Position numbers and translations under genes: made by a program
Shown: positions 1-64,000 of the stretch, piece by piece
Numbering within the stretch: the stretch's first letter is position 1
Layout of the letters: each line of letters starts with the position of its first letter
The notes under the pieces: model-generated
The model's input: the letters and a program-made list of their open reading frames with translations, nothing else
What the model was told of the DNA's origin: nothing
Databases searched by the model: none
IMG/VR virus record: IMGVR_UViG_3300010151_000007
Coordinates: 36,327 to 100,326 of that record
Length of the DNA: 64,000 bases
From: a virus
Reading direction: 5' to 3' (one strand)

Positions 1-186
1 ATTGATTTTAACGACGAGAAATATGTAACCTATAAAGTTGATGAAAAATTACTTTATCGTATATTGAAAGGTCCTCGTTTTGCCCATTGGAACAATGCTG
101 AAATTGGTTCTCATATCATGTTTGCAAGAAAACCAGAAATCTATGAGCGTGCGTTGTATTTCTGCATGAATTATTTCCACGCATGA
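1..186 (+). CDS. 3' end of a truncated gene; possibly MBL-fold CMP-Neu5Ac hydroxylase-like protein
   Basis: Frame 1 is open from base 1 to TGA at 184-186 (...ILKGPRFAHWNNAEIGSHIMFARKPEIYERALYFCMNYFHA). The family call is from recalled resemblance of this C-terminus plus the neuB/neuA context and is unverified. Confidence 0.45.
   Translation: MDFNDEKYVTYKVDEKLLYRILKGPRFAHWNNAEIGSHIMFARKPEIYERALYFCMNYFHA
97..186 (+). repeat. Copy 1 of a diverged 90-bp direct repeat (copy 2 at 1710-1799)
   Basis: Hand alignment gives 74/90 identical nt; AEIGSHIMFARKPEIYERALYFCMNYFHA* vs AEIDSHVMFARKPEIYERALNFCINYFHV*. Confidence 0.95.
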
Positions 187-192
187 GGTAAA

Positions 193-720
193 ATGCTACA
201 AGGTAAAAAGACGAGATTGGTTTCTGTAAAGAGGTGTAATCTTGAACGATTGCGAAACTGGCGAAATGAGCCAGAGCTACGCAAGTATTTCCGAGAATAC
301 CGCGAAATAAGCCCCGAAATGCAGGAAAAGTGGTTCCAGAAGATTCAGAACGACCCCGATCAGGTGAATTTCGAGATACGGACTGAATTTGGTACTAAGT
401 TAATTGGTCATTGCGGTTTATACTACATTGACTGGCGTGCGCGCCATGCAGAGTTCGGTGTGTATATTGGCAACAAGGAATTTCGTTCAGGTGGCTATGG
501 TTCTGATGCATTGCGAACCCTGTTCAAATATGGTTTCAACGATTTGAATTTGAACAAGATTCATTGCGAAGTATATTCGAATAATGCTTCTTACGATGTA
601 TATCGCCATCTTGGCTTCAAAGACGAGGGTGTTTTGCGACAACACTATTTCAGCGAAGGACAATATTGGGATTCAAAAATGATGAGTCTATTGAGGGAAG
701 AACATGAAAGTATGGAATAA
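193..720 (+). CDS. GNAT N-acetyltransferase, RimJ/RimL/PseH-like
   Basis: LRNWRNEP, IGHCGLY.ID, AEFGVYIG, acetyl-CoA motif FRSGGYG, FNDLNLNKI..EVY..N, LGFKDEG; GAGG SD upstream. Confidence 0.85.
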   Translation: MLQGKKTRLVSVKRCNLERLRNWRNEPELRKYFREYREISPEMQEKWFQKIQNDPDQVNFEIRTEFGTKLIGHCGLYYIDWRARHAEFGVYIGNKEFRSGGYGSDALRTLFKYGFNDLNLNKIHCEVYSNNASYDVYRHLGFKDEGVLRQHYFSEGQYWDSKMMSLLREEHESME

Positions 721-1672
721 TTGCAGACTCTGTGAAGAAGAAACAATCGGCGGTCATCGAGCTACTGCTTATGATATTTATCGTTCACAATTGAAGATGC
801 AGGTTGAGAATGTGTGGTATGATCAGGAAACGAATGAGTGTTTTGGTTTGGATTACAATTATACAAACAGACCAGATTTAGCCGCTGTTTTAACTCCAAA
901 GAATAGATTTCATCAATCAGAAAGATGGGGTAAAGAGTATGTTTCGACAAGGTATAACACTATCTTTAATTCTACAATGGAATGTTCTGATGAAATGATT
1001 CTCATTAATCCACAATTGCTTGAGCAATTCGAAGGAAAGACAATTCTCATTGTTGGTGCAGGCCCCTCTGCAAAAGAGTGTGATTGGGAAAAAGAAGATT
1101 ATGATACAATTTGGACGTGTAACCATTTTTTTAGATTTGACAGATTGGTGAAACGCGAAGATGTGTCTTTAATCAGTCTTGGGAGCGAAGTTGACTTGAC
1201 AGAATCCAATAATGTGTTACATTTATATATGAGAAAGAATGATGACGTTCTTTTTGCATTTGATTGTGGAGCGACCCGCCCGTTTATGCATATGTACGAT
1301 TTTAACGACCAATATCATGGTCGCGGATTGTGCTATCATCCTAGATTCTTTGGTAAAGTTGGAACAATCACGAGGTTGATTTGTTTGGCGATTGCTGCAA
1401 AAGCAAAGAAAATCAAGTTTGTTGGAATGGATGGAGTTTTGAAAGATGGTCCAAACGTTAATATATTCGAACCCGGCAAACCTTTCACCGGCCCAAATAA
1501 ATATTCATTGTTTAATCAACAGTATGTTATGTTTTGGGATTACGTGTTGAATACGTTGCAGCCGAATATAGAATTTGAGAATCTTGGTGAATATCACGAA
1601 TCGAATATAACTGCGGGAATTTCAAAGTTAGAATTTGAAACATATAATAAGAGAGTTAGAGAAAATGTTTAG
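704..1672 (+). CDS. Cst/GT42-like (or Maf-like) sialyl/nonulosonyl transferase
   Basis: ILIVGAGPSAKE...DTIWTCNHFF and KIKFVGMDG resemble the CstII motifs IAGNGPSLKE...VFRCNQFY and IYLSGIDF; lies beside neuB. Confidence 0.6.
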   Translation: MKVWNNCRLCEEETIGGHRATAYDIYRSQLKMQVENVWYDQETNECFGLDYNYTNRPDLAAVLTPKNRFHQSERWGKEYVSTRYNTIFNSTMECSDEMILINPQLLEQFEGKTILIVGAGPSAKECDWEKEDYDTIWTCNHFFRFDRLVKREDVSLISLGSEVDLTESNNVLHLYMRKNDDVLFAFDCGATRPFMHMYDFNDQYHGRGLCYHPRFFGKVGTITRLICLAIAAKAKKIKFVGMDGVLKDGPNVNIFEPGKPFTGPNKYSLFNQQYVMFWDYVLNTLQPNIEFENLGEYHESNITAGISKLEFETYNKRVRENV

Positions 1673-1799
1673 TCCTTATGTGGACTCTTTAGAGTTGCCA
1701 TTCTTTTTGGCAGAAATTGACTCTCACGTAATGTTTGCGAGAAAGCCAGAGATCTATGAACGTGCATTGAATTTCTGTATAAATTACTTCCACGTATGA
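1665..1799 (+). pseudogene. 44-codon remnant duplicating the C-terminus of the gene ending at 186
   Basis: MFSPYVDSLELPFFLAEIDSHVMFARKPEIYERALNFCINYFHV*; the last 29 aa match the upstream gene (24/29 identical). Confidence 0.75.
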
Positions 1800-2644
1800 G
1801 AAATATAATGACTTATATAATAGCTGAAATTGGAATTAATCATAATGGAGATTTAGAAACGGCGAAACGCCTAATTGATGTAGCAGCCGCTTCCGGTTGT
1901 GATGCTGTCAAGTTTCAAAAAAGAAATCCCGACGTATGCGTGCCAGAACATCAAAAGGGGATTATGAGAGAAACTCCTTGGGGCTGCATGACATATTTAG
2001 AATATAAATACAGAGTAGAATTTGGTAAGAAAGAATATGACGAAATTGATCGTTATTGTAGAACAAAAGAAATAGAATGGTCTGCTTCCCCATGGGATAT
2101 TGATAGTTTAAATTTTTTGAAAGAATATGATTTACCATGGATAAAGGTACCTTCTGCTATGCTTACAAATGTTGAACTGTTGACTGCCGCGTTGGAGACA
2201 GAGAAAAAGTTGATAATTTCAACAGGTATGAGTACAAAACTAGAAATTCAACATACAGTTGATTACATTGTCAAACGAAATCCAAATATAGAATTAGTTT
2301 TGCTTCATTGCAATTCAACATACCCCGCCCCATTAAAGGAACTGAATTTAAAATGTATTCAAACCCTTAAAGAAGATTATCCCTTTGCGGAAATAGGGTA
2401 TAGCGGTCACGAATTTAGATTAGGCACTACGGTATCATCAATTTATTTAGGGGCAACATATCTAGAAAGACACATCACGTTAGATAGAACTATGTGGGGT
2501 TCTGACCACCTTTCCTCTGTCGAACCACAAGGTTTGTTTAAATTAGTAAAAGGTGTTAGAGAACTAGAACTAGCCCTTGGTGACGGACAAATACAAGTGT
2601 ATGATGGTGAAAAAGCAGCTAGGTTAAAGTTGAGAGGATATTGA
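1796..2644 (+). CDS. neuB: N-acetylneuraminate/nonulosonate synthase (short form, no C-terminal AFP-like domain); probable start 1808
   Basis: IIAEIGINHNGD, GCDAVKFQKR, IKVPSA, ISTGMS, LHCNSTYP, GYSGHE, ERHITLDR...GSDH motifs. Confidence 0.95.
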   Translation: MRNIMTYIIAEIGINHNGDLETAKRLIDVAAASGCDAVKFQKRNPDVCVPEHQKGIMRETPWGCMTYLEYKYRVEFGKKEYDEIDRYCRTKEIEWSASPWDIDSLNFLKEYDLPWIKVPSAMLTNVELLTAALETEKKLIISTGMSTKLEIQHTVDYIVKRNPNIELVLLHCNSTYPAPLKELNLKCIQTLKEDYPFAEIGYSGHEFRLGTTVSSIYLGATYLERHITLDRTMWGSDHLSSVEPQGLFKLVKGVRELELALGDGQIQVYDGEKAARLKLRGY

Positions 2645-2651
2645 ATGTGTA

Positions 2652-3119
2652 ATGATTGCAAACAAGAGAAACGATTGTTTTATAGGTCAGATAAGAATGA
2701 ATAACAATACACCAGAAATAGAGGGTATCATGTTTGGAAGTTTGTTGGCACTGGGAAAAGAGCAAGATAAGCTCAACATGAAGATTGTCCCCAAAGGTTG
2801 GGGATATGAGAAATGGATTGTCAACAAAGAAGAATATTGTGGCAAGTTATTGCACTTTCATAAAGGTAAACAATGTTCTTGGCATTTTCATAAAGTGAAA
2901 GATGAAGTCTTTTATGTTTTGTCTGGTTGTCTCCGTGTTACTTTCGCTGAACACGATGACATTGAAAATGCTTATACGATGGAATTAGGTCCTGGCGAAC
3001 GCTTTCACGTTCCAGTTGGCTTGAGGCACAGAATGTACGCACTTGAGGAAACTCAAATGTTTGAATTCTCAACGACTCATTGGGATGAGGATTCGATAAG
3101 AATCGAGAAGGGGGATTGA
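2652..3119 (+). CDS. Cupin-fold sugar isomerase-like protein; start may be 2778 (MKIVPKGWG)
   Basis: KGWGYEKWI, SWHFHKVKDEVFYVLSG, FHVPVGLRHRM cupin motifs. Confidence 0.75.
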   Translation: MIANKRNDCFIGQIRMNNNTPEIEGIMFGSLLALGKEQDKLNMKIVPKGWGYEKWIVNKEEYCGKLLHFHKGKQCSWHFHKVKDEVFYVLSGCLRVTFAEHDDIENAYTMELGPGERFHVPVGLRHRMYALEETQMFEFSTTHWDEDSIRIEKGD

Positions 3120-3875
3120 ATGAAAAAGATTGAAGACATTTGTGTAATCGTTCAAGGACGACTCTCCTCTGAACGTTGCCCAAAAAAGATGATTAGACCA
3201 TTTGCGGGCTCAAACTTGCTCGACAAGTGTTTGCGACTTCTCATGAAGTGCGAAGTTCTCCCCAAAGAGAATATCTTCCTCTCTGTTCACGAACCCGAAC
3301 TTCAGGAAATTGGAACAGATTTGGGGATCAATGTGTTTCCTCGTTCAGAAAAGTCTGCACTGTGGGATGGTGGCGAAGGTGCTCACCTTTGTGATATGTA
3401 TGAATGGTGGGATAAACTTCCATTTAAGTACGTGGTATTAATTAACGCATGTACACCAATGATTAAGCCAGAAACAATTGATGGTTTTTTGAATTACTAT
3501 ATGGAATCTGATTCTGATGGTTTGTTTGGTGTTATTGAAAAACAAAACTACTTTTGGAACCAATCTGGAAAGATGATTTCAATTTGGCCAGAGTCGGAAA
3601 CAGTGATGAATACTAAAGCTGTAGAAGCTACATATGAAGCTGCCCATTGCCTTTATGCTGGTCGCATGGACTTGATCGGCGAAGGTATCTGGATGGGAGA
3701 CTTTCAGAAAGAGGGTGATATTGAATTATACCCTATGGCTGAAGAAGAAATCTATGATATTGATTATGAGTGGCAATTTGGCTTAGTGGAAGCAATCTTC
3801 AAACACGTGTACCCTGAATGGTATTTAGAGGCTCCTGGATATATGTACGAGGATTGGAAAGATGATATGGTTTGA
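3120..3875 (+). CDS. neuA: Acylneuraminate cytidylyltransferase family (CMP-nonulosonate synthetase)
   Basis: IVQGRLSSERCPKKMIRPF nucleotide loop, NACTPMI, DIDYEWQF C-terminal motif; adjacent to neuB. Confidence 0.8.
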   Translation: MKKIEDICVIVQGRLSSERCPKKMIRPFAGSNLLDKCLRLLMKCEVLPKENIFLSVHEPELQEIGTDLGINVFPRSEKSALWDGGEGAHLCDMYEWWDKLPFKYVVLINACTPMIKPETIDGFLNYYMESDSDGLFGVIEKQNYFWNQSGKMISIWPESETVMNTKAVEATYEAAHCLYAGRMDLIGEGIWMGDFQKEGDIELYPMAEEEIYDIDYEWQFGLVEAIFKHVYPEWYLEAPGYMYEDWKDDMV

Positions 3876-4731
3876 TGATGAACGCTGTTTTCATGGCGGC
3901 ACCGAAGAAATGTCAAGATATATTAGTGCTCTAGAGGAGAGAAAAACACAATATGGTGATTCTGTAGATTTGAAATTGAAGGAAAAGCACTATGATGTTA
4001 TACAAAATTTGAAACAAAAAGGGTTTCACATAATCCCTAATGTGTTTTCGGAAGAAACACTTGATACAATTCGGGCTGAAATGTCACAAAAACTGCAACG
4101 AGGTGAGGATCTTTGGAAAGGAATAACACTTCCGGAGGAATTTCTTAAATCTGTTGTACCATTTGTATCAATTGAACAACCTCTTTTCAATTGTCCGTCC
4201 GTCAAAGAGATTATATTTCACGATCTACTAGAAGAGATTGCAACTGTATATCTCAATTGTAAGCCTGCTGTTGGCACATTTAATCTTCGAAAAAGCTTTA
4301 TAAATACTTTACCAGACCAAGAAACACAACTTTATCATTGTGACAAAAATAGCATTAAGTTAATGAAGTTTTTTGTTTATTTAAACGACGTTGGCCCCTA
4401 CGGTGGTCCCTTGACTATTGTCGAAGGTAGTCATCGCTTAAAACCAGAGATTTGGGAATCTAAATATCGTTGGACAGATAAGGAGGTAGAAGAAATGTAT
4501 CCCGGCATGGTTCGTCATATTGAAGCTAAAGCGGGAGATTTGATTATTGGTATTACTACTGGTTTTCACAAAGGATTGAAGCCTATCGCAAATGAAAGAA
4601 GCATGTTGACAGTTAATTACACGGTGCATCCAGAAAACTGGAAGCCTATCACTTTTAAGATGCGTCAGGCAGATTATTTGGATTTACCGGAAAAAAAGAA
4701 ACCTCTAACTGATTTTTTGAGGAAAGAATGA
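3862..4731 (+). CDS. PhyH-like 2OG-Fe(II) dioxygenase
   Basis: YHCD (HxD), FVYLNDV...GPL.IVEGSH, AKAGD, FHKG and a downstream Arg. Confidence 0.85.
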   Translation: MIWFDDERCFHGGTEEMSRYISALEERKTQYGDSVDLKLKEKHYDVIQNLKQKGFHIIPNVFSEETLDTIRAEMSQKLQRGEDLWKGITLPEEFLKSVVPFVSIEQPLFNCPSVKEIIFHDLLEEIATVYLNCKPAVGTFNLRKSFINTLPDQETQLYHCDKNSIKLMKFFVYLNDVGPYGGPLTIVEGSHRLKPEIWESKYRWTDKEVEEMYPGMVRHIEAKAGDLIIGITTGFHKGLKPIANERSMLTVNYTVHPENWKPITFKMRQADYLDLPEKKKPLTDFLRKE

Positions 4732-5066
4732 TATATTTTGTTGACATTGATGAGACAATCTGTTATTATGAAACAGAAGAGAAGATTTTTGTCGATGGTA
4801 TTGAGACTAGAAATTACCTTTTGGCAAAACCTTGTAGAGAAAGAATTGTAAAAATTAATAAACTATACGAAGAAGGAAATAGTATTGTATATTGGACTGC
4901 TAGAGGCTCCATCACTGGTTTGGACTGGACGGCGCTAACAGGAGCACAATTGAAACACTGGGGTGCAAAACATCATAAGCTAATATTGGGTAAGCCATAT
5001 TATGATGTTTTCATCGACGACAAGAACATAAATTCAGATAGATTTTTTGGAGAAAATAATGAATAA
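4728..5066 (+). CDS. Small HAD-family phosphatase (capsule-biosynthesis phosphatase-like)
   Basis: VDIDETIC (DxD), YWTARG, GKP.YD.FIDDK motifs. Confidence 0.85.
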   Translation: MIYFVDIDETICYYETEEKIFVDGIETRNYLLAKPCRERIVKINKLYEEGNSIVYWTARGSITGLDWTALTGAQLKHWGAKHHKLILGKPYYDVFIDDKNINSDRFFGENNE

Positions 5067-5274
5067 CAGAGACATGTTTTTACACGACCAAGCAATTGGT
5101 GCAGTTATGATGGCACTTCAGAAGTGCCTTTCAGAGCAATCGGATATTACAGATATCCTTAGAGCGATGAAGTTTAGATTATCGGATGAAGGTTTAATGG
5201 TATTGAACCCACCTGTTACTAAATTGAGTTTCAATCTGGAACAAGCAGATGAAGTAGAAGATGCCTCGGTATGA
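5047..5274 (+). CDS. Hypothetical protein (start probably 5059)
   Basis: Coupled ORF with GGAG SD; no recognised motif. Confidence 0.65.
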   Translation: MEKIMNNRDMFLHDQAIGAVMMALQKCLSEQSDITDILRAMKFRLSDEGLMVLNPPVTKLSFNLEQADEVEDASV

Positions 5275-5506
5275 TTATGAGTGTGGGGAATGCAAAAAGA
5301 AGGTAGAATTATTTCATTCGATGCATGAGACGATAAGCACTTGTCCTCTTTGTGGGGTTAGAGGGAAATTTCGCAAACACATTCCACAATTTTCCAAACT
5401 GGATCGAACTGGTCCACCTGTTGGGAGAATTGTGGATTCTCATATCCAGGAAGCAAAGAAAGAAATAGAAGAACACAAAAGAGAAATGAAAAAGGAAATG
5501 GAATAA
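5261..5506 (+). CDS. FmdB-like zinc-ribbon protein
   Basis: MPRYDYECGEC...CPLCG. Confidence 0.8.
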   Translation: MPRYDYECGECKKKVELFHSMHETISTCPLCGVRGKFRKHIPQFSKLDRTGPPVGRIVDSHIQEAKKEIEEHKREMKKEME

Positions 5507-5850
5507 TGGTTATCAACGGTTGGTTTGTACTTTTTGGCATTTCTTTAACTATCAACGCCGCTTTAGCATGGGTGCTCAAAACTACAATGGAAGATATCGC
5601 TGATCTAAGAGCGGTTGCATTTGATTTATATGAAGAGTGTTTCGATTTTGCACAACATCTGGAAGTCTTGTATAACATGAATTCTTATCATGGTGATGAG
5701 GTTTTACACAATCTTGTTAAACACTCAAAAGCTTTGATGAACTCCTTCACCGAATACGGGGAAATAACCGAATATTTGGAAGATCCTCTCGCCGACGACG
5801 AAGAATACGACGAAGAAAACGATTATGAAGAAGGAGGGGTCGTACAATGA
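5506..5850 (+). CDS. Hypothetical membrane-anchored protein
   Basis: N-terminal hydrophobic segment and acidic tail. Confidence 0.65.
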   Translation: MVINGWFVLFGISLTINAALAWVLKTTMEDIADLRAVAFDLYEECFDFAQHLEVLYNMNSYHGDEVLHNLVKHSKALMNSFTEYGEITEYLEDPLADDEEYDEENDYEEGGVVQ

Positions 5851-6554
5851 TGGCTAGACGACGAGTAATTCGCAGACGAAAAAAGGGCAGTAAGAACTAT
5901 TTTACCAAAGATCATGAACAAGCGATTCTGGACTATTGCAAGACGGACTGCCAAAGAGAAAGAACGGAACTGTATGCTAATTGGATTGGACCTGCCTTCG
6001 ACGAGTTGGTTGACAAGATTGTTTTCACCTATAAGTTCACAACCTTACCGAATATCGATTATTTAAGAGACGAATGCAAGATTTGGTTGATCACCATTCT
6101 GGACAAGTATGATGTAACCCGAGGCTCGAAAGCTTTCTCTTATTTCAGTGTCATCACGAAGAACTGGTTTATTCAGAAAGTTAAGAAACAGTCCAGACAA
6201 AATAAAACAGAAATTGAGATTTCACAATTACCCAAAGAATTGGAGCTAGAGCATATTTCAACAACCAATCAGTATACCAATTTAAGAGAACATGCTGAAT
6301 TTTTCACATTGTTACTGGGTGAAATAAATTCTTGGGAAGTTGAGAAGATGAAACCCAATGAGAAAAAAGTAGTTGATGCAATTAAAATCTTGTTCGATAG
6401 TCACGATGATATCGAGATTTTCAACAAAAAAGCTATTTACCTATACCTCCGAGAGATTACTGGATTGAACACCAAGCAGGTGGTGAATTCATTGAACAAA
6501 ATACGGGCACGATACAAAGTGTTTAAGATCCGATGGGATCGAGGCGATATGTGA
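5847..6554 (+). CDS. gp55-like late-transcription sigma factor
   Basis: NYFT...AI, and DKYDVTRGSKAFSYFSVITKNWFIQKVKK resembling sigma region 2 of T4 gp55-type proteins (NFD..K..NPFAYFT.I....F.....K); C-terminal HTH-like segment. Confidence 0.7.
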   Translation: MMARRRVIRRRKKGSKNYFTKDHEQAILDYCKTDCQRERTELYANWIGPAFDELVDKIVFTYKFTTLPNIDYLRDECKIWLITILDKYDVTRGSKAFSYFSVITKNWFIQKVKKQSRQNKTEIEISQLPKELELEHISTTNQYTNLREHAEFFTLLLGEINSWEVEKMKPNEKKVVDAIKILFDSHDDIEIFNKKAIYLYLREITGLNTKQVVNSLNKIRARYKVFKIRWDRGDM

Positions 6555-6863
6555 ATGAAGAAAACCCTTGAAGAAAATATGAACGAAGCACTGGACAGTA
6601 TTGAAAAAGATCGCACATATGCCGAAGAACTTTTGAAAGACGTCATTAACGAGATTAGCAAAAGCGGTAATTCTCACCAATATATTGGTACTGTGGCTGC
6701 GAAATATTTGGAAACTATGCAGCGCTCTAATGAACAAAGGGTAAAACTTATCGCACTGCAATACAAGTCTGGTCCATCCCTTGAAGAAGATATAGAGTTC
6801 TCGGAGAAAGAAACTGATTCGATCTATGATCAACTCCAGAAGGAACAGGACGATGCCAAATGA
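6555..6863 (+). CDS. Hypothetical helical protein
   Basis: Coupled ORF, GAGG SD. Confidence 0.65.
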   Translation: MKKTLEENMNEALDSIEKDRTYAEELLKDVINEISKSGNSHQYIGTVAAKYLETMQRSNEQRVKLIALQYKSGPSLEEDIEFSEKETDSIYDQLQKEQDDAK

Positions 6864-8124
6864 TATTGATTACGATCTCCTATTAGGAGAAATGAACAAT
6901 CTCACTGACTATGAGAGCGATCGTCCAACCATATATCCAGAGGATTTGGTCAATGATCCCCTTTCTGTTTACCGTCATGCTCTAAAGAAGATCGTAAAGC
7001 CAAACATATTAGCTGAATCAGGCCCATATAAAGCGATTTGTTTAAATTCGTTTTCTATCGCAGCCGATTCAGCTAATCGTTTTTCTTTGTTTGCTTTTGG
7101 TTTTACGGAAAAGGTAGTATATAAAAGGGTTGCTTGTTATGCTAGGATTCCAGAATTGCATTCAATCCTTCCAAATCCATTTTCGATAAAAGATCCAGAA
7201 AAGAAGGCTGAAGCAATTCGTATGCACCCGGTTTTCATTAGCGAGCTTGCTGCGGAAGATCTGGGTGAAGGGGAATTTCCAAACCCAGGGGCTGTCATCG
7301 AAGTTGATTTTGAGGATAGGAAGAACAGGAGGGTCGGCATTTATAAGCGCAAACTTGTAAGCAGCCCTACACCTGGAGTATCCAGCGGCCCAAAAAGTAG
7401 AAAATTCAAACCCGGTGACCAAATAGTCTCTCTTTCTACCGTCACTAATTTGGCGAGCGATAGCACTTCCACTTCTGTCGGCTCGTGCAACCCAAAACAA
7501 AAAACAATAGACTCTACAGTAAAAAGAAAGCCGTTAATTATCAAGGCTTGGGAGATGTTGAGCCCGTTTTTCCCTTCCAACGCAGTCATGACTTCAGGTT
7601 TTAGAAACCCTGGAGACCAAATTGCAACCATAGAAAAGCTCGCAAGAAATAACGGCGTAATTGGTGCAGAATATCCAACATGGCGAGAAAAGCGAAAAGA
7701 ACTAAGGGCCAGAGGGTTTCTAATTGCAGATCCCAACACTCCCCAAACCAGCGGCCATTATGTCGGAAACACATTCGATGTGTCTGGGAACGGCATTAGG
7801 TCTTTATCCGAGTCGGAAAGAAGGGATTGGTTATTAAGGGTCGCCGAGATTTCTCAACTTCTTTCTGAAGATGAATTTTTTCCCGTTAAATTAATAACAA
7901 TACTTGTCGAATATACAAATAACGCAGTACATATAGAGATCGAAAGTGCCGAAGTAGACCAACTCATACTCATGGATCGGTTTATGGAATTAAATCCGAA
8001 TTGTGATTCTTCCAGAGTACAATCCGCGATCGATGACACTGCTTTGGATATTTCTTTAATGGAAAGTGATCTGCCAGAAGAACCAGAGGTGGTTGAATTA
8101 CATGACGCCGATGCAAAAATATGA
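6826..8124 (+). CDS. Baseplate hub/gp5-N-like protein with M15-type Zn peptidase domain (start probably 6853)
   Basis: N-terminal ARIPE...HPVF...P.PG.VIEVDF is gp5-OB-like; C-terminal TSGFR...SGH..G.TFD...HIE is the LAS/M15 zinc motif. Confidence 0.6.
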   Translation: MINSRRNRTMPNDIDYDLLLGEMNNLTDYESDRPTIYPEDLVNDPLSVYRHALKKIVKPNILAESGPYKAICLNSFSIAADSANRFSLFAFGFTEKVVYKRVACYARIPELHSILPNPFSIKDPEKKAEAIRMHPVFISELAAEDLGEGEFPNPGAVIEVDFEDRKNRRVGIYKRKLVSSPTPGVSSGPKSRKFKPGDQIVSLSTVTNLASDSTSTSVGSCNPKQKTIDSTVKRKPLIIKAWEMLSPFFPSNAVMTSGFRNPGDQIATIEKLARNNGVIGAEYPTWREKRKELRARGFLIADPNTPQTSGHYVGNTFDVSGNGIRSLSESERRDWLLRVAEISQLLSEDEFFPVKLITILVEYTNNAVHIEIESAEVDQLILMDRFMELNPNCDSSRVQSAIDDTALDISLMESDLPEEPEVVELHDADAKI

Positions 8125-8143
8125 TTAAAAAAAGAGAGGGGTA

Positions 8144-9088
8144 ATGGACAAATTTAAAGGAAGAACTGTATTGGGCGGCCAATCCAAATTAGCCGGTCTG
8201 AACAACACACAGGTCAACGAGCCTTTACCTCTTTTTCACAAAGCCGAAGGAGAAAGGGTTGTTAAGGGTCATAACAATGCGTATATCGTGTTGGGTCGTG
8301 ACCGACCTGCTGGTTTAGAATCTGGGTATGGTGGTAAAGGCGAAACTCGCTGCGGTACCATCGATCTTGTAGTTGGTCGCATGGGATGGGATCCAAAAGA
8401 AGGTCGAGTTGTTGATAACAACTTCGGCTCTTTTATCGCTGCCGACAAACCCGGTGACGCTGCAAGGATTTATATTTCCCAAAGAACAGATATCGATAAC
8501 AATTTCGGTTTAGTAGACGGTGGCGTCGGTAACTCTAAAAACCTTTCAGCCATCGGTATAAAAGCAGATTCAGTTCGGATTGTTGCCCGACGCGGCATAA
8601 AGTTGGTCACCGGACGCTCTCCTCAAGGTCGAAATTCGTTGAACGGTAAAGCAGACGCCCAATATGGTATTGATTTAATCGCAGGCAATCGTGACGAACT
8701 AAAAAGAAATTATAGTGGTGCCCCTAAATCTCAAATACCCTACCTCCAACCAATCCCGAAAGGTTCGAATTTGCAAGAAGCTATGAAAAATATGAATGAT
8801 GCAATAAATGAATTGAATTCAATTGTACACGACTTTATTCAATTACAGCTAACTTTCAATGGCTCGGTAATGACCAGTTTCCACCAAGGTACCGCTGGGC
8901 CGATTCCCGTGATTACAAACCCCGATCCGGCAGTTATAGCCCAGGGTACTCAAATGCAAATGAGGGCTTTTTCCGACTGCATTAGCGAATTAGCAAAACA
9001 GAGGCAAGTGTTAATGTCTTTAGAAATGGACTATTTACGCACCGCTGGTTCGAAATGGATTTGTAGTAGATACAATAGGACCAACTAG
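8144..9088 (+). CDS. Baseplate central spike (gp5 C-terminal-like)
   Basis: Beta-repeat segments IVLGRDRP, TIDLVVGR, ARIYISQ, AIGIKADSVRIVAR, GIDLIAG; position between hub and gp25. Confidence 0.55.
   Translation: MDKFKGRTVLGGQSKLAGLNNTQVNEPLPLFHKAEGERVVKGHNNAYIVLGRDRPAGLESGYGGKGETRCGTIDLVVGRMGWDPKEGRVVDNNFGSFIAADKPGDAARIYISQRTDIDNNFGLVDGGVGNSKNLSAIGIKADSVRIVARRGIKLVTGRSPQGRNSLNGKADAQYGIDLIAGNRDELKRNYSGAPKSQIPYLQPIPKGSNLQEAMKNMNDAINELNSIVHDFIQLQLTFNGSVMTSFHQGTAGPIPVITNPDPAVIAQGTQMQMRAFSDCISELAKQRQVLMSLEMDYLRTAGSKWICSRYNRTN
9030..9037 (+). promoter_or_regulatory. Candidate late promoter ACTATTTA
   Basis: Recurrent ACTAHTTA octamer, 52 nt before the ATG at 9090, inside the upstream CDS. Confidence 0.4.
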
Positions 9089-9089
9089 A

Positions 9090-12000
9090 ATGGCAAAGAA
9101 AAAGAATAGTGAAGGGCGCGAGAGTTTAGAAGAATTTGGAAGGCTCAAAGAGCCTGATGATTCCGAGACTGGTGTTGAAGCTGGTGTTGTAATACCAGAT
9201 ATCCTCAATAGGGTTCCAAATACAAACACCGAATTAACGAATAACGACTTGATTTCAATTCCTGAATTTGATAGGCCAGTGATTTTTACTTCATTGGGTG
9301 ATGAAGATTCTGAAGCAATTTCTGGTTTTAAGTTTGACGGGTGCGAAGCATCTGATTTCTTTAGCACTGAACCGGAGGAGTGTGAACCCTGTTTGAAGAA
9401 TCCTTTCGCATTTGTTCCAGATTGGACCTCTATGTTGGAAGGTGAAGTTTTCTTTAATGGAAAAGAATGTCAACATTGCGTCGTAATGTATAGTGATGAT
9501 GTCAATCCACAGGGTGCCGCTCTTAAGAAGGTGAAAGAAGATGGTGTCAAGAAGCTGATCGAAGTGTTCCGCAAAGCATCAGTCGCAAAAGCTGTCTATT
9601 ATGTGCCAAGATCTCAAAGAAATAAAGATATAATCCCACCTATATCCATAGGAGAGGAATTTACCTTAGCAGAAATTGGTGGTGTATTACCCACTTTTCA
9701 TATATTTGGTGCTTTACTTGATCTGGCTGCTGCACCGCCCCCTGCCAGAAAAGGGTTTGTAAGGGTAACTGAAACCTTTAACATGGTAGAGGAATTAGAT
9801 GCGGCGGCTACAATTGAAAAGCATACTCCAATCTCAAGCGCGATTGGGACTAAGGTTCTGGTTTGCGTTCCTTCCGCACAATTGGAAAAAATCCCTCAAG
9901 CAATCCTTTCAGAGCCCGACACAGAATTTGAATCTAAACTGACTGTCACTATACTAGGCCCAGACTTTGCTCGGTTCGTGAATAAGACGAAGAAGACTTT
10001 TACAAGATACAACAAGCAAGTTTTGAGATGGGCTGTCTTTGATGGTGGATTACTCTTGAAGAAGGGTTCGACCAACAGAGACGACTATGTTGTTTTGGAT
10101 TTGCTTAAAGAAAAAGACTTCCTTTCTCAATTTCAAAAAGAATTGCTAGATATGCTCAAGACCAAGGGTTTAACCACAGGGCCATCAACCACGGTTTTGG
10201 AAAAGTTCACAATCAACTTTGAAGAAGAGGGGGACAAGCTAAAGATAAAAGAGGTCATCGCTAATAGTGGCGGCTGTAGAGACATCGTGTTTTCGAGAAC
10301 TTCCAATTCTTCTGAATTTAACAAGTTCATGAAAAAACGTTCAAGTTTGAGATCAACAACACTTGGATACATCGGTGCTCTTCCAGAAATGGATTCAGCC
10401 ATTTCGGCTAGAAAACCAATGTCTTGGCTTGAATATGTTACTAAATTTACATATCCCGGCTTAGAGGTTAGTCTTGGGCCAAATGCAATAGTGAAATCAA
10501 ATGATAGTTGTTTCGCTGATGATCAGATTAATATCTTCTTAAATTCCATGTTAGATGCCCTCATAGATCTCGGCGGCGATATTTTATCTGAAACTAATAA
10601 AACACTATGTCGAACAGTTGATGAGTCCGAGACATACAAAAGAGATTTGAACAAACAGGCAGATGACAATCTAAGAAGAATATTGATTGCAGAAGTTAAA
10701 ATGCATGGTAACAGTAAGCCGTTTGTTGATCTGCTAATTAAGATGCTTGAAAAACAAGATCTTGATTTCGAAAGTCTTTGGAGCGACTTGATTGATAAAA
10801 TGGGCTACTGTGGCTGGATTCAGATGGCTAAGAATTCGATTGACTGCTTGGCTCAAGGCTTGGGTGCCGACAGTTTAGAGAAAGCTATGGTTGAAGCTAT
10901 TTTTAAAGCAATACCGGAAGATCAAATAGAAAAGGTCTTCGTTGGATTACCACCCGATGTTCAAAAAAAGATAACAGACAAAATAGGGGCATCATTCAAC
11001 AATGCTCCTGCTCCGTGGGATGCGGGTTATCGTTCTGGGAATTATAGCGGCCCAGGCTTCAATCCAAAAGAAAGAGCAAAAGCTGTCAAAGAGACAAAAG
11101 CCGAACCCGGTTTTACCCCTACTCCAATCCCAACTCGCGGTGCCGGGCGTAGTCGCACGGAATTACCCAACACCACGGCTCGCAAGATTGTTAAAGCAAG
11201 GGAAAAAGAAAACCAAGTAGATCCTACACAGGTAAGTGAGAACCAAGCTTTGAGAGGTTCTGGCGGAACATATGGGAATATGCTGGGAGATATCCAGAAA
11301 GAGATATTTGCAGCATATAAAGACGCCATCTTAGAGTTTGCGGGTGTCCAGCAGTTAATGACGATTTTGGAAGATCTTCCGGGCGTGGGTATAGTAGCAC
11401 AAGTATTTCGTTCTAGTCCTTGCACTCTACCCGGTCCTTTGAACTTTGAGCCACCACTCGATAGTTTCTTGAACACTTTAGAGTTTGATTTTTGTAACAT
11501 CCCTGGTGGCAATTGGGCAGACTTGACTTTGCCTAAAATGAACCCCCCAATGGACAAGGGTGTCCCAATCAAGATTGCTGCCAGTAATATAATGAAAGTT
11601 ATTGGGGAGATCGCGAAGGAAGTGTTGATTGCACTTGCGATGCAATTGTTCAAGAAAATATTGACAGGAATGATAAAAGCCATCAGTGGTATTGCATGCG
11701 AAGCACTCAAAACTCTAGGCGGCGCTCTCGGAGATTTGGTCAACGGAAACGACAAACTTAAAGACGGGTTGAAAAAACAACTATGTCCCGACAAAGATCT
11801 TTCTGATGAAGAGTTCGCTGCCACACTCAATAAGTTGTTCAATAGTTTGAACCCCGTTGATCCAACTTGTTTGGAAACAATCACGAACGAAGAGATTGGT
11901 ACTTTTATCGATGATATTTTGTTAGTGCTGACTCAAGGTCAAATCTTGGACCTATTGGCTGGTGTTGCCAGCCAAGAGGTTCTGGAGATTGTAACAAGAA

Positions 12001-15000
12001 CTGCCTTAAGTTCAGAATCAGAATGCATTTCAGATATCTTTTCTGATCCTTCCGCTGTTGATTCATATTTTGATGGTCTGGGAGATTTGCTTAATTTGGA
12101 TGATTTGATTGACGAATTGGGTCAATTCCCTCGCGAACTTCCAAACACGGTCTGCACTCCAGAAATGCTGGAAGATATTGACGATTTACGCTGTCAATTG
12201 CTGCAACAAAAGGGTATGTCCCTTCAAGATTGTCGTGACGAATTAGACAGACTGAAAGCAGAGGCCGAAAAGAACCTTGGAGATTTGGCAGATGTCCTAC
12301 AAAATGGCCCATTCGCCGACCTGCCCGGTCTTCTTTCCACTGCTGATTGTCCGACAGATGGTTTGTTTCCATATAACGATCTGAACGTTATGGATTTGAC
12401 ACCGCACGTCATTGGCCCGGTATTCACATCCATTTCAAACGAACACACCGCAGACCTATTGGGCTCCGATGGCGTATTAAATAATATCCTTTCAGATACA
12501 AACGGGAAAAGACTCCGTGCTCACAACTTCTATGTTAGGCATTTCGGCAACCCAAATTCATCAAACTTAAGTTTCTTCGAATGGTATTCGGATAATTCGA
12601 TTGAAGATCACGACGCCACATTCCTTAAGCCAAACCCAATCGATCAGTTTGGTAATAAATTAAAAGGCGCGGAGGCTAGTGGCAACAGTATTGTCGCGGC
12701 AATTTTTGGTTCGCACGGTGGTTTCCCACCGACAGTCGGCTCGTGGTTGATGAAACAATATGAAGAATTGGATATTAGTTTCTCGACAAAGCGTTTAACG
12801 GAAGATCAACTAGCTCTAGAAGAGATTTTGGAAGATAATCCATTTATTTCCTTTAGCCCAGCTTCGAATGATTTAGAATTGAACTACATTGATTTCAAAA
12901 GCGAATATTCATTTAAACTGGTGTATGACTACAACATAGAAGAAAATGGAGAGTTATTAAAAAACAAGTATCGTGTAAAGATAATAGAGGATTTGGATCC
13001 ATCTGATGATGGAAATCTTTCCCGAGTAAATATCCCTAAAGGTACTCCCCCCTCTATTCTCCAATCTCGCGGAGGTACTATAACTTCTGGTGATTTCACG
13101 ATTAGTTCTGTTCCCTCTGAAGAAGTTCGAATATTATTGGGTACTTTGAATCTCGAAAACGATAGCAAAATCTCCTACGAGTCCGAAGCTCTGAAAGAAT
13201 ACATTTCAAGTGTATTAAAGAGTAACATCGACCTATCACAAGACTCCAAAGACAAGTTGGAATCAAATTCACACAGAAGTTATGTGACAAACATTTTTGA
13301 TATTATCAACAAGGGATTCTTACGCAGAATCTCTGATAAAATCATAACCCCAGCAGAGGGTAAAGAGATACCTAAGGGTTTTGCTTTTGGTTATGATGCC
13401 GACAGGCAGCCAGAAGTGGTGTTATTAGATCCGGAGAAATATGGCGGCAACGAGATCTCACCAGCTTTCTACGTGAAGCCTCCGAAAAGAGACGGGTGGA
13501 TGGGTATGCTGGACGAACTAGTTCCGGAATGGGACGCCTGTGAACCTCGTAGAACCCCTATGTGCGACTTTGAAGGTATAAAAGACAATGTTCAGGATTT
13601 GTATGGGAAGCTAAAAGAAGACAAACGCCGCGAATTCACGCCTTTGTGTACCGAAGAAGCACCTTACGATAAAATGCTCGACCGTATGGCAGCAGCCTCT
13701 TTAGACGGAGTGGTTAGGACTGCTTTAAGAATTTACATTGTCGATGTCTTGCTTCGTGTCATTCCGGTAATAACGCAGTTTGAACTTAACATACCAGAGA
13801 ATTTTGACGCCCTTCTAGAAGAATATATCGTTGATTATTCGATAGAACGAATCAAAGAAGAAGATAAGAAAGTTTTCGGTGGAAGCAATCATTATTATTA
13901 CAGATTTTTGGAGCAGGTTGTTAACAATATTGCAAGAAAGATAGATTCAAAAATAATCAGCATGGATGATTTGACACCAGAAGAAAAAGAAGCGTTTGAC
14001 TCGATCGCTGACACTGTGGCTCGTTTCTATACCACTTATCAAGGCAAGCTGGAGTCTCTTTCAACTACGGCGATTACAACACAAGACTTTGTGCAGAGGG
14101 CTTTTTCTCACAAGAATGCTGAATTGGGCGATGGTTCTGCCGCTTTCAACAAGCTTGAAGCAAAAAGAGCCAAAGAAGAGGTCTTTAATAAGATAATCGG
14201 CTCAACTCAAAAAGAAGCTAAAATTCTCATGAGAAGGTATGTTCGCGAAGAGTTTGAACACATGCGTGGCGATTTTAATGACAGGCTAAAGCCGACAATT
14301 TCTAATTTGGACTCTTTGTTTCTCGGAAGCGAGAGTTGGATTCAAGGTGCTGTAAGTTCCGGTGGCCCCAAGAATGTGTTTTCAGATCCCACCGAAAACA
14401 ATCTTTTCGAGACTCGCGAAGGTGAGATCCCTAATTGGCCGTTTGTGCTAGAGAAATATGTGCTCATTGAAGAAAAAGATGATCCTCAATTGGCGAACCG
14501 CGAAGAAAACTTGTTTCACATCGTTAACATGTCTGACTGGGAAGATTACGTCCAGAAACAAAGAGACGATGGCATCACTGGTGACATTTCAAAATATTGG
14601 AAATCTTGGAAATTTGGTATTAGAGTTGTTTATAAACCAATAAACGCTTTTGACAATGCTTATTGGTCACCACTAACGACTGGCGCGACTAGAGAACAGA
14701 GAATGAAACATAAAGCGTTCCTAATCGGCGAAAATGATGCATATATTCCTTTAGTTAATGCAGAACTAGAGATAGAAGATCAAGAATTTACTGATTTCGA
14801 CCCCGAAGCATATGATGTTTTCTGCTTAATTAAGGAACTTCGGAAGAAAACTGAATACAAAATGCTGTTCAAATACTGTTTCCCGATGCAAAGGTTTCTT
14901 TCTTTACTTACGCTGTATTCTGCAAAAGGGTTCTATCCTTCAATCGGTAACATTGGTGCGCCCGAAGAAGGTGGGGATCGTTGGGTTCTTGCGGGCGGTC

Positions 15001-15263
15001 GCGCTCTCTTTGGATTCAGAGCGTGGGATAGACAGACCTTTGAACGCTCTTCAAAGCAGGCAAGAATTATGTTTGAAACCATCTACGAGACAACAAACAA
15101 AGATACTACTTATAAAGTGAGAGGCCAAAGGACCGTATCGGCCAACTTCAGGGACACTTTGAGGCCGAAGATTAACTTTGATACTGGTTTAAGGTGGTGG
15201 CAAAGAAGGAATAGACGCAACAGACCATACGATAAGTTTGGTAACGACTGTGAGGATGAATAA
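9090..15263 (+). CDS. Giant (2057 aa) acidic, Cys-rich baseplate-region protein of unknown function
   Basis: Long ORF between spike and gp25; no recognised domain. Confidence 0.7.
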   Translation: MAKKKNSEGRESLEEFGRLKEPDDSETGVEAGVVIPDILNRVPNTNTELTNNDLISIPEFDRPVIFTSLGDEDSEAISGFKFDGCEASDFFSTEPEECEPCLKNPFAFVPDWTSMLEGEVFFNGKECQHCVVMYSDDVNPQGAALKKVKEDGVKKLIEVFRKASVAKAVYYVPRSQRNKDIIPPISIGEEFTLAEIGGVLPTFHIFGALLDLAAAPPPARKGFVRVTETFNMVEELDAAATIEKHTPISSAIGTKVLVCVPSAQLEKIPQAILSEPDTEFESKLTVTILGPDFARFVNKTKKTFTRYNKQVLRWAVFDGGLLLKKGSTNRDDYVVLDLLKEKDFLSQFQKELLDMLKTKGLTTGPSTTVLEKFTINFEEEGDKLKIKEVIANSGGCRDIVFSRTSNSSEFNKFMKKRSSLRSTTLGYIGALPEMDSAISARKPMSWLEYVTKFTYPGLEVSLGPNAIVKSNDSCFADDQINIFLNSMLDALIDLGGDILSETNKTLCRTVDESETYKRDLNKQADDNLRRILIAEVKMHGNSKPFVDLLIKMLEKQDLDFESLWSDLIDKMGYCGWIQMAKNSIDCLAQGLGADSLEKAMVEAIFKAIPEDQIEKVFVGLPPDVQKKITDKIGASFNNAPAPWDAGYRSGNYSGPGFNPKERAKAVKETKAEPGFTPTPIPTRGAGRSRTELPNTTARKIVKAREKENQVDPTQVSENQALRGSGGTYGNMLGDIQKEIFAAYKDAILEFAGVQQLMTILEDLPGVGIVAQVFRSSPCTLPGPLNFEPPLDSFLNTLEFDFCNIPGGNWADLTLPKMNPPMDKGVPIKIAASNIMKVIGEIAKEVLIALAMQLFKKILTGMIKAISGIACEALKTLGGALGDLVNGNDKLKDGLKKQLCPDKDLSDEEFAATLNKLFNSLNPVDPTCLETITNEEIGTFIDDILLVLTQGQILDLLAGVASQEVLEIVTRTALSSESECISDIFSDPSAVDSYFDGLGDLLNLDDLIDELGQFPRELPNTVCTPEMLEDIDDLRCQLLQQKGMSLQDCRDELDRLKAEAEKNLGDLADVLQNGPFADLPGLLSTADCPTDGLFPYNDLNVMDLTPHVIGPVFTSISNEHTADLLGSDGVLNNILSDTNGKRLRAHNFYVRHFGNPNSSNLSFFEWYSDNSIEDHDATFLKPNPIDQFGNKLKGAEASGNSIVAAIFGSHGGFPPTVGSWLMKQYEELDISFSTKRLTEDQLALEEILEDNPFISFSPASNDLELNYIDFKSEYSFKLVYDYNIEENGELLKNKYRVKIIEDLDPSDDGNLSRVNIPKGTPPSILQSRGGTITSGDFTISSVPSEEVRILLGTLNLENDSKISYESEALKEYISSVLKSNIDLSQDSKDKLESNSHRSYVTNIFDIINKGFLRRISDKIITPAEGKEIPKGFAFGYDADRQPEVVLLDPEKYGGNEISPAFYVKPPKRDGWMGMLDELVPEWDACEPRRTPMCDFEGIKDNVQDLYGKLKEDKRREFTPLCTEEAPYDKMLDRMAAASLDGVVRTALRIYIVDVLLRVIPVITQFELNIPENFDALLEEYIVDYSIERIKEEDKKVFGGSNHYYYRFLEQVVNNIARKIDSKIISMDDLTPEEKEAFDSIADTVARFYTTYQGKLESLSTTAITTQDFVQRAFSHKNAELGDGSAAFNKLEAKRAKEEVFNKIIGSTQKEAKILMRRYVREEFEHMRGDFNDRLKPTISNLDSLFLGSESWIQGAVSSGGPKNVFSDPTENNLFETREGEIPNWPFVLEKYVLIEEKDDPQLANREENLFHIVNMSDWEDYVQKQRDDGITGDISKYWKSWKFGIRVVYKPINAFDNAYWSPLTTGATREQRMKHKAFLIGENDAYIPLVNAELEIEDQEFTDFDPEAYDVFCLIKELRKKTEYKMLFKYCFPMQRFLSLLTLYSAKGFYPSIGNIGAPEEGGDRWVLAGGRALFGFRAWDRQTFERSSKQARIMFETIYETTNKDTTYKVRGQRTVSANFRDTLRPKINFDTGLRWWQRRNRRNRPYDKFGNDCEDE

Positions 15264-15664
15264 TGGCTCAAGGGATAGCAATAAAATTACCACTAGAAGT
15301 TGACAGTGTTGACGGACCTTTTTCTCTGCATAAAACAGAATTAGAGGCGATTCAGCAAAACTTGAAAATGTTATTACTCACCTCTCCTGGTGAACGGATT
15401 ATGGTGCCAGACTATGGTGTTGGTATTAGAAACTTCTTGTTTTCTCAAAATACAGAATCGTTGATAAGAGACATTCAGGATACCATCGCAAATCAGATAT
15501 CGAAGTTCATGCCATATATTAAAATTAACGATATCGAAGTCGGAAGTCCTGAACTATCTGCTGGCTCGGTATTTATTGACAAGAATATAATCGAAATAAG
15601 GATTTCTTATTTTGTTCCAAACCTTAGACTCGGTAATGTTTTGAGACTACCAGTTTCAGGTTGA
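15263..15664 (+). CDS. gp25: Baseplate wedge subunit gp25-like
   Basis: IQQNLKMLLLTSPGERIMVPDYGVGIRNFLF motif. Confidence 0.9.
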   Translation: MAQGIAIKLPLEVDSVDGPFSLHKTELEAIQQNLKMLLLTSPGERIMVPDYGVGIRNFLFSQNTESLIRDIQDTIANQISKFMPYIKINDIEVGSPELSAGSVFIDKNIIEIRISYFVPNLRLGNVLRLPVSG

Positions 15665-15665
15665 A

Positions 15666-15673
15666 ACTAATTA
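15666..15673 (+). promoter_or_regulatory. Candidate late promoter ACTAATTA
   Basis: Intergenic, 20 nt before ATG 15694. Confidence 0.7.
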
Positions 15674-15693
15674 TTTAAGGAAAAGAAACAATA

Positions 15694-17490
15694 ATGCCCA
15701 AAAAGAATTTACCAATTAAATATACAAGCCGCGACTTCGACTCTATTCGTCAAGAATTAGAAGAGTTTGCTAAAAGATATTACCCGGATACAATCAAGGA
15801 CTTTTCAGAATCATCTGTTAGTTCAATGATGGTTGATGCGGTTTCATATGTTGGTGATGTGCTTTCTTTTTACATCGACTATCAGGCTAACGAAGGCTTG
15901 ATTGATAGTGCAATAGAATATGACAACATTTTAAGACTTGCTAAACAGATGGGTTATAAGTTCAATGGCAGCACTTCCGCTACTGGTAAAGCTGCCTTTT
16001 TTGCCATTGTACAGGCAAATAGTCTAGGTTTAGGTCCGAAAACAGCAAATTTACCCATCCTAAAGCGAAATAGTGTCTTTGGAGCCGATAGTGGTGGCAC
16101 CTTTATTCTCACTCAAGATGTTAGATTTGACAACCCAAACAACGAAGTTGTGGTTGCGAGGGTTGATACGACCACTGGTTTGCCAACTTCTTACGCGATC
16201 AGAGCCTATGGTGATGTCATTTCGGGTAAATTTGAACAAGAATCCATTATTCTCGGGGCTTTTGAGAGGTTCAGGAGGCTAGAATTGTCGGCAAATGACA
16301 TCGTAGAGGTCATAAGCGTCTTCGATTCTGACGGAAATGAATATTCAGAGGTAGAATATCTCTCACAAGACGTTATTTATCGAGGCGTAATCAACAAAGA
16401 CTCTTCTACAAGAGATGAAGTGCCGAAGATTTTCCAAACAGTCGCAGTTCCGAGAAGGTTTGTAACCGAAAGAGAAGAGAAAAAGACCTTTTTGCAGTTT
16501 GGCTATGGAGACGAAAGTCAAACAACTACTGGCGCATTGGTAGATCCTTCAACAGTTGTGATGCAAATGTACAGTAAAGACTATGTAACCGATACTTCTT
16601 TCGACCCATCTAAGCTTTTGAATACTGATAAGTTTGGTGTCGGCCCCGCCAACACAACTTTGACTGTTAGGTATCGAAGAAATACAAATACGAATGTGAA
16701 TGTTGCCGTCGGCTCGTTGAACAAGGTGGTCAGAGCAAATCTAACCTACAATGATCCTTCCGTTGTTTCTGCTGCAAACAGGGCTGACATTTTATCGTCT
16801 ATAGAGGTTTCAAACGAAGAAGCCATAGTAGGTTCAGTCAGCTTACCAACAATCGAGGAGATAAGAAGGTCTGCTTTGGACAACTTTGCATCCCAAAGCC
16901 GTGCAGTAACTCTGAAAGATTACCAAGCTATCGCCTACAATATGGACAGTCAGTTTGGTAAAGTGAAAAGAGTGAATGTAGTTAGGGATAATGATTCGTT
17001 GAAGAGAAATCTAAACATGTATGTTCTTTCAGAAAACTTTAATGGTCGACTAATTTCTCCAAACGTTAAATTGAAAAACAATCTTAAGCGATGGATTTCT
17101 CAATATAAGATGATCAATGACACTATTGATATTTTGGACGCCAAGATTGTTAATTTTGGGATAGAGTTTGAGATTATTGCACAAGATAGAACGAATCGAT
17201 TCGATGTTTTAGAAAAAGCCTTGTCCGTAGTGAGGGCAAAATACAACATTGCTTACATGATAGGCGAATCATTTTTCTTGACAGATGTGTATAGCGTGTT
17301 GAATAAAATAGATGGGGTCGCCGATGTGGCAAATGTTAAATTGGTTAACAAGAGGGGTGGCTCTTATTCTGAATCTTTCTACAACATCAAACGAAACATG
17401 TCTGGTGATGGAAGGTTTTTGAAAGTGCCGGAAAATGTTGCTTTGGAGATTAAATTTCCGTTCTCCGATATCAAAGGGAGTGTCCGATAA
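15694..17490 (+). CDS. gp6: Baseplate wedge subunit gp6-like (baseplate J family)
   Basis: YTSRDFDSIRQEL, DFSESS, YVGDVLSFYID, LAKQMGY, LQFG.G, QSRAVTLKDY. Confidence 0.9.
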   Translation: MPKKNLPIKYTSRDFDSIRQELEEFAKRYYPDTIKDFSESSVSSMMVDAVSYVGDVLSFYIDYQANEGLIDSAIEYDNILRLAKQMGYKFNGSTSATGKAAFFAIVQANSLGLGPKTANLPILKRNSVFGADSGGTFILTQDVRFDNPNNEVVVARVDTTTGLPTSYAIRAYGDVISGKFEQESIILGAFERFRRLELSANDIVEVISVFDSDGNEYSEVEYLSQDVIYRGVINKDSSTRDEVPKIFQTVAVPRRFVTEREEKKTFLQFGYGDESQTTTGALVDPSTVVMQMYSKDYVTDTSFDPSKLLNTDKFGVGPANTTLTVRYRRNTNTNVNVAVGSLNKVVRANLTYNDPSVVSAANRADILSSIEVSNEEAIVGSVSLPTIEEIRRSALDNFASQSRAVTLKDYQAIAYNMDSQFGKVKRVNVVRDNDSLKRNLNMYVLSENFNGRLISPNVKLKNNLKRWISQYKMINDTIDILDAKIVNFGIEFEIIAQDRTNRFDVLEKALSVVRAKYNIAYMIGESFFLTDVYSVLNKIDGVADVANVKLVNKRGGSYSESFYNIKRNMSGDGRFLKVPENVALEIKFPFSDIKGSVR

Positions 17491-18962
17491 TGTCTATTAA
17501 GAGATATTTTGCTAATGCCGATAATACAATCACCAATGCATTCATGGATGATTTAAGAACACGAGGCACTGGTGCAAACATGGGCCAAGCAGATATATTG
17601 GAAGTGTTTTCCGTTTATGCGCAGGCTTCCACCTCTTCCGTTGAAAAATCAAGAGCCCTGATTAAGTTTCCGGTCTCAACTTTTTCTACTGACCGAACCG
17701 CTGGCACAATCCCTGCATCTGGTAGCGTTAGTTGGTATTTAAAACTTTACAACGCAGAACATGGAAGAACTCTTCCAACCAACGTGGCTTACCTCGTTTC
17801 GTCTATTTCGAGAGACTGGACCGAAGGTACTGGTCTGGACATGGAAGGATACAGTGATTTAGGAAAATCTAATTGGGATAGTGCTTCCGCCGCTGTCTCT
17901 TGGACCACTGCTGGCGGGGACTTTTCCACTTCGGGGACATATACTTTTTCTGCGAGTGCTGGTGATGAGAACATAAATATCGATGTCACTAGCTTGGTAG
18001 AAGCGTGGATGGGTGGCGTCCGCGATAATCACGGTTTTATCGTGAAATTGATTGACACTTTTGAAAACGGAACTCGCTCCTATTACACAAAGAAATTCTT
18101 CGGGAGAGGGACCGAATTCTTTTTCAAGCGCCCAGTTTTGGAGGCTCGTTGGGACTCCTCTGAAAAGGATCAGAGAAACAACTTCTTTTACAGTAGCTCT
18201 CTCGCATCTGCCGCAGAAAACCTAAATACAATATATCTTTACAATTATGTAAGGGGTCGCCTTAGGGATATTCCCGCTATTGGTACCGGTGCTATATACG
18301 TGTCTCTTTATTCGGGCTCGACAGGTCCGACGGGCAGTGCTCTCGCACTCACCGCTGACGGCGCTCACGTAGCCTCTACGACCCCCCGCCGGGCAACAGG
18401 GTCTCATGTGTCGACTGGTATCTACAAGGCCACCATGGCCCTCACAGCGGCTTCTACGCCGTTGACAAAATTGTTTGATGTGTGGCAGAATAAAGCCGGA
18501 ACAGATGATTACAAAACAGGATCTATAGAACCAAAAACATTGGCTTCGTTAGACAGCTACCCAGACGACGAATATGTGTCTGCAATTTCTAACATGAAGA
18601 GTTCTTATCGCTATAATGAGATTCCAGTCTTCCGCGTTCACATACGCAAAAAAGATTGGAGCCCCACTATTTATACAGTAGCCAGTAAACAGGTTATAAA
18701 TTCTGAAACAATAGAAAGTGCTTCATATTCTATACACAGGGTTGTTGATGATTTGGAAGTCGTGCCGTATGGGACAGGGAGTGATATGGAAACTAGAATG
18801 TCTTTCGACGTAAGTGGAAATTATTTCTCTCTTGACATGGAAATGTTGGAGCCCGGTTATATGTATGGTATGACCTTCTCGTACTACAATGATGCTTTGG
18901 CTTCCTGGCTAGAACAGCCCGAAACATTCAAATTTAGAATAGACAAAAAACAGAGTAAGTAA
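17490..18962 (+). CDS. Baseplate/tail structural protein with DNRLRE(CBM96)-like domain
   Basis: DWTEGTG, W..AGGDF, IDVTSLVEAW...NHGFIVK, RPVLE; S/T-rich. Confidence 0.6.
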   Translation: MSIKRYFANADNTITNAFMDDLRTRGTGANMGQADILEVFSVYAQASTSSVEKSRALIKFPVSTFSTDRTAGTIPASGSVSWYLKLYNAEHGRTLPTNVAYLVSSISRDWTEGTGLDMEGYSDLGKSNWDSASAAVSWTTAGGDFSTSGTYTFSASAGDENINIDVTSLVEAWMGGVRDNHGFIVKLIDTFENGTRSYYTKKFFGRGTEFFFKRPVLEARWDSSEKDQRNNFFYSSSLASAAENLNTIYLYNYVRGRLRDIPAIGTGAIYVSLYSGSTGPTGSALALTADGAHVASTTPRRATGSHVSTGIYKATMALTAASTPLTKLFDVWQNKAGTDDYKTGSIEPKTLASLDSYPDDEYVSAISNMKSSYRYNEIPVFRVHIRKKDWSPTIYTVASKQVINSETIESASYSIHRVVDDLEVVPYGTGSDMETRMSFDVSGNYFSLDMEMLEPGYMYGMTFSYYNDALASWLEQPETFKFRIDKKQSK

Positions 18963-21900
18963 TGGGAATTAAAGACTTATTTGATTCTGAAAACACTAAG
19001 ATCTTAACTTCTACTACGTTAGAAGAAGAACACGAAGCAATAGAATCAATTGAAAATATCAAGCAAAAGCGCCTCTCAAAAGAAAGATTCATACCACAGG
19101 TAGATTTTTCTAAGCCAGAGAACTTTGCTCATTACGGATCTGCCGAAAGGTATTATGAGAATTCCATGAAGAGGGTTCTTAACCAATATCCATATGACGG
19201 TTCAGAGGCAGAAATCCAAGGATTCTTAAATAATTCAACCTATGTTGACTTGTATGTTCTCGATAAGAAATATCCAAGAACAAATGGTTATATTAAATTC
19301 TCTGCTACAGGTTGGGGGACTTTAACTGGTTCAGTCATCAAAGATGGCTGGGGTGCCCCCAGTACAACTGGTTCTATCGGGCATGAATACATTGATATTC
19401 GTGGCGGCCCACATACTGCATCCGGTGGCATGATTGGAAAAGATTTGGCCGACGTATTCGCTAAATCAAACATCTATGACACAGATATCTATGACACAGA
19501 AGGCGTTCTTTCCTTAGAACGTGATGGTTCACGCGAATCTAATCTACAATTCAATATTAGTTCTAGTGGTGGTACGTTTGAGTTCTGGTTCAAAAAAGCT
19601 CACTGGAATGCAGGATTAACTTCCAAAGAAGTTGTTTTCGACCTTTGGAATCAAGAACCCATTGGCTCCAGTCAATATGGTCGTGTTTTGTTGTTCCTAT
19701 CGGGTGCCAGTAGCACCACTTCAACAATGCGCTACCAAATCAATTCAGGTTCAACTCTTAGTTCCCTCTTGGCCAGTAGTGGAAGTGTACCTCTCTTGGG
19801 TGGGAAAACGGTTGACGATGATTGGCACCACTTTGCTGTAGTATTCAAACAAAATGGAAGCAATCTAGACTTCCGGGATTATTTAGATGGGACGCCAGAG
19901 GGTGTTACTGATGCATCGATAGTGTTTAATGACATGTCTGGCTCGTGGAAATTACGTCTTGGGGCTTTGCAGACAGCGCCGGAAGGTATAACACCCGACA
20001 AAGGTGAAGCAGACGGAATGTCTGGGTATGGTAAACTTTCTGCCTCATTAGACGAATTTAGATATTGGAAAACTGTTCGAACTGAAAAAGAGATTAATGA
20101 GAACCTTTGGAAACAAGTCCGGGGTGGTACTAACACTGATATTTCGAATACGAATTTGGGCGTATATCTAAAATTTAACGAAGGCATTACAAATATAGGT
20201 TCAATTGATTCGACTGTTTTGGATTATTCTGGTCGCATTTCAAACGGCGTATGGACAGGCTACCCCGGCTCATCAGCAAGAAACACAGGTTCAGCTATGG
20301 TGGAGGCTTCTGTAGCCGCTTCGGAATACTTAGATCCTATTATTTACGAACAGCACCCTGAATACTCTGCCACTGTTACGGCTTTGAAAGACTCTGGAAG
20401 CGTGCATGACAGTCAAAATTCTTCACGTTTCATTGATTTGCTGCCAGCTTGGGTGATCGATCAGGATCTCGACGAGGGTTCGGAACACCTTCACAATTTA
20501 ACACAAATAATGTCATCATATTTTGACACCCTGCATTTGCAAATTGAGTCTCTTTCGAAGATTAAAAATGCTTCTTACATAACTTCAAGTATCAAACCCC
20601 TTCCTTTCGCAGACAGATTACTTGAATCTCAAGGTATGGTGGCACCCGAAATATTTATTGATTCGACCATAACTGAACACTACATGAATCATGATGGTGA
20701 ACGTGAATTTGAACTTGATCTAACGGATATCAAAAACCATATTTACAAGAACATTTACAACAACTTAATCCATCTTTATAAGTCGAAAGGCACCGAAAAG
20801 GCGTATCGTAACCTTTTGAGGTGCTATGGGATCGGTGATGAAATTGTAAAATTCAATACCTATGCGAATAATCAAACATTCAAAATAGAAGATACCCATT
20901 ATCTTTCGAGTTGTCGAAAGAAATATATCGACTTTAGTTCGCCGAACAAGTATGGCGCTGTTGTGATTAATGCGACAGCTAGTTCAATTGGTGGTCACCT
21001 CTCTGTCCCGACTCACTATAATGTTGATATGGCGGTTACGGATGAGGTGGAAGTAATCTTCCCGAACAACCCAGATACCTTTGAAAACAATAGGGTGTTC
21101 AAGACTTTCACAACTGCCTCGATCTTTGGTTACCATATCGTATCTGGTGGGCCAGCAGCCTCTATAATGGAATGGACCGCTTCTGCAAAAGACAGTAACT
21201 ATGAACTATACGCGGTTCGCCCCTTGCCCAATTCCAGTGATGCTTATTTCTGGTTGACAGATAGAAACAGAACTTTCAACTTAACAAGTAGTTTGTATAC
21301 TGACGTATATTCCGGTGAAAAATGGAACTTCGCAATCAGACAGCACAAAGAGCAGCACCCAATTGGCACACAGATTTCTGGTGCCGTTCTAGGTCATATC
21401 TGGGAGTTTTTGGGGTTCAATGTAGATGGTGGGATAGTAAAGAACCAATTCAACTTCTCTGCCTCTCTTAGCTCGGCTCACAAAGGGCTTGCCACTAAGG
21501 GTCGGAAATATTATGCAGGAGCCAATAGGACAAACTTTACAGGAACTTTACAAACACAGACAGACGTTAAGATTTCGTCAGTTCGCAGTTGGCACTCATA
21601 TCTTTCAAACGATGTTTTGATTGCGCATGCTAAGGATCCAAATAATTTCGGCACTGGAAGGCCGACCAGAAACACTCAATTTTTTAATAGTTCTATTACA
21701 TCTATACTGCCTGAATATGCAACTTTGAGATTTGCTTGGGAGATGAATGAGTTAACCACATCGGATAACAATGGTGAATTTAGAATAACTGATTTCTCTT
21801 CTGGTTCGGGTGATTTTATCGCCAGTTTGGATGCCGGGTATACCAATACGTTTGGACACCACGATGCTCACGGCTATCTGTTTCCAGCTTCGAGTACCAC

Positions 21901-24900
21901 TGTTGTTTCAAACGAATATATAAACGCAGCAAAGCAGAAACTTCCAGAAGTTATCGATAGTAGTGATATGGTAAATGTCCTAACACAAGACGACGAAATC
22001 TTCACAAGAGATCCTGCTGTTTCTCAACATGTTTTTGCGTTTGAGAAGAGTATGTATGGAGTCGTCTCACAGGAAATTCTAAACATATTTGCTGGCGTCA
22101 CTCACATGAATGATTTGATTGGCGAGGTGACCAACAAATACCGTTCAGGCTATAAAGACATGAGGTTGTTGAGGGAGCTTTTCTTTGAGAAGGTTCGTAA
22201 TACCCCTGATTTAGACAACTTTATGGATTACTATCGTTGGATCGATTCATCGATAATGAAGTTCTTGAAACAATTGACGCCGGGCTCCGCTATTCTATCG
22301 GACGATATCAGGAACATTGTTGAAAGCCACATCCTAGAAAGAAACAAATATGATCACAAATACCCATTTTTAGACTTCCGGGGAAATACACGCTGGGCAG
22401 AAACAACTATCGAAGGCTCTGTCAAGGGCCTTGGAGAATTAGAATACAATTGGAAGTATGGTCATGCTCCGGTTGACAATAACGATGCCGATAATGCATT
22501 GTGGTGGAAGACTAGAGCCAGAGCGAATGATACTGTCCTCACCTCTGGTGATACAACAAAAGACGTTCAGCGCCAAAGGCTGCGCGCTGCAATCAATAAT
22601 GATAGTTTTGCTTCCCCTGTTCGTTTAAGGGAGGTAACAAACTCGAAGTATCGTTCTGTAGTCAACTCCTTAAGAGACTTCAGAACTGTTATGAAGCCAG
22701 ACATTATTCGAACAAAAACTATTAAAGGCGGAATCAACTTCGAAAACAATAAGAAGTTTAGCGTCTTTAAGAACTTGATAATGAATTATCCAACAGGTCT
22801 AAGTGATTCGGGTTATGAACTTGACATTGTAAAAAAAGCGGATAAGAATATCAATGACATTGAAGATCCTTCTAAACTGGTTCGTAAGAATTGGGGCATT
22901 GAAAGCTACTTCGACAAGGTTACGACCTTTGCGTCCGGTGGCTCCCAATTCTTCTTCGACAACGCGGAAAAGGTTATCCCCGGCAACCTAATAAGCTCAT
23001 CTGTTGTTTCTGGTTACAACGCTAGTAACAATAATTCATATAACCGTTCGGCTTTGAATTCAACCGCATTAACGAATATCCACTTCGATGCTTATGGCAC
23101 AGAATTGGAGACTCCAATGCAGGGCCCATTCTCTGACGCTCACGTCGGTGGCTTACAACACCGTCATGTTAAAATGAACAGAGGTTCGGATACACTATAT
23201 ACCCGCCCAGAAGCCTGGAGGGTGCGTTCTTTTCCGACTGATTCGATGTTGCGATACAAAAATCCTTCCGTTAATCCCTTGAATGACGTTGAAAACCCTG
23301 CATACCCGATTGCAATCTACTATCGCGATGAAACTGCAAAAAGACCGGTAGTAATCAAGAACGTTAAATACACAACCGGCTCCGCTATCCTTGGAAACTA
23401 TCGCAGAGAAATGGAAATAGTTCCGATCACGGGTCGAAAGAGTCATAACAAGTCGTTCATTCAAAACGAAGGGTTCTCCGTGACTGGTGTATCTTCCTCT
23501 TTTGTAACCGATCTGGTAGATTACACAAAACCGTTAAGAACAACAAACTCCGGAACAACGTATCCTGGCAAGAATAATTCACATGCCCAGCATGTTATAG
23601 TCCAAAGATTTTCCGCTCCAGGCTCTCCAGAAACAATGGGAGATCATCAGGGCGGCAGCGGCTTAGATGTTGAGGCTGGCGAATATTCACCATATAATAG
23701 CTTAAATTACAGAAATTTATCTGTTCGGCAGCCGCTAAACAGAAGTCTTCTTGTACACCACACAAGGCAGTTTGGTTTCTATAGCGGTTCTGCGGTTACA
23801 TCAGCAAATTATGCTGGTACCGGCTCATACCACAAGCAGCATAGGAACAGAGGTTTGAGGATGGAATATTCTCAAGCAAGATCCCCTGTCGATGCGGCGG
23901 TTATCACAGCTTCGGTGTTTGACAATGCGTTCATCTCAAGCCTGATTCCAAGATCTGATTTACATTATGCTTGGGTAACAGCTTCCTATGAAAGCACAAA
24001 GCAAGTAGGGTTCGCTCCACCAACTGGGTTTGTTTCAACTTCTGCTGGCCGCGTGAATGCTATAGCCTTTAGTTCCGGTAGTGAAATAGGTGCTGGTAAG
24101 AACGCTAGTGGTCAATTGAAATATGGTTTCTATGGCCCACCCGCCCCAAACATTACTACTGATTTTGTATTTAATGATTATGTTGGCTTGAATACGAACA
24201 TTAGAGAACCAATCAATACTAGCTCATATGATTTTGTTGGGTTCACCGCTAGTGGTGGCGAGATTGATCCTTCCACTGGCAGATATAGATATCTCAACGA
24301 GGTTTACATTGATGGTGTCACTGGACAAGCCTCCAACCCTTATACTTTGAATGGCCTGCTTCACCATCGCAACGGACCTTATCAGCACGCCAATTTTAAG
24401 ACCATTGCTCACCAAACACACCCGATTGTTAGAAGGCAGAGGAAAGATAATGTGATAACCCACACTATCGAAGGTGGTGTAGAAAGAATCATTGCAGGTT
24501 CAACAACAAAAGATACAAACGGAAAAACAAAGGTATTTATCGAGCCAGCGATAAATAACAAATATAAGCCTATTAAGATCGATATGGTCGTTGTGACTGG
24601 CGAAGATCAAAATAACGACACGAAAACATCTAACATCGTCGCTTCAGTTTCGGTTGTTGGGAAAAACCTGTTCTTTGAAAACCCAGAACTTAACAACTTG
24701 ATTGGTTTGCGAGCAGATCAAGAGACGCCATACGACAAAATCAAGAAGATGTATCTAGATGGTGCCCTAAAGGATCCCAACAGCCCAATCGTAGATATCA
24801 AAAGACTGATCTATACAGAGACGGTTTATCCTGCTGGAAAGAATGCTCATCTAAAGAAGACTCGCGGTCGTACATCGTTTAATAACAACTTCTGGAGATC

Positions 24901-27900
24901 GACAAGAGAAGATAGGAATGTGACTGGTAGTTATTCAACAATTTCGGGACAATATTCCGCTAGTTTCTGGCCACTAGATGCAGCAACTTCATATACCCTC
25001 CTTGGTAACAATGCTTTTGCTTATACAAACTCTGCCGGTGCCTGGAGCCTTTACAATCCGGAATCCCAATATAACAGGATGGGGGAGTTGATGGGTCAAT
25101 GGTATTACGATCTTAGGTATTTGGTAAACAACATAGGGACACCTGATTTCTCAAGAATGAAGGCGCTACCGATGTATTACAGGCCCCATAAGATTTATTT
25201 CAAAAATACGCTGGCGGCTCCGTATAATAAAAGGTATGACGAAATGTCAACTACCGGAGCATTTCAAGATCTTGGTGGTGCCCTTGGTGGTGGTCAAGCA
25301 GTTTGGGAAACTGGGCGATTGGCCGGAAAATTTGTTAATGGAGAGTTTGTTTACACCGAAAGGTACCCTTTTCACGACACATATGACGACTATTCGCTAG
25401 ATATTAAGAACAAAGCAAAGGGTTACTCGGTCCTCCCAGAATTCAGAATTAGTGAGCATATCAATATGTTCTATAAAGATGGTGGGGAGAGCACGCTGCA
25501 AGAGAATTCGAAAGAATATTCAATTTACGGAATCCCAACTGCCAGTTCCAATCCACAGAATTCATCTGAAAACGATTTCTTTGAAATCTACTCAAATTCA
25601 GATTTCATGAAATACTTTGAATTAGTCAAAAACGACAACAAGGGTTTGTTGCAGCCTGCAACAATTTCCTTAAAATGTAAAGGTATAAAGAAATTCCTGC
25701 CATATGAAGGTTTTTACCCGGTTCTTCGTACTTTGGATTTAGCAACTCAATTCTCAAAATCTTATGAGCCTTATATCAAATCAAGAGGGGCTGACTCACA
25801 ATACGACAACGCCAGATTAAGAACGGTCTTTGCTCCAATGTTTGCTCCCGGAATTCTTTACAATACAATCAAGTCTGGCCTCGCTGTTGATTTCCCTGTC
25901 ATGACAGGCTCAATTAGAGCTTCGCACACACACAAGGTGGCCGTCGGCGCGGGAGATCTGGAAAGCATCCACACGACCATTGGTTCCAACTCAAGATACA
26001 AATCAGCACTTCCAGCCTCTTCCAACCATGTGGATGGGTGGGATTATCGTATTCCATTTGAAGCAATCATAAATCCTGAAAACTTCATTTCAAATAAATG
26101 GATTGCCGACTCTGAAAAGTTTAACTCAAATCAGGACATCACTGCTTCTCTAGGTCTCGGCGGTGATAGTCTTTACACAATGATGGCTAACAATTTCTTT
26201 GCGGAAACAATCGATTTCTTCTTAGAGGAGCAAACTGTAACGAAGATCGTTTCGAAACCTGAAAGCGAATTTAAGTCTGTAACCCCTGGCCAGCCATATG
26301 GCATGAGGGTCAAGGTTTGGAGGACTATGGATGGTCCGAAGCCTGTAACCGGAAGTTGGGGGCAATTCCCAATTCCACAGAATAGTGGCTCGGCAATAAA
26401 AGAATCCTTCGTGATGTATTCTCGCCCAAGTGCTTTTGGACCCCCTGTGTCTGCTACCGGCTCCAATAACGCCGGGGCACCCCGAAAATGGTCGAATTGG
26501 CCAAGTGGGACATTCGGGTGTGAAAATGGTGTTTACGCCTCTCATACCCCTCCATATTATGATGGCGAATCGTGGATTGATATTATCTATTATCCATGGA
26601 AAACTACCGCCGGTACAGATGCTAAATATAACTCGGACGTTAATAAGCCTTACAAGCCCTCGCTAGATGAAATTTTGAATTTCATCAACCCTACAGCTAG
26701 CATCGATACCACTGCCGGCTTCCCTGGTGGGACATATGTCCGCAAATGGAGATATGATAGGGAAGTAATCGACTCATCCACTCCTTTCTATAATGATATG
26801 GAAGCTTATCATGGCCCCATGGCCGGTGCTTTTGCCAACAGGTGGTCCATGCAAGCTGACGCATCGTTCGTTATCGATGAAAGAGAGAAAGATAAGTGGT
26901 CGATTAAGTCGCGCTTTGAAACCCCTATGCTTAATTTTGCTTATGTAACCTCTAGTGATGGAACTAAGACCACAAGGGAACAGGCGGGCGATGGTCGCGG
27001 CGCAGAAGCTTCATCCGGTATAGGAATGTGGCATCAGTTCGGGCGCATACCAAAAATTGATGAAGGTGTTTATCTTCAAATAACTGATATTCCCGAAAAC
27101 TGGATTACAAACCACCCATCTGCAACGATTCTGTTTGATCCGCAAGGGGATTACACCGGAATTAATATTCCATTCTTATCTTCCAGCACAGACAGTTTGA
27201 GATATAGGGTGCCAATTGGCGTTTCTGGTGATATGTCAAATTCGCCTCTTTCGCTTGTTGATATCTGTGGTTTCTCCACAACGGCTGAAAAGATTGGTAA
27301 GATCGCAGATTCCAAGACAGTGAGTGAGGCAGTTGTAGCAATTCCGTTTATCGAAATTGATGCAACCAGAAAGTTCTTCAATATCAATTTGGAGAAAAGT
27401 GGCGAGTCTGTTCAAGAACAGATAGAGAAAATGAAGAAGTTCGTTATTCCGCCGCGCCTAGACTTTGTTCACAATAAAGACCTTGAAGCAATTGCCATGT
27501 ATATCTTTGAATTCAACCATGTATTCGATAAAGACGACCTTTCTCACATGTGGCAAAATGTATTACCAGAAGCCGGAATGAAGATGGAAGAAGTAAGTTC
27601 TATTATTTCTCATGACTTGAGGAAGGGCGAGATATTAGAAAAAATGCCTGAAGAATTGAAGTGGATGGTGTTTAAGGTCAAGCAGCGAGCGAAGACTGAT
27701 TATTGGAAACAGACCAACAGATCAAATAGTGAAAATATTCCTTTTTATTCTTACAACTGGCCTTATGACTTTTTCTCTTTGATTGAGATGGTTCAGATAG
27801 ATTCGGAAGTGGAGATGAAGAAAAAGGAAGATATTAGCTCTGGCTTGGATTCCCTACCAACTCGAAACTTGAGAGAAGAACTTTTCAACGATGATTTGTT

Positions 27901-28117
27901 ACTTCAGTTTGACCTCCCCGAACCCGAAAACACTGGTCCGGATTTGACAGAACAACAAGTTGAAGATTTGGAAGAAGCTAGGGGTAGCCTTGATTTGACA
28001 AGAGGCAACACAAACCTTGCTCGCTTGATAGGTAATACTGGTGCCTCTAGAACCACAGATAGGATTGACACAGATCTTGGCGGCATCCCAAATCCAGATG
28101 GAGATAGGGGAACATGA
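18962..28117 (+). CDS. Giant (3051 aa) baseplate/receptor-binding protein with LamG-like domains
   Basis: TFEFWFK, WHHFAVV, YLDG, LDEFRYW LamG signature; LYKSKGT...NLLRCYG wedge-type motif; S/T/G-rich. Confidence 0.7.
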   Translation: MGIKDLFDSENTKILTSTTLEEEHEAIESIENIKQKRLSKERFIPQVDFSKPENFAHYGSAERYYENSMKRVLNQYPYDGSEAEIQGFLNNSTYVDLYVLDKKYPRTNGYIKFSATGWGTLTGSVIKDGWGAPSTTGSIGHEYIDIRGGPHTASGGMIGKDLADVFAKSNIYDTDIYDTEGVLSLERDGSRESNLQFNISSSGGTFEFWFKKAHWNAGLTSKEVVFDLWNQEPIGSSQYGRVLLFLSGASSTTSTMRYQINSGSTLSSLLASSGSVPLLGGKTVDDDWHHFAVVFKQNGSNLDFRDYLDGTPEGVTDASIVFNDMSGSWKLRLGALQTAPEGITPDKGEADGMSGYGKLSASLDEFRYWKTVRTEKEINENLWKQVRGGTNTDISNTNLGVYLKFNEGITNIGSIDSTVLDYSGRISNGVWTGYPGSSARNTGSAMVEASVAASEYLDPIIYEQHPEYSATVTALKDSGSVHDSQNSSRFIDLLPAWVIDQDLDEGSEHLHNLTQIMSSYFDTLHLQIESLSKIKNASYITSSIKPLPFADRLLESQGMVAPEIFIDSTITEHYMNHDGEREFELDLTDIKNHIYKNIYNNLIHLYKSKGTEKAYRNLLRCYGIGDEIVKFNTYANNQTFKIEDTHYLSSCRKKYIDFSSPNKYGAVVINATASSIGGHLSVPTHYNVDMAVTDEVEVIFPNNPDTFENNRVFKTFTTASIFGYHIVSGGPAASIMEWTASAKDSNYELYAVRPLPNSSDAYFWLTDRNRTFNLTSSLYTDVYSGEKWNFAIRQHKEQHPIGTQISGAVLGHIWEFLGFNVDGGIVKNQFNFSASLSSAHKGLATKGRKYYAGANRTNFTGTLQTQTDVKISSVRSWHSYLSNDVLIAHAKDPNNFGTGRPTRNTQFFNSSITSILPEYATLRFAWEMNELTTSDNNGEFRITDFSSGSGDFIASLDAGYTNTFGHHDAHGYLFPASSTTVVSNEYINAAKQKLPEVIDSSDMVNVLTQDDEIFTRDPAVSQHVFAFEKSMYGVVSQEILNIFAGVTHMNDLIGEVTNKYRSGYKDMRLLRELFFEKVRNTPDLDNFMDYYRWIDSSIMKFLKQLTPGSAILSDDIRNIVESHILERNKYDHKYPFLDFRGNTRWAETTIEGSVKGLGELEYNWKYGHAPVDNNDADNALWWKTRARANDTVLTSGDTTKDVQRQRLRAAINNDSFASPVRLREVTNSKYRSVVNSLRDFRTVMKPDIIRTKTIKGGINFENNKKFSVFKNLIMNYPTGLSDSGYELDIVKKADKNINDIEDPSKLVRKNWGIESYFDKVTTFASGGSQFFFDNAEKVIPGNLISSSVVSGYNASNNNSYNRSALNSTALTNIHFDAYGTELETPMQGPFSDAHVGGLQHRHVKMNRGSDTLYTRPEAWRVRSFPTDSMLRYKNPSVNPLNDVENPAYPIAIYYRDETAKRPVVIKNVKYTTGSAILGNYRREMEIVPITGRKSHNKSFIQNEGFSVTGVSSSFVTDLVDYTKPLRTTNSGTTYPGKNNSHAQHVIVQRFSAPGSPETMGDHQGGSGLDVEAGEYSPYNSLNYRNLSVRQPLNRSLLVHHTRQFGFYSGSAVTSANYAGTGSYHKQHRNRGLRMEYSQARSPVDAAVITASVFDNAFISSLIPRSDLHYAWVTASYESTKQVGFAPPTGFVSTSAGRVNAIAFSSGSEIGAGKNASGQLKYGFYGPPAPNITTDFVFNDYVGLNTNIREPINTSSYDFVGFTASGGEIDPSTGRYRYLNEVYIDGVTGQASNPYTLNGLLHHRNGPYQHANFKTIAHQTHPIVRRQRKDNVITHTIEGGVERIIAGSTTKDTNGKTKVFIEPAINNKYKPIKIDMVVVTGEDQNNDTKTSNIVASVSVVGKNLFFENPELNNLIGLRADQETPYDKIKKMYLDGALKDPNSPIVDIKRLIYTETVYPAGKNAHLKKTRGRTSFNNNFWRSTREDRNVTGSYSTISGQYSASFWPLDAATSYTLLGNNAFAYTNSAGAWSLYNPESQYNRMGELMGQWYYDLRYLVNNIGTPDFSRMKALPMYYRPHKIYFKNTLAAPYNKRYDEMSTTGAFQDLGGALGGGQAVWETGRLAGKFVNGEFVYTERYPFHDTYDDYSLDIKNKAKGYSVLPEFRISEHINMFYKDGGESTLQENSKEYSIYGIPTASSNPQNSSENDFFEIYSNSDFMKYFELVKNDNKGLLQPATISLKCKGIKKFLPYEGFYPVLRTLDLATQFSKSYEPYIKSRGADSQYDNARLRTVFAPMFAPGILYNTIKSGLAVDFPVMTGSIRASHTHKVAVGAGDLESIHTTIGSNSRYKSALPASSNHVDGWDYRIPFEAIINPENFISNKWIADSEKFNSNQDITASLGLGGDSLYTMMANNFFAETIDFFLEEQTVTKIVSKPESEFKSVTPGQPYGMRVKVWRTMDGPKPVTGSWGQFPIPQNSGSAIKESFVMYSRPSAFGPPVSATGSNNAGAPRKWSNWPSGTFGCENGVYASHTPPYYDGESWIDIIYYPWKTTAGTDAKYNSDVNKPYKPSLDEILNFINPTASIDTTAGFPGGTYVRKWRYDREVIDSSTPFYNDMEAYHGPMAGAFANRWSMQADASFVIDEREKDKWSIKSRFETPMLNFAYVTSSDGTKTTREQAGDGRGAEASSGIGMWHQFGRIPKIDEGVYLQITDIPENWITNHPSATILFDPQGDYTGINIPFLSSSTDSLRYRVPIGVSGDMSNSPLSLVDICGFSTTAEKIGKIADSKTVSEAVVAIPFIEIDATRKFFNINLEKSGESVQEQIEKMKKFVIPPRLDFVHNKDLEAIAMYIFEFNHVFDKDDLSHMWQNVLPEAGMKMEEVSSIISHDLRKGEILEKMPEELKWMVFKVKQRAKTDYWKQTNRSNSENIPFYSYNWPYDFFSLIEMVQIDSEVEMKKKEDISSGLDSLPTRNLREELFNDDLLLQFDLPEPENTGPDLTEQQVEDLEEARGSLDLTRGNTNLARLIGNTGASRTTDRIDTDLGGIPNPDGDRGT

Positions 28118-29118
28118 CATTTTTTGATGACAAACAAGAGGTGTTGAATATTGAGTTGACACCATATGGGCGTAAGCTGCTGGCTCAAGGGAAGTTAAAC
28201 CCCACATACTATGCGTTTTTCGATCATGATGTTATTTACGATCCCAATTACATAGAATCAGGATCTTCAGAATATCAGTATGAAGCGGAAAATAGAATTC
28301 AAGATCGCACACCAAGAAAGAAAGTTCAACGCTCCAAGAGTGCCCGAACTGACCAAGTTACTAAGGATTTAGACTTGTATGAACACAGTTTCAATCTAGA
28401 AAATGCTTTGGGAACAAGTGCTCACAATTCTCAAAAAGCTCCACGTTTGGAATTAACCTTTCTTCAAGGCGAGGTTGATGGTACTATAACAAAGTTTATG
28501 TCAACATCTTCAGGCCCATCCTTCTCTTATCATCAAGATGTCAAGATAACGCAAATACCGACAGATATTGAAATACAAACTGCAATAGCTCACGAAGATA
28601 GATTAGAGAAAGACATCAAATTCAAACCAGATTTTGAACTTAGCACAAACAATGTACACTCGGACGGTTCGACGGTTGTGATCAGCCCGGAGCAAATATT
28701 TCTTTTACTTGATGAAGAGAATACAATTGTTTTGAATGAAAATTTTGATATTGAAGTTTTTGAAGTGCTGGACTTAACTGGCTCTTTTGGCGAAGAGGTG
28801 TTGAAACCTTTGTCTTTTGTCCGTCCGGTAGAATATGTTGTTGACGGTAAATTAATCGATAGGGGTGAAGCTTTTGCGGAAGCCGGTCGCTCCCAAGATG
28901 GCAGCCTAAATGTTACTAACGAATATGTTGAATATTATTTCAATGTTAACACTGACGTATTCGACGAGATATCAGATTCGGAGATATGTCAAGCTGCATT
29001 TGAACTGAAAAAGAGGAATATTCTTGTTGATCTTGAAGTAGATTGTCCAGATTTGATAGAAGTGCCAGACTTGAATATCTATGAAAGTGACGCAGTTGAA
29101 ATAGAAGATTGTCCTTGA
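28114..29118 (+). CDS. Baseplate/tail structural protein (N-terminal LT..GR..LA domain)
   Basis: IELTPYGRKLLAQG...YAFFDHDVIY is paralogous to the start of 34585-35505. Confidence 0.6.
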   Translation: MTFFDDKQEVLNIELTPYGRKLLAQGKLNPTYYAFFDHDVIYDPNYIESGSSEYQYEAENRIQDRTPRKKVQRSKSARTDQVTKDLDLYEHSFNLENALGTSAHNSQKAPRLELTFLQGEVDGTITKFMSTSSGPSFSYHQDVKITQIPTDIEIQTAIAHEDRLEKDIKFKPDFELSTNNVHSDGSTVVISPEQIFLLLDEENTIVLNENFDIEVFEVLDLTGSFGEEVLKPLSFVRPVEYVVDGKLIDRGEAFAEAGRSQDGSLNVTNEYVEYYFNVNTDVFDEISDSEICQAAFELKKRNILVDLEVDCPDLIEVPDLNIYESDAVEIEDCP

Positions 29119-29119
29119 G

Positions 29120-29127
29120 ACTAATTA
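29120..29127 (+). promoter_or_regulatory. Candidate late promoter ACTAATTA
   Basis: Intergenic, 15 nt before ATG 29143. Confidence 0.7.
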
Positions 29128-29142
29128 AGAAAGAGAACTAAA

Positions 29143-32100
29143 ATGGAATTAGATAAAAAAGGAATTACTGAAACTGTTTTGCCAATACCTCACATTAAAA
29201 GTGTGGTGTTGGAAAATATTCGCTTGTCTGATGCTTTGTCTCTGGGTTATTCGAAAGAAGAGGTGGAAAAACTCCAGAAGAATGTATTTGGTCGTCCAAA
29301 ACCAAAGAAAGGTTCTTTGACATCGGAGACTGGTGACAAATACCTCTTTGTTAAAGTGGTGATATCGATTAGAGATCATGAGATTTCGAACAATAGAACA
29401 ACTTGGATAACAAACGACGAAATTTCTAAATATTTGAAACTGCATCTTGTGTTGGCTAGGCAGAAATCAATAATCGACAATTTGAACTCTGGTGGATTCA
29501 AACCGAGATTCTTGAAAGCAGACAAAGTCAAGAGTAAAATCGAAGAGCAAATTATAGATCTTGGAAGAACAAAACTTTCCGATGCAACCGTATCTTCAAT
29601 TGATGGAAAGAAAATCTATACAATCGAGTTAGAGACTTTCTTTGTTGCTGGTCGATTTGACCCTAAGGAATTGTCTCTTTTTTCGTCTATATACTTTGAC
29701 GAAATACAATATGAATTGGATAATGGTACCAGATTATTTTCAAAAAGAGGTCGCTTCCAGGGTAAAGTCGTTTCAAAAAGAATACTAGAAGATTCGGTTG
29801 TGAAAACGCAAGGCTTTGTTTTTTCGACCGATGAGGGTAAGATTTGGACTGGTGCTGTCCATAAAGATGGGGGGAAATATTTTGGTGGTCTACGGGGTAC
29901 TGACATAGAGTTGACAAAGGATGATATTTTCGATGTTTCAATTTCCGATCGAAGGGTTTTGGATAACTCGTCAGACTCCCTCCTCTCTTTAATCAATGTT
30001 AAAAAAGACAAAAAGGAAAAGGCTATCCAACTTTCCTCCTATGAGGGGGATGTTGATTCGGAAGATTATTTCACTCCTTTGTTTATTTCGAAAGATATGG
30101 AAAACAGAGGTAGGGGCGTGTTATCTATCGATATAATCAAGCTCCTGAATCGGGAATCTTTGTATGGTGTCGTAACAGAAACGCTGTCTCGTGATGTAAT
30201 GTCTCACGTTTTGAGGGATACATCAATAAAAAACATACAAGTATATCGCGAAAGAGTGTCCCAAGACAAGCTTTCAGAAAAGCTCATTCGTTTTTCTGCC
30301 GACGAACAAGATGAGTTAATTGTAATCTCTAAGGATGTGAGGGGGAAACTGAAAGCAGCTTCTAGAAAATTGAGTGCTACTAGTAACAGGGGTACGGAAA
30401 AAGAAGTAGTGGGAAAAATAAAGGAAGTGTTTATTTCCTTACCCGCTGGTTACAGAAGTTTTACGTTTACAGACTCCAGCATGAAGACCAGGACAGATGG
30501 ACTGTATCGTTATTACATCATAATGGAGTTGGAAGACGGAATCCTTTCCTACATGAAGAGGATGGTGAAGAGTACCAACGAAGTTCTGTCCAAAGTCGAT
30601 TCTTATTTGGCCGATGCCGTGAACGATGCGAATCTAGGCAAAGGGTTTTCAGATAGGTTTACACAAAGATATGATTTGTTTTTTCCAAATACGGATAAGA
30701 AATACAATGACGCACCATGGATCCTGGGCTCTAAGAAGGTGTTCGAAATCCTTAGAAATTTGAGCAAAGTGGAAGACGAAAGGAGTGAAAGAATATTCAT
30801 GAATTTCATAAACATGACAGACCCTCACACTGGCTCCGTAGAAGGAATTCAATTATTGAGTTCGGTTTTAAGGAATTTTATCTTGAAGATAAAAAAAGGT
30901 AATCCAAATATTCGCTTCGATGAAGAGACTGATTTTGGCAACAAAACTTTCACTATCAAAGACAGGGAGCCTAGCTCAATCCAGATTAGAAAAAGGTTTA
31001 ATTCTATTTTAGATTCCAATGTGTTGAGAAACGTTGGATACGATTTCTTAAACTTCAAGAAAGGCTCTGTTGGTTTGAAACGAATGCCAATAGAGGGGTA
31101 TCGAAGAAGAATAAAGATGGAAATGCGTAAATACTATACTCATGAAAATCCGTCCACATTGGCAATTGGTGGCGATTTTTCCGAAAATATGTTCTCTTAT
31201 TTGTCGGTTGCTAACATTCTCTTGGGGCCAAACAAAATCTCAACACTGGGCCGAGGCAAGAGACACTTTGACAAAGAACAATATATTACAGCAATAAATA
31301 ATATCATCTCTTTCAACGAGAACGGAAACATCTTACCCCTCTTGACTGAAAGGTATTTCTCCAATATTCAAACAAATAACTTGACAACTGAAGAGAAAAA
31401 GGATAATGATCTATTAGCTGATTTAATGTCTGGGATCAACGTTAGCTTCTCTGAAGATTATCAGACCTTCAGGGACGAGAGTGAGGAAAAAAGAACTAGC
31501 CTTGTTGACTCCACGAACATACTTGGTTCATCAACCGAATTTACTTCAGTTGGTAGTTTTGCGCCACCCGATAATAGTAAATTAGATGGCCAAAACAGTA
31601 CGATATTCGATAATGTTAACTTAACTAACATAGCTTCTTCGATAGTTTCTTCTTTCGCTTTGGCGAATGGCGGCGTTGACAACAAGGTTGCCAATACGAA
31701 AAAGATTGAATCTGTGCGACAATTTGATTTTGCGGCACCCCAGAACGCACTAGACAAAAAGAACGAAGAATTGTCTAACGTGGGTCTTGATAGGAATAAA
31801 TCGATCGCCGCGATTAGAGATTTCCCCAATCAGTTGAAATCAATCTTAAACAGCAGAAATTCAGAGGTTCGAACAAATTGGCTAGATGAACCTGAAGACA
31901 TTTACAAAGAAGCGAAGTCAGCCGGAATGACTTATTTTAATTTCCAATACTTACAAAGAGTGGAATACCTCCAAACCTTTGAATCAGATTCGGAATTCTA
32001 TCCACGTAAACCAGTTTGGGCTAAATTGAACAAGAAGAAAATAGACTCTTTGGGTGAAGACGATATGATACTGTGTAGAATGATAGAACATGCAGATTCG

Positions 32101-32346
32101 TTCGCTAAGATTGGTTCGAATAAGAAACTTCGACTACCTGTTTTCGATGAGTATTTCTTTATTGGCTCAAACAAAGAAGAAAGGCCACCGATCTCCAGTT
32201 CCCTCAAGACCAGACTGTTGACCGAGAAGTTCAGAAAAGCCTCAAGATTCCAGACAGATTTTGTACATAATACGATCCCAATCCAACCCTTGGAGAATGT
32301 TGAAATTGGAACAAATTTCGATTCGGAAGAAATAGATGACAACTAA
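29143..32346 (+). CDS. Large hypothetical virion protein (1067 aa)
   Basis: Long ORF in the structural block, preceded by the late motif. Confidence 0.65.
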   Translation: MELDKKGITETVLPIPHIKSVVLENIRLSDALSLGYSKEEVEKLQKNVFGRPKPKKGSLTSETGDKYLFVKVVISIRDHEISNNRTTWITNDEISKYLKLHLVLARQKSIIDNLNSGGFKPRFLKADKVKSKIEEQIIDLGRTKLSDATVSSIDGKKIYTIELETFFVAGRFDPKELSLFSSIYFDEIQYELDNGTRLFSKRGRFQGKVVSKRILEDSVVKTQGFVFSTDEGKIWTGAVHKDGGKYFGGLRGTDIELTKDDIFDVSISDRRVLDNSSDSLLSLINVKKDKKEKAIQLSSYEGDVDSEDYFTPLFISKDMENRGRGVLSIDIIKLLNRESLYGVVTETLSRDVMSHVLRDTSIKNIQVYRERVSQDKLSEKLIRFSADEQDELIVISKDVRGKLKAASRKLSATSNRGTEKEVVGKIKEVFISLPAGYRSFTFTDSSMKTRTDGLYRYYIIMELEDGILSYMKRMVKSTNEVLSKVDSYLADAVNDANLGKGFSDRFTQRYDLFFPNTDKKYNDAPWILGSKKVFEILRNLSKVEDERSERIFMNFINMTDPHTGSVEGIQLLSSVLRNFILKIKKGNPNIRFDEETDFGNKTFTIKDREPSSIQIRKRFNSILDSNVLRNVGYDFLNFKKGSVGLKRMPIEGYRRRIKMEMRKYYTHENPSTLAIGGDFSENMFSYLSVANILLGPNKISTLGRGKRHFDKEQYITAINNIISFNENGNILPLLTERYFSNIQTNNLTTEEKKDNDLLADLMSGINVSFSEDYQTFRDESEEKRTSLVDSTNILGSSTEFTSVGSFAPPDNSKLDGQNSTIFDNVNLTNIASSIVSSFALANGGVDNKVANTKKIESVRQFDFAAPQNALDKKNEELSNVGLDRNKSIAAIRDFPNQLKSILNSRNSEVRTNWLDEPEDIYKEAKSAGMTYFNFQYLQRVEYLQTFESDSEFYPRKPVWAKLNKKKIDSLGEDDMILCRMIEHADSFAKIGSNKKLRLPVFDEYFFIGSNKEERPPISSSLKTRLLTEKFRKASRFQTDFVHNTIPIQPLENVEIGTNFDSEEIDDN

Positions 32347-34543
32347 AAAGAAAACAATAGCTTCTCCCAGTATAGTGGAAAATGAAAGCTCAATTTTTAA
32401 GGACATCTTTCGCCAAAACCTTGGCGCATGGCTCCCCACTTCAGAGGGTTTACAATATGAAGAAAGGGATCGCCTAGACCTCAAGGTATCTTCGGATTTT
32501 CAAGTTGAACGTGTCGATGATGATCTTTTTGTTTACACGAAAGAAACCTTGACTATTAGACCGAATGGTCGTATAATAGACTTTGATGAGTGGCAGAAAA
32601 ACATTGAACTGGCGATAAACACGGAACTAGAATTCGAAGATTACATTACAACTTTTGATTTACCTTTGACTTTAGACGAGGCGAAGTTTGTCCAGAACAA
32701 TACAAAAGTTCTCAATTCAGATTTTCAATTCAACTACCCTTTTGAAGAATATGAAGAACTTGTGAATGAGGGCGAGACCTTTGAGACATTCATCACAAGC
32801 TACTATGAGCTTGCGCTTAAAGCACAGGCTGACGAACATTTTGCTCACCTGATCAACGGAGATACTGTTCTGAATCTAACGAAAGCTAATTTGGGTCGTG
32901 GTGTTGACTTGTCGCGCCGCCAACCAACAAGACTAGAAAGAGAGGCAGAGCGCGCTGGATACAGAAATCAAATTTTCCCATCAGAAAACTTAGAACTCCT
33001 CTTTAACTATAATACTTATTTGGCAGCATTCCCTATGTACAATCGTCTTTCTTTAAAGACAGACGCTTCAACAACCAATATGATGGACGCTCTCCAAGAC
33101 ACTAAATTGGGAACCTTATTTTCTAGGTGGCTGACACAGTTTCTATTCATGTCTGAACCTGTCGTGGAATCCGAACAGAATGGGGATGAAGTTGAGAACT
33201 CAACTATTAGAAGAACTGTAGTTGATTTTCTGGAATGGTGGAAAAATAGAGCCCCAAGTTTACTAGGCGATCTTCCTGATTCGTTCTCCTATGTTGACAG
33301 CGGCACCGCTGAAAGTGTAGATATCGCTAATACGGAAAATCCAATCGCTTTGGCTTTGGCTTTGAGGCAAATTCGGAATAAGATTAACGAAGCTTTCAGG
33401 AACCACCAAAGAAGTTATTCGGAGATCCTCTCCGGAAAGAAATCGATTAATGAAACCTTGATGTATCGTGTCGCTAAATTTAAAGGTGTCCCAAGCGGAA
33501 CGCCAATCCAGAACTACTATATCCCAAACATAGATGAAATCGATGTTTTGGACTTTATAGACACTCAAGTCAAATATGATCAAGAATATTCTTACCTAGT
33601 TTATGCCGAAAAGATGGTGATAGGTTCGAAATATCAATACGAAGCACTGACTTTTGAAAGAGAACCTAGAAGCACCTTGAGGGCTGCTAAATTAAGAGTG
33701 GATATTTTCCCTACCTTTAAAATAGTTGAGGTGCCATTGATCACGATTACCGGAAGAATTCTTGCCACCCCACCAGTCTATCCAGAAATAAATATTGTCC
33801 CTTTCAAGGGGGTGAAAGATCGGCTGTTATTCCATTTTCAGACAAATACAAACAGACTCCACGAGGTTCCCGTTATTTTACAAGACTCTGACAGAGGATT
33901 CTTTGACAATTTACAAGCATCTCATAATCTTCCTGCGGGCGCTCCCGTCGAATTTGAAACATTTTTGGAAGCTTCGAGATTCGAAATATATCGTACAACA
34001 AAGCCTCCTCAAAACTATAACGACTTCAAGGATTCGTTATTAACGACAATTACTACGGATGTTGATGCGACTACAAAACTCAAAGCTTCGTCGGCTGCCT
34101 ATAAAATGAGTTTGAAACCTAACACAAAATACTATTTAACGTTTAGGACTATTGATAGAAATGGTGGTTTGTCAAATCCGTCACCTATTTACCAAGTAGA
34201 ATTGTTTCACGAATCAGGGGTATCGTATCCTCTGATTCAAGAATATCAGTTTTCAGATATTGACAAATCCAAGATGACATCGAAAGCTATGAATAGAATG
34301 GTGTTGATCTCACCAAGAATAACCCAAATCTTTTTGAACGAAAAGGAATCCGGGTTGAAGCAGAACGGCCTTCTGGTTGATAGTGCGAAAAACAAGAACA
34401 TCAAACTTGGCTTACAAGAAGATGCTCTGATAGAGAAAAGGTTCAAAATTCGAATCACTTCACGTTTGACTGGCAAAAAGGTCGATGTAAACATCGATTT
34501 CAAACAGAAACATAATGTGACAGAATTTGAAAGAGATATATAA
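32336..34543 (+). CDS. Hypothetical virion protein with FN3-like segments
   Basis: FIDTQVKYDQEYSY.VYA and LKPNTKYY.TFR.ID..G..SNPS resemble FN3 C-terminal strands. Confidence 0.6.
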   Translation: MTTKKKTIASPSIVENESSIFKDIFRQNLGAWLPTSEGLQYEERDRLDLKVSSDFQVERVDDDLFVYTKETLTIRPNGRIIDFDEWQKNIELAINTELEFEDYITTFDLPLTLDEAKFVQNNTKVLNSDFQFNYPFEEYEELVNEGETFETFITSYYELALKAQADEHFAHLINGDTVLNLTKANLGRGVDLSRRQPTRLEREAERAGYRNQIFPSENLELLFNYNTYLAAFPMYNRLSLKTDASTTNMMDALQDTKLGTLFSRWLTQFLFMSEPVVESEQNGDEVENSTIRRTVVDFLEWWKNRAPSLLGDLPDSFSYVDSGTAESVDIANTENPIALALALRQIRNKINEAFRNHQRSYSEILSGKKSINETLMYRVAKFKGVPSGTPIQNYYIPNIDEIDVLDFIDTQVKYDQEYSYLVYAEKMVIGSKYQYEALTFEREPRSTLRAAKLRVDIFPTFKIVEVPLITITGRILATPPVYPEINIVPFKGVKDRLLFHFQTNTNRLHEVPVILQDSDRGFFDNLQASHNLPAGAPVEFETFLEASRFEIYRTTKPPQNYNDFKDSLLTTITTDVDATTKLKASSAAYKMSLKPNTKYYLTFRTIDRNGGLSNPSPIYQVELFHESGVSYPLIQEYQFSDIDKSKMTSKAMNRMVLISPRITQIFLNEKESGLKQNGLLVDSAKNKNIKLGLQEDALIEKRFKIRITSRLTGKKVDVNIDFKQKHNVTEFERDI

Positions 34544-34552
34544 ATTCAAAAC

Positions 34553-34560
34553 ACTAATTA
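34553..34560 (+). promoter_or_regulatory. Candidate late promoter ACTAATTA
   Basis: Intergenic, 24 nt before ATG 34585; AGAGG SD follows. Confidence 0.7.
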
Positions 34561-34584
34561 GATTATAGTGAAAGAGGTAAAAGC

Positions 34585-35505
34585 ATGGGTTTCCTAGACA
34601 ACAGTGGAGATATCATTTTAGACGCCGTTTTGACGGATACAGGTCGAAAAAGGCTAGCAAAAGGCGATGGCAGTTTCAGAATCGTAAAGTTTGCACTTGG
34701 CGACGACGAAATTAATTATGAACTGTATGACAAGAATCACGCAAGCGGTTCAGCATATTATGATTTAGAAGTCCTCCAGACTCCTGTTTTGGAATCTTTT
34801 ACAAATAACACTTCGATGATGAAATCAAAATTGATTTCTATTCCGCGTGATAATCTGCTCTTTTTACCTGTCTTGAAGTTGAATGAAGTGTTTGATAATG
34901 CCACTAAGCGCCACGCTGATTCGAAGGCTTTTAATGTCGCCGTAAACTCTACTTCTGAAACGGAATTCGCAACCATCGGTTCAACTTCTTTGGATGGTGT
35001 TCTGTTTGGCGAAGATCCCGCTGGCGGTGGTAACTACATTCGCGTAGATCAGGGTTTAGACACAAGTCAAATTTCACCCGCTAGAGTATTAGATCCTCTG
35101 TTAGTGGAGACTCAATTCATAATTGAGATTGATTCTCGTTTTGGTTCCATTACTTCCCTAAGCGGCAAACGCGCTGACGTCTCGTTCATCGACGATGATT
35201 TAGTAGCTAGCTACTTCTTGAGTCTTGGGACTGATGCAGAATTTGTAATGGAGAATACAGACACTAGCACAACTAGTAATCAAACCATTGCAGGCCCTCG
35301 CGGCACAGTGTTAAAACTTAAGATTCAATCTAGTTTGGAACTCAATACGAGTGATTATTTATTCGATACTCTGGGTTCTACTGGGAATATGCTTGGTAAA
35401 ACAGGCAATCCAGCTATTAAACTAATTGATTCGACCGTAAGAGTGACAGGGGCCAACACTGGCTACAGGATTGATATCCCTGTCCGATTCGTGAAGAAGC
35501 AGTGA
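34585..35505 (+). CDS. Baseplate/tail-fibre attachment protein
   Basis: DAVLTDTGRKRLAKG...FALGDDEINY, like the N-half of tail-collar fibre (DUF3751-like) domains. Confidence 0.6.
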   Translation: MGFLDNSGDIILDAVLTDTGRKRLAKGDGSFRIVKFALGDDEINYELYDKNHASGSAYYDLEVLQTPVLESFTNNTSMMKSKLISIPRDNLLFLPVLKLNEVFDNATKRHADSKAFNVAVNSTSETEFATIGSTSLDGVLFGEDPAGGGNYIRVDQGLDTSQISPARVLDPLLVETQFIIEIDSRFGSITSLSGKRADVSFIDDDLVASYFLSLGTDAEFVMENTDTSTTSNQTIAGPRGTVLKLKIQSSLELNTSDYLFDTLGSTGNMLGKTGNPAIKLIDSTVRVTGANTGYRIDIPVRFVKKQ

Positions 35506-35520
35506 TAAAGAGGAAACATA

Positions 35521-36606
35521 ATGGCTAATAGCTTCAAAAATTTAACAAGTAACGACGTAACAAACACCAGAACATTGCTTCATGAAGCAATCCCTATTAC
35601 TGGTTCAATTGTTTCAGGCACCTATGGCGCTTTCCCCAACGACACCAGTGTCAAGAACTATGCTCACGGCATGTTTCAAAGTGTATACGACTACCCATAC
35701 TTAAGCTCATCTGCAAATCAAATCTTTGATATCACTGTAGGTGTGAGCGCCGATTCAATCGCTTATTCTGCTGTATCTGTCCAGCAAGCAAAGAAAAAGA
35801 ATATCTACAACCAGATGGCTCAAATTTTGGTGGGGCATGATAACACAGGTTCTATCCGAGCTTTCGACCAAGACGGTGATTTGAGTGGTGGCAGTAAATA
35901 CAACGAATTGATCTTCATCAATTTCTCCAGACTTCTTGTCAAAGATGAAATTAAGAAGGGCTCTTTCGAAATGCAGCTTGGTGTTAGTGCAAGCTCAAAT
36001 CAACCAATGCGTGACAGGATTAAAGTATTCGATTCAGGTGCGGCAAATTCCTATAAGGTGAATTCACCAGCGGGTGAATATGGGATTTTGTATGCAACAA
36101 ACTCTGTCGGCACTCGTCTGTCTGGTGGTGGAGTCAACACGGAGAGACCGAAGGTTGGTTTGGTTTATTATCAAGCCGGCATTGTTGCTTTAAGTCCCGC
36201 CGTGTTCGAAGTCGGTAGCTACGGCATACTCTCCGGAAGTGCAACTATGACAGCTAAAAGTGGTTCGATGCTCGCAGTTCTCACTGGTTCTGAAATCTCT
36301 GGCACAGCCGACTCACTAAGAAATAGAATTTACAACATCTCGTTCAACAACACAACTGAATTGAATTCTACAATCTACTTTGTCCGCGCCGGCCATAACG
36401 AGTTTAATTACAGTTCAAACCCGACTTACCTAAGTTCTAGTCAAATCCGAGTTAAAAACAATGCAGTTGACCAGCCGCTTGCTTACTTTACGACCGTAGG
36501 ACTGTATTCGGCGGACAATGAATTGCTAGCTGTTGCTAAGCTTTCTGAACCGCTCCGCAAGGATTCATCGCAAGAATATACGCTTCGCGTCAGATTGGAT
36601 TATTGA
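35521..36606 (+). CDS. Baseplate/tail structural protein
   Basis: IKKGS, GLVYYQAG, FNYSSNPTY, TTVGLY...ELLAVAKLSEP; paralog of the next gene. Confidence 0.65.
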   Translation: MANSFKNLTSNDVTNTRTLLHEAIPITGSIVSGTYGAFPNDTSVKNYAHGMFQSVYDYPYLSSSANQIFDITVGVSADSIAYSAVSVQQAKKKNIYNQMAQILVGHDNTGSIRAFDQDGDLSGGSKYNELIFINFSRLLVKDEIKKGSFEMQLGVSASSNQPMRDRIKVFDSGAANSYKVNSPAGEYGILYATNSVGTRLSGGGVNTERPKVGLVYYQAGIVALSPAVFEVGSYGILSGSATMTAKSGSMLAVLTGSEISGTADSLRNRIYNISFNNTTELNSTIYFVRAGHNEFNYSSNPTYLSSSQIRVKNNAVDQPLAYFTTVGLYSADNELLAVAKLSEPLRKDSSQEYTLRVRLDY

Positions 36607-36626
36607 TTCACTTATAAGGAGTTCGA

Positions 36627-37946
36627 ATGTCACTTTACAAGTTTGACAAAAACGATATCCTTCGAAATGTAATCAAGACTCACCCACAAAGTGAGTTTTT
36701 CATTTATAACTCGAAGATTTACATAAATAATGAAATGAATATCAGTGGGGCGTTCACTGGTTCTCAATTTGGTGCCCCAACAGGTTTTGTGAGTCTTTAT
36801 GAATACAATGTTGACCGCAAGGAAACATCAACAGGTCGTGTGATTGGAACGGACGCCGCCCCCGACACTGGTTTGATTTATCCGTTTGTGGTTAAGAATA
36901 GTTCTCACACTTCGTTCAAGACAATGACTGACGAGGAATATGCTTCGAAGCCGTATGGTAGTTATCTATCGGGTAGTTATCGCCTGACTTCTTCCATTCG
37001 ACGAAAGTATTTTCCAGCTAATCACTTAACTTCTTTGGGTGCTCAAAATGCATCAAAATTTATTGAAAACACTTCACTAGCCTCTCTGGCAGAACACGCT
37101 TTCAATATCAAGGGCACAATATCAGGTTCAGAGATATCGGCTTTAAAACAAACTCTTAACTTCTACACGAGGTTAAGCCCACATTATGCCTATTCTTCTT
37201 CGTTTGGCGATAAGAGTTTGCAGGTTGTAAACCTAATTTCAATTCCATCGATTGTATACGGCTCTTCAATTAAGAAAGGCACGGTGGATTTGAGGTTTTA
37301 TATCACTGGTACTTTAGTAGGGAGACTTCAGGACACAAGACAGAACGGAGAGTTGATAGAAACCACGGGCTCTAGTGTTGATTCTATTGCTGGCGTCGTA
37401 CTTTACAACGAAGGATTTCTGCTATTAACTGGAAGTTGGAACATGGGTTCAACAAGTAACTCAATCGACTTCATTGGGAATAACGTTTCAGGCGATAAAT
37501 CTCAAGCCAAATGGATCTACTTTGGTGTTGGCGCTCAAGACAGCACGGCGTCCGCCGACAATGGTGGTTCATTAGCGCCCTCTAGGGCTTCTGCTAGCTG
37601 TCTGACGACGTTCCAGGGTACCCACTATGTCCCGACCCTCACCATGTTCGCACACGCCAAGAAGGGGCATCTGAACCACTCTAACAACCCCACCTATATT
37701 AAGTATGGGCAAAATACCACATTTACCAGTGGCACCTACTTTTTCAAGGAACCGGAGTTGGATATTAAGAATATCGTGAGTTCCTCTTACTCGACGGTCA
37801 CCGCAAGTTTCGCGAAGCATACATATATTTCACAAGTCGGAATCTATGATGAACAGAAAAGACTAATTGCGGTTGCAAATGTTTCTAAACCGGTTAAGAA
37901 GACAGAGGAAAGAGATTTTACTTTTAAGTTGAAGATCGATTTATGA
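36627..37946 (+). CDS. Baseplate/tail structural protein, paralog of 35521-36606
   Basis: IKKGT, GVVLYNEG, LNHSNNPTY, SQVGIYD...LIAVANVSKP. Confidence 0.65.
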   Translation: MSLYKFDKNDILRNVIKTHPQSEFFIYNSKIYINNEMNISGAFTGSQFGAPTGFVSLYEYNVDRKETSTGRVIGTDAAPDTGLIYPFVVKNSSHTSFKTMTDEEYASKPYGSYLSGSYRLTSSIRRKYFPANHLTSLGAQNASKFIENTSLASLAEHAFNIKGTISGSEISALKQTLNFYTRLSPHYAYSSSFGDKSLQVVNLISIPSIVYGSSIKKGTVDLRFYITGTLVGRLQDTRQNGELIETTGSSVDSIAGVVLYNEGFLLLTGSWNMGSTSNSIDFIGNNVSGDKSQAKWIYFGVGAQDSTASADNGGSLAPSRASASCLTTFQGTHYVPTLTMFAHAKKGHLNHSNNPTYIKYGQNTTFTSGTYFFKEPELDIKNIVSSSYSTVTASFAKHTYISQVGIYDEQKRLIAVANVSKPVKKTEERDFTFKLKIDL

Positions 37947-38404
37947 TGAAAAAGATGCTGAATGAATGGAAACAGTATTTGCGAGAAGAGGAAGAGGATT
38001 GGAAGCCCTCTGGGGAGGAAATGATGTTCCCTGCGAAGTTTCTATTTTCCCATATGGGGGAATACAGAACAGAACAAAGGTGGAAAGACTTTGCGAAGCT
38101 TTCAGGCGAGGAGAAAATGAAGTGGGCTCGGTCGGTAAAACTCGACGAACCTGTTGAGATTACTGTTTTCTCTGATGGTACTTTCGGCCACGGCGATGGA
38201 CATCATCGGGTTATGGCGGCGAAAATCTTGGATGTTGAAATACCCATTGTCATATCCAGAAACAAATTGAAAGACCGCGACCCCGAGTTGTGGACAGTTT
38301 GGCTCAACTCCGTCAGACAAGGAAAACACCCAAAAGAGTTAAATCCCGAAGGATATATTGTTCGCAGTTTGGAACAGTTTAGGCGCATGGAAAAGGAGCG
38401 TTAA
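37943..38404 (+). CDS. ParB/sulfiredoxin N-terminal-like protein with acidic leader
   Basis: EPVEI...GDGHHRVMAAKIL..IP. motif; N-terminus MKKMLNEWKQYLREE. Confidence 0.6.
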   Translation: MMKKMLNEWKQYLREEEEDWKPSGEEMMFPAKFLFSHMGEYRTEQRWKDFAKLSGEEKMKWARSVKLDEPVEITVFSDGTFGHGDGHHRVMAAKILDVEIPIVISRNKLKDRDPELWTVWLNSVRQGKHPKELNPEGYIVRSLEQFRRMEKER

Positions 38405-38407
38405 AGT

Positions 38408-38932
38408 ATGATCTTAGGGCTTGACATAAGTACAAGTATAACTGGGTACACCGTGATGGACGGTAAAGGAGCTATCGTCGAAAATGGTGCCTGGGATATG
38501 CGCAACAAAAGATATTTTGATGATCTCATGGACAAAGCCAAGTTTATTAAAGAGCAGTTAAAAGAGTTGTCGGTAACTTATTCAATAAAAGAAATCTACA
38601 TTGAGAAGTCTTTACAGTCTTTCAGATCTGGATTCTCTTCTGCAAAAACATTGTCAACGCTTTCCAGCTTCAACGGAATCGTGAGTTGGATGTGCTATGA
38701 GGAATATGGGATGAAGGCCGAGTACATCGCCGCCACCACTGCCCGCAAATTATGCGGCATCAGGATTCCCAAAGGTCAAAAAGCGAAACAAGTTGTTTTG
38801 CAGTATTTACTTGACAACGAGCCCTCTTTCGTGATAAGTTATACAAGAGCGGGAAATCCTAAACCCGACTCTTACGATCGTGCTGACAGCATAGTGATCG
38901 CAAAAGCAGGGTTATGCAAGAAGAAAAACTAA
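38408..38932 (+). CDS. RuvC-like Holliday junction resolvase
   Basis: MILGLDISTSITGY, IYIE, D..D (DRADSIVIA) acidic catalytic set. Confidence 0.85.
   Translation: MILGLDISTSITGYTVMDGKGAIVENGAWDMRNKRYFDDLMDKAKFIKEQLKELSVTYSIKEIYIEKSLQSFRSGFSSAKTLSTLSSFNGIVSWMCYEEYGMKAEYIAATTARKLCGIRIPKGQKAKQVVLQYLLDNEPSFVISYTRAGNPKPDSYDRADSIVIAKAGLCKKKN
38811..38840 (+). promoter_or_regulatory. Possible sigma70-type promoter for primase, inside the resolvase gene
   Basis: TTGACA(38811)-N18-TAAGTT(38835) with TGn extension; about 70 nt before the primase start. Confidence 0.4.
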
Positions 38933-39843
38933 AGATACTTAAAAACGTATTAGGGAATTTTTATCACAGCGGGCAGGAATGTTTATTTCACTGTCCGTTT
39001 TGTGATCATAGGAAAAAGAAACTTTCAATTAACCTGAAGAAATCAGTGTTTAAGTGCTGGACGTGTGGCGTCAGCGGCAAGAATCTTGGTTTCTTGGTTC
39101 GAAAGTTTGGCAACACTGACCAGAAAGTAGAATGGGGGAGATATGATCAGCATGTTGATTTGCTTGATTTTGATAATCTTTTTGGAGATACTGAAACGCT
39201 GGAAGCCAGAATAGTAAGACTCCCCGAAGAGTTTGTGAGTTTGGCGAATTTAAACGTCTCCTTATCGGCCCGAATGGCGCGGAAATATCTTTTCTCAAGA
39301 GGTCTGACTAAAGCAGACATTCTAAAATGGAAAATAGGATATGCTCCAAGCGGCGAGTATGCTGGTAGGATCATTGTACCTTCGTTCGATATCGAAGGAA
39401 AATTAAACTTCTTCGTATCGAGAACATACACAAAGCAATACCCGACTTACATGATTCCGGACGCAAGCAAAGACGTGATTTTCAACGAATTAACGATTGA
39501 TTGGGAACGGGACATCACAATTGTGGAAGGGGTTTTTGATGCGATAAAAGCTGACAACTCGATCCCCCTGCTTGGATCCTCGCTTAAAAAAGAGAGTTAC
39601 ATATTGGAAAAGATTGCAGAGCACAAAAGCAACGTGTTCCTTGCTCTCGATCGCGATGCTCAAAAGAAGGCGCAAAGAATGATAAGACTATTTAATCTAT
39701 ATGGAATAGAAGTATCACAACTGGAACTGGGAAAGTACGACGACGTCGGCGAAATGTCCAAAGAGGAATTCCAGGGATTCAAGAATTCATCACAAATCAT
39801 GGATTTTGAAAACTACTTAATTAGTAAGATTGGAGCACTATAG
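38914..39843 (+). CDS. DNA primase (CHC2 zinc finger + TOPRIM)
   Basis: CPFCDH...FKCWTC, YL.SRG, RIIVP, IVEGVFDA, LALDRDA, DVGEM. Confidence 0.92.
   Translation: MQEEKLKILKNVLGNFYHSGQECLFHCPFCDHRKKKLSINLKKSVFKCWTCGVSGKNLGFLVRKFGNTDQKVEWGRYDQHVDLLDFDNLFGDTETLEARIVRLPEEFVSLANLNVSLSARMARKYLFSRGLTKADILKWKIGYAPSGEYAGRIIVPSFDIEGKLNFFVSRTYTKQYPTYMIPDASKDVIFNELTIDWERDITIVEGVFDAIKADNSIPLLGSSLKKESYILEKIAEHKSNVFLALDRDAQKKAQRMIRLFNLYGIEVSQLELGKYDDVGEMSKEEFQGFKNSSQIMDFENYLISKIGAL
39812..39819 (+). promoter_or_regulatory. Candidate late promoter ACTACTTA
   Basis: At the end of primase, 25 nt before ATG 39845, which heads three leader-bearing small genes. Confidence 0.6.
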
Positions 39844-39844
39844 A

Positions 39845-40144
39845 ATGAAAATAACTAAAGAGAAACTATTAACCATCATTCGTGAAGAAAAAGCAATCCT
39901 TGATCGGGAAGAAAAAGGCTTGTTAAACGAATCGACTTTAAACGAAGTAGATGTAGCAGATATGGACACTCTGGAAAAGTTGATGATTGTTGGTCGCGGG
40001 GTTTACAAGATGGTTGCGACATTGGGACTTCCAACGGCTTACGCAGTTTTCATGGTCTATGCTTTGGAAAGGGCAACAGGTAAGAGAATCCTCAATGATA
40101 AAGAGAGAGAGGAGCTTAAAGAAGAGAGTGAGGGTCAATTATGA
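39845..40144 (+). CDS. Small protein with MKITKEKL..IIREE leader and a hydrophobic segment
   Basis: GGAG SD favours start 39845 over 39830; leader shared with 40141, 40545, 52133. Confidence 0.7.
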   Translation: MKITKEKLLTIIREEKAILDREEKGLLNESTLNEVDVADMDTLEKLMIVGRGVYKMVATLGLPTAYAVFMVYALERATGKRILNDKEREELKEESEGQL

Positions 40145-40548
40145 AAATTAGCAAGACAACCCTAGAAGATTTAATTAAAGAAGAGTTTGATTCCCAATAT
40201 TCAAAAAGTTCTAAATTGCAGAAACGCTTTGAAATACAGGTGGGGAAACTGCTGGACAGAATTCATTCAATCGGAACACGGTACGCGGATTCTTTAACAT
40301 CCAAATTTTCAGGCACTCGCGTTAAAATCGATACTCGTAAAACAGATTATTTGCGTAAACTTCACGATCGCGCTCATTCCGCTACGGTTACCTGGGAAGG
40401 AACTATCGAGAAGATTGACTTCGATATTGAACAGATGCACGATGCTACGGAGATCGTTCTTTTTGCGACTGTCGTTTTAGATGAAATCCACGCCCAAGCT
40501 TTGGGAATGAATAAGATCGCCGTTGATACTAGGGGACTAAGCTTGTGA
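40141..40548 (+). CDS. Hypothetical protein with MKISK..L..LIKEE leader
   Basis: Overlapping start/stop, GAGG SD, shared leader. Confidence 0.7.
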   Translation: MKISKTTLEDLIKEEFDSQYSKSSKLQKRFEIQVGKLLDRIHSIGTRYADSLTSKFSGTRVKIDTRKTDYLRKLHDRAHSATVTWEGTIEKIDFDIEQMHDATEIVLFATVVLDEIHAQALGMNKIAVDTRGLSL

Positions 40549-40736
40549 AGTTTAAGAAAGCAGATATAAAAAAGATCATTAAAGAAGAATTCCGAACAAT
40601 TCTCCGAGAAGACAAACAAGCAGATACTTATCGCATGGCCGAAGTAATGGATGAATTATCTTCTATTATTGAACGATGGGACGAATCCCACCCTTATACA
40701 ATTGAAATCAGACGAATCATTGAATTGTGGTCGTGA
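40545..40736 (+). CDS. Small protein with MKFKK..IKKIIKEE leader (GTG start)
   Basis: GTGA overlap with the previous stop; shared leader. Confidence 0.65.
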   Translation: MKFKKADIKKIIKEEFRTILREDKQADTYRMAEVMDELSSIIERWDESHPYTIEIRRIIELWS

Positions 40737-40737
40737 C

Positions 40738-40766
40738 TTGCCAAGATGGTGTGAACGTGTTACATT
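40738..40766 (+). promoter_or_regulatory. Sigma70-type early/middle promoter, probably giving a leaderless mRNA
   Basis: TTGCCA(40738)-N17-TACATT(40761) with TGn extension; ATG at 40773 follows 6 nt after the -10 box, with no SD. Confidence 0.6.
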
Positions 40767-40772
40767 ATATAG

Positions 40773-40967
40773 ATGAAAGAGATCAAGGAGGGGGCACTCT
40801 GCACGGTTAGGTTCGTGGAGGGTGGTCTCTATACAGAAGAAATAGGCGTCGTAATGGCTGAATTGAAGAGGGTTAGACCTTTCGATGAAAGTCGATACGA
40901 TGTTTTCGTGGTTAGGCTAAAGAAAAATATGAAGTTCCCACGTCGTTATTTACATATGATGGAGTAA
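40773..40967 (+). CDS. Small hypothetical protein (SH3/KOW-like beta fold possible)
   Basis: IKEGALCTVRF...IGVVM...YDVFV; coupled to the next gene. Confidence 0.6.
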   Translation: MKEIKEGALCTVRFVEGGLYTEEIGVVMAELKRVRPFDESRYDVFVVRLKKNMKFPRRYLHMME

Positions 40968-43900
40968 TGTTGAAGCTAGCACACCTAAGTGACACCCATA
41001 TCCGGAATTACAAATATCACAAAGAATATAGAATGATATTTGACCAAATATACAATATTTTGAGGGAAGAAGAGCCCGATTATATCGTCCATTGTGGCGA
41101 TTTGGCACACACAAAGACTCAATTATCACCAGAATACTTCGATTTAGCGGCGGATCTCCTTCGAAAGTTGGCAGATATAGCGCCTTTGATCATCATTCCG
41201 GGTAATCATGATGGCAATTTGAAGAATGGTCATCGCCAAGATGCCATTACACCGATCGTTTCCGCATTGGAGCATGACAATATCCACTTCCAGAAGAAAT
41301 CGGGTGAATATTCGCCTGATGGTATTATTTCTTTTAATGTGTTGTCGGTGTTTGATGAAGAGAATTGGAAGAAGCCGAGTGATCCGAGCAAGATTAACAT
41401 CGCCCTGTATCATGGAGCCATTTCTGGTGTCAAAACTGACATCGGCTATATTATGGAACATGGTGATCACCCTGTCGACATCTTCGCCGATCATGATTTT
41501 GCATTTTTGGGGGACATTCACAAGACAAATCAGATTGTTGACACTGAAGGGAAATGTAGATATCCCGGTTCGACTGTGCAACAGAACTTTGGCGAGACTA
41601 ACGACAAGGGGTTGTTGATTTGGGAGATCAAGACAAAAGAAGATTTTACATGCCGCCACATCGCCGTGTCGAATCCGAAACCATTTGTTTCAATCCCGTT
41701 GACACCGAAGGGACGCCTGCCTCGTAAGCTGTCAATCCCACTCGGAGCGAGAATAAGAATAGTCTCGGAAACAAACACCTCTCTTGATGTAATCAAACGT
41801 GCTGTTGATGTTGTTAAACATAAGTTCAAGCCAGAAAGCGTGGCCTATCTAAATCGAGCTTCAAATCGAGTAGACGTTTCCAAAAGCATTTCAGATGTTG
41901 AGCACTTGAATCTTCGCGATGCAGCAGTTCAAGAGAAATTGATTCGCGAATACTTGGGCGATTATGAGGTCGAAGAGAACTTGATTGCCGAAGTCCTCGA
42001 ATTGAACAGGAAATATGCCAAAATTGCCGAGGAAGGTGAGGAGATTTCTAGAAATATCAATTGGGAAATTAATGATCTAGAATGGGACACTCTTTTTAAT
42101 TATGGGGAAGGCAATGCACTGGACTTCACGAAATTGAACGGCATCGTTGGATTGTTTGGAAAGAACTTTTCGGGTAAATCCAGTGTTGTTGACAGCCTTC
42201 TATACACCCTCTTCAACACGACGTCGAAGAACGAAAGAAAGAACTTGAATGTAATTAATCAAGCCCACGACGAAGGCTCTGGTACGGTCTCCATTTCCGT
42301 TGGGAACGAAAGATATTACATATCTCGTCAGTCAGCTAAATACACAAAGAAGCTCAAAGGGGAAACAACCCTGGAGGCAAAGACTGAATTAGAATTTTAC
42401 AAGATTGATGAGAACGGCGAGGTTGTAAGTTTGAATGGTCTGACGAGGAATGATACTGACAAGAATATTCGTAAAATGTTTGGCTCAAGTGAGGACTTCA
42501 TGTACACAAGTATGTCGACTCAATTGGATAGTCTCGCATTCATTCGGGAAGGTTCTACTAAAAGGAAAGAGATTCTTGCCAAATTCTTAGATTTGGAGAT
42601 CTTCGAAAAGAAGTTCAGATTGTCCAAAGAAGATTCGGTCGACATTCGCGGCGCTTTAAAAAGGTTAGAAGATCGAGATTATGATGAAGAGATAAACGAA
42701 GTCGAAGAAGAGATTCTTAAAAAAGCTTCCGCTCTAGAACATCAAGAGGGTCTTTGTGCAGAACACAAGACACTTCTGGAAGAACTGTCAAATGAGTTGA
42801 GTATCGTGGAACAGAAGATCAATAATGCTCCAACGAAGATTATTGACATTCATTCGATTCGTACTCAAATCAAAGATTCAGAGATAAGTGTATCCTCTAT
42901 GAAAGACCAAAACAGAACTTTTGAGCAGGAAATAGAAGATTCAGAAGAAATACTCCTGAAGGCTAAAAAGTCTATTTCTGAAATCGATCACGAAGAGATG
43001 TATAGGAAGGTTGAGATCCTTGATGCAAGGGGGGACGCTTTTGATACGTTGCGAGATTCGATTATTGAACTGGAAGAGCGCCTTGAAAGAAAGAAAAAGA
43101 AGAAGAAAATTCTTTCCCAAGTGCCTTGTGGGGATAAGTTTCCAACCTGTAAATTCATCCGTGATGCGGTGGTGGCTGAAACTCACATCCCAGATATCAA
43201 AAAATCTATTCACACAAAGACTCTAGAAATGCGCGAACTAGCTGTTGAGCTTTTTAGTGAGGAGCAGCCGCGCCTCAAGGTAGAACAATACGAGGCATTG
43301 GTGAATATCGAGACCAAAGAAGAAAAGACTTTGAGTGAAACAAGGTTGGGTGTTGAAAGAAACATATCAAAAATCCTTCAGCTAAATTCCGTTCTCAAAG
43401 GTTTGAAGACAGAAGAACAGGAATATGAAGTAAACAAAGAAGTGATTGAGAATTACGAAGCCTTAGTTATGAAGAAAGAGTTTCTTTCAAATCAGACTGA
43501 ACAATGTCAAGACAATTTGGAAAACTGTGATAAAGAGATTTTGAAACTTCATCGCGAAGGTGGTTCGCTATCACAGAAACTTGAAAACCTTAAAGAATTG
43601 AAGAAAGAGTATCATACACTCCAGACTGAATTTGCTGCCTATGATTTGTTCATGCGTTGCATGCATAGTAATGGAATTGCATACGATATCATTAAAAAGA
43701 ATCTGCCAATCTTGAATCAAGAGATCGCGAAGATTCTTGCTAACTTGACCGACTTTGAAGTCTTCTTTGAGGAGAATGGCAATCGTTTGGACATCTTTAT
43801 TAAACATCCAAAATATGAACCAAGAGCTTTATCTATGGCGTCTGGTGCTGAAAAGACAATGGCAGCTATGGCAATTCGTTTAGCCTTGTTGACTGTCTCA

Positions 43901-44110
43901 AGTTTGCCGACTTCCAACGTAATGATTCTCGATGAACCGGGTGTTTTCTTGGACGAGGAACACCTTCAGTCGTTTTCTCAAATGCTGGAAATGATTAAAA
44001 CAAAATTTAAGATCGTTATTCTTATTTCTCATCTGGAGAGTTTGAAAGACGTTGTTGATATGACGATCGATATAACCAAAAAAAATGGATATGCGTTCAT
44101 ACAACAGTAA
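40967..44110 (+). CDS. Fused Mre11/SbcD nuclease - Rad50/SbcC ATPase (gp47-gp46-like)
   Basis: N-terminal DTH, GD, GNHD, HG, GDIH metallophosphoesterase motifs; Walker A GKNFSGKSS, coiled coil, ASGAEK signature, ILDEP Walker B, ISH. Confidence 0.92.
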   Translation: MLKLAHLSDTHIRNYKYHKEYRMIFDQIYNILREEEPDYIVHCGDLAHTKTQLSPEYFDLAADLLRKLADIAPLIIIPGNHDGNLKNGHRQDAITPIVSALEHDNIHFQKKSGEYSPDGIISFNVLSVFDEENWKKPSDPSKINIALYHGAISGVKTDIGYIMEHGDHPVDIFADHDFAFLGDIHKTNQIVDTEGKCRYPGSTVQQNFGETNDKGLLIWEIKTKEDFTCRHIAVSNPKPFVSIPLTPKGRLPRKLSIPLGARIRIVSETNTSLDVIKRAVDVVKHKFKPESVAYLNRASNRVDVSKSISDVEHLNLRDAAVQEKLIREYLGDYEVEENLIAEVLELNRKYAKIAEEGEEISRNINWEINDLEWDTLFNYGEGNALDFTKLNGIVGLFGKNFSGKSSVVDSLLYTLFNTTSKNERKNLNVINQAHDEGSGTVSISVGNERYYISRQSAKYTKKLKGETTLEAKTELEFYKIDENGEVVSLNGLTRNDTDKNIRKMFGSSEDFMYTSMSTQLDSLAFIREGSTKRKEILAKFLDLEIFEKKFRLSKEDSVDIRGALKRLEDRDYDEEINEVEEEILKKASALEHQEGLCAEHKTLLEELSNELSIVEQKINNAPTKIIDIHSIRTQIKDSEISVSSMKDQNRTFEQEIEDSEEILLKAKKSISEIDHEEMYRKVEILDARGDAFDTLRDSIIELEERLERKKKKKKILSQVPCGDKFPTCKFIRDAVVAETHIPDIKKSIHTKTLEMRELAVELFSEEQPRLKVEQYEALVNIETKEEKTLSETRLGVERNISKILQLNSVLKGLKTEEQEYEVNKEVIENYEALVMKKEFLSNQTEQCQDNLENCDKEILKLHREGGSLSQKLENLKELKKEYHTLQTEFAAYDLFMRCMHSNGIAYDIIKKNLPILNQEIAKILANLTDFEVFFEENGNRLDIFIKHPKYEPRALSMASGAEKTMAAMAIRLALLTVSSLPTSNVMILDEPGVFLDEEHLQSFSQMLEMIKTKFKIVILISHLESLKDVVDMTIDITKKNGYAFIQQ

Positions 44111-44135
44111 TTACTGTATGGGAGGTTTTATCCTT

Positions 44136-44354
44136 ATGGAAGAAACGCAAATTGAAAAAGTCATCGCACAGGATGGCGTATTAGACAGGGTTCTAGAAAA
44201 AGTAATATCAAGAAAGCTGTTAGTGTGGACTGTCGCAACCGTATTTATGGGGCTACAATTTATCACTGGTGCTGAATGGATTCAAATCTGTTTGCTTTAC
44301 ATAGGTATTCAAGGTCTGGCTGACATGGTTATTGAATACAGAAGGGCAATGTAA
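44136..44354 (+). CDS. Putative holin (two TM segments)
   Basis: GGAGG SD at 44121 supports ATG 44136; SRKLLVW...two hydrophobic helices...YIGIQG..D. Confidence 0.5.
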   Translation: MEETQIEKVIAQDGVLDRVLEKVISRKLLVWTVATVFMGLQFITGAEWIQICLLYIGIQGLADMVIEYRRAM

Positions 44355-44357
44355 ACA

Positions 44358-44771
44358 GTGATTACTTGGCTGACTTTCAAAGCTTTTTCAAAGAAAGTTT
44401 TTGCATGGCTCAAAGTATATTGGTACGTCCCGATTGTTGTTACAGTCGGGGCGCTTTTTGCTTGGGTTTTGCAAGATCAGAAGGCGATGAAAAGGGTTTT
44501 AAAAGTTATGGAGGCTGCTTCATCTGCATATGAAAAAGAGAGAGAAGTGATCGAGGACACACACAAGAAAGAGCTTGATGGAATCTCTAGAATTCAAGAA
44601 CAGAAAAAACTCAAACAACAAGAACTTCTCAAGAAAAGGGAGAGGGAAGTTAAAGAAGCTCTTGACAAAAAGGCTGAACGGGTTAAGATATTAGAGAAGG
44701 AATTTGGAAAAGATTCTGATATTATGAAGAAAATTCTGGAGGAAGAATTTGGTTTTCATGAAATCAATTAA
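44358..44771 (+). CDS. Membrane-anchored coiled-coil protein (inner-spanin-like)
   Basis: N-terminal TM (YWYVPIVVTVGALFAWVL) followed by a charged coiled coil; follows the putative holin. Confidence 0.45.
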   Translation: MITWLTFKAFSKKVFAWLKVYWYVPIVVTVGALFAWVLQDQKAMKRVLKVMEAASSAYEKEREVIEDTHKKELDGISRIQEQKKLKQQELLKKREREVKEALDKKAERVKILEKEFGKDSDIMKKILEEEFGFHEIN

Positions 44772-45210
44772 AGAGTTGCTGATAGTTGCTACATTGATGT
44801 TCCCAACGGCAGCGTATGGCCAAGACTATAGGGTATTTGAGCAGGGTGAAGAAGCTCCGGAAAAAGGGTTTTTCTTCAGTGAGGATTCGTTTGCTAATTT
44901 ACTGGCAAAAATACAAGCAGATAAAGAGACCGCTCTTTCTTTGCAGGAAACAGAGCTTGGCTTTAAACATCATCTTGAGACGCTCGATCTAAAAGAGCAG
45001 GTTGAACTTACAACTTTGCGTTTAGACATTCAGGTTGAAAGAAGTAATGAGATTCTTGCAATCAAACAAGAACATCTTGAGAGATTGGAGGAACTAGCTT
45101 TAAAGAGACGCCCTGATTGGGTTGTGCCTGTTGCGGTTATCGGAACCGCCTTGGCAACTGCCGGTTTGAGCGTTGGTGTTGCTTATGCTGTGTCAGACGC
45201 GGTTAAATAA
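44749..45210 (+). CDS. Secreted coiled-coil protein with C-terminal TM (spanin-like; start probably 44758)
   Basis: Signal peptide ...TAAYG|QD, coiled coil, C-terminal hydrophobic helix; no lipobox Cys. Confidence 0.45.
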   Translation: MVFMKSIKELLIVATLMFPTAAYGQDYRVFEQGEEAPEKGFFFSEDSFANLLAKIQADKETALSLQETELGFKHHLETLDLKEQVELTTLRLDIQVERSNEILAIKQEHLERLEELALKRRPDWVVPVAVIGTALATAGLSVGVAYAVSDAVK

Positions 45211-45608
45211 TGGGCACCTACGGAACTAACAATACTCATAATATTGCACGCCTTGAGCACGCAATTCAAGAGAAGTATGGGCCTGATGCCATAAAGACTC
45301 CAACTTCAGAATGGGGCGAAGAGAAAGAGAAGAAGTTTTTAGAACAATCTAAAACTCTAAACAAGAAGCTTCAAAAATCTATGGAGAAGGATGAACGCCA
45401 AGAGACAGACGGCGTTTTAATTTCGAAAAAACTACTTAGTAGAGAAGCTGAAGAGAGAATTTGCCCGGTTTGCAATAAATATTCTTTTGACACGAAAGAC
45501 AGCGTTTATATGAACAAGTTTGAGTGTTGCAGGATGTGTTATATCCAATGGGTAGAGGATCGAGAAAAACGCTGGAAATCTGGCTGGCGGCCAAGTAAAG
45601 AGGAATAA
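45210..45608 (+). CDS. Hypothetical protein with C4 zinc finger
   Basis: CPVC...CCRMCYIQWVE.R..RW.SGWRP. Confidence 0.7.
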   Translation: MGTYGTNNTHNIARLEHAIQEKYGPDAIKTPTSEWGEEKEKKFLEQSKTLNKKLQKSMEKDERQETDGVLISKKLLSREAEERICPVCNKYSFDTKDSVYMNKFECCRMCYIQWVEDREKRWKSGWRPSKEE

Positions 45609-45614
45609 AACAAA

Positions 45615-46142
45615 ATGTCAACTTTAGATATTATTAGAGGAATCGCACAAGCTGCTGCTAACGCATATGACGGCGCGCTTGACGACAAAGGCGAGAAATT
45701 AGAAATCGGACTCAAGAGAGACGAGGGTCATGCAATTTTGGACTCCCGTGTTATTGATGGGTTTGTTGTTTCTTTTCATGGAAATATGCTTTGCTTGAAA
45801 TACCAAGCAGAATGCAAGATTTCCGAAGTCCACAAGCCTGGGTTTGAAGACGATGTTAATCAGCGTCTTGCAAGCATTGTCAAGTTCCTTAAAAAAGAAT
45901 ACAAGAAGATTACTAGCGACAGTCTTAGTTTGAAGATGGAAGATGAGCCTGTGATTAATGTTCAATACATTTCCAGAGTCCGTACAGATATTCAAGCACA
46001 CTGTTTTTATGTAATCGGAAATATTGATAGCGAGCCGATCAAGGGTGAATCCCGCGATTCAATCGAATCAAGCTTTAAGAGTTTTGTCGAACAGGGTGGT
46101 TGGGGCGGCAAGAAAGCTCCAAACGATACTAGAAAAGGCTGA
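45615..46142 (+). CDS. Hypothetical protein upstream of terminase
   Basis: AGAGG SD; coupled to terminase. Confidence 0.7.
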   Translation: MSTLDIIRGIAQAAANAYDGALDDKGEKLEIGLKRDEGHAILDSRVIDGFVVSFHGNMLCLKYQAECKISEVHKPGFEDDVNQRLASIVKFLKKEYKKITSDSLSLKMEDEPVINVQYISRVRTDIQAHCFYVIGNIDSEPIKGESRDSIESSFKSFVEQGGWGGKKAPNDTRKG

Positions 46143-47728
46143 TGGCAAGACTAACTAAAAAACAAACAGCCCACGAGCTAATGAAGTGCGGTAAAGATCC
46201 CGCCTACTTCATCAAGAACTATGTGAGGATTTCCCACCCAACTCGTGGTGTCATTCCTTTTAACTTATTCCCGTTTCAGGAAGATGTTATTCATGAGTTT
46301 GGTAATCATCGTTTCAATATTGCGCTGAAGGCACGCCAGCTTGGCCTGTCCACCACAGTCGCAGGGTATGCCCTGTGGATGCTTTTGTTTTATAGAGACA
46401 AAAACATTCTGGTTGTCGCCACAAAGCGAGATACTGCCGGTAACTTGTTGAAGAAAGTTCGCCAAATGTATGACCGCCTTCCAAAGTGGATGAAGATTTC
46501 AGATATTGCAATCGATAACAGGTATGAATTCAGATTAAAGAATGGCTCTGAAATGAAGGCATCAGCAAGCTCTAGTGACGCCGGACGTTCCGAAGCACTC
46601 TCGATGCTCATCGTGGACGAAGCGGCCCACGTAGACGGCCTAGATGACCTGTGGGCTGCTCTTTATCCTACCTTGTCGACTGGTGGGCGTTGTATCGCCC
46701 TTTCCACTCCGAATGGCGTTGGCAACTGGTTTCACAGGAATTATACGTCCGCCGAAAACGGCGTAAACGTTTTCAACCCAATCAAACTACTTTGGAATAT
46801 CCACCCAGAACGTGATCAATCTTGGTTCGAAAACGAAACCAGAAACATGCCCCCTCGCCAGATTGCACAAGAGCTTGAATGCTCCTTCAATGCTTCTGGC
46901 GATACTGTTATCAGTCCGAAAGATATTGCACATTTGTTTGAAATGACCAAAGAACCAGAATACAAAACCGGCTTTGATCACAATTTATGGATTTGGGAAA
47001 ACAGAATAGAAGAGTTTACTTACTTCATATGTGCCGACGTTGCGAGAGGTGATGGAAATGATAGTTCCGTTTTCCACGTTGTCAAAGCAGAAAAGATGGA
47101 AATTGTTGCAGAGTATCAAGGCAAACCTTCTTTGAGTGATTTCTCACACTTGCTGGCGAGCACCGGCAAAGAATATGGTAACTGCCTACTTGTGGTTGAG
47201 GTTAACAATCTTGGTATTTCTGTCATCGAAAAGCTGCAAGAATTAGAATACCCAAACATGTATTATGCGGCCAAGTCGACTCACGAATATGTTGAAAGCC
47301 ATATGGCGGCTCACACAAGTAATGTAGTTCCAGGTTTTACTACATCATCCAAGACGCGCCCGCTGATTATCGCAAAGATGGAAGAATTCATTAGAAACCG
47401 AATGGTGAAATCCTATTCATCTAGGTTTGTCGATGAAATCAAGACATTCATTTGGCAAAACGGAAAACCACAAGCAATGCGCTCATATCACGACGATTTG
47501 ATCATGGCTTTTGCAATTGCGTGCTGGGTCCGCGATACGGCAATCACTGTCAACAAAACTGAAATAGAATACCAGAAAGCAATGGTTATGTCTATTGGTC
47601 GAACTGAAAGAAAAATACACACTACGATTCCTGGCCAGACCGGTCACATCTATCGTGGTGGTGTTTCTGAAAAGGCGTATGCCGAAAGAGAAAAGTATCG
47701 TAAATTCATTTGGTTACTGAAGGGTTAA
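46142..47728 (+). CDS. gp17: Terminase large subunit (gp17-like)
   Basis: DPAYFIKNY, LFPFQ, LKARQLGLST (Walker A), IVDEAAH (Walker B), STPNG, QELEC.F, DVARG, HDDLIMA. Confidence 0.95.
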   Translation: MARLTKKQTAHELMKCGKDPAYFIKNYVRISHPTRGVIPFNLFPFQEDVIHEFGNHRFNIALKARQLGLSTTVAGYALWMLLFYRDKNILVVATKRDTAGNLLKKVRQMYDRLPKWMKISDIAIDNRYEFRLKNGSEMKASASSSDAGRSEALSMLIVDEAAHVDGLDDLWAALYPTLSTGGRCIALSTPNGVGNWFHRNYTSAENGVNVFNPIKLLWNIHPERDQSWFENETRNMPPRQIAQELECSFNASGDTVISPKDIAHLFEMTKEPEYKTGFDHNLWIWENRIEEFTYFICADVARGDGNDSSVFHVVKAEKMEIVAEYQGKPSLSDFSHLLASTGKEYGNCLLVVEVNNLGISVIEKLQELEYPNMYYAAKSTHEYVESHMAAHTSNVVPGFTTSSKTRPLIIAKMEEFIRNRMVKSYSSRFVDEIKTFIWQNGKPQAMRSYHDDLIMAFAIACWVRDTAITVNKTEIEYQKAMVMSIGRTERKIHTTIPGQTGHIYRGGVSEKAYAEREKYRKFIWLLKG

Positions 47729-47733
47729 TATAA

Positions 47734-49707
47734 ATGGCAAGAGGAAGAAATACGAGAAATCCAAGGTCAGAGCTATACAAACAACTTACAAGGTTGTTCT
47801 CTGGTCCCATGGTCAACAGGAGAAGTCAAACTGGTCGCCGTTTACGTCGTCACCAATTAGACAAGTTTGCATCACGTTTCCGTTCTGCAAGTGGGCAGCA
47901 GTTTACTCGTTCTACATATTTCCCATTCCAGAACATGCAGCACTCAATGATCAACAACCATAGCCGTGCAGAACGGTATACTGATTTTGATCAAATGGAG
48001 TACACACCAGAGATTGCGTCTGCCTTGGATATTTATGCAGACGAAATGACAACCCACTCTTCATTGCAACCAATGCTTAATGTCAAGTGTTCAAACGAAG
48101 AGATTAAAGCTGTCTTATATTCCCTGTACCACAACATCATGAACGTTGAGCATAACTTATTCGGCTGGTGTCGAACAATGTGTAAGTATGGTGACTTCTT
48201 TTTGTATTTGGATATCGAAGAAAACAAGGGGATCATCAAAACTATTGGCCTTCCTTCACACGAAGTCGAAAGAATAGAAGGCGAGGACAAAGAAAATCCG
48301 AACTATATTCAGTTCCAATGGAATTCAGGCGGCCTGACGCTTGAGAATTGGCAGTTAGCTCATTTTCGTATTTTAGGAAATGACAAATATGTCCCTTATG
48401 GTTCCTCTGTTCTGGAAGCGTCTCGTCGTATCTGGAGACAGCTAACGCTTCTTGAGGACGCAATGATGGCTTATCGTATCGTTCGCTCGCCTGAAAGAAG
48501 AGTTTTCTATATTGATGTTGGCTCTATTGCTCCTGCTGAAGTTGAGCAGTACATGCAAAAAGTTATCACTCAAATGAAAAGAGGATCCATTGTTGATGAA
48601 CAAACTGGCCGAGTTGACTTGCGCTACAACCCTCTTGGTGTAGAAGAAGATTTCTACATTCCAGTTAGAGGCGACACTAGTTCAAAAATTGAAACACTCC
48701 CCGGCGGCTCATTTACTGGTGATATCGATGACGTTGAATACTTGAGGGACAAGTTGTTCTCTGCTCTGAAGATTCCTGCTTCTTACATTTCAAGAGGCGC
48801 TGGCGCAGAAGAGGACAAAACAACATTAGCTCAAAAGGATATCCGTTTCGCAAGAACGATCCAAAGACTTCAAAGGGCGGTCGTTTCAGAGTTGGAAAAG
48901 ATTGGCATCATTCACCTCTATACAATGGGTTTCAAGGGCGATGATTTACTATCATTCAAATTGAGTTTGAATAACCCATCGAAGATTGCAGAACTCCAAG
49001 AGTTGGAACACTGGAACACTAAGTTCGATGTTGCAGCAGCAGCAACAGAAGGATTCTTCTCTAGAAGATGGGTTGCAGAACACTTGTTTAATATGTCTAA
49101 TGAAGAGTTCTTACGCAACCAGAGAGAGCTATTCTATGATCGTAAGTTCGATGCCAACTTGGCAGCCGTCGCAGAAATGGAACAAGAGAGTGCGGCAGGC
49201 GGCCTTGGCGGCCTTGGTGGTATGGGAGGTGGCGCTGGCGATATCGGTGATATCGGCGACCTTGGTGATTTAGGGGACGAATTAGGGCTTGGCTCCGGTG
49301 CTGGTGACGCCCCCGACCTAGACGTGGGCGGTGATGATGATAGCGTTCTTTTGGCGACACCCGATGACGAAGGTCCGTTACAGGAAGCGGAGCCCAACGA
49401 AGGCGACGAGTATACACGCCCCGGCTGGAAAGGTAAGACTCACAAAAAGACGAAAGGAAATCCAGGTTCGAAAGCAAGGAAGAAGAACTACAAAGCTGCG
49501 TATTCTCGTGAAAAAGCCTCTCCCACTAGAAGGAACACTCACCACGGATATAACGAATTGAATTCCTTGGTTCAAGGGCTTTATGAAGGTCGGACAGCTA
49601 ATTATATTATTGATGAAGAAGAAGGTGAGATTTTGAATGCCCAATCGGACTTCAATAGATTAATCGAAGGGATGGAGAAGTTCAATTCAACGGAGAACCA
49701 AGAATGA
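47734..49707 (+). CDS. gp20: Portal protein (gp20-like) with Gly/Asp-rich tail
   Basis: PEIASALD, LEDAMMAYRIVRSPERRVFYIDVG, EDFYIP.R, IETLPGG, DV.YLR.KLF.ALKIP.S. Confidence 0.95.
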   Translation: MARGRNTRNPRSELYKQLTRLFSGPMVNRRSQTGRRLRRHQLDKFASRFRSASGQQFTRSTYFPFQNMQHSMINNHSRAERYTDFDQMEYTPEIASALDIYADEMTTHSSLQPMLNVKCSNEEIKAVLYSLYHNIMNVEHNLFGWCRTMCKYGDFFLYLDIEENKGIIKTIGLPSHEVERIEGEDKENPNYIQFQWNSGGLTLENWQLAHFRILGNDKYVPYGSSVLEASRRIWRQLTLLEDAMMAYRIVRSPERRVFYIDVGSIAPAEVEQYMQKVITQMKRGSIVDEQTGRVDLRYNPLGVEEDFYIPVRGDTSSKIETLPGGSFTGDIDDVEYLRDKLFSALKIPASYISRGAGAEEDKTTLAQKDIRFARTIQRLQRAVVSELEKIGIIHLYTMGFKGDDLLSFKLSLNNPSKIAELQELEHWNTKFDVAAAATEGFFSRRWVAEHLFNMSNEEFLRNQRELFYDRKFDANLAAVAEMEQESAAGGLGGLGGMGGGAGDIGDIGDLGDLGDELGLGSGAGDAPDLDVGGDDDSVLLATPDDEGPLQEAEPNEGDEYTRPGWKGKTHKKTKGNPGSKARKKNYKAAYSREKASPTRRNTHHGYNELNSLVQGLYEGRTANYIIDEEEGEILNAQSDFNRLIEGMEKFNSTENQE

Positions 49708-50531
49708 AGCTTAAGCATAATAAAAAAAGAAATACCGCTTTTTTGTTTGAAGCGTTGATTCGCGAAATGGCCAAGACGGTTCTTTCCGAAAAGAAGGACG
49801 TGCGCGAGAAGATTAAAACAATCTTGAAAGAGCATTTTAAGAAAGGCTCCCTTCTGCATACAGAGCTTGGGCTTTATAAAACCATTTATGAAACCAGGGG
49901 CGCAGATCTCTACACAGCCGAAAGACTTGTACAAGAAGTTCAGAAATCTCACGGTGCAATGAGTAAAAAGGATTTGTTCAACGAACAGTCTGTCTTGATA
50001 AACGAAATCAACAAAACAGTAACTGCTGAAGTTTATAACAACTTTGTCCCAAGTTATAAAGGTTTGGCAACAATTAATCAACTCTTTCAAGAGGGGTTGA
50101 AGCCAAAACAAAGGGTCGCTCTGGAAAGAAAACTGATTCGGTCTATGATCACTAGAGACAACTCGTCACACGAGCTTCAAGAAATGGCCCACACCGATAG
50201 TTTGGTTTATAACTCGTTTGTCAAAAGATTCAACGAGACATACGACACCTCACTTCTTTCTGAACAGAAAGAGTTGTTGAACAAGTACATCATGTCTGTC
50301 GGGGATAATGGATTGCAATTTAAGGTTTACTTGAATTCTCAAATCGGAACCTTGAAAGAAAGGGTAGAAGAAGCGTTCTCTTTGGAAGAAATCAAGGACA
50401 GTGAAATCCTCCAAGAACGTTTGGGACAAGTAAGAGACAGATTGGATTCTTTTTCGACGAAGAGAATTGATTCTGAAATGATAGAGAATGTTCTGAAGAT
50501 TCAGAATCTTGTTAAGGAACTATACGACTGA
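49704..50531 (+). CDS. Head-module hypothetical protein (possible prohead core)
   Basis: MKLKHNKKRNTAFLFEAL; directly after portal. Confidence 0.65.
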   Translation: MKLKHNKKRNTAFLFEALIREMAKTVLSEKKDVREKIKTILKEHFKKGSLLHTELGLYKTIYETRGADLYTAERLVQEVQKSHGAMSKKDLFNEQSVLINEINKTVTAEVYNNFVPSYKGLATINQLFQEGLKPKQRVALERKLIRSMITRDNSSHELQEMAHTDSLVYNSFVKRFNETYDTSLLSEQKELLNKYIMSVGDNGLQFKVYLNSQIGTLKERVEEAFSLEEIKDSEILQERLGQVRDRLDSFSTKRIDSEMIENVLKIQNLVKELYD

Positions 50532-51088
50532 TGGCAATCAATATTCATGTTGGTGATTCGCCGCCACCCGAAGAGGTGGAGCAGATTGAACAGAAGCCAA
50601 TTGCAAAAATACAACTCAAAATAAGAAAGACTCTCGACGGCGATATCATGATCTTCGATCATGCAGACATCGATATTGTGGTTATGCCTGAAAAGATGAA
50701 GCTTATAGCTTTTGCGAAAGACGTGACAAGTGAATTTGTATATGGAGCCGAAAATAGAATGTTTCAGTTTCTTAGCAAAAAAGGTATTATCGATCCAGCC
50801 ACGGTTCAAGGCGGAAACATATATGGTTCTATAGAAGGTATGATAAGAACGTCTGATGAATTGCATCCGATTAAAATACTACTTCTCAATATCTCAAAGT
50901 TCATTGACGAAGAGCGTCCATATTTTGAGTTCGTTGAAGACTATGAAGAAATGCAGACCGACCGCTTCGTTGATCCTGATGCAGAGGAGTCGACGGAACT
51001 CGGCGAAGTTCCACATAAGAAACAGAAAGGTCACTTGCGTCCCGGTGGTGGAGCAAATGGTACTTACTGGCAATCATATACATATTGA
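50531..51088 (+). CDS. Hypothetical protein
   Basis: Coupled ORF in the head module. Confidence 0.65.
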   Translation: MAINIHVGDSPPPEEVEQIEQKPIAKIQLKIRKTLDGDIMIFDHADIDIVVMPEKMKLIAFAKDVTSEFVYGAENRMFQFLSKKGIIDPATVQGGNIYGSIEGMIRTSDELHPIKILLLNISKFIDEERPYFEFVEDYEEMQTDRFVDPDAEESTELGEVPHKKQKGHLRPGGGANGTYWQSYTY

Positions 51089-51113
51089 GAAATAGAAATG
51101 AAAAAACTACCGG

Positions 51114-51473
51114 ATGGTAAGCATTGAGGTATTTGTGGATTTAATTTGGTTCATTCTGTCGTCAACAGGCTTGACAACACTTCTCGTATATGCTACAATT
51201 TTTGACCCTATCCGCCCATCGAAAGAATGGTTGAATGGATGGGGTCATTTATTTCACTGCCCCTTATGTTTAGGTTTTTGGGCAGGTATATTTATGTTTG
51301 CCGTTAACCCTTGGACGGAACTATTTACTTTTGACTACACTGTCACAAACAGTTTGATATGTGGCTGTGTTAGTTCTTTGAGTGCGTATGCATTCAATGT
51401 TATGCTGGGAGACGAAGGTTTAAACATGGTACTTAAAGGAGGTGATCATGACAACTTTAATTCAAACAGTTAG
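51114..51473 (+). CDS. Membrane protein with CxxC (DUF1360-like)
   Basis: Three hydrophobic segments; LFHCPLCLGFWAG. Confidence 0.55.
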   Translation: MVSIEVFVDLIWFILSSTGLTTLLVYATIFDPIRPSKEWLNGWGHLFHCPLCLGFWAGIFMFAVNPWTELFTFDYTVTNSLICGCVSSLSAYAFNVMLGDEGLNMVLKGGDHDNFNSNS

Positions 51474-51516
51474 ATGGGGCTTAATGCCCGTTCGTAGATG
51501 CTGCAAAGGTTCGTAA
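51448..51516 (+). CDS. Uncalled 22-aa ORF MTTLIQTVRWGLMPVRRCCKGS
   Basis: Preceded by AAAGGAGGTGATC (51435-51447); fills the gap before the prohead protease. Confidence 0.55.
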   Translation: MTTLIQTVRWGLMPVRRCCKGS

Positions 51517-51533
51517 CTTAGAGGTAACTTTTA

Positions 51534-52136
51534 ATGTCAGGAAAAGTATTATTACGTGAATTTTATGCTCTGTGCGACGGCGGCGTGTGTCAGGACTATT
51601 TGACTGAATCTGAAAAGATGGAAATGTCGAATGGAACTGGCTTTTACATGACCGGTGTTATGCAAAGAGCAGATCTGAAAAATGGGAACGGTAGAGTGTA
51701 TCCGAGAAAAGTTCTAGAACGTGAAATCGAAAACTATAAAAGGTTAGTAGAAGAACGTAGAGCTTTGGGAGAACTAGACCATCCAGACGATCCCGTTATC
51801 AATTTACGCAATACTTCTCATCTTGTCACCAAAATTTGGTGGGAAGGAAACGACGTTAAAGGTAAGGTGAAAGTCCTTAACACTCCTTCGGGTAAAGTGT
51901 TACAAGAGCTTGCCAAGTCTGGTGTTACATTAGGAATATCTTCACGGGGCTTAGGCTCCACAAGTCAGGGGCACAATGGTCTGATGGTGGAAGATGATTT
52001 CCAATTAATTTGTTTTGACTTTGTATCCGAACCTTCTACTCCCGGCGCTTTCATGATGAAAGAAGTAAAAGATGGATACCCAATTGAAAAGTCTGATCGT
52101 ATTTTCCGTGCACTCAATGAGGTAATCAAGAAGTGA
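51534..52136 (+). CDS. gp21: Prohead core protease (gp21-like)
   Basis: NGNGRVYP, ALGELDHP, SH, TPSG, GISSRGLGS, DFVSEPSTPGA. Confidence 0.95.
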   Translation: MSGKVLLREFYALCDGGVCQDYLTESEKMEMSNGTGFYMTGVMQRADLKNGNGRVYPRKVLEREIENYKRLVEERRALGELDHPDDPVINLRNTSHLVTKIWWEGNDVKGKVKVLNTPSGKVLQELAKSGVTLGISSRGLGSTSQGHNGLMVEDDFQLICFDFVSEPSTPGAFMMKEVKDGYPIEKSDRIFRALNEVIKK

Positions 52137-52351
52137 AAATTACAAAAGAGAAATTGAAGAAAGTGATTTTAGAGGCATACAATACTCAAATGACTCATTC
52201 AGATGCATCTGATTTGAAAGATGTGGCCAGAGCGATCAAAAGAGTTTTGGAAAGCGAGAACTTGTCCCCTCAAGGCCAAGAGGATATGACAATAGCTTTC
52301 GAAATGATTAAAAGAGTGTTGAACAGTGCACATTATGCTAGGACAAGATAA
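52133..52351 (+). CDS. Small protein with MKITKEKLKKVILE leader (GTG start)
   Basis: First 8 residues identical to the 39845 protein; GAGG SD. Confidence 0.7.
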   Translation: MKITKEKLKKVILEAYNTQMTHSDASDLKDVARAIKRVLESENLSPQGQEDMTIAFEMIKRVLNSAHYARTR

Positions 52352-52355
52352 CTAA

Positions 52356-52775
52356 ATGAACAAGAAACAATTGAAAGAAATCATGAGACCCCTTGTCAAA
52401 GAACTCATGATGGAAGCGTTGATTCAGGAAGGGTTGTTGTCGAACATTGTTTCAGAAGTGAATAAAGGTCTCCGCGAAAGCGACGATCGCTTAATCAGAG
52501 CACACGCTTCAGAAACAATGCCAGAAAGAGACAATACCGAGACGGTCAGTGAACCGGCTCGTTTGCCTCGCAAGAAAAGTAAAAGAAACGATCTCCAAGA
52601 GCAAAGACAAAGAATGCTTAAGGAGATGTCAGAAAGTGCATATGGCGGCGTAGATATATTTGAAGGCGTCGATCCCATACCGCAGCAAGGCACTGGTCAG
52701 CAGTCGAAGTTCGGAGCCTTGAGAGACCGAGACCCTAATGATTCTGGCATTGATTTGTCACAATTTGGTTTTTGA
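52356..52775 (+). CDS. Head-module hypothetical protein
   Basis: MNKKQLKEIMRPLVKE leader-like start; LIQEGLLS.IVSEV. Confidence 0.7.
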   Translation: MNKKQLKEIMRPLVKELMMEALIQEGLLSNIVSEVNKGLRESDDRLIRAHASETMPERDNTETVSEPARLPRKKSKRNDLQEQRQRMLKEMSESAYGGVDIFEGVDPIPQQGTGQQSKFGALRDRDPNDSGIDLSQFGF

Positions 52776-52778
52776 AAG

Positions 52779-52786
52779 ACTAATTA
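52779..52786 (+). promoter_or_regulatory. Candidate late promoter ACTAATTA
   Basis: Intergenic, 21 nt before ATG 52808. Confidence 0.7.
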
Positions 52787-52807
52787 TGAGAGAAAAGGAA
52801 AACAACA

Positions 52808-53212
52808 ATGGGTGACAACGATTTTAAACACTACAATGTCGGCCTTCATAACGTCGGTTCTTATCAAACTTCTGGTTGGCCATGGATCACTGGTTCAACC
52901 GGCCATGCGGCTAATTCAGAAATAAAGTATGAATTCCCAAGTGTGGCAAAAGCAGTGACTGTGATCAACAAATCTAATCAAAGCATTCAGATTCACTTTG
53001 CTCCCGCCTCCGCTGGTAATCCGATTACAGGTTTGCACTACGTCTCACTCGACAGCGATGAAGATAAGATCGTATTGAATGTCAAATGCAAAGAGATTTA
53101 TATCACGGCTCCAAACACTGGTTCATCTAGAAGTTATGAAATCATTGCAGAAATGACAAACATCAACGCAGACCGAATGTACATTCTTACTGGGTCTGGT
53201 GTGACAGATTGA
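52808..53212 (+). CDS. Small beta-rich virion protein (possible capsid decoration)
   Basis: Own late motif; three TGS motifs; beta-strand pattern. Confidence 0.55.
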   Translation: MGDNDFKHYNVGLHNVGSYQTSGWPWITGSTGHAANSEIKYEFPSVAKAVTVINKSNQSIQIHFAPASAGNPITGLHYVSLDSDEDKIVLNVKCKEIYITAPNTGSSRSYEIIAEMTNINADRMYILTGSGVTD

Positions 53213-53346
53213 CGTCTAATTTCAAAATTGCTTACGATGCTGACAGAAGAGTTGATACACCTGTTGCGGTAACAATATTGGCCAGAACAGGAAGCTTAAC
53301 AGTTGGCAAAGTTGATATATACACACCCTATGTAGAAACAGAATAA
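53209..53346 (+). CDS. Uncalled 45-aa ORF (TTG start)
   Basis: TTGA overlap with the previous stop; reads TSNFKIAYDADRRVDTPVAVTILARTGSLTVGKVDIYTPYVETE and fills the gap to the bS21 SD. Confidence 0.4.
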   Translation: MTSNFKIAYDADRRVDTPVAVTILARTGSLTVGKVDIYTPYVETE

Positions 53347-53356
53347 AAGAGGTAAG

Positions 53357-53632
53357 ATGAGTTACAAGAGGAATTATAGGAACCACGATCGCAGAAGAGA
53401 ATATACTCCGGTTCCTGAAAGTAGACGGCCTTCGAATTTAACAGTCGTTGTCCACGAAGGTGAATTTCCAGAAAGAGCAATTAAAAGGTTCTTGAAAAAG
53501 TGCAAAAAGAATAGAATCTTAGATGATTATCGGAAGCATGAATATTATGAAAAGCCTTCGGTTAAAAGAAAAAGGGCCGCTCATAAACGAAAGAGAACCC
53601 TTGATAAATTGAGGGCCAAAGAAGGTACCTGA
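53357..53632 (+). CDS. rpsU: Phage-encoded 30S ribosomal protein bS21
   Basis: V.V.EGE..ERAIKRFLKKC....IL...RKHEYYEKPSVKRKR signature. Confidence 0.92.
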   Translation: MSYKRNYRNHDRRREYTPVPESRRPSNLTVVVHEGEFPERAIKRFLKKCKKNRILDDYRKHEYYEKPSVKRKRAAHKRKRTLDKLRAKEGT

Positions 53633-53651
53633 AAGGGTGCCTTTTCTTTTT
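53622..53651 (+). terminator. Rho-independent terminator after bS21
   Basis: AAGGTACCT-GAAA-GGGTGCCTT stem-loop followed by TTCTTTTT. Confidence 0.8.
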
Positions 53652-53682
53652 GGCCGAAAACGGGAACTTCAACTTTCCAAAT

Positions 53683-53690
53683 ACTAATTA
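53683..53690 (+). promoter_or_regulatory. Candidate late promoter ACTAATTA
   Basis: After the terminator, 26 nt before scaffold ATG 53717. Confidence 0.75.
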
Positions 53691-53716
53691 AATCTGTATA
53701 AAAGGGTGTACCATAT

Positions 53717-54817
53717 ATGTCTTCTATGTTAGAACAAGCAATTATTGACGCAGACTCATTACGAGAAACAGCTATTCGCAGTGCGAAGAGAATTGTTCTG
53801 GAAGAGCATGCAAGCGAAATTAAGAACATTGTCGAGGGTCTTTTAGAGGCTGACGAAGAAAAGGGTTCTGGATTGGATGCTCTTGCTGATTTGACTGGCG
53901 AGGACTCGCTTGAAGATTCGGGTGCAACCGAAGATGTAGAAGGGATCCCCCAGGCGGCAGCCGGAACCGAACGGTTGTGCCCATGCCCAGATAACGATGA
54001 AGAAGTGGAATTAGAATTTACACTTGACGATTTGAAGAAAATGGCTGGAGAGATTGAGGGTGGCGAACCGGTCCCTCATGAAGAGTTGGTAGACAACGAA
54101 GAGCCAATGATGCAAGAAGAGTTAGATTTAGAATTAGACTTAGACTCTACGGAAGAAGTGGAAGAGGCTTGTGGGACCTACGAAGAAGCTCGTGGAACCT
54201 ATGAAGAAGCTCGTGGAACCTACGAAGAAGAATTGGAGCTTGAGGGTTTGGATGAGGCAGAACTTCGACGAATGGTCGAAGAGTTGGTGGTCGACATTGA
54301 ACCAAAGAATTCTGGCTGGGCAGGAACCCCAGAAAGTCATATGGAAGAATATGAAGAAATGGCATTGGCACAAGCCGCCGACGCCGAACACAAAGAGGAG
54401 AACGATGAATTGAAAAAGACCGTCGACTCTTTGGAAGAACAACTTACTGTTGCATTACGCAACAATAACAAACTTTCTGAAACCATTAATTTGGTGAAGG
54501 AACGCTTTGGCAAGATTACTCTCGCCAACGCGAGGCTCTTGTACGAAAATCGTATACTTAATAACAACTCGTTGAATGAGAAACAAAAAGATAGAATTGT
54601 TGAAGCTATTAAGTTGTCGGATTCTGTAGAAGAGGCGAAGGTCATTTATGAGACTCTTCAAAGTGCGGTGGGTTCTCGAAAGAGGACTGTTGAATCACTG
54701 AACGAAGCAATAGTTAGACCTTCACATACTGCACGCCGTGCAAAGCCTGTGACAAACGAAAAAGAGGATTCTCTCCGTAGTCATTGGCAGACATTGGCCG
54801 GTATAAAGAAAGACTAA
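53717..54817 (+). CDS. Prohead scaffold/core protein (gp22-like position)
   Basis: Very acidic coiled coil, NARLLY.N, terminal WQTLAGI; immediately before the major capsid gene. Confidence 0.75.
   Translation: MSSMLEQAIIDADSLRETAIRSAKRIVLEEHASEIKNIVEGLLEADEEKGSGLDALADLTGEDSLEDSGATEDVEGIPQAAAGTERLCPCPDNDEEVELEFTLDDLKKMAGEIEGGEPVPHEELVDNEEPMMQEELDLELDLDSTEEVEEACGTYEEARGTYEEARGTYEEELELEGLDEAELRRMVEELVVDIEPKNSGWAGTPESHMEEYEEMALAQAADAEHKEENDELKKTVDSLEEQLTVALRNNNKLSETINLVKERFGKITLANARLLYENRILNNNSLNEKQKDRIVEAIKLSDSVEEAKVIYETLQSAVGSRKRTVESLNEAIVRPSHTARRAKPVTNEKEDSLRSHWQTLAGIKKD
54161..54223 (+). repeat. Three tandem 21-nt units encoding EEA(C/R)GTY
   Basis: gaagaggcttgtgggacctac / gaagaagctcgtggaacctat / gaagaagctcgtggaacctac. 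Confidence 0.95.
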
Positions 54818-54820
54818 TTA
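54813..54820 (+). promoter_or_regulatory. Candidate late promoter ACTAATTA
   Basis: Overlaps the scaffold stop codon; just before the capsid gene SD (AGGAG). Confidence 0.7.
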
Positions 54821-54837
54821 AATATTTTTAGGAGAAA

Positions 54838-56568
54838 ATGAAACTTATGTCTATACTAGGAAAATTAACAGAAGGTATTGAACGTCGGGATCTCCAAAAA
54901 GAAGGTGCAAAATTGCTTAACAAGTGGGAACGCACCGGGCTTTTGGAAGGAATGAAAGGCGATCATGCTCGTGCCTCGATGGCACAGTTGCTTGAAAATC
55001 AGGCAAAACAGTTGTTGCAGGAAACTTCCTCAATGGCTGCGGGAGACGTGGAAGGCTTTGCCTCTGTAGCGTTCCCATTGGTGCGCCGTGTATTCGGTGG
55101 CCTATTGGCAAACGACCTTGTGTCGGTTCAGCCTATGAGTCTCCCATCGGGACTTATCTTCTTCCTCGACTTTACTGTCTCGGATGAGACAGGTACTCGT
55201 CTTTCGTATGAAAGCGGTGACTCGTTGTACGGCGGCGGTGTTGTGGCCAAGCAGATCACTGGTGGTGTTGACCTGACAGGCGAAAACGCAGAAGATTCAG
55301 GTTATAACTTAAATAACGGTTATGCCTCACCAACTGGCTCTGGCACAGTGGCTATTACAGCCCACGACTCTGGTACATTCGGTGTTAACACTGAAGGTTC
55401 AGCGAATGGTTGGCAAACAATCACTGCTGACACAGCAAACAAGTTGATGCGTTGGGATCCGGACTTGAATTCTGGTTCAACTAAAGTTGCTATCGGTAAG
55501 GTTCAGCTTTCAAGCCTAGCCCAGTTCGATAGTGCAAACTTGGTCAACTTGGTTGTCACTCTAACTGGTACCCCCGCTGGAGCGACACAGGTTCGCCGTT
55601 TGACCCAGTTCAGTGGTACTACCAAGACACACGCTTTGGTGTTCTTTAAGGCTGATGGTGCTACGCTTACCCAGCTTTCTGGTGCTGTCACGGGCTCCAA
55701 GACTATGAATTGGGCAGAAGTCGATGACTTCACTGCTGGCGGTGCAACCGGCGCTGTTGTTGGTACCACGGTTTGGGGCTTGGAAAACGAAGCCAACATT
55801 CCAGAGATCGATATCAAGGTTGATTCAGTCTCGGTCACCACACAGACCAAAAAGCTCAAAGCTAAGTGGACACCTGAACTTGGTCAGGATTTGAACGCAT
55901 ACCATAACTTGGATGCAGAGGTTGAGTTGACATCTATTCTTTCCGAGCAGATTGCACTTGAAATCGACCGCGAAATCCTTGAAGACCTCTTGAAGTTAGC
56001 CCAGGCTGGAACTTTTTATTGGTCACGCTCCCCAGGCATGTTCCTGAACAGAACAACTGGCGCAGAGATTGGTGCTTCTACCGCTGCTCCAGACTTCACA
56101 GGAACCGTATCCGAATGGTATGAGACTCTCATTGAAACAATTAACGATGTGTCTGCACAGATTCATCGTAAGACCTTGAGAGGCGGTGCTAACTTCGTGG
56201 TATGTGGTCCAGAAGTTGCCAATATTCTTGAATTCACTGCTGGATTCCGCGCAAGCGTGACCGCAGATGACGATAGAGGGACCATTGGTGCCGTCAACGT
56301 CGGCTCGCTTTCGAAGAAATTCGAAGTCTATGTTGATCCATACTTCCCGCGTAACGTGATTCTGGTCGGGCGCAAGGGTGGTAGCTTCCTCGAAAGTGGA
56401 TATGTCTACGCTCCGTATGTGCCACTTCAGGTTACACCAACAATCTTCGGTGTTGAAGACTTCGTGCCTCGCAAGGGTGTCATGACTCGCTACGCCAAGA
56501 AGATGGTTCGTCCTGATATGTATGGTGTGGTTGTTGTCCGTGGCTTGCTTGGTGAGACCGGAAGCTGA
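54838..56568 (+). CDS. gp23: Major capsid protein (gp23-like)
   Basis: LLENQ, PLVRR, VSVQPM..PSGLIF, KLKAKWTPELGQDL.AYH.LDAE.EL, EIDREI, YAPYVPL, PRKGVMTRY. Confidence 0.97.
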   Translation: MKLMSILGKLTEGIERRDLQKEGAKLLNKWERTGLLEGMKGDHARASMAQLLENQAKQLLQETSSMAAGDVEGFASVAFPLVRRVFGGLLANDLVSVQPMSLPSGLIFFLDFTVSDETGTRLSYESGDSLYGGGVVAKQITGGVDLTGENAEDSGYNLNNGYASPTGSGTVAITAHDSGTFGVNTEGSANGWQTITADTANKLMRWDPDLNSGSTKVAIGKVQLSSLAQFDSANLVNLVVTLTGTPAGATQVRRLTQFSGTTKTHALVFFKADGATLTQLSGAVTGSKTMNWAEVDDFTAGGATGAVVGTTVWGLENEANIPEIDIKVDSVSVTTQTKKLKAKWTPELGQDLNAYHNLDAEVELTSILSEQIALEIDREILEDLLKLAQAGTFYWSRSPGMFLNRTTGAEIGASTAAPDFTGTVSEWYETLIETINDVSAQIHRKTLRGGANFVVCGPEVANILEFTAGFRASVTADDDRGTIGAVNVGSLSKKFEVYVDPYFPRNVILVGRKGGSFLESGYVYAPYVPLQVTPTIFGVEDFVPRKGVMTRYAKKMVRPDMYGVVVVRGLLGETGS

Positions 56569-56589
56569 TAGCAACTAGCTAGTTCTTTT

Positions 56590-56622
56590 AAACCCCGTAC
56601 CCTTTGGTGCGGGGTTTTTTTT
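56590..56622 (+). terminator. Rho-independent terminator after the major capsid gene
   Basis: AAACCCCGTACC-CTTT-GGTGCGGGGTTT followed by a T run. Confidence 0.9.
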
Positions 56623-56640
56623 ATGTTTCGGAGACGGAAA

Positions 56641-56648
56641 ACTATTTA
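56641..56648 (+). promoter_or_regulatory. Candidate late promoter ACTATTTA
   Basis: Just after the terminator, 25 nt before ATG 56674. Confidence 0.75.
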
Positions 56649-56673
56649 GTTTGTACAGTAGGAAACCATATTT

Positions 56674-57999
56674 ATGCCAGCAAGACCAGTATTAGATCCA
56701 ATACAACAATCAAGCCTTTCCATACTCCCCGAAACGGGGTCTACAGCCACGACTGGTGCCGGTGCTGGTAATACCTCCAACTATCCGTTTGGAATGTATG
56801 TAGACACCAACCACGCCCTCTATGACGCGAATTTCATATCAGGTGCGGCTGACCAAGTCACATACGTGTATCGCAAGCTTGGTGGTGACGTCCTTGACAT
56901 TGAATTAAAGCAAGAAAGCGTATATTCTTCTTACGAAGAAGCTGTTTTAGAGTATTCATACCTAATCAACCTTCATCAAAGCAAGAATGCACTTTCTGAT
57001 TTTCTTGGTCATGCGACTGGTACATTTGATCAAGATGGGCAGTTGAAAACAACTTTAAGCTCATCGAATGTTAATCTAAGGTATCCTAAATTTGAATTCC
57101 GTTCCGCAAAAAGGGTTGCTCTTGGTGTTGCCACCGAAGCCCAGGTTGGTGGTACACAGACATTCTATTCAGCTTCATTCCTTTTGGTTGCTGGACAGCA
57201 AGATTATAACTTACAAACAGTCGTTTCAAGTAATGCTGCTGGCACCGAACCGGCAACTGGTAACGCTCCAAAATATGCTAGCATTATTAATTCAAATGCT
57301 GATAAAAGAATTACGATTAGGAAAGTCTTTTTTAAAACTCCTCAATCAATATGGAGGTTTTATGGCTACTATGGTGGCTTAAATGTTGTTGGAAACTTAA
57401 ATCATTATGGTCAATTCGCTGATGACACAACCTTTGAGATTATTCCGGCTTGGCACAATAAGTTGCAAGCTATGGCTTTCAAAGATCACTTGTATACGAG
57501 ATTATCTCATTATTCATATGAATTGATTAACAACAACTTAAGGATCTACCCATATCCGCAACAGAGCTTGGTTAACTATATTTGGTTCACCTTCACAGTG
57601 GATGGCGCGATTGCAGCATGGGATGACGAAGATGGTCAGGACACTGGTATAAAAGGGATTAATAATCTCAACACTTTGCCGTTTGACAACCTCCCTTATG
57701 AGAATATCAATGGTATCGGTAAACAATGGATTCGCCGCTTTGCTTTGTCACTGGCCAAAGAAACACTCGGACAAATCCGAAGCAAGTTCTCCCCACTCCC
57801 GATTCCAGGTGATAACATCACTTTGAACGGCGAAGCCCTCTTGACTCAAGCAAAAGAGGAACAAACTGCTTTGCGGGACGAACTGAAAGAGATTCTTGAT
57901 CAGCTTACTTACCCCGCTCTTATCGAGAAGGACTTAGAGAAAGTTAATAACACTGCGAAAATCTTTGAAGAAGTTCCGCTTCCAATTTACCAAGGGTGA
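56674..57999 (+). CDS. gp13: Neck protein (gp13-like)
   Basis: RKLGG.VLDIEL, WIRRFALSLAKETLGQIRSKF...PG..ITLNG..L...A.EE. Confidence 0.85.
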   Translation: MPARPVLDPIQQSSLSILPETGSTATTGAGAGNTSNYPFGMYVDTNHALYDANFISGAADQVTYVYRKLGGDVLDIELKQESVYSSYEEAVLEYSYLINLHQSKNALSDFLGHATGTFDQDGQLKTTLSSSNVNLRYPKFEFRSAKRVALGVATEAQVGGTQTFYSASFLLVAGQQDYNLQTVVSSNAAGTEPATGNAPKYASIINSNADKRITIRKVFFKTPQSIWRFYGYYGGLNVVGNLNHYGQFADDTTFEIIPAWHNKLQAMAFKDHLYTRLSHYSYELINNNLRIYPYPQQSLVNYIWFTFTVDGAIAAWDDEDGQDTGIKGINNLNTLPFDNLPYENINGIGKQWIRRFALSLAKETLGQIRSKFSPLPIPGDNITLNGEALLTQAKEEQTALRDELKEILDQLTYPALIEKDLEKVNNTAKIFEEVPLPIYQG

Positions 58000-58004
58000 A
58001 CTGA

Positions 58005-58499
58005 ATGGCCGATGACAAGAAGTGGTCTAGACCATCGAACCCACCTTCACCTTTATTCTTAGGGGCAAAGGAGAGGGATTTCGTTAAGCAAGTAAACGAC
58101 GAATTAATCGAAAGAACGATTGGTCAGCAAATTGTTTATTATCCTTTAGATTTGGACCGCACAGATTATCACCCACTATATGGTGAAGCGATAAAGAAAT
58201 CATTCAGCCCGCCGATTCGAGTGTTCGCTCTTGTCGAATGGGATGAATATTCAACCGAGTATGTGGAGAATGTTGGCCTCGACAAAAAGAGTACAATCAA
58301 GATTCACTTTCACCACCGCCGGTTAACAGAAGATCAGGATTTGTTTGTTCGCGAAGGTGATTTCATTCTGTATGGCTTGAACTTCTACGAGATTGTTCAA
58401 TTGGAAGAACCGAAACAAATCTTTGGTCAGATTGAGAAAGAAATGGAAATCTCTGCTTTGTGTATTATTTCCCGCGAAGGGTTGTTTGATGCAACTTGA
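58005..58499 (+). CDS. gp14: Head closure/neck protein (gp14-like)
   Basis: ELIE..IGQ.IVYYP...LYGE...F...REGD; position after gp13. Confidence 0.75.
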   Translation: MADDKKWSRPSNPPSPLFLGAKERDFVKQVNDELIERTIGQQIVYYPLDLDRTDYHPLYGEAIKKSFSPPIRVFALVEWDEYSTEYVENVGLDKKSTIKIHFHHRRLTEDQDLFVREGDFILYGLNFYEIVQLEEPKQIFGQIEKEMEISALCIISREGLFDAT

Positions 58500-58529
58500 T
58501 AAACTTATTGATCACGGGGAGCCATTCTG

Positions 58530-59438
58530 ATGTCTGATAAGAAGTTCGACTACACAGAAGTAAAAGACGCAGACAACGTATTGAGAGAGATTGTATTCAT
58601 GCCATCCACTCTTGAAACAATTGATTTTGCTTTGTATCGCTATGTGGATGAAGTGTTAAATCTTCATGTGAACACCAACAAAGGTTTCAAAAAAGCAAAA
58701 GTTCTTTGGTCTTCGACCGAGCGCGGCTATCAGATTCGTCACGACCAGACTCTACGAGACTTTCAGGGAAGACTTATTCTCCCTTTGATTACGATCGAAA
58801 GAGACTCTTACGAAAAGGATCCAAGTTTCAAAGGTTCTTTCCAAGCGCATATTCCAGAGAAATCGAATGAGCCTGGAAGAAGAACGATTGTTGCATCAAG
58901 AAGGATTAAACAAGATAAAACGGCAAACTTCAACAACGCCGACTCTCAAAGGAAACGAGGTGCAGCATCCAGCCCCGCTGTCGGTCACGGTCAATTAAAC
59001 TTCCCAATCCACAAGAAAGCAGAGAAGGTTGTGTTTGAAACAATTTATCAACCACTACCAACTTGGTTAAAGATGCAATACAAGATTACGCTTCGTGCAG
59101 AATACCAGCAGCAAGCAAACACTTTATTAACGCCTTTTGTTACAATCCCTGGCCAAATCAACAACTTCTTTATCGAACACGAAGGCCACAGGTATGAAGG
59201 CTTCATCGAAGGCACGTTCAGCAATGGAAGCAACTCTTCAAACCAAGGCACAGAAGAAAGAATGTTTGAAACAACAATCAATGTTAGAGTCCTTGGGTAT
59301 CTTATGGGCGAAGGTGAGAACGGCGAGAAACCAAAGATTTCAATTGAAGAGAATTATGTGGAAGTTAAGATTCCGAGAGAACGTACAATTACGGGTGATT
59401 TGAATACCTTCATCAAGAAGGGATTTTATAGAGAATGA
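58530..59438 (+). CDS. Tail terminator/sheath stabiliser (gp15-like)
   Basis: LILPLITIER, P.P......Y.I....EY..Q.N; position before the sheath. Confidence 0.65.
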   Translation: MSDKKFDYTEVKDADNVLREIVFMPSTLETIDFALYRYVDEVLNLHVNTNKGFKKAKVLWSSTERGYQIRHDQTLRDFQGRLILPLITIERDSYEKDPSFKGSFQAHIPEKSNEPGRRTIVASRRIKQDKTANFNNADSQRKRGAASSPAVGHGQLNFPIHKKAEKVVFETIYQPLPTWLKMQYKITLRAEYQQQANTLLTPFVTIPGQINNFFIEHEGHRYEGFIEGTFSNGSNSSNQGTEERMFETTINVRVLGYLMGEGENGEKPKISIEENYVEVKIPRERTITGDLNTFIKKGFYRE

Positions 59439-59459
59439 AGGTTTTTGAAAACCTCAAAG

Positions 59460-59467
59460 ACTACTTA
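59460..59467 (+). promoter_or_regulatory. Candidate late promoter ACTACTTA
   Basis: Intergenic, 40 nt before sheath ATG 59508. Confidence 0.7.
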
Positions 59468-59507
59468 ATGTATGAGAAAGTAGTAATACGCAAGGAGTAT
59501 TTTTCGA

Positions 59508-62471
59508 ATGGCTGATAGCAGAAAGTTTAAATTTGTATCTCCGGGGATTTTCATTGATGAAATCGATCAGTCTCAAGTCCCTGTTGCTCCTGAAAATGTT
59601 GGTCCGGTAATCATCGGTCGTGCAGAGCGTGGCCCAAGTATGGTTCCGGTTAAGATCAATTCATTTTCAGAGTTTGTAGAGACGTTTGGTAACCCAATCG
59701 CAGGAAAGGGCGGCAGCGATGACGTATGGCGTGATGGTAACTTCTCTGCTCCTACTTATGGTGTCTATGCTGCCCAAGCTTATTTGAAAGCTGGTGTTGG
59801 CCCCGTGACATTCGTTCGCTTATTGGGCACCGACCACCCAGACGCTACCGCAGACGGCGCAGGCGAAGCTGGTTGGAAAACTGCCGCAACCCCTAACAAG
59901 CTTGTTGCCTCCAATGGTGGTGCTTACGGTCTATTCGTGTGGCCTTCAAGTTCAAATGGCGGTGAAATAGGTTCGCACGCCAACCCCACTGGTTCATTGG
60001 CTGCTGTATGGTATCTGGATACTGGCTCCAAGATCGAGTTAACCGGAACTGTCGACATCGACAAAACCAAGAATTCGCAGTCTGCCGGTCAATTTTATTA
60101 TTCAGACGCAAGCAAGACCTTCACTGCTGTTATTACCAAAGGCTCCGCTGTTGAAGAGAGGGTAACATTCTCTTTGGACATCAGTGCAGACAACTACATC
60201 CGTAATGTCTTCAACACTAACCCACAACTTGTGAACAGTACAATCGAAGACACAAACTTGACAAAGAGTTACTGGCTTGGCGAAACATACGAACGCACAA
60301 CTAGTGATACCATCGGTTCATCTACTGTTCAATTCGGCGCACTCGCTGCCGTAATGAGTGGTTCTGCCGCAAACCACAAAAAGAAGATGGGTTACCGTGA
60401 TGCTCACAGTGGTTGGTTCTTCTCGCAAGACGTTTCAACAGACAACTCAAGTTATAAACATGATGATATGACCAAGCTGTTCAAGTTTGTCGGTATCAAC
60501 GGTTATGGTGAATGGCTCAACAAGAATGTCAAAATTTCTGTCTCAAACGTTCGTGCATCAAACAACACTGCCGATCCATACAGCAAATTCGATATATTGA
60601 TTCGCCGCGCATCAGACTCTGACTTGAAGCCAATCATACTTGAAAGGTATTCAGGTCTTACCTTGAACCCTCTCTCACAAGATTACATTGCCACAAGGAT
60701 TGGTGATATGAGTATCGAGTGGGATAATGATGAGAATCGTTATCGTGAATTTGGCGACTTCTTGAACCGCTCTCGTTATGTTCGCGTTGTCATGAACGAC
60801 GTCGCTATCGCCCCAGCATTGGCTCCCTTTGGCGTGTATGGTCCTCCGAGATGTAAGAGTTATACCTTTGCGTCTGGCAATGCCAACATGTTCGATATCG
60901 TTGACACTCTGTCTTCCGCTACTTGGAATCAAATTTACTCTTTCACCACTACAACAGGCTCTATCCCTGGAACTGCAATTGGTCACACTAGCAATGATTT
61001 GTTCGAAGTGACTGGTAATTCCCTTGTCGGCTTCACTGGTTCGGTAAGATTCCCTGCCTCCCCTACAAGAGCCTCGGCTAGTAATGGCGGGACTACTCAC
61101 CGTAATGCGTACTTCGGTACCGATGCTGGTAGAAGTTCTGCAAATACCGATTTCGATCCTGGTTATGGCGAATACTTGAGACCCTTCAGTGATGATATCA
61201 TTTCAGACAACTCTTGGTCTGATACCTTCGGATTGGGAAGCCTTCCGAATGCTATGGAATATGGTTGGGTGTTCTCTTTGGATGATTTGAGAGTCGTTAC
61301 TGGTTCGAGCTACAGCTTCGCTACCGGACCTGCCAACAACATCAATGATGTTTACTGGATTTCGGGCTCCCGTGTTGCTGGTAGTGCATTCAACTGTTCG
61401 GGGACATGGACAGGTGCCGCATCGTGGCAAAACATCCTTAAGGCCGATTCAACAAGATTCACCTCACCTATGTGGGGTGGTTTTGATGCCTTGGACATTA
61501 AAGAAAGAGAACCTTTCCGCGATTCATTGCTGAATGGTTCCGAAAGCGAAACAGGTAATTATGCTTACTTCACTGTGAAGCGCGCTATCAACACTGTGGC
61601 CGATCCAGAGGTTGTCGAAACAAACATGATTTCAATGCCAGGGCTTACAAATGAAAGCCTTACAAAGCATTTGATTGATGTTTGTGAGGCTCGTGGCGAT
61701 GCTATAGGGGTTATCGACGCTAAGGGCGGGTTCACTCCTCGACACGATTCTAGCGATACCGCATCGAGCCGTAAGGGTGATTTAAAGACCGTTCTAGACA
61801 ACATGGACGCCCGTAATCTCAACAATAGTTATGGTGCAACCTACTATCCGTGGGTTAAGATTCGCGATGACATTAACGGCGTGTTCTTGAACACCCCTCC
61901 TTCTGTCGTTGCAATTGGCACCTTGGCACACACTGAAAAGGTTTCTGATGTATGGTTCGCTCCTGCCGGATTCCAGAGAGGTGGGTTGTCGAATGGTAAC
62001 GCTGGGTTGACGGTCGTTGGTATCGAAACCAAATTGACTTCAAAGAACCGTGATGATCTTTATGAAAGAAACATTAACCCAATCGCAAGCTTCCCGGCCC
62101 AAGGAATTGTGGTCTTCGGCCAAAAGACCCTTCAGGCTACCCCTTCTGCATTGGACAGAATCAATGTCCGCAGAATGCTTATTCACGTAAAGAGGGGGAT
62201 CTCTAGAATCGCAACTACCACACTGTTCTCACCTAATGTTCAAGCTACTTGGACAGGGTTCAAGACAAACGCTGACAACTTCCTTCAGGATGTAAAGTCT
62301 GGGTTTGGTATTGATGACTTCCGCGTTATCTTGGATGAAACAACTACAACACCAGATTTGGTGGACAGGAACATCATCTACGCTAAGGTATTCGTGAAGC
62401 CTACAAAGGCTGCCGAATTCATTGCGATTGACTTTATCATCACTCGCTCGGGTGCTTCGTTTGAAGACTGA
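59508..62471 (+). CDS. gp18: Tail sheath protein (gp18-like) with S/T/G-rich insertions
   Basis: FVSPGIFIDEIDQS, G.A.RGP, YYPWV, PPS, WFAPAG..RG, LYE..INPI, FGQKTLQ..SALDRINVRR, KPTKAAEFI. Confidence 0.97.
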   Translation: MADSRKFKFVSPGIFIDEIDQSQVPVAPENVGPVIIGRAERGPSMVPVKINSFSEFVETFGNPIAGKGGSDDVWRDGNFSAPTYGVYAAQAYLKAGVGPVTFVRLLGTDHPDATADGAGEAGWKTAATPNKLVASNGGAYGLFVWPSSSNGGEIGSHANPTGSLAAVWYLDTGSKIELTGTVDIDKTKNSQSAGQFYYSDASKTFTAVITKGSAVEERVTFSLDISADNYIRNVFNTNPQLVNSTIEDTNLTKSYWLGETYERTTSDTIGSSTVQFGALAAVMSGSAANHKKKMGYRDAHSGWFFSQDVSTDNSSYKHDDMTKLFKFVGINGYGEWLNKNVKISVSNVRASNNTADPYSKFDILIRRASDSDLKPIILERYSGLTLNPLSQDYIATRIGDMSIEWDNDENRYREFGDFLNRSRYVRVVMNDVAIAPALAPFGVYGPPRCKSYTFASGNANMFDIVDTLSSATWNQIYSFTTTTGSIPGTAIGHTSNDLFEVTGNSLVGFTGSVRFPASPTRASASNGGTTHRNAYFGTDAGRSSANTDFDPGYGEYLRPFSDDIISDNSWSDTFGLGSLPNAMEYGWVFSLDDLRVVTGSSYSFATGPANNINDVYWISGSRVAGSAFNCSGTWTGAASWQNILKADSTRFTSPMWGGFDALDIKEREPFRDSLLNGSESETGNYAYFTVKRAINTVADPEVVETNMISMPGLTNESLTKHLIDVCEARGDAIGVIDAKGGFTPRHDSSDTASSRKGDLKTVLDNMDARNLNNSYGATYYPWVKIRDDINGVFLNTPPSVVAIGTLAHTEKVSDVWFAPAGFQRGGLSNGNAGLTVVGIETKLTSKNRDDLYERNINPIASFPAQGIVVFGQKTLQATPSALDRINVRRMLIHVKRGISRIATTTLFSPNVQATWTGFKTNADNFLQDVKSGFGIDDFRVILDETTTTPDLVDRNIIYAKVFVKPTKAAEFIAIDFIITRSGASFED

Positions 62472-62496
62472 TAAAAAGGGACTTTTTGCCCCTTAG

Positions 62497-62504
62497 ACTA
62501 TTTA
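62497..62504 (+). promoter_or_regulatory. Candidate late promoter ACTATTTA
   Basis: Intergenic, 18 nt before tube ATG 62523. Confidence 0.75.
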
Positions 62505-62522
62505 ATATGGAGATAAATTAGA

Positions 62523-63083
62523 ATGCCAATTTCTGGTAATGAAAATAACTTTTGGACAAAAGCTCCAAGTAAAGACCCGAAGCGTAGTTTTCGATGGAAG
62601 GTTAATATTGGTGGTCAAACCATTTGGTATGCAAGAAAAGCTGAAAAACCAAAATTCACACTGACTGAATCTTCACACGATTTCTTGATGCACAAGTTTT
62701 ATTGGCCAGGGAAAGCTGAATGGAATGATGTTGAACTTGTTTTGGTCGATCCTGTCGAGCCGGACTTGGCGGGCAATTTGGTGCAAATCATCGCGGAAGC
62801 CGGATACAAGATCCCAGCCGGTGTCGCCTCTGCTTATACAAGTATTTCAAAAGCTTCTGCTTTGGCTGCTACTGGTGGAGACATCGTCATTCAGCAAATC
62901 GATTCGGAAGATAATGTTATAGAACAGTGGGTCTTGAAGCACGCATGGATTAGGGAAGTGACGTTTGGTGATTTGGATTATACTTCCGAAGACCTCACCG
63001 AAGTTACCATGCGTATTAGATACGACTGGGCAGAATTCAGTAACCCAGCAGCCGGCACTAACGATATCTTCAGACCTTCCTGA
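62523..63083 (+). CDS. gp19: Tail tube protein (gp19-like)
   Basis: PKRSFRW, PGKAEW, W.L..AW...V.FGDLDY, IRYDWA. Confidence 0.85.
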   Translation: MPISGNENNFWTKAPSKDPKRSFRWKVNIGGQTIWYARKAEKPKFTLTESSHDFLMHKFYWPGKAEWNDVELVLVDPVEPDLAGNLVQIIAEAGYKIPAGVASAYTSISKASALAATGGDIVIQQIDSEDNVIEQWVLKHAWIREVTFGDLDYTSEDLTEVTMRIRYDWAEFSNPAAGTNDIFRPS

Positions 63084-63096
63084 TAGGAGTTTGTAG

Positions 63097-63897
63097 GTGG
63101 CTCACAACCAAAATCCAGGCGATATAAAACGATTAGACGCTGAATCGAACTTTTGGACATCAAAACCGTCCAAAGACCCGAAGAAGCGTTTTAACTTTGT
63201 TGTAGAGATCGACGCATTCAAATTCGAAGATGAAGAAGGGTCTGGTGCAGAACAAGAAGACAGATCGAGTGATCTTAATACCCTTGGTTTAGTTTGGTAT
63301 GCTTCCTCTATCGACAAGCCCACGTTGAACATCGGTTCAGAACAGTTTGTTCAGTATGGCAAACCCATACCACTGAACGTCCCTTATTACGATGGTTGGG
63401 AACCCATCACATTAAAAATGGTTGATCCCACATATCCAAACGCTACAAGGAAGCTCTTGCGTATCATTCGCCGTTCAGGTCATGCTGATGAAATGACTCT
63501 CGATAGAGACGGAGAAGATACAAGACAATCTAACAGGATGTTCGACCCTGCCGCTTATATGAAGTTCTTTGGTGAGGTTCGTATATACCAGCTTATTGAT
63601 TCCTTTGATCACAATGATGCAAAAGATCTTGACTTGAAAGCAGGCATGCGCGTTGGCGAGGTATGGAGACTTAAAGGGGCCTTCCCAACACAGTTCGACT
63701 TTGGTTCGCTGGATTATGGTTCTGAAGAATTATTGGAAATTTCCTTGACAATCCAATTCTCTCATGTTAAAGTAGAGGTATGGAATACTGGTGAAGAAGG
63801 TGACAGTGAAAGTGGGTTTACCTACTTCCCTGATGACGATTTCCCCGCGACAGACACATGCGCCGAGGGTTCTAGCGAGTTCTCGGGCGTACAATAA
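63097..63897 (+). CDS. Second tail-tube-fold protein (gp19 paralog or tube initiator), GTG start
   Basis: NFWTSKPSKDPK, WYA...KP, W....L..VDP, W.L.GAFP..FDFG.LDY match the preceding gene. Confidence 0.75.
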   Translation: MAHNQNPGDIKRLDAESNFWTSKPSKDPKKRFNFVVEIDAFKFEDEEGSGAEQEDRSSDLNTLGLVWYASSIDKPTLNIGSEQFVQYGKPIPLNVPYYDGWEPITLKMVDPTYPNATRKLLRIIRRSGHADEMTLDRDGEDTRQSNRMFDPAAYMKFFGEVRIYQLIDSFDHNDAKDLDLKAGMRVGEVWRLKGAFPTQFDFGSLDYGSEELLEISLTIQFSHVKVEVWNTGEEGDSESGFTYFPDDDFPATDTCAEGSSEFSGVQ

Positions 63898-63907
63898 AGA
63901 GGTTTAG

Positions 63908-64000
63908 ATGAGAGATAATAGTAATAGATGGGCTCCTAACGAGGAACCTAGCGAAGCTCCTGTGCAGGCAAATGTAAGTCTTCATTATGCCGCTCCCACG
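63908..64000 (+). CDS. 5' end of the next gene (truncated by the window)
   Basis: AGAGG SD, ATG 63908, open to the end (MRDNSNRWAPNEEPSEAPVQANVSLHYAAPT). Confidence 0.6.
   Translation, partial: MRDNSNRWAPNEEPSEAPVQANVSLHYAAPT

Follow-up and report, generated by a model that had tools for sequence, protein, structure and literature searches.

We confirmed that the outward-facing virion proteins encoded in the window (the whole 64,000-nucleotide stretch of DNA analysed here, from an uncultured T4-like phage) carry an ordered Ser/Thr-Gly/Ala/Ser-Ser tripeptide in three- to fourfold excess over expectation. This tripeptide is, judging from its distribution, probably a sugar-attachment tag. The genes that co-occur with it are a conserved pair of GT4 glycosyltransferases encoded beyond the edge of the window, not the sialic-acid-like genes within it. 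The features concerned are collected in Table 1.

Table 1. Positions of the features discussed (window coordinates unless stated otherwise).
Feature	Position	Strand	Basis or remark
Variable sugar island, window part: PseH-like GNAT, Cst-like transferase, NeuB, cupin, CMP-cytidylyltransferase, PhyH dioxygenase, 112-aa protein	193..5066	+	Pfam/NCBIfam matches
322-aa GT42 (Cst-I/Cst-II)-like CMP-nonulosonate transferase candidate	704..1672	+	profile similarity
gp25-like and gp6-like inner baseplate wedge proteins	15263..17490	+	PHROG baseplate wedge matches; motif-free here
490-aa peripheral baseplate-region protein with beta-sandwich (CBM-like, FN3/Ig-like) modules	17490..18962	+	motif-rich
3051-aa giant structural protein	18962..28117	+	motif-rich
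334-aa structural-module protein	28114..29118	+	motif-rich
361-aa protein, family expanded in Mel-JY01 and immuto	35521..36606	+	motif-rich
439-aa protein, C-terminal region in common with the 361-aa protein	36627..37946	+	motif-rich
134-aa small jelly-roll protein, two conserved TGS sites	52808..53212	+	motif-rich
Major capsid protein (gp23-like)	54838..56568	+	PHROG major head protein 2e-72
Neck/head-tail adaptor (gp13-like), extra N-terminal region	56674..57999	+	PHROG head-tail adaptor Ad2 8.6e-11; motif-rich
Tail sheath (gp18-like)	59508..62471	+	residues 770-986 align to gp18 442-652
Tail tube protein	62523..63083	+	PHROG tail tube 1.8e-19; motif-free
GT4-1 and GT4-2, soluble glycosyltransferases	contig 28135-30593 (L002:8135-10593)		5.7-8.2 kb upstream of the window

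Firstly, we compared the [ST][GAS]S count of each protein with 1000 composition-preserving shuffles of it. The initial annotation had counted the motif by hand, and its counts proved exact in the 490-aa protein (11 motifs versus 3.5 shuffled, z 4.2), the 3051-aa protein (38 versus 11.1, z 8.0), the 361-aa protein (8 versus 2.4), the 439-aa protein (11 versus 3.3), the 134-aa protein (3 versus 0.57) and the sheath (10 versus 4.6); the shuffles that it had called for show an excess beyond composition. The further motifs that it had seen in the capsid insertion and the neck were also found (5 versus 1.6 in the capsid, 3 versus 0.9 in the neck), and the 334-aa protein adds 3 versus 0.5. At least ten non-homologous proteins or domains have the excess in common. 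In an unbiased scan of all tripeptides in the window's proteins, TGS ranked first (33 versus 6.9 expected, z ~9.5). Among reverse and variant forms, SGT reached 14 versus 6.8 and TGT 7 versus 5.5; [ST][GA]S stood at 78 versus 30 expected and [ST][GA]T at 31 versus 24, while N[GA]S showed no excess (12 versus 12.3). A pure composition effect is thus excluded by the shuffles together with the forward/reverse contrast. As had been noticed from the letters, the sites are scattered and their codons vary: AGY codons make up 34% of the Ser codons at motif position 3 versus 29% overall, both Ser codon families are present and the flanks show no recurrence, which rules out a DNA repeat or a DNA-level motif. 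A shared mobile domain was also rejected, since BLAST among the motif-rich proteins returned a single weak 111-residue match, between the 361-aa and 439-aa proteins, whose C-terminal similarity is weak. The reported near-absence of the motif elsewhere holds for the 2057-aa, 1047-aa and 735-aa proteins (none in each, versus 3.1, 1.4 and 1.1 expected). Two large neighbours in the same module, of 1067 and 735 aa, are without enrichment, which counts against a sequon. General O-glycosylation of the Bacteroidota type was discarded because its sequon D-[ST]-[AILVMT] is not raised in the target proteins; it showed neither enrichment (147 versus 150 in G1, 161 versus 165 in G2) nor the distribution over families seen for [ST][GAS]S.

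Secondly, the signal follows the topology of the virion: it sits on outer parts (capsid insertion, outer sheath, neck, peripheral baseplate) and is missing or depleted in the tube and the inner wedge. The capsid protein, whose core aligns with T4 gp23, has the motif confined to its enlarged insertion domain (residues 118-320). Across 80 homologues, this insertion holds 343 motifs versus 126 expected (observed/expected ratio, O/E, 2.7), against 0 versus 11.4 and 21 versus 36.7 in the cores (O/E 0-0.57). In the sheath it is restricted to the middle domains outside the core (residues 71-769); 38 aligned sequences give 372 versus 141 there (O/E 2.6), 0 versus 6.7 in the N-terminus and 14 versus 19.4 in the C-terminal core (O/E 0.72). 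The gp25-like and 598-aa gp6-like wedge proteins have no motif here (0.2 and 1.7 expected) and are depleted clade-wide (4 versus 14.4, O/E 0.28, and 55 versus 122.8, O/E 0.45), and the tail tube family is strongly depleted in the clade (4 versus 21.6, O/E 0.19). Enrichment extends to the families of the motif-rich proteins: O/E is 4.0 for the 490-aa family (n=79; TGS 8.3x, 17 conserved motif columns; no match to the 490-aa protein in the cultured-phage search), 3.6 for the 3051-aa family (TGS 5.4x), 4.1 for the 334-aa family (TGS 9 versus 0.5) and 3.3 for the neck, one site of which is a motif in 65/65 sequences. Orthologues and paralogues of the 361-aa protein in immuto and Mel-JY01 are mostly enriched too. 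The 134-aa protein, possibly a capsid accessory, belongs to a family with 24 TGS versus 2.0 expected and conserved sites of the forms 'P-[WFY]-[IV]-TGS' and 'L-TGSG'; its predicted fold (pLDDT 76) has weak jelly-roll matches, and its three motifs fall one each within a strand, a loop and the flexible tail.

Thirdly, we followed the motif through relatives and control phages. About 80 uncultured relatives (44-70% identity) are enriched in the same protein families, with 945 TGS and 423 SGT versus 272 expected for each. Genome-wide TGS O/E is 2.3-3.9 in six genomes with the GT4 pair and 0-1.0 in T4, P-TIM40, HTVC008M, S-CBS4 and S-EIVl. The composition-free ratio T[GAS]S:S[GAS]T exceeds 1 in 6/6 of the former and lies below 1 in 5/5 of the latter (pooled odds ratio 1.9, p = 3e-8). 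The broad [ST][GAS]S class stands at O/E 0.9-1.5 in control phages, and at up to 2.4 in the large fibre proteins of HTVC008M, so that what is specific in the signal is its ordered form, T-x-S. Capsid and sheath signals are weak in RM378 and in the head region of LR756508, which counts against a sequon; the head regions of LR756511, which lacks GT4-1, and of LR756508, which has it, encode few S/T-rich proteins. The earlier proposal of a sequon on exposed virion parts agrees with a signal that is ordered, peptide-level, topology-dependent, clade-wide and not found in outgroups; the nonulosonate chemistry attached to that proposal is unsupported.

These distributions bear on a structural origin, according to which the tripeptide would be an unmodified motif of small residues, at turns or strand edges in outer beta-sandwich domains particular to the clade, that purifying selection maintains, with the GT4 pair and the sugar island acting elsewhere, for instance on small molecules or on glycans of the host surface. 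We consider such an origin unlikely, but it has points in its favour. The bulk of the excess lies at positionally conserved columns, and the residues at -2, -1 and +1 of the motif are hydrophobic or aromatic, a pattern expected where a turn joins two strands. Such columns account for the entire excess in the 490-aa and neck families, the remaining positions being at chance (O/E 0.9-1.0), and here conserved structural turns fit equally well. The model of the 490-aa protein (pLDDT 70; top structural match the CBM 8wab, TMt 0.71) puts 8/11 motifs in loops or at the ends of strands and 2/11 within strands. We saw no sign that non-target proteins avoid the tag across the proteome, as zero-count proteins fit the Poisson expectation, and the HTVC008M fibre values point the same way. 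However, homologues in T4, P-TIM40 and HTVC008M and beta-rich fibres should share a turn preference, yet TGS does not rise above expectation in them and is less frequent than SGT. Non-homologous proteins of differing folds show the same ordered class, and the good turn formers N-G-S and D-G-S are not enriched. In the capsid, sheath and 134-aa families the excess is also found at variable positions (O/E 1.5-2.1). In favour of a sequon, the six motif variants interchange at conserved columns, for example SSS 15, TAS 12, TSS 11, SAS 8 and TGS 2.

The glycosyltransferase genes stand in the order PhoH ... PD-(D/E)XK nuclease - GT4-1 - GT4-2. Both products pass the Pfam Glycos_transf_1 (CAZy GT4) cut-off of 26.4 bits (40.7 for GT4-1, 26.7 for GT4-2), and both appear catalytically intact, the E-x7-E motif being invariant in eight GT4-1 (E285/E293) and eight GT4-2 sequences (E287/E295). 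They are predicted to form a heterodimer: modelling of the complex gave an ipSAE of 0.87 (best control 0.00), a mark that 58 of 80 solved complexes reach, against 2 of 110 mismatched pairs; the runs share at least 98% of their contacts, and the partners have a pLDDT of at least 90. The pair is kept in both complete relatives (58-60% and 43% identity), whereas the Pse/NeuB genes are not, and it is present in 4/4 clade contigs at least 86% complete. No natural loss was found in the clade, the 7/21 contigs without the pair being fragments (31-60% complete). Among 50,697 cultured phage records, only 11 have a GT4-1 homologue, and the closest relatives by capsid, namely Mel-JY01, four immuto records, LR756508 and RM378, make up seven of them. 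A layout of PD-(D/E)XK or other nuclease followed by two glycosyltransferases recurs in Mel-JY01, immuto and RM378. Not any GT4 suffices, as S-CBS4 and S-EIVl have a single distant GT4 and no TGS excess. By capsid similarity, all phages with the pair form one deep clade, so their co-occurrence may reflect a single evolutionary event, and the acceptor of a GT4 enzyme is not readable from its sequence.

It is improbable that the tripeptide serves some other modification or recognition, be it phosphorylation, acylation, a host glycosyltransferase or a chaperone or assembly factor. Sequence data identify no modifying chemistry and Ser/Thr-centred motifs serve many enzymes, but a shared host enzyme is unlikely for cultured carriers whose hosts span Cyanobacteria, Flavobacterium and Rhodothermus, and a non-exhaustive search found no other conserved candidate enzyme beside the module.

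The sugar island starts at contig position 30881, upstream of the window and directly after the GT4 pair. Its flanks are conserved, its genes are mostly missing from relatives, and it occurs at none of 10 further loci. No membrane protein is encoded in the islands of three genomes, so the pathway appears to be soluble. The contig carries a near-complete Pse-like pathway, with PseB- (1e-79), PseC- (8e-42) and PseH-like genes (1.8e-25; 89.8 versus a cut-off of 93.1), two NeuB (NeuB/PseI matched twice) and a CMP-transferase (PseF, 5e-6), all of these Pse-type matches falling under equivalog cut-offs; no PseG was recognised among the family-model matches of the contig. By these similarities, the island would encode a pseudaminic-acid-like nonulosonate pathway in this phage.

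The initial annotation had described the 704-1672 enzyme as Cst/Maf-like and had expected the motif to co-occur with it and with NeuB. The Cst part of the description stood: over profile positions 119-269, the enzyme matches the Cst-I/Cst-II (GT42) structures 2p2v (3.9e-7), 1ro7 (1.9e-6) and 2x61 (1-2e-6), and one of its 13 homologues matches PF06002 CST-I. The Maf part did not: the enzyme stays under the cut-off of Pfam MptE-like/MAF_flag10 (PF01973; 6.8e-5, 23.2 bits versus 34.6), its profile found no Maf chain among solved structures, and it is half the size of Maf proteins. Characterised Cst-type sialyltransferases act on glycans (lipooligosaccharide), not on Ser/Thr. The cultured-phage search returned no match to the 704-1672 enzyme. 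The expected co-occurrence failed: G002 (100% complete), G003 and G004 (86-87%) and Mel-JY01 (a complete genome) keep full enrichment without NeuB and without a 704-1672 homologue, an outcome that the initial annotation had itself named as refuting, so the link between motif and nonulosonate is unsupported, although a nonulosonate may cap the glycan of this phage. Direct transfer of a nonulosonate onto Ser/Thr of the tripeptide by a Maf-like enzyme of the NeuB/NeuA cluster has in its favour the Pse-like pathway on the same contig and two proteins with weak MptE-like matches. As a general cause it is largely refuted, and very improbable, given the motif in these relatives, the uniqueness of the island and the Cst-type matches of the enzyme; moreover, the second MptE-like protein (L002:13410-14171; 20.2 bits versus a cut-off of 34.6) is not demonstrably related to the 704-1672 enzyme, and its standing as a paralogue is unsupported (hhalign probability 2%). 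We likewise give very little credence to T-even-style glycosylation of phage DNA by the GT4 pair and island: a conserved transferase pair beside rapidly evolving sugar genes could be expected from an arms race with restriction systems, and GT4-1 weakly matches Pfam 'GT4 in conflict systems', but the motif would be left unexplained, and the usual hydroxymethyl-pyrimidine acceptor seems to be missing because no thymidylate-synthase-type hydroxymethylase was found in two complete relatives or RM378.

The statistics of the motif, its topology, its co-occurrence with the pair and the predicted heterodimer have direct support. We infer three further things: protein is the substrate of the GT4 pair, the pair uses the tag as its acceptor, and the island genes lengthen that glycan. 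[ST]-[GAS]-S, most strongly as T-G-S and S-G-S, would mark the acceptor sites of a cytoplasmic system for protein O-glycosylation that the phage encodes, with the heterodimer of two soluble GT4 enzymes as its conserved core. The pair would place the first sugar or sugars on Ser/Thr of tags exposed on the capsid insertion domain, the outer sheath domains, the neck and peripheral baseplate or fibre proteins, before or during virion assembly. Strain-specific sugars and extending transferases would come from the hypervariable island that lies downstream of the pair; in this phage, the pseudaminic-acid-like pathway and the Cst-like transferase would yield a glycan that is perhaps nonulosonate-capped. 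We hold the chances to be evenly balanced that the tripeptide is the O-glycosylation sequon of the GT4 pair, with strain-specific elaboration of the glycan. The wider proposition is more tentative, falling somewhat short of an even chance: that an abundant aquatic T4-like clade, with hosts including cyanobacteria and Bacteroidota, sugar-coats its virions at a tripeptide sequon by means of a heterodimeric GT4, with the island as a 'serotype' locus and a nonulosonate cap in this phage.

If this is true, virion glycosylation would be predictable from sequence in common aquatic T4-like phages, by a short sequon, a dedicated transferase pair and a fast-evolving glycan locus. Many 'LPS-like' sugar genes of marine phages would be explained as genes for the phage's own coat, and questions would arise on adsorption, aggregation, resistance to grazing or proteases and recognition by host defences. 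A purely structural motif would serve as a warning that sequon-like statistics can arise without modification. The searched literature yielded no glycan or proteomic data for this phage or its cultured relatives; three cultured carriers (Flavobacterium phage immuto, Microcystis phage Mel-JY01 and Rhodothermus phage RM378) make the idea directly testable.

Several known systems resemble the proposed one in part. As with Campylobacter Cst-I/Cst-II and Maf, the 704-1672 enzyme lies beside NeuB and a CMP-transferase, in keeping with CMP-nonulosonate transfer; its gene, however, is specific to this phage and does not follow the motif from genome to genome. In chloroviruses, soluble enzymes that the virus itself encodes glycosylate the capsid protein, and the glycans of Vp54 are N-linked at atypical sites, unlike the O-linked Ser/Thr tripeptide proposed here. 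The chlorovirus GT4 B736L (PBCV NY-2A, PDB 3OY2), for which we know of no established acceptor, is the closest solved sequence to both phage enzymes (2e-8 for GT4-1, 6e-6 for GT4-2), the match lying mostly over the generic nucleotide-sugar-binding half.

To our knowledge, virion glycosylation by phage-encoded enzymes has so far been documented for a few mycobacteriophages. These are siphoviruses with glycans reported on the C-terminal regions of capsid and tail-tube subunits, and their glycosyltransferase genes lie near the structural genes. Freeman et al. (Cell Host Microbe, 2023) reportedly found the virions of Che8 and Corndog to be glycosylated by phage-encoded glycosyltransferases. The likeness to the present case lies in the proposal that soluble enzymes of the phage modify its capsid and tail proteins in the cytoplasm. 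In contrast, the system proposed here from sequence would involve a short dispersed tripeptide on many outer proteins of T4-like myoviruses, and its transferase pair is encoded at a distance from the structural genes, next to a hypervariable sugar island.

GtfA-GtfB, the O-GlcNAc transferase of Gram-positive serine-rich-repeat adhesins, is encoded by adjacent GT-B genes and forms a complex that glycosylates Ser in S-A-S or S-x-S repeats in the cytoplasm; in Lactobacillus plantarum, GtfA/B is a general O-glycosylation system. The phage enzymes are likewise encoded by two adjacent genes of GT-B fold, with a complex that is predicted only. Unlike GtfA-GtfB, they show no family membership by sequence, with no match to the NCBIfam GtfA/GtfB models and no GtfA chain among PDB matches at E <= 0.01. 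GtfB is non-catalytic, whereas both phage GT4s keep E-x7-E, and in place of long repeats the putative targets here are folded virion proteins bearing isolated tags.

We showed, with expected counts taken for each protein from composition-preserving shuffles, that the tripeptide [ST][GAS]S is in excess. The hand counts of the initial annotation proved exact (11, 38, 8, 11, 3 and 10 for the 490-aa, 3051-aa, 361-aa, 439-aa and 134-aa proteins and the sheath, against 3.5, 11.1, 2.4, 3.3, 0.57 and 4.6 expected), as did its claim that the 2057-aa, 1047-aa and 735-aa proteins are essentially free of the motif (0 counted); the gp6-like protein also has 0. An unbiased scan of all tripeptides ranked TGS as the most over-represented among the window's proteins (33 versus 6.9 expected). 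Residue order matters, since SGT (14 versus 6.8) and TGT (7 versus 5.5) are less enriched, and [ST][GA]S reaches 78 versus 30 when [ST][GA]T stands at 31 versus 24; neither N[GA]S nor D[GA]S departs from chance in these proteins. The sites are scattered, their third position draws on both families of serine codons, their flanks lack charge and otherwise show only a hydrophobic or aromatic bias at positions -2, -1 and +1, and the motif-rich proteins have no domain common to them. Upstream on the same contig, a 505-aa protein has 13 sites. No enrichment was seen for D-[ST]-[AILVMT], the Bacteroidota sequon. The 366-aa protein in scaffold position upstream of the capsid gene carries 6 such sites versus 1.0 expected, four of them DSL, and partly accounts for a DSL excess of this contig that was not found in relatives.

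Control phages do not share this signal. Observed and expected [ST][GAS]S and TGS counts were 29/33.7 and 0/5.4 in the T4 structural region, 72/61.4 and 6/10.3 in S-CBS4, 54/43.8 and 7/7.3 in S-EIVl, and 159/108 and 20/19.6 in the HTVC008M genome; the P-TIM40 genome has no specific [ST][GAS]S enrichment and TGS at 20/25.6. HTVC008M is an example of large fibre proteins with a mild broad-class excess (24 versus 9.9), and the specific signal is therefore the ordered T-x-S form. The ratio T[GAS]S:S[GAS]T, which is independent of the composition model, is 1.16-2.19 in six genomes carrying the GT4 glycosyltransferase pair described below and 0.5-0.77 in five controls (pooled, 525:370 versus 206:275; odds ratio 1.9, p = 3e-8). 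The broad-class count of P-TIM40 is inflated by a low-complexity, serine-rich 365-aa protein (5090-6187, - strand; 32 versus 4.9, no TGS).

The viral contig is 100,326 bp long (completeness ~55%, CheckV); the window is its final 64 kb, and every real gene there lies on the + strand. Its source is a T4-like myovirus, whose closest cultured phage is Microcystis phage Mel-JY01 (32% identity in the sheath, 37% in the capsid) and which has hundreds of uncultured relatives in IMG/VR (capsid identity 60-70%). The tail tube has a paralogue directly downstream, 27% identical. A full-length match links the 1047-aa protein to a 1066-aa protein of Mel-JY01; in P-TIM40 it matches the separate gp46-like protein only. 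This pattern would fit a fusion nuclease of Mre11-Rad50 type in the clade. BLAST of the 2057-aa protein against the complete relatives G1 and G2 gave no match; in both, an unrelated protein of similar size, with three hydrophobic segments in G2, lies between the same conserved neighbours. The 2057-aa protein looks like a replaceable giant, probably internal.

Features of the contig, with motif observed/expected (O/E) for protein families across related loci
Feature	Position	Strand	Motif O/E	Family
NeuB, upstream	L002:14168-15178
NeuB, second	window 1796-2644
8144 family	window 8144		0.32	depleted
2057-aa protein	window 9090-15263
gp25-like baseplate wedge protein	window 15263	+	0.28	depleted
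gp6-like baseplate wedge protein	window 15694	+	0.45	depleted
17490 family (490 aa)	window 17490		4.0	enriched
18962 family	window 18962		3.6	enriched
28114 family	window 28114		4.1	enriched
1047-aa protein	window 40967-44110
Large terminase	window 46142	+
Portal	window 47734	+
52808 family (134 aa)	window 52808		3.8	enriched
366-aa protein	window 53717-54817
gp23-like capsid	window 54838	+	2.4	enriched
gp13-like neck adaptor	window 56674	+	3.3	enriched
gp18-like sheath	window 59508	+	2.4	enriched
Tail tube	window 62523-63083	+	0.19	depleted
Tube paralogue	window 63418-63897
GT4-1	contig 28135-29388
GT4-2	contig 29367-30593

The initial annotation had linked a virion-glycosylation sequon to the nonulosonate genes. 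The excess in outer virion proteins is real; the link to NeuB and a Maf-like transferase was not borne out. The sugar island extends beyond its visible part: upstream lie PseB-like, PseC-like and weak MptE-like proteins, a NeuB with a SAF domain and an MBL-fold protein, and inside the window a PseH-like GNAT, the 322-aa transferase, a second NeuB, a cupin, a CMP-cytidylyltransferase and a PhyH dioxygenase. NeuB is absent from the relatives G002 (100% complete), G003, G004 and Mel-JY01, and the 322-aa enzyme from all five long relatives; those lacking them all retain the motif (15 versus 3.7, 37 versus 9.1, 48 versus 12.2). This 322-aa enzyme, the supposed Maf-like transferase, falls under the MptE/Maf threshold, and its profile matches Cst-I and Cst-II sialyltransferases. 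If it has any role in this system, capping of a glycan is likelier than modification of Ser/Thr. The two NeuB synthases are only 29% identical, one alone having the SAF domain, and the contig encodes two MptE-like proteins, both weak, which suggests two nonulosonate branches within one island.

Two overlapping glycosyltransferase genes, GT4-1 and GT4-2, immediately precede the island. Both complete relatives keep them (58-60% and 43% identity), nearly all genes between the pair and the next conserved genes being different, and ten further loci have the same layout: PhoH and, farther on, a PD-(D/E)XK nuclease, GT4-1, GT4-2 and a stretch of 4-17 kb, its genes mostly unrelated, that ends at conserved genes. 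Of 21 clade contigs, 14 have GT4-1, among them all four with completeness of at least 86%; only 11 of 50,697 cultured phage records have a homologue of it. Seven of these (Mel-JY01, four immuto, LR756508, RM378) coincide exactly with the set of nearest relatives by capsid. Motif and pair co-occur within what is phylogenetically a single clade; Mel-JY01, immuto and RM378 share the local gene order and a genome-wide TGS O/E of 2.3-2.8. The other four are distant single-GT4 matches (two S-CBS4 records, S-EIVl, Mae-JY09). S-CBS4, an unrelated Synechococcus phage, has a GT4, a galactosyltransferase and a SAM methyltransferase directly after its portal gene, within the structural module (9916-12282; L239:2872-5238), and lacks a TGS excess in its proteins. 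Both enzymes retain the E-x7-E motif, and a model of their complex supports a predicted heterodimer (ipSAE 0.87, best control 0.00; contact agreement at least 98%, partner pLDDT at least 90), a mark reached by 58 of 80 solved complexes and 2 of 110 mismatched pairs in a calibration that is rough with author-made alignments. Island proteins of three genomes have no membrane segments; hence there is no flippase, polymerase or oligosaccharyltransferase among them, which makes the pathway a soluble one. GT4-2 reaches ~665-690 aa in some relatives, where an extra C-terminal domain is fused to it (L185:555-2627, L233:11212-13221, L234:8996-10993). The Mel-JY01 GT4-1 homologue (83441-84932; L187:8001-9492) is divided in the annotation between two neighbouring CDS (573 + 909 bp); a frameshift, a sequencing error or a genuine split might account for this.

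Across 160 related loci, TGS totals 945 versus 272 expected and SGT 423 versus 272. At conserved alignment columns the six motif variants interchange, with rarer leaks to TGT, SGT, TGA and SGN. The whole excess of the 490-aa and neck families is confined to such columns, and an excess at variable positions (1.5-2.1) persists in just the capsid, sheath and 134-aa families. The tripeptide might be an unmodified structural element of clade-specific outer domains, a reading favoured by this positional conservation and by the absence of motif avoidance across the proteome; we consider this main alternative rather unlikely. That the sugar genes serve DNA glycosylation fits poorly with complete relatives missing a ThyA-type hydroxymethylase. 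An ordered, lineage-specific tripeptide on many unrelated outer virion proteins is most economically explained by a lineage-specific reader, and the sole candidate found is the conserved, soluble, predicted GT4 heterodimer. The tag would be a putative O-glycosylation sequon read by this pair, with strain-specific elaboration of the glycan, Pse-like in this phage, a reading to which we give an even chance.

In the capsid protein, the excess lies only in the insertion domain (343 versus 126), the HK97-type core having 0 versus 11.4 and 21 versus 36.7; in the sheath, the middle domains outside the core carry it (372 versus 141), and neither the gp18-like C-terminal core (14 versus 19.4) nor the N-terminus (0 versus 6.7) does. 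The split between inner and outer proteins recurs among the orthologues in immuto and Mel-JY01. The capsid insertion domain stands in place of the external insertion of T4 gp23, and in T4 structures both the gp23 insertion and the non-core domains of gp18 face outward.

Follow-up and report, generated by a model that had tools for sequence, protein, structure and literature searches.

Two N-terminal leaders on small proteins of an uncultured marine T4-like phage as candidate capsid-targeting propeptides

The DNA analyzed here (the window) comprises 64,000 nucleotides, positions 36,327 to 100,326 of the IMG/VR virus record IMGVR_UViG_3300010151_000007, a contig representing ~55% of the genome of an uncultured ~190-kb T4-like marine phage. 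A preliminary description had pointed out six small genes in this window with one shared N-terminal leader. All six N-termini were found at the coordinates it gave, with true starts at 37946, 39845, 40141, 40545 (GTG), 52133 (GTG) and 52356; the genes are named by these positions below. The array of 39845, 40141 and 40545 is preceded by an octamer of its own, as described before, which lies 25 nt upstream of 39845. Gene 40141 overlaps its upstream gene by ATGA, and the GTG start of 52133 overlaps the stop codon of a prohead protease gene. The features are compiled in Table 1.

Table 1. Genes and elements of the window (slashes mark predicted cuts; bit scores are from a class B HMM independent of this genome)
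Feature	Position	Strand	Evidence
Class A (variant) gene, leader MKKMLNEWKQYLRE, acidic linker and ParB/sulfiredoxin-fold cargo, 152 aa	37946..38404	+	
Octamer ACTACTTA ahead of the three-gene class B array, candidate late promoter	39812..39819	+	
Class B gene, 99 aa, MKITKEKLLTIIRE/E	39845..40144	+	17.4 bits, independent HMM
Class B gene, 135 aa, MKISKTTLEDLIKE/E	40141..40548	+	23.3 bits, independent HMM
Class B gene, 63 aa, GTG start, MKFKKADIKKIIKE/E	40545..40736	+	14.8 bits, independent HMM
T4 gp21-type prohead serine protease (Peptidase_S77)	51534..52136	+	Pfam PF03420, E 2.1e-30
Class B gene, 72 aa, MKITKEKLKKVILE/A	52133..52351	+	16.8 bits, independent HMM
Conserved head-module protein and candidate component of the prohead core, 139 aa, N-terminus MNKKQLKEIMRPLVKE class-B-like	52356..52775	+	
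Acidic 366-aa protein, putative scaffold (T4 gp22 position)	53717..54817	+	Position, composition, upstream octamer
Gp23-type major capsid protein with N-terminal propeptide	54838..56568	+	Pfam Gp23, E 7.8e-75

Comparison of HMMs revealed two distinct N-terminal leaders on small phage proteins rather than one, class A with the consensus MKLLLENWRKYLxE and class B with the consensus MKITKxxLxxIIKEE. The HMMs showed no cross-matches, and a single family was rejected; length, hydrophobic spacing and the terminal Glu are all that the classes have in common. A class B HMM trained solely on IMG/VR contigs, with this genome left out, recovered the four class B genes with the scores listed in Table 1, and the runner-up in the six-frame translation (157,216 residues) reached 5.1 bits. 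The strict class A HMM gave gene 37946 a score of only 4.2 bits; it is assigned to class A as a variant because orthologues of its cargo bear canonical MKLLLENWRKYL leaders at the same position. Five further class A genes and one orphan leader copy lie outside the window at the left contig end. The N-terminus of 52356 gave 4.1 bits with the class B HMM, which is not significant. The protein is conserved in all relatives; within its family the helical N-terminus and motifs at the C-terminus are conserved and the linker varies, and homologues adjoin the protease in at least 56 loci of relatives. Judged from its sequence, 52356 is a conserved head-module protein, the N-terminus of which merely resembles class B. 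The common leader proposed earlier thus holds for four class B genes and, as a class A variant, for 37946; two classes had been merged in it, and 52356 drops out as a leader bearer. That the protein bodies are unrelated was borne out, as leader-stripped proteins gave no BLASTP match below E 0.1.

The leader HMMs were used to scan the genome and its relatives, as the preliminary description had suggested. The matches were N-terminal: 394 of 397 class A matches and 118 of 120 class B matches lay at the start codon position (~200 loci), and no internal leader matches were found in six frames of this genome. Unique leader copies in IMG/VR numbered 333 for class A and 111 for class B. Glu at position 14 (E14) was present in all 111 class B copies vs 278 of the 333 class A copies, leaving 17% of class A without it, and position 12 was L/I/V. 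The information content of class A dropped from 2.3 to 0.5 and 0.2 bits over positions 14 to 16. Conservation of class B continued two residues beyond the predicted P1 Glu (E15 and a hydrophobic residue 16), so that either the exact cut site is uncertain or the helix would have a function after cleavage. As read from the sequences, the leaders are charged amphipathic helices with K/E/Q/N at every second to third position. A Sec/Tat signal peptide was rejected, since no hydrophobic core (~10 or more uncharged residues) follows a basic N-region.

In T-even phages, the capsid-targeting sequence (CTS) MKTYQEFIAE is carried by the internal proteins IPI-III and, like the short propeptides of Alt and gp24, is removed by the prohead protease gp21, according to passages in PMC5694885, PMC3012670 and 10.1101/2021.01.19.427310 that refer to Mullaney and Black 1996. 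All characterized S77 proteases cleave after Glu (PMC5694885), gp21 of T4 with a preference for I/L-x-E (PMC12991175). The T4 propeptides, taken from the T4 genome and a paper, all fit the pattern hydrophobic-x-x-hydrophobic-hydrophobic-x-E (MKTYQEFIAE; gp24, MAKINELLRE; Alt, MELITELFDE), and so does the gp23 site FGSFLTE/A, where gp23 is cut at FLTE/AEIGG. The pattern also fits WRKYLNE, LKQIIKE and the capsid site AKQLLQE/T of the phage studied here. Counting plain [LIVM]-x-E revealed only a modest enrichment (31 vs 19.4 +/- 3.6); the stricter T4-derived pattern, ending at residues 9–18, was applied instead. It occurred in 12 of 100 N-termini, compared with 3.46 +/- 1.72 (maximum 11 in 5000 trials) for internal windows.

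The 397 leader-bearing ORFs fell into 201 clusters of unrelated cargos, five of which bear either leader, and a complete relative contains ~25 leader genes. Median ORF lengths were 106 aa for class B and 194 aa for class A; mature class B proteins comprise 49–121 residues, and the mature cargos are neutral to acidic in charge. Cargo types include ADP-ribosyltransferases (ARTs), a ParB/Srx-like NTPase or nuclease, kinases, nucleotidyltransferases, RNA-repair-type enzymes and many orphans, and also NUDIX, 5′-nucleotidase, DnaJ and HAD proteins, whose usefulness in a capsid is not obvious. The ART cargo matches the folds of PARP, tankyrase and AcrIF11, with Pfam ART-PolyVal in homologues, and was found with class A, with another (class B-like) leader or without leader. 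Foldseek matched the 37946 cargo to Srx/ParB/Noc, and PHROG assigned it as ParB-like. In AF2 models of the ART and ParB/Srx cargos, the leader forms a low-confidence helix detached from a confident domain. For 37946, pLDDT values are 48–63 in the leader helix, below 50 in residues 14–20 and 83–97 in the domain (24–150), and in its orthologues the linker between leader and domain varies in length. One cargo is homologous to leaderless actinophage proteins from residue 22 on. Both the alignments and the models indicate that the leader is portable and located outside the cargo fold. The class B cargos of the window matched no PHROG or Pfam family, and the 99-, 135-, 63- and 72-aa proteins had no BLASTP homologues in ~200 related loci; a class A protein of 242 aa matched nothing in cultured phages.

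The gene neighborhood of the leaderless actinophage homologue was uninformative. A tblastn search of a cultured-phage collection with a 25-residue leader peptide, a query too short for this program, gave no match. Starts of the MKKSQLRQIIKEA type occur in a cultured relative, Flavobacterium phage vB_FspM_immuto. Literature searches with strings of both leaders yielded no paper and 'capsid targeting' combined with marine-phage terms nothing relevant; we found no published description of the two leaders.

The octamer ACTA[ACT]TTA occurs 22 times on the plus strand and once on the minus strand (9.3 expected). It is located 10–40 nt upstream of capsid, scaffold, neck, sheath and tube genes, and it precedes leader arrays here and in a complete relative; a matching strand bias was seen in relative G003. 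On this distribution, the octamer is a candidate late promoter, and the leader arrays may be expressed late. The leaders are also linked to the head module by position: in relatives, genes of both classes are concentrated directly downstream of the protease or in the 2 kb upstream of it. The S77 protease, present in all six IMG/VR records that bear leaders and have a completeness of 90% or more, has a conserved His and Ser aligning with the catalytic H85 and S140 of T4 and is 55% identical to that of vB_FspM_immuto. The latter phage also has an equivalent of 53717 at the corresponding place. This protein matched no Pfam or PHROG family; its position between protease and capsid genes, its composition and the upstream late octamer suggest a scaffold. 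A maturation site, LLQE/T, is predicted near residues 59–62 of the capsid protein, and in 21 relatives the capsid exhibits L-[KRQ]-E followed by conserved SSMAAGDVEGFA. The resemblance between the capsid propeptide MAQLLENQAKQLLQE and the class A leader was not significant (less than 3 bits with the class A HMM) and serves as a lead only. The 139-aa protein 52356 was rejected as a homologue of T4 gp68 (hhalign probability 0.1).

All indirect predictions of a T4-type capsid-targeting tag that could be computed came out as required. We propose, with a probability of about 0.6, that both leaders are T4-type capsid-targeting propeptides, representing a much enlarged version of the load-then-clip signal of T4. 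Leader-bearing proteins would be made late in infection alongside the head proteins, and the amphipathic helix of 14–16 residues would dock them on the scaffold or core inside the assembling Gp23-type shell. The gp21-type protease would then cut after the conserved Glu (class A, ...Y-L-x-E14; class B, ...I-I-K-E14). While the leader peptide exits, the mature cargo would remain in the head with the DNA and be delivered to the next host. Late expression, docking, cleavage, retention and injection are inferred. As the leaders behave like interchangeable modules, new cargo genes might be recruited through recombination at the leader. This would explain why leader genes stand in tandem, why one leader is an orphan and why the cargos are so very diverse. 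The earlier idea of a modular tag loading effectors into the prohead is thus partly supported: a strictly N-terminal and portable tag was recovered, and the single motif gave way to two classes, with which the N-terminus of a conserved candidate core protein had been merged. As the mature cargos are neutral to acidic, unlike the basic internal proteins of T4, 'injected effectors' would be a second layer of inference on top of 'prohead-targeted'.

It is unlikely that the leaders direct assembly components to the prohead core, for example gp67/gp68-like accessories or precursors of internal peptides that are degraded or expelled at maturation. Small class B proteins in or near the head module would suit this role, as would the 139-aa protease neighbor with its several [LIV]-x-E sites, and T4 breaks down gp22, gp67 and gp68 likewise (PMC5694885). 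However, many cargos fold confidently as enzymes (ART, ParB/Srx, kinases, nucleotidyltransferases) for which a structural role is implausible, and the cargo set is hypervariable among close relatives, unlike assembly parts; such a function may apply to a subset of the leader proteins. It is quite improbable that the leader is a handle acting elsewhere, either as a recognition helix for a shared partner (a chaperone, a modifying enzyme, a host target or the degradation machinery) or as a pro-sequence that blocks enzyme activity up to its removal by the late protease in the cytoplasm. Features specific to the capsid interpretation are the invariant Glu with L/I/V at −2, a spacing like that of T4, the octamer of late type and the grouping of leader genes at the protease. 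A handle would fit the generic binding capacity of amphipathic helices, the conservation of class B beyond the putative cut site and the likeness of the cargos to ordinary early or auxiliary enzymes, but no gene for an alternative partner was identified. A radical-SAM maturase (RiPP-like) was rejected as partner, PF04055 being absent from the contig and from three of four complete leader-bearing genomes; one of these four encodes a radical-SAM protein vs four of four for the S77 protease.

The conserved start might also be mainly a nucleotide-level element, such as a recombination junction, a cassette boundary or a translational-coupling signal, with the peptide as by-product. Codons 3–9 of class A are strongly non-random (CTC-CTA-CTT-GAA-AAT-TGG-CGA vs 9–24% usage in gene bodies). 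Codon 5 has T as its third base in ~87% of copies, which gives rise to an out-of-frame TGA, and the class A leader DNA contains stops in both alternative frames. Of 317 class A genes, 202 have an upstream ORF that ends at ATGA or at this TGA. The orphan leader is a 24-aa ORF at contig position 1615 that shares 33 identical nt with the copy at 1080, and shuffling of modules at conserved DNA cassettes is known from T4-like phages (PMC2839356). This codon conservation points to an additional or alternative role of class A at the nucleotide level. As the main function of the leaders, such a role is very improbable. In class B, synonymous sites are nearly free, with near-background variation, and amino acids are 90–100% conserved, so that selection acts on the peptide. 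Accordingly, MKITKEKL is encoded differently in 39845 and 52133 (ATA/ATT, ACT/ACA and CTA/TTG, starts ATG/GTG), as had been noted before. Even in class A, amino acids are conserved above third codon positions, and codons 10–14 are free. Given this peptide-level conservation, a DNA role would be an added layer and not the primary function.

If the leaders are T4-like propeptides, a 15-residue motif would flag injected or head-internal proteins of a large uncultured clade of ocean phages from sequence alone. These would be hundreds to thousands of unknown protein families acting in the first seconds of infection and prime candidates for counter-defense functions. Among phages that encode gp21-type proteases, the capsid-targeting principle of T4 would be an old and general one that can extend from a few cargos to dozens, and two new short peptides would be available for loading foreign proteins into phage heads. 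More tentatively, these abundant, uncultured phages could possess an address system with two interchangeable codes. It would fill the capsid, ahead of delivery with the DNA, with about one tenth of the gene products, dozens of enzymes including ADP-ribosyltransferases, ParB/Srx-like NTPases, kinases and RNA-repair modules. The class A DNA might double as a universal cassette junction, as stops in both alternative frames would allow insertion of new cargo in any frame by recombination, and the tag might serve as a sequence-only marker of the injected-effector repertoire.

The closest parallel is the CTS of T4. Both systems combine a homologous S77 protease with conserved catalytic residues, short N-terminal amphipathic leaders on otherwise unrelated, non-essential-looking proteins, a leader end of the form hydrophobic-x-x-hydrophobic-hydrophobic-x-Glu, variable arrays of cargo genes and an L-x-E maturation site in the capsid protein; one ADP-ribosyltransferase cargo parallels Alt. 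Unlike the 10-residue T4 sequence, the leaders described here comprise 14–16 residues, have no homology to MKTYQEFIAE beyond the motif and belong to two interchangeable classes, of which class A is also conserved in DNA. About 25 genes per complete genome are tagged, compared with three to five in T4; at least 10 Ip types have been reported across T-even phages (PMC12373910). The cargos are mostly enzymes or orphans and neutral to acidic, whereas those of T4 are small and basic. The present leaders are known from sequence and predicted structure.

In the giant phages phiKZ, 201phi2-1 and SPN3US, S77-family proteases act on propeptide-bearing inner-body and ejection proteins, which they cut at (S/A/G)-x-E (PMC5694885). 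There, too, many head-internal proteins are cut after Glu by a gp21 homologue, the SPN3US paralogues gp53 and gp54 have a conserved N-terminus, and propeptides were proposed as targeting signals. In contrast, most of these propeptides exceed 100 residues and are specific to one protein, their P3 residue is small (A/S/G) rather than L/I/V, and no single portable leader extends across hundreds of unrelated families. Polyvalent proteins and MuF-fused phage toxins, reportedly the subject of Iyer et al. 2017 and Jamet et al. 2017, overlap with the present cargos in their domains (ART-PolyVal, ParB-like, Zeta-toxin/kinase and papain-like toxin folds). Their effector domains are fused into a giant virion protein or to MuF, whereas each cargo described here is encoded separately, by a small gene that brings its own leader.

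Six N-termini had been ascribed in the preliminary description to one shared leader on unrelated small proteins, and all six were found where claimed. HMMs built from IMG/VR copies only and run on the six-frame translation of this genome upheld the common leader for four of the genes (class B; consensus in relatives MKITK[ST]QLKQIIKEE-hydrophobic), which scored 14.8-23.3 bits, the next match reaching 5.1 bits. The remaining two genes fall outside this class. The leader at 37946 is a variant of a second leader, class A (consensus MKLLLENWRKYLxE); it scored low with the strict class A model, and canonical class A leaders are present at the equivalent position in orthologues of its cargo. The protein at 52356 does not score as class B. 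Five further class A genes are located at the left end of the contig, outside the window; four left-end copies scored 23.8-35.2 bits. As had been proposed, the bodies are unrelated, since BLASTP of the leader-stripped proteins gave no similarity, and the two copies of MKITKEKL are written in different codons. A T4-leader pattern set a priori matched 12 of 100 N-termini compared with 3.5 +/- 1.7 in internal windows.

Features of the leader genes and the head module (L001, whole contig in contig coordinates; L202, Flavobacterium phage vB_FspM_immuto)
Feature	Sequence	Position	Strand	Remark
Peptidase_S77 (gp21-type) prohead protease	window	51534-52136	+	E 2e-30
Gp23-type major capsid protein	window	54838-56568	+	family match
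Capsid propeptide segment	window	54838-55030		MAQLLENQAKQLLQE
Putative scaffold gene	window	53717-54817
139-aa head-module protein	window	52356-52775		candidate prohead core protein
bS21-like ribosomal protein	window	53357-53632		phrog_21469, E 1.8e-10
Class B genes	window	39845, 40141, 40545, 52133
Variant class A gene	window	37946
Class A genes	L001	74, 451, 1080, 1710, 1997
Orphan class A leader	L001	1615-1689		MKLLLENWRKYLNERVLLPCSYYL, then stop
HAD/polynucleotide-kinase-like pair	L001	3086-4405, 4945-6477		38% identity
ACTA[ACT]TTA, examples	window	39812, 52779, 53683, 54813, 56641, 59460, 62497
Class-B-like start, 252 aa	L202	8454-9212		MKKSQLRQIIKEA...
Class-B-like start, 73 aa	L202	18621-18842		MKKSQIVKAVQEVLEE...

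The single viral contig of 100,326 bp, of which the window is the right 64 kb, carries about 100 genes, every one on the + strand. It encodes a T4-type head module with large terminase, portal, protease, major capsid protein and neck, sheath and tube genes, and its protease keeps the T4 catalytic residues H85 and S140. Within this module, a gene for a bS21-like ribosomal protein is situated between those of the protease and the putative scaffold. The gene at 52356 encodes a member of a family of 130-150 aa that adjoins the protease and is conserved across all relatives. Its class-B-like start belongs to a helical N-terminus (MKKSDLKxxIKPLVKECIxE in the alignment of homologues), behind which lie a hypervariable linker and two conserved motifs, DAYNGVDLFEGT and DSGVDISS; the copy of this contig lacks the final ~13 residues present in relatives. 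Because CheckV completeness is 55% and complete IMG/VR relatives measure 184-204 kb (with terminal repeats in three), the contig is about half a genome, and the real number of leader genes probably about twice the 11 seen.

In both leader classes, positions 8, 11 and 12 are hydrophobic, position 13 accepts any residue and position 14 is glutamate, the last in 111/111 class B and 278/333 class A copies. In class A the information content is 2.3 bits at position 14 and drops to 0.5 and 0.2 at the following positions, while conservation of class B extends over E15 and hydrophobic 16 and collapses thereafter. The resulting pattern, hydrophobic-x-x-hydrophobic-hydrophobic-x-Glu, fits WRKYLNE and LKQIIKE as well as the T4 internal-protein capsid targeting sequence (CTS) MKTYQEFIAE and, from the T4 genome record, gp24 (MAKINELLRE), Alt (MELITELFDE) and the gp23 cut FGSFLTE|AEIGG. 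All S77 proteases characterised so far cleave after Glu (PMC5694885), and T4 gp21 prefers I/L-x-E (PMC12991175). In the capsid protein of the contig, the place corresponding to the T4 maturation site is occupied by a conserved L-[KRQ]-E, with SSMAAGDVEGFA after it. Just ahead of this predicted site, the propeptide segment resembles class A MKLLLENWRKYLNE in LLEN, K10, L12 and the terminal E; the likeness is not significant, as the segment scored <3 bits with the class A HMM.

The nearest cultured relatives, Flavobacterium phage vB_FspM_immuto (protease 55% identical) and Microcystis phage Mel-JY01, are distant, and hundreds of closer ones with 62-70% protease identity exist in IMG/VR. A degenerate class A DNA pattern occurred in more than 119 viral contigs among the matches listed. 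In about 200 fetched loci the HMMs detected 397 class A and 120 class B copies (333 and 111 unique), 99% of which begin at a start codon. In the relatives, genes of both classes are concentrated around the protease, either in the 2 kb preceding it or immediately behind it. The complete 186-kb relative G003 harbors ~14 class A and 12 class B genes on a single strand, mostly in tandem arrays; one of these genes directly adjoins the protease. Clustering of 397 complete ORFs of at least 50 residues (BLASTP 1e-5) gave 201 cargo clusters, and in 5 of them either leader was found among the members. Moreover, the ADP-ribosyltransferase (ART)-type cargo of the contig gene at 74-451 is found behind class A, behind another leader rich in K and E, or without any leader. 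For the cargo at 1080, leaderless proteins of Gordonia, Microbacterium and Mycobacterium phages show homology that begins at its residue 22. Class-B-like starts were also noticed on two immuto proteins, the smaller encoded just upstream of its protease; being cultured, immuto offers a tractable system for tests of the tag.

Synonymous sites of the class B leader are nearly as variable as the gene bodies and its amino acids are 90-100% conserved, demonstrating selection on the peptide. Class A codons 3-9 are strongly biased (CTC-CTA-CTT-GAA-AAT-TGG-CGA), which is not the case for class B. In ~87% of class A copies, codon 5 has T as its third base (CTT 171, TTT 105, TTC 3); this T results in TGA (nt 15-17) in one alternative frame, and ATGA closes the other. 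Of 317 class A genes, 202 (149 + 53) follow an ORF that terminates at one or the other of these stops. Furthermore, an orphan class A leader forms an ORF of 24 codons that overlaps the end of the preceding gene, is identical over its first 33 nt to the leader at contig position 1080 and has the appearance of a scar left by recombination between leaders or by loss of a cargo. Codon bias, alternative-frame stops, upstream ORF ends and the orphan leader suggest that class A DNA may double as a recombination and gene-packing junction. Third codon positions of class A are less conserved than its amino acids, and the DNA role was therefore treated as an added layer.

Across the window, the octamer ACTA[ACT]TTA has 22 occurrences on the + strand against a single one on the - strand (9.3 expected), and G003 displayed the same bias (33 versus 4). 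It resides 10-40 nt upstream of capsid, scaffold, neck, sheath, tube and baseplate genes. As the preliminary description had noted, it also precedes the three-gene class B array at 39845; the class A gene at 1710 and several G003 arrays have it as well. As a candidate late promoter, it differs from that of T4 (TATAAATA) and would fit late expression of the leader arrays.

Pfam left the majority of 150 cargo representatives without assignment. The matches comprised kinases (AAA_33, Zeta toxin, Pkinase), GNATs, a poly(A)-polymerase-type nucleotidyltransferase, NUDIX, DnaJ, HAD/2H RNA-repair-type domains, ParB_N, NT5C and a papain-like toxin fold. Two cargos were folded with alignments. The 37946 protein was predicted to form a ParB/sulfiredoxin-like domain (pLDDT 83-97) with the leader as a detached helix (pLDDT 48-63) before a disordered acidic linker. 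The protein at contig position 74 was predicted to adopt an ADP-ribosyltransferase fold (Foldseek top matches PARP10, tankyrase and AcrIF11; E ~2e-3, probability 1.0) with a leader pLDDT <50; Pfam ART-PolyVal is on record for its homologues. Low confidence of the leader in both models argues against its being part of the folded domain. Within the HAD/polynucleotide-kinase-like paralogue pair, the 3086-4405 protein starts with MNNKYKQFLNE|S, a short leader of T4 length, and a full class A leader heads a homologue on another contig (L165:1215).

[quoted passage not shown] The main weaknesses of this model are the many cargos, some of them ordinary enzymes, their neutral to acidic charge, and the conservation of class B past the putative cut site. 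The leader may instead be a generic binding helix or a pro-sequence for activation of cytoplasmic pro-enzymes; this, however, leaves the motif, the linkage to the protease and the placement in the head module jointly unexplained. Degradation rather than delivery may be the fate of some small class B proteins, which would then be core components. A recognition tag for radical SAM enzymes was rejected, as radical SAM was found in one of four complete genomes and the protease in all four, and an element acting at the nucleotide level alone fails for class B.

In T-even phages, unrelated internal proteins have only the leader in common, which directs their packaging and is removed by gp21. Their Ip genes were found via this signal sequence, with 10 or more Ip types on record (PMC3012670, PMC12373910). 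A literature search for the leader strings found no paper containing either of them. The leader-tagged ART, known here from sequence and predicted fold, directly parallels T4 Alt, which is packaged with a CTS-type propeptide. The principle is well known from T-even phages; different here are the clade (uncultured, marine, T4-like, ~190 kb), leaders of other sequence and length in two interchangeable classes, the scale of ~25 genes per genome and hundreds of cargo families, the enzyme-rich cargo and the possible dual use of class A DNA.
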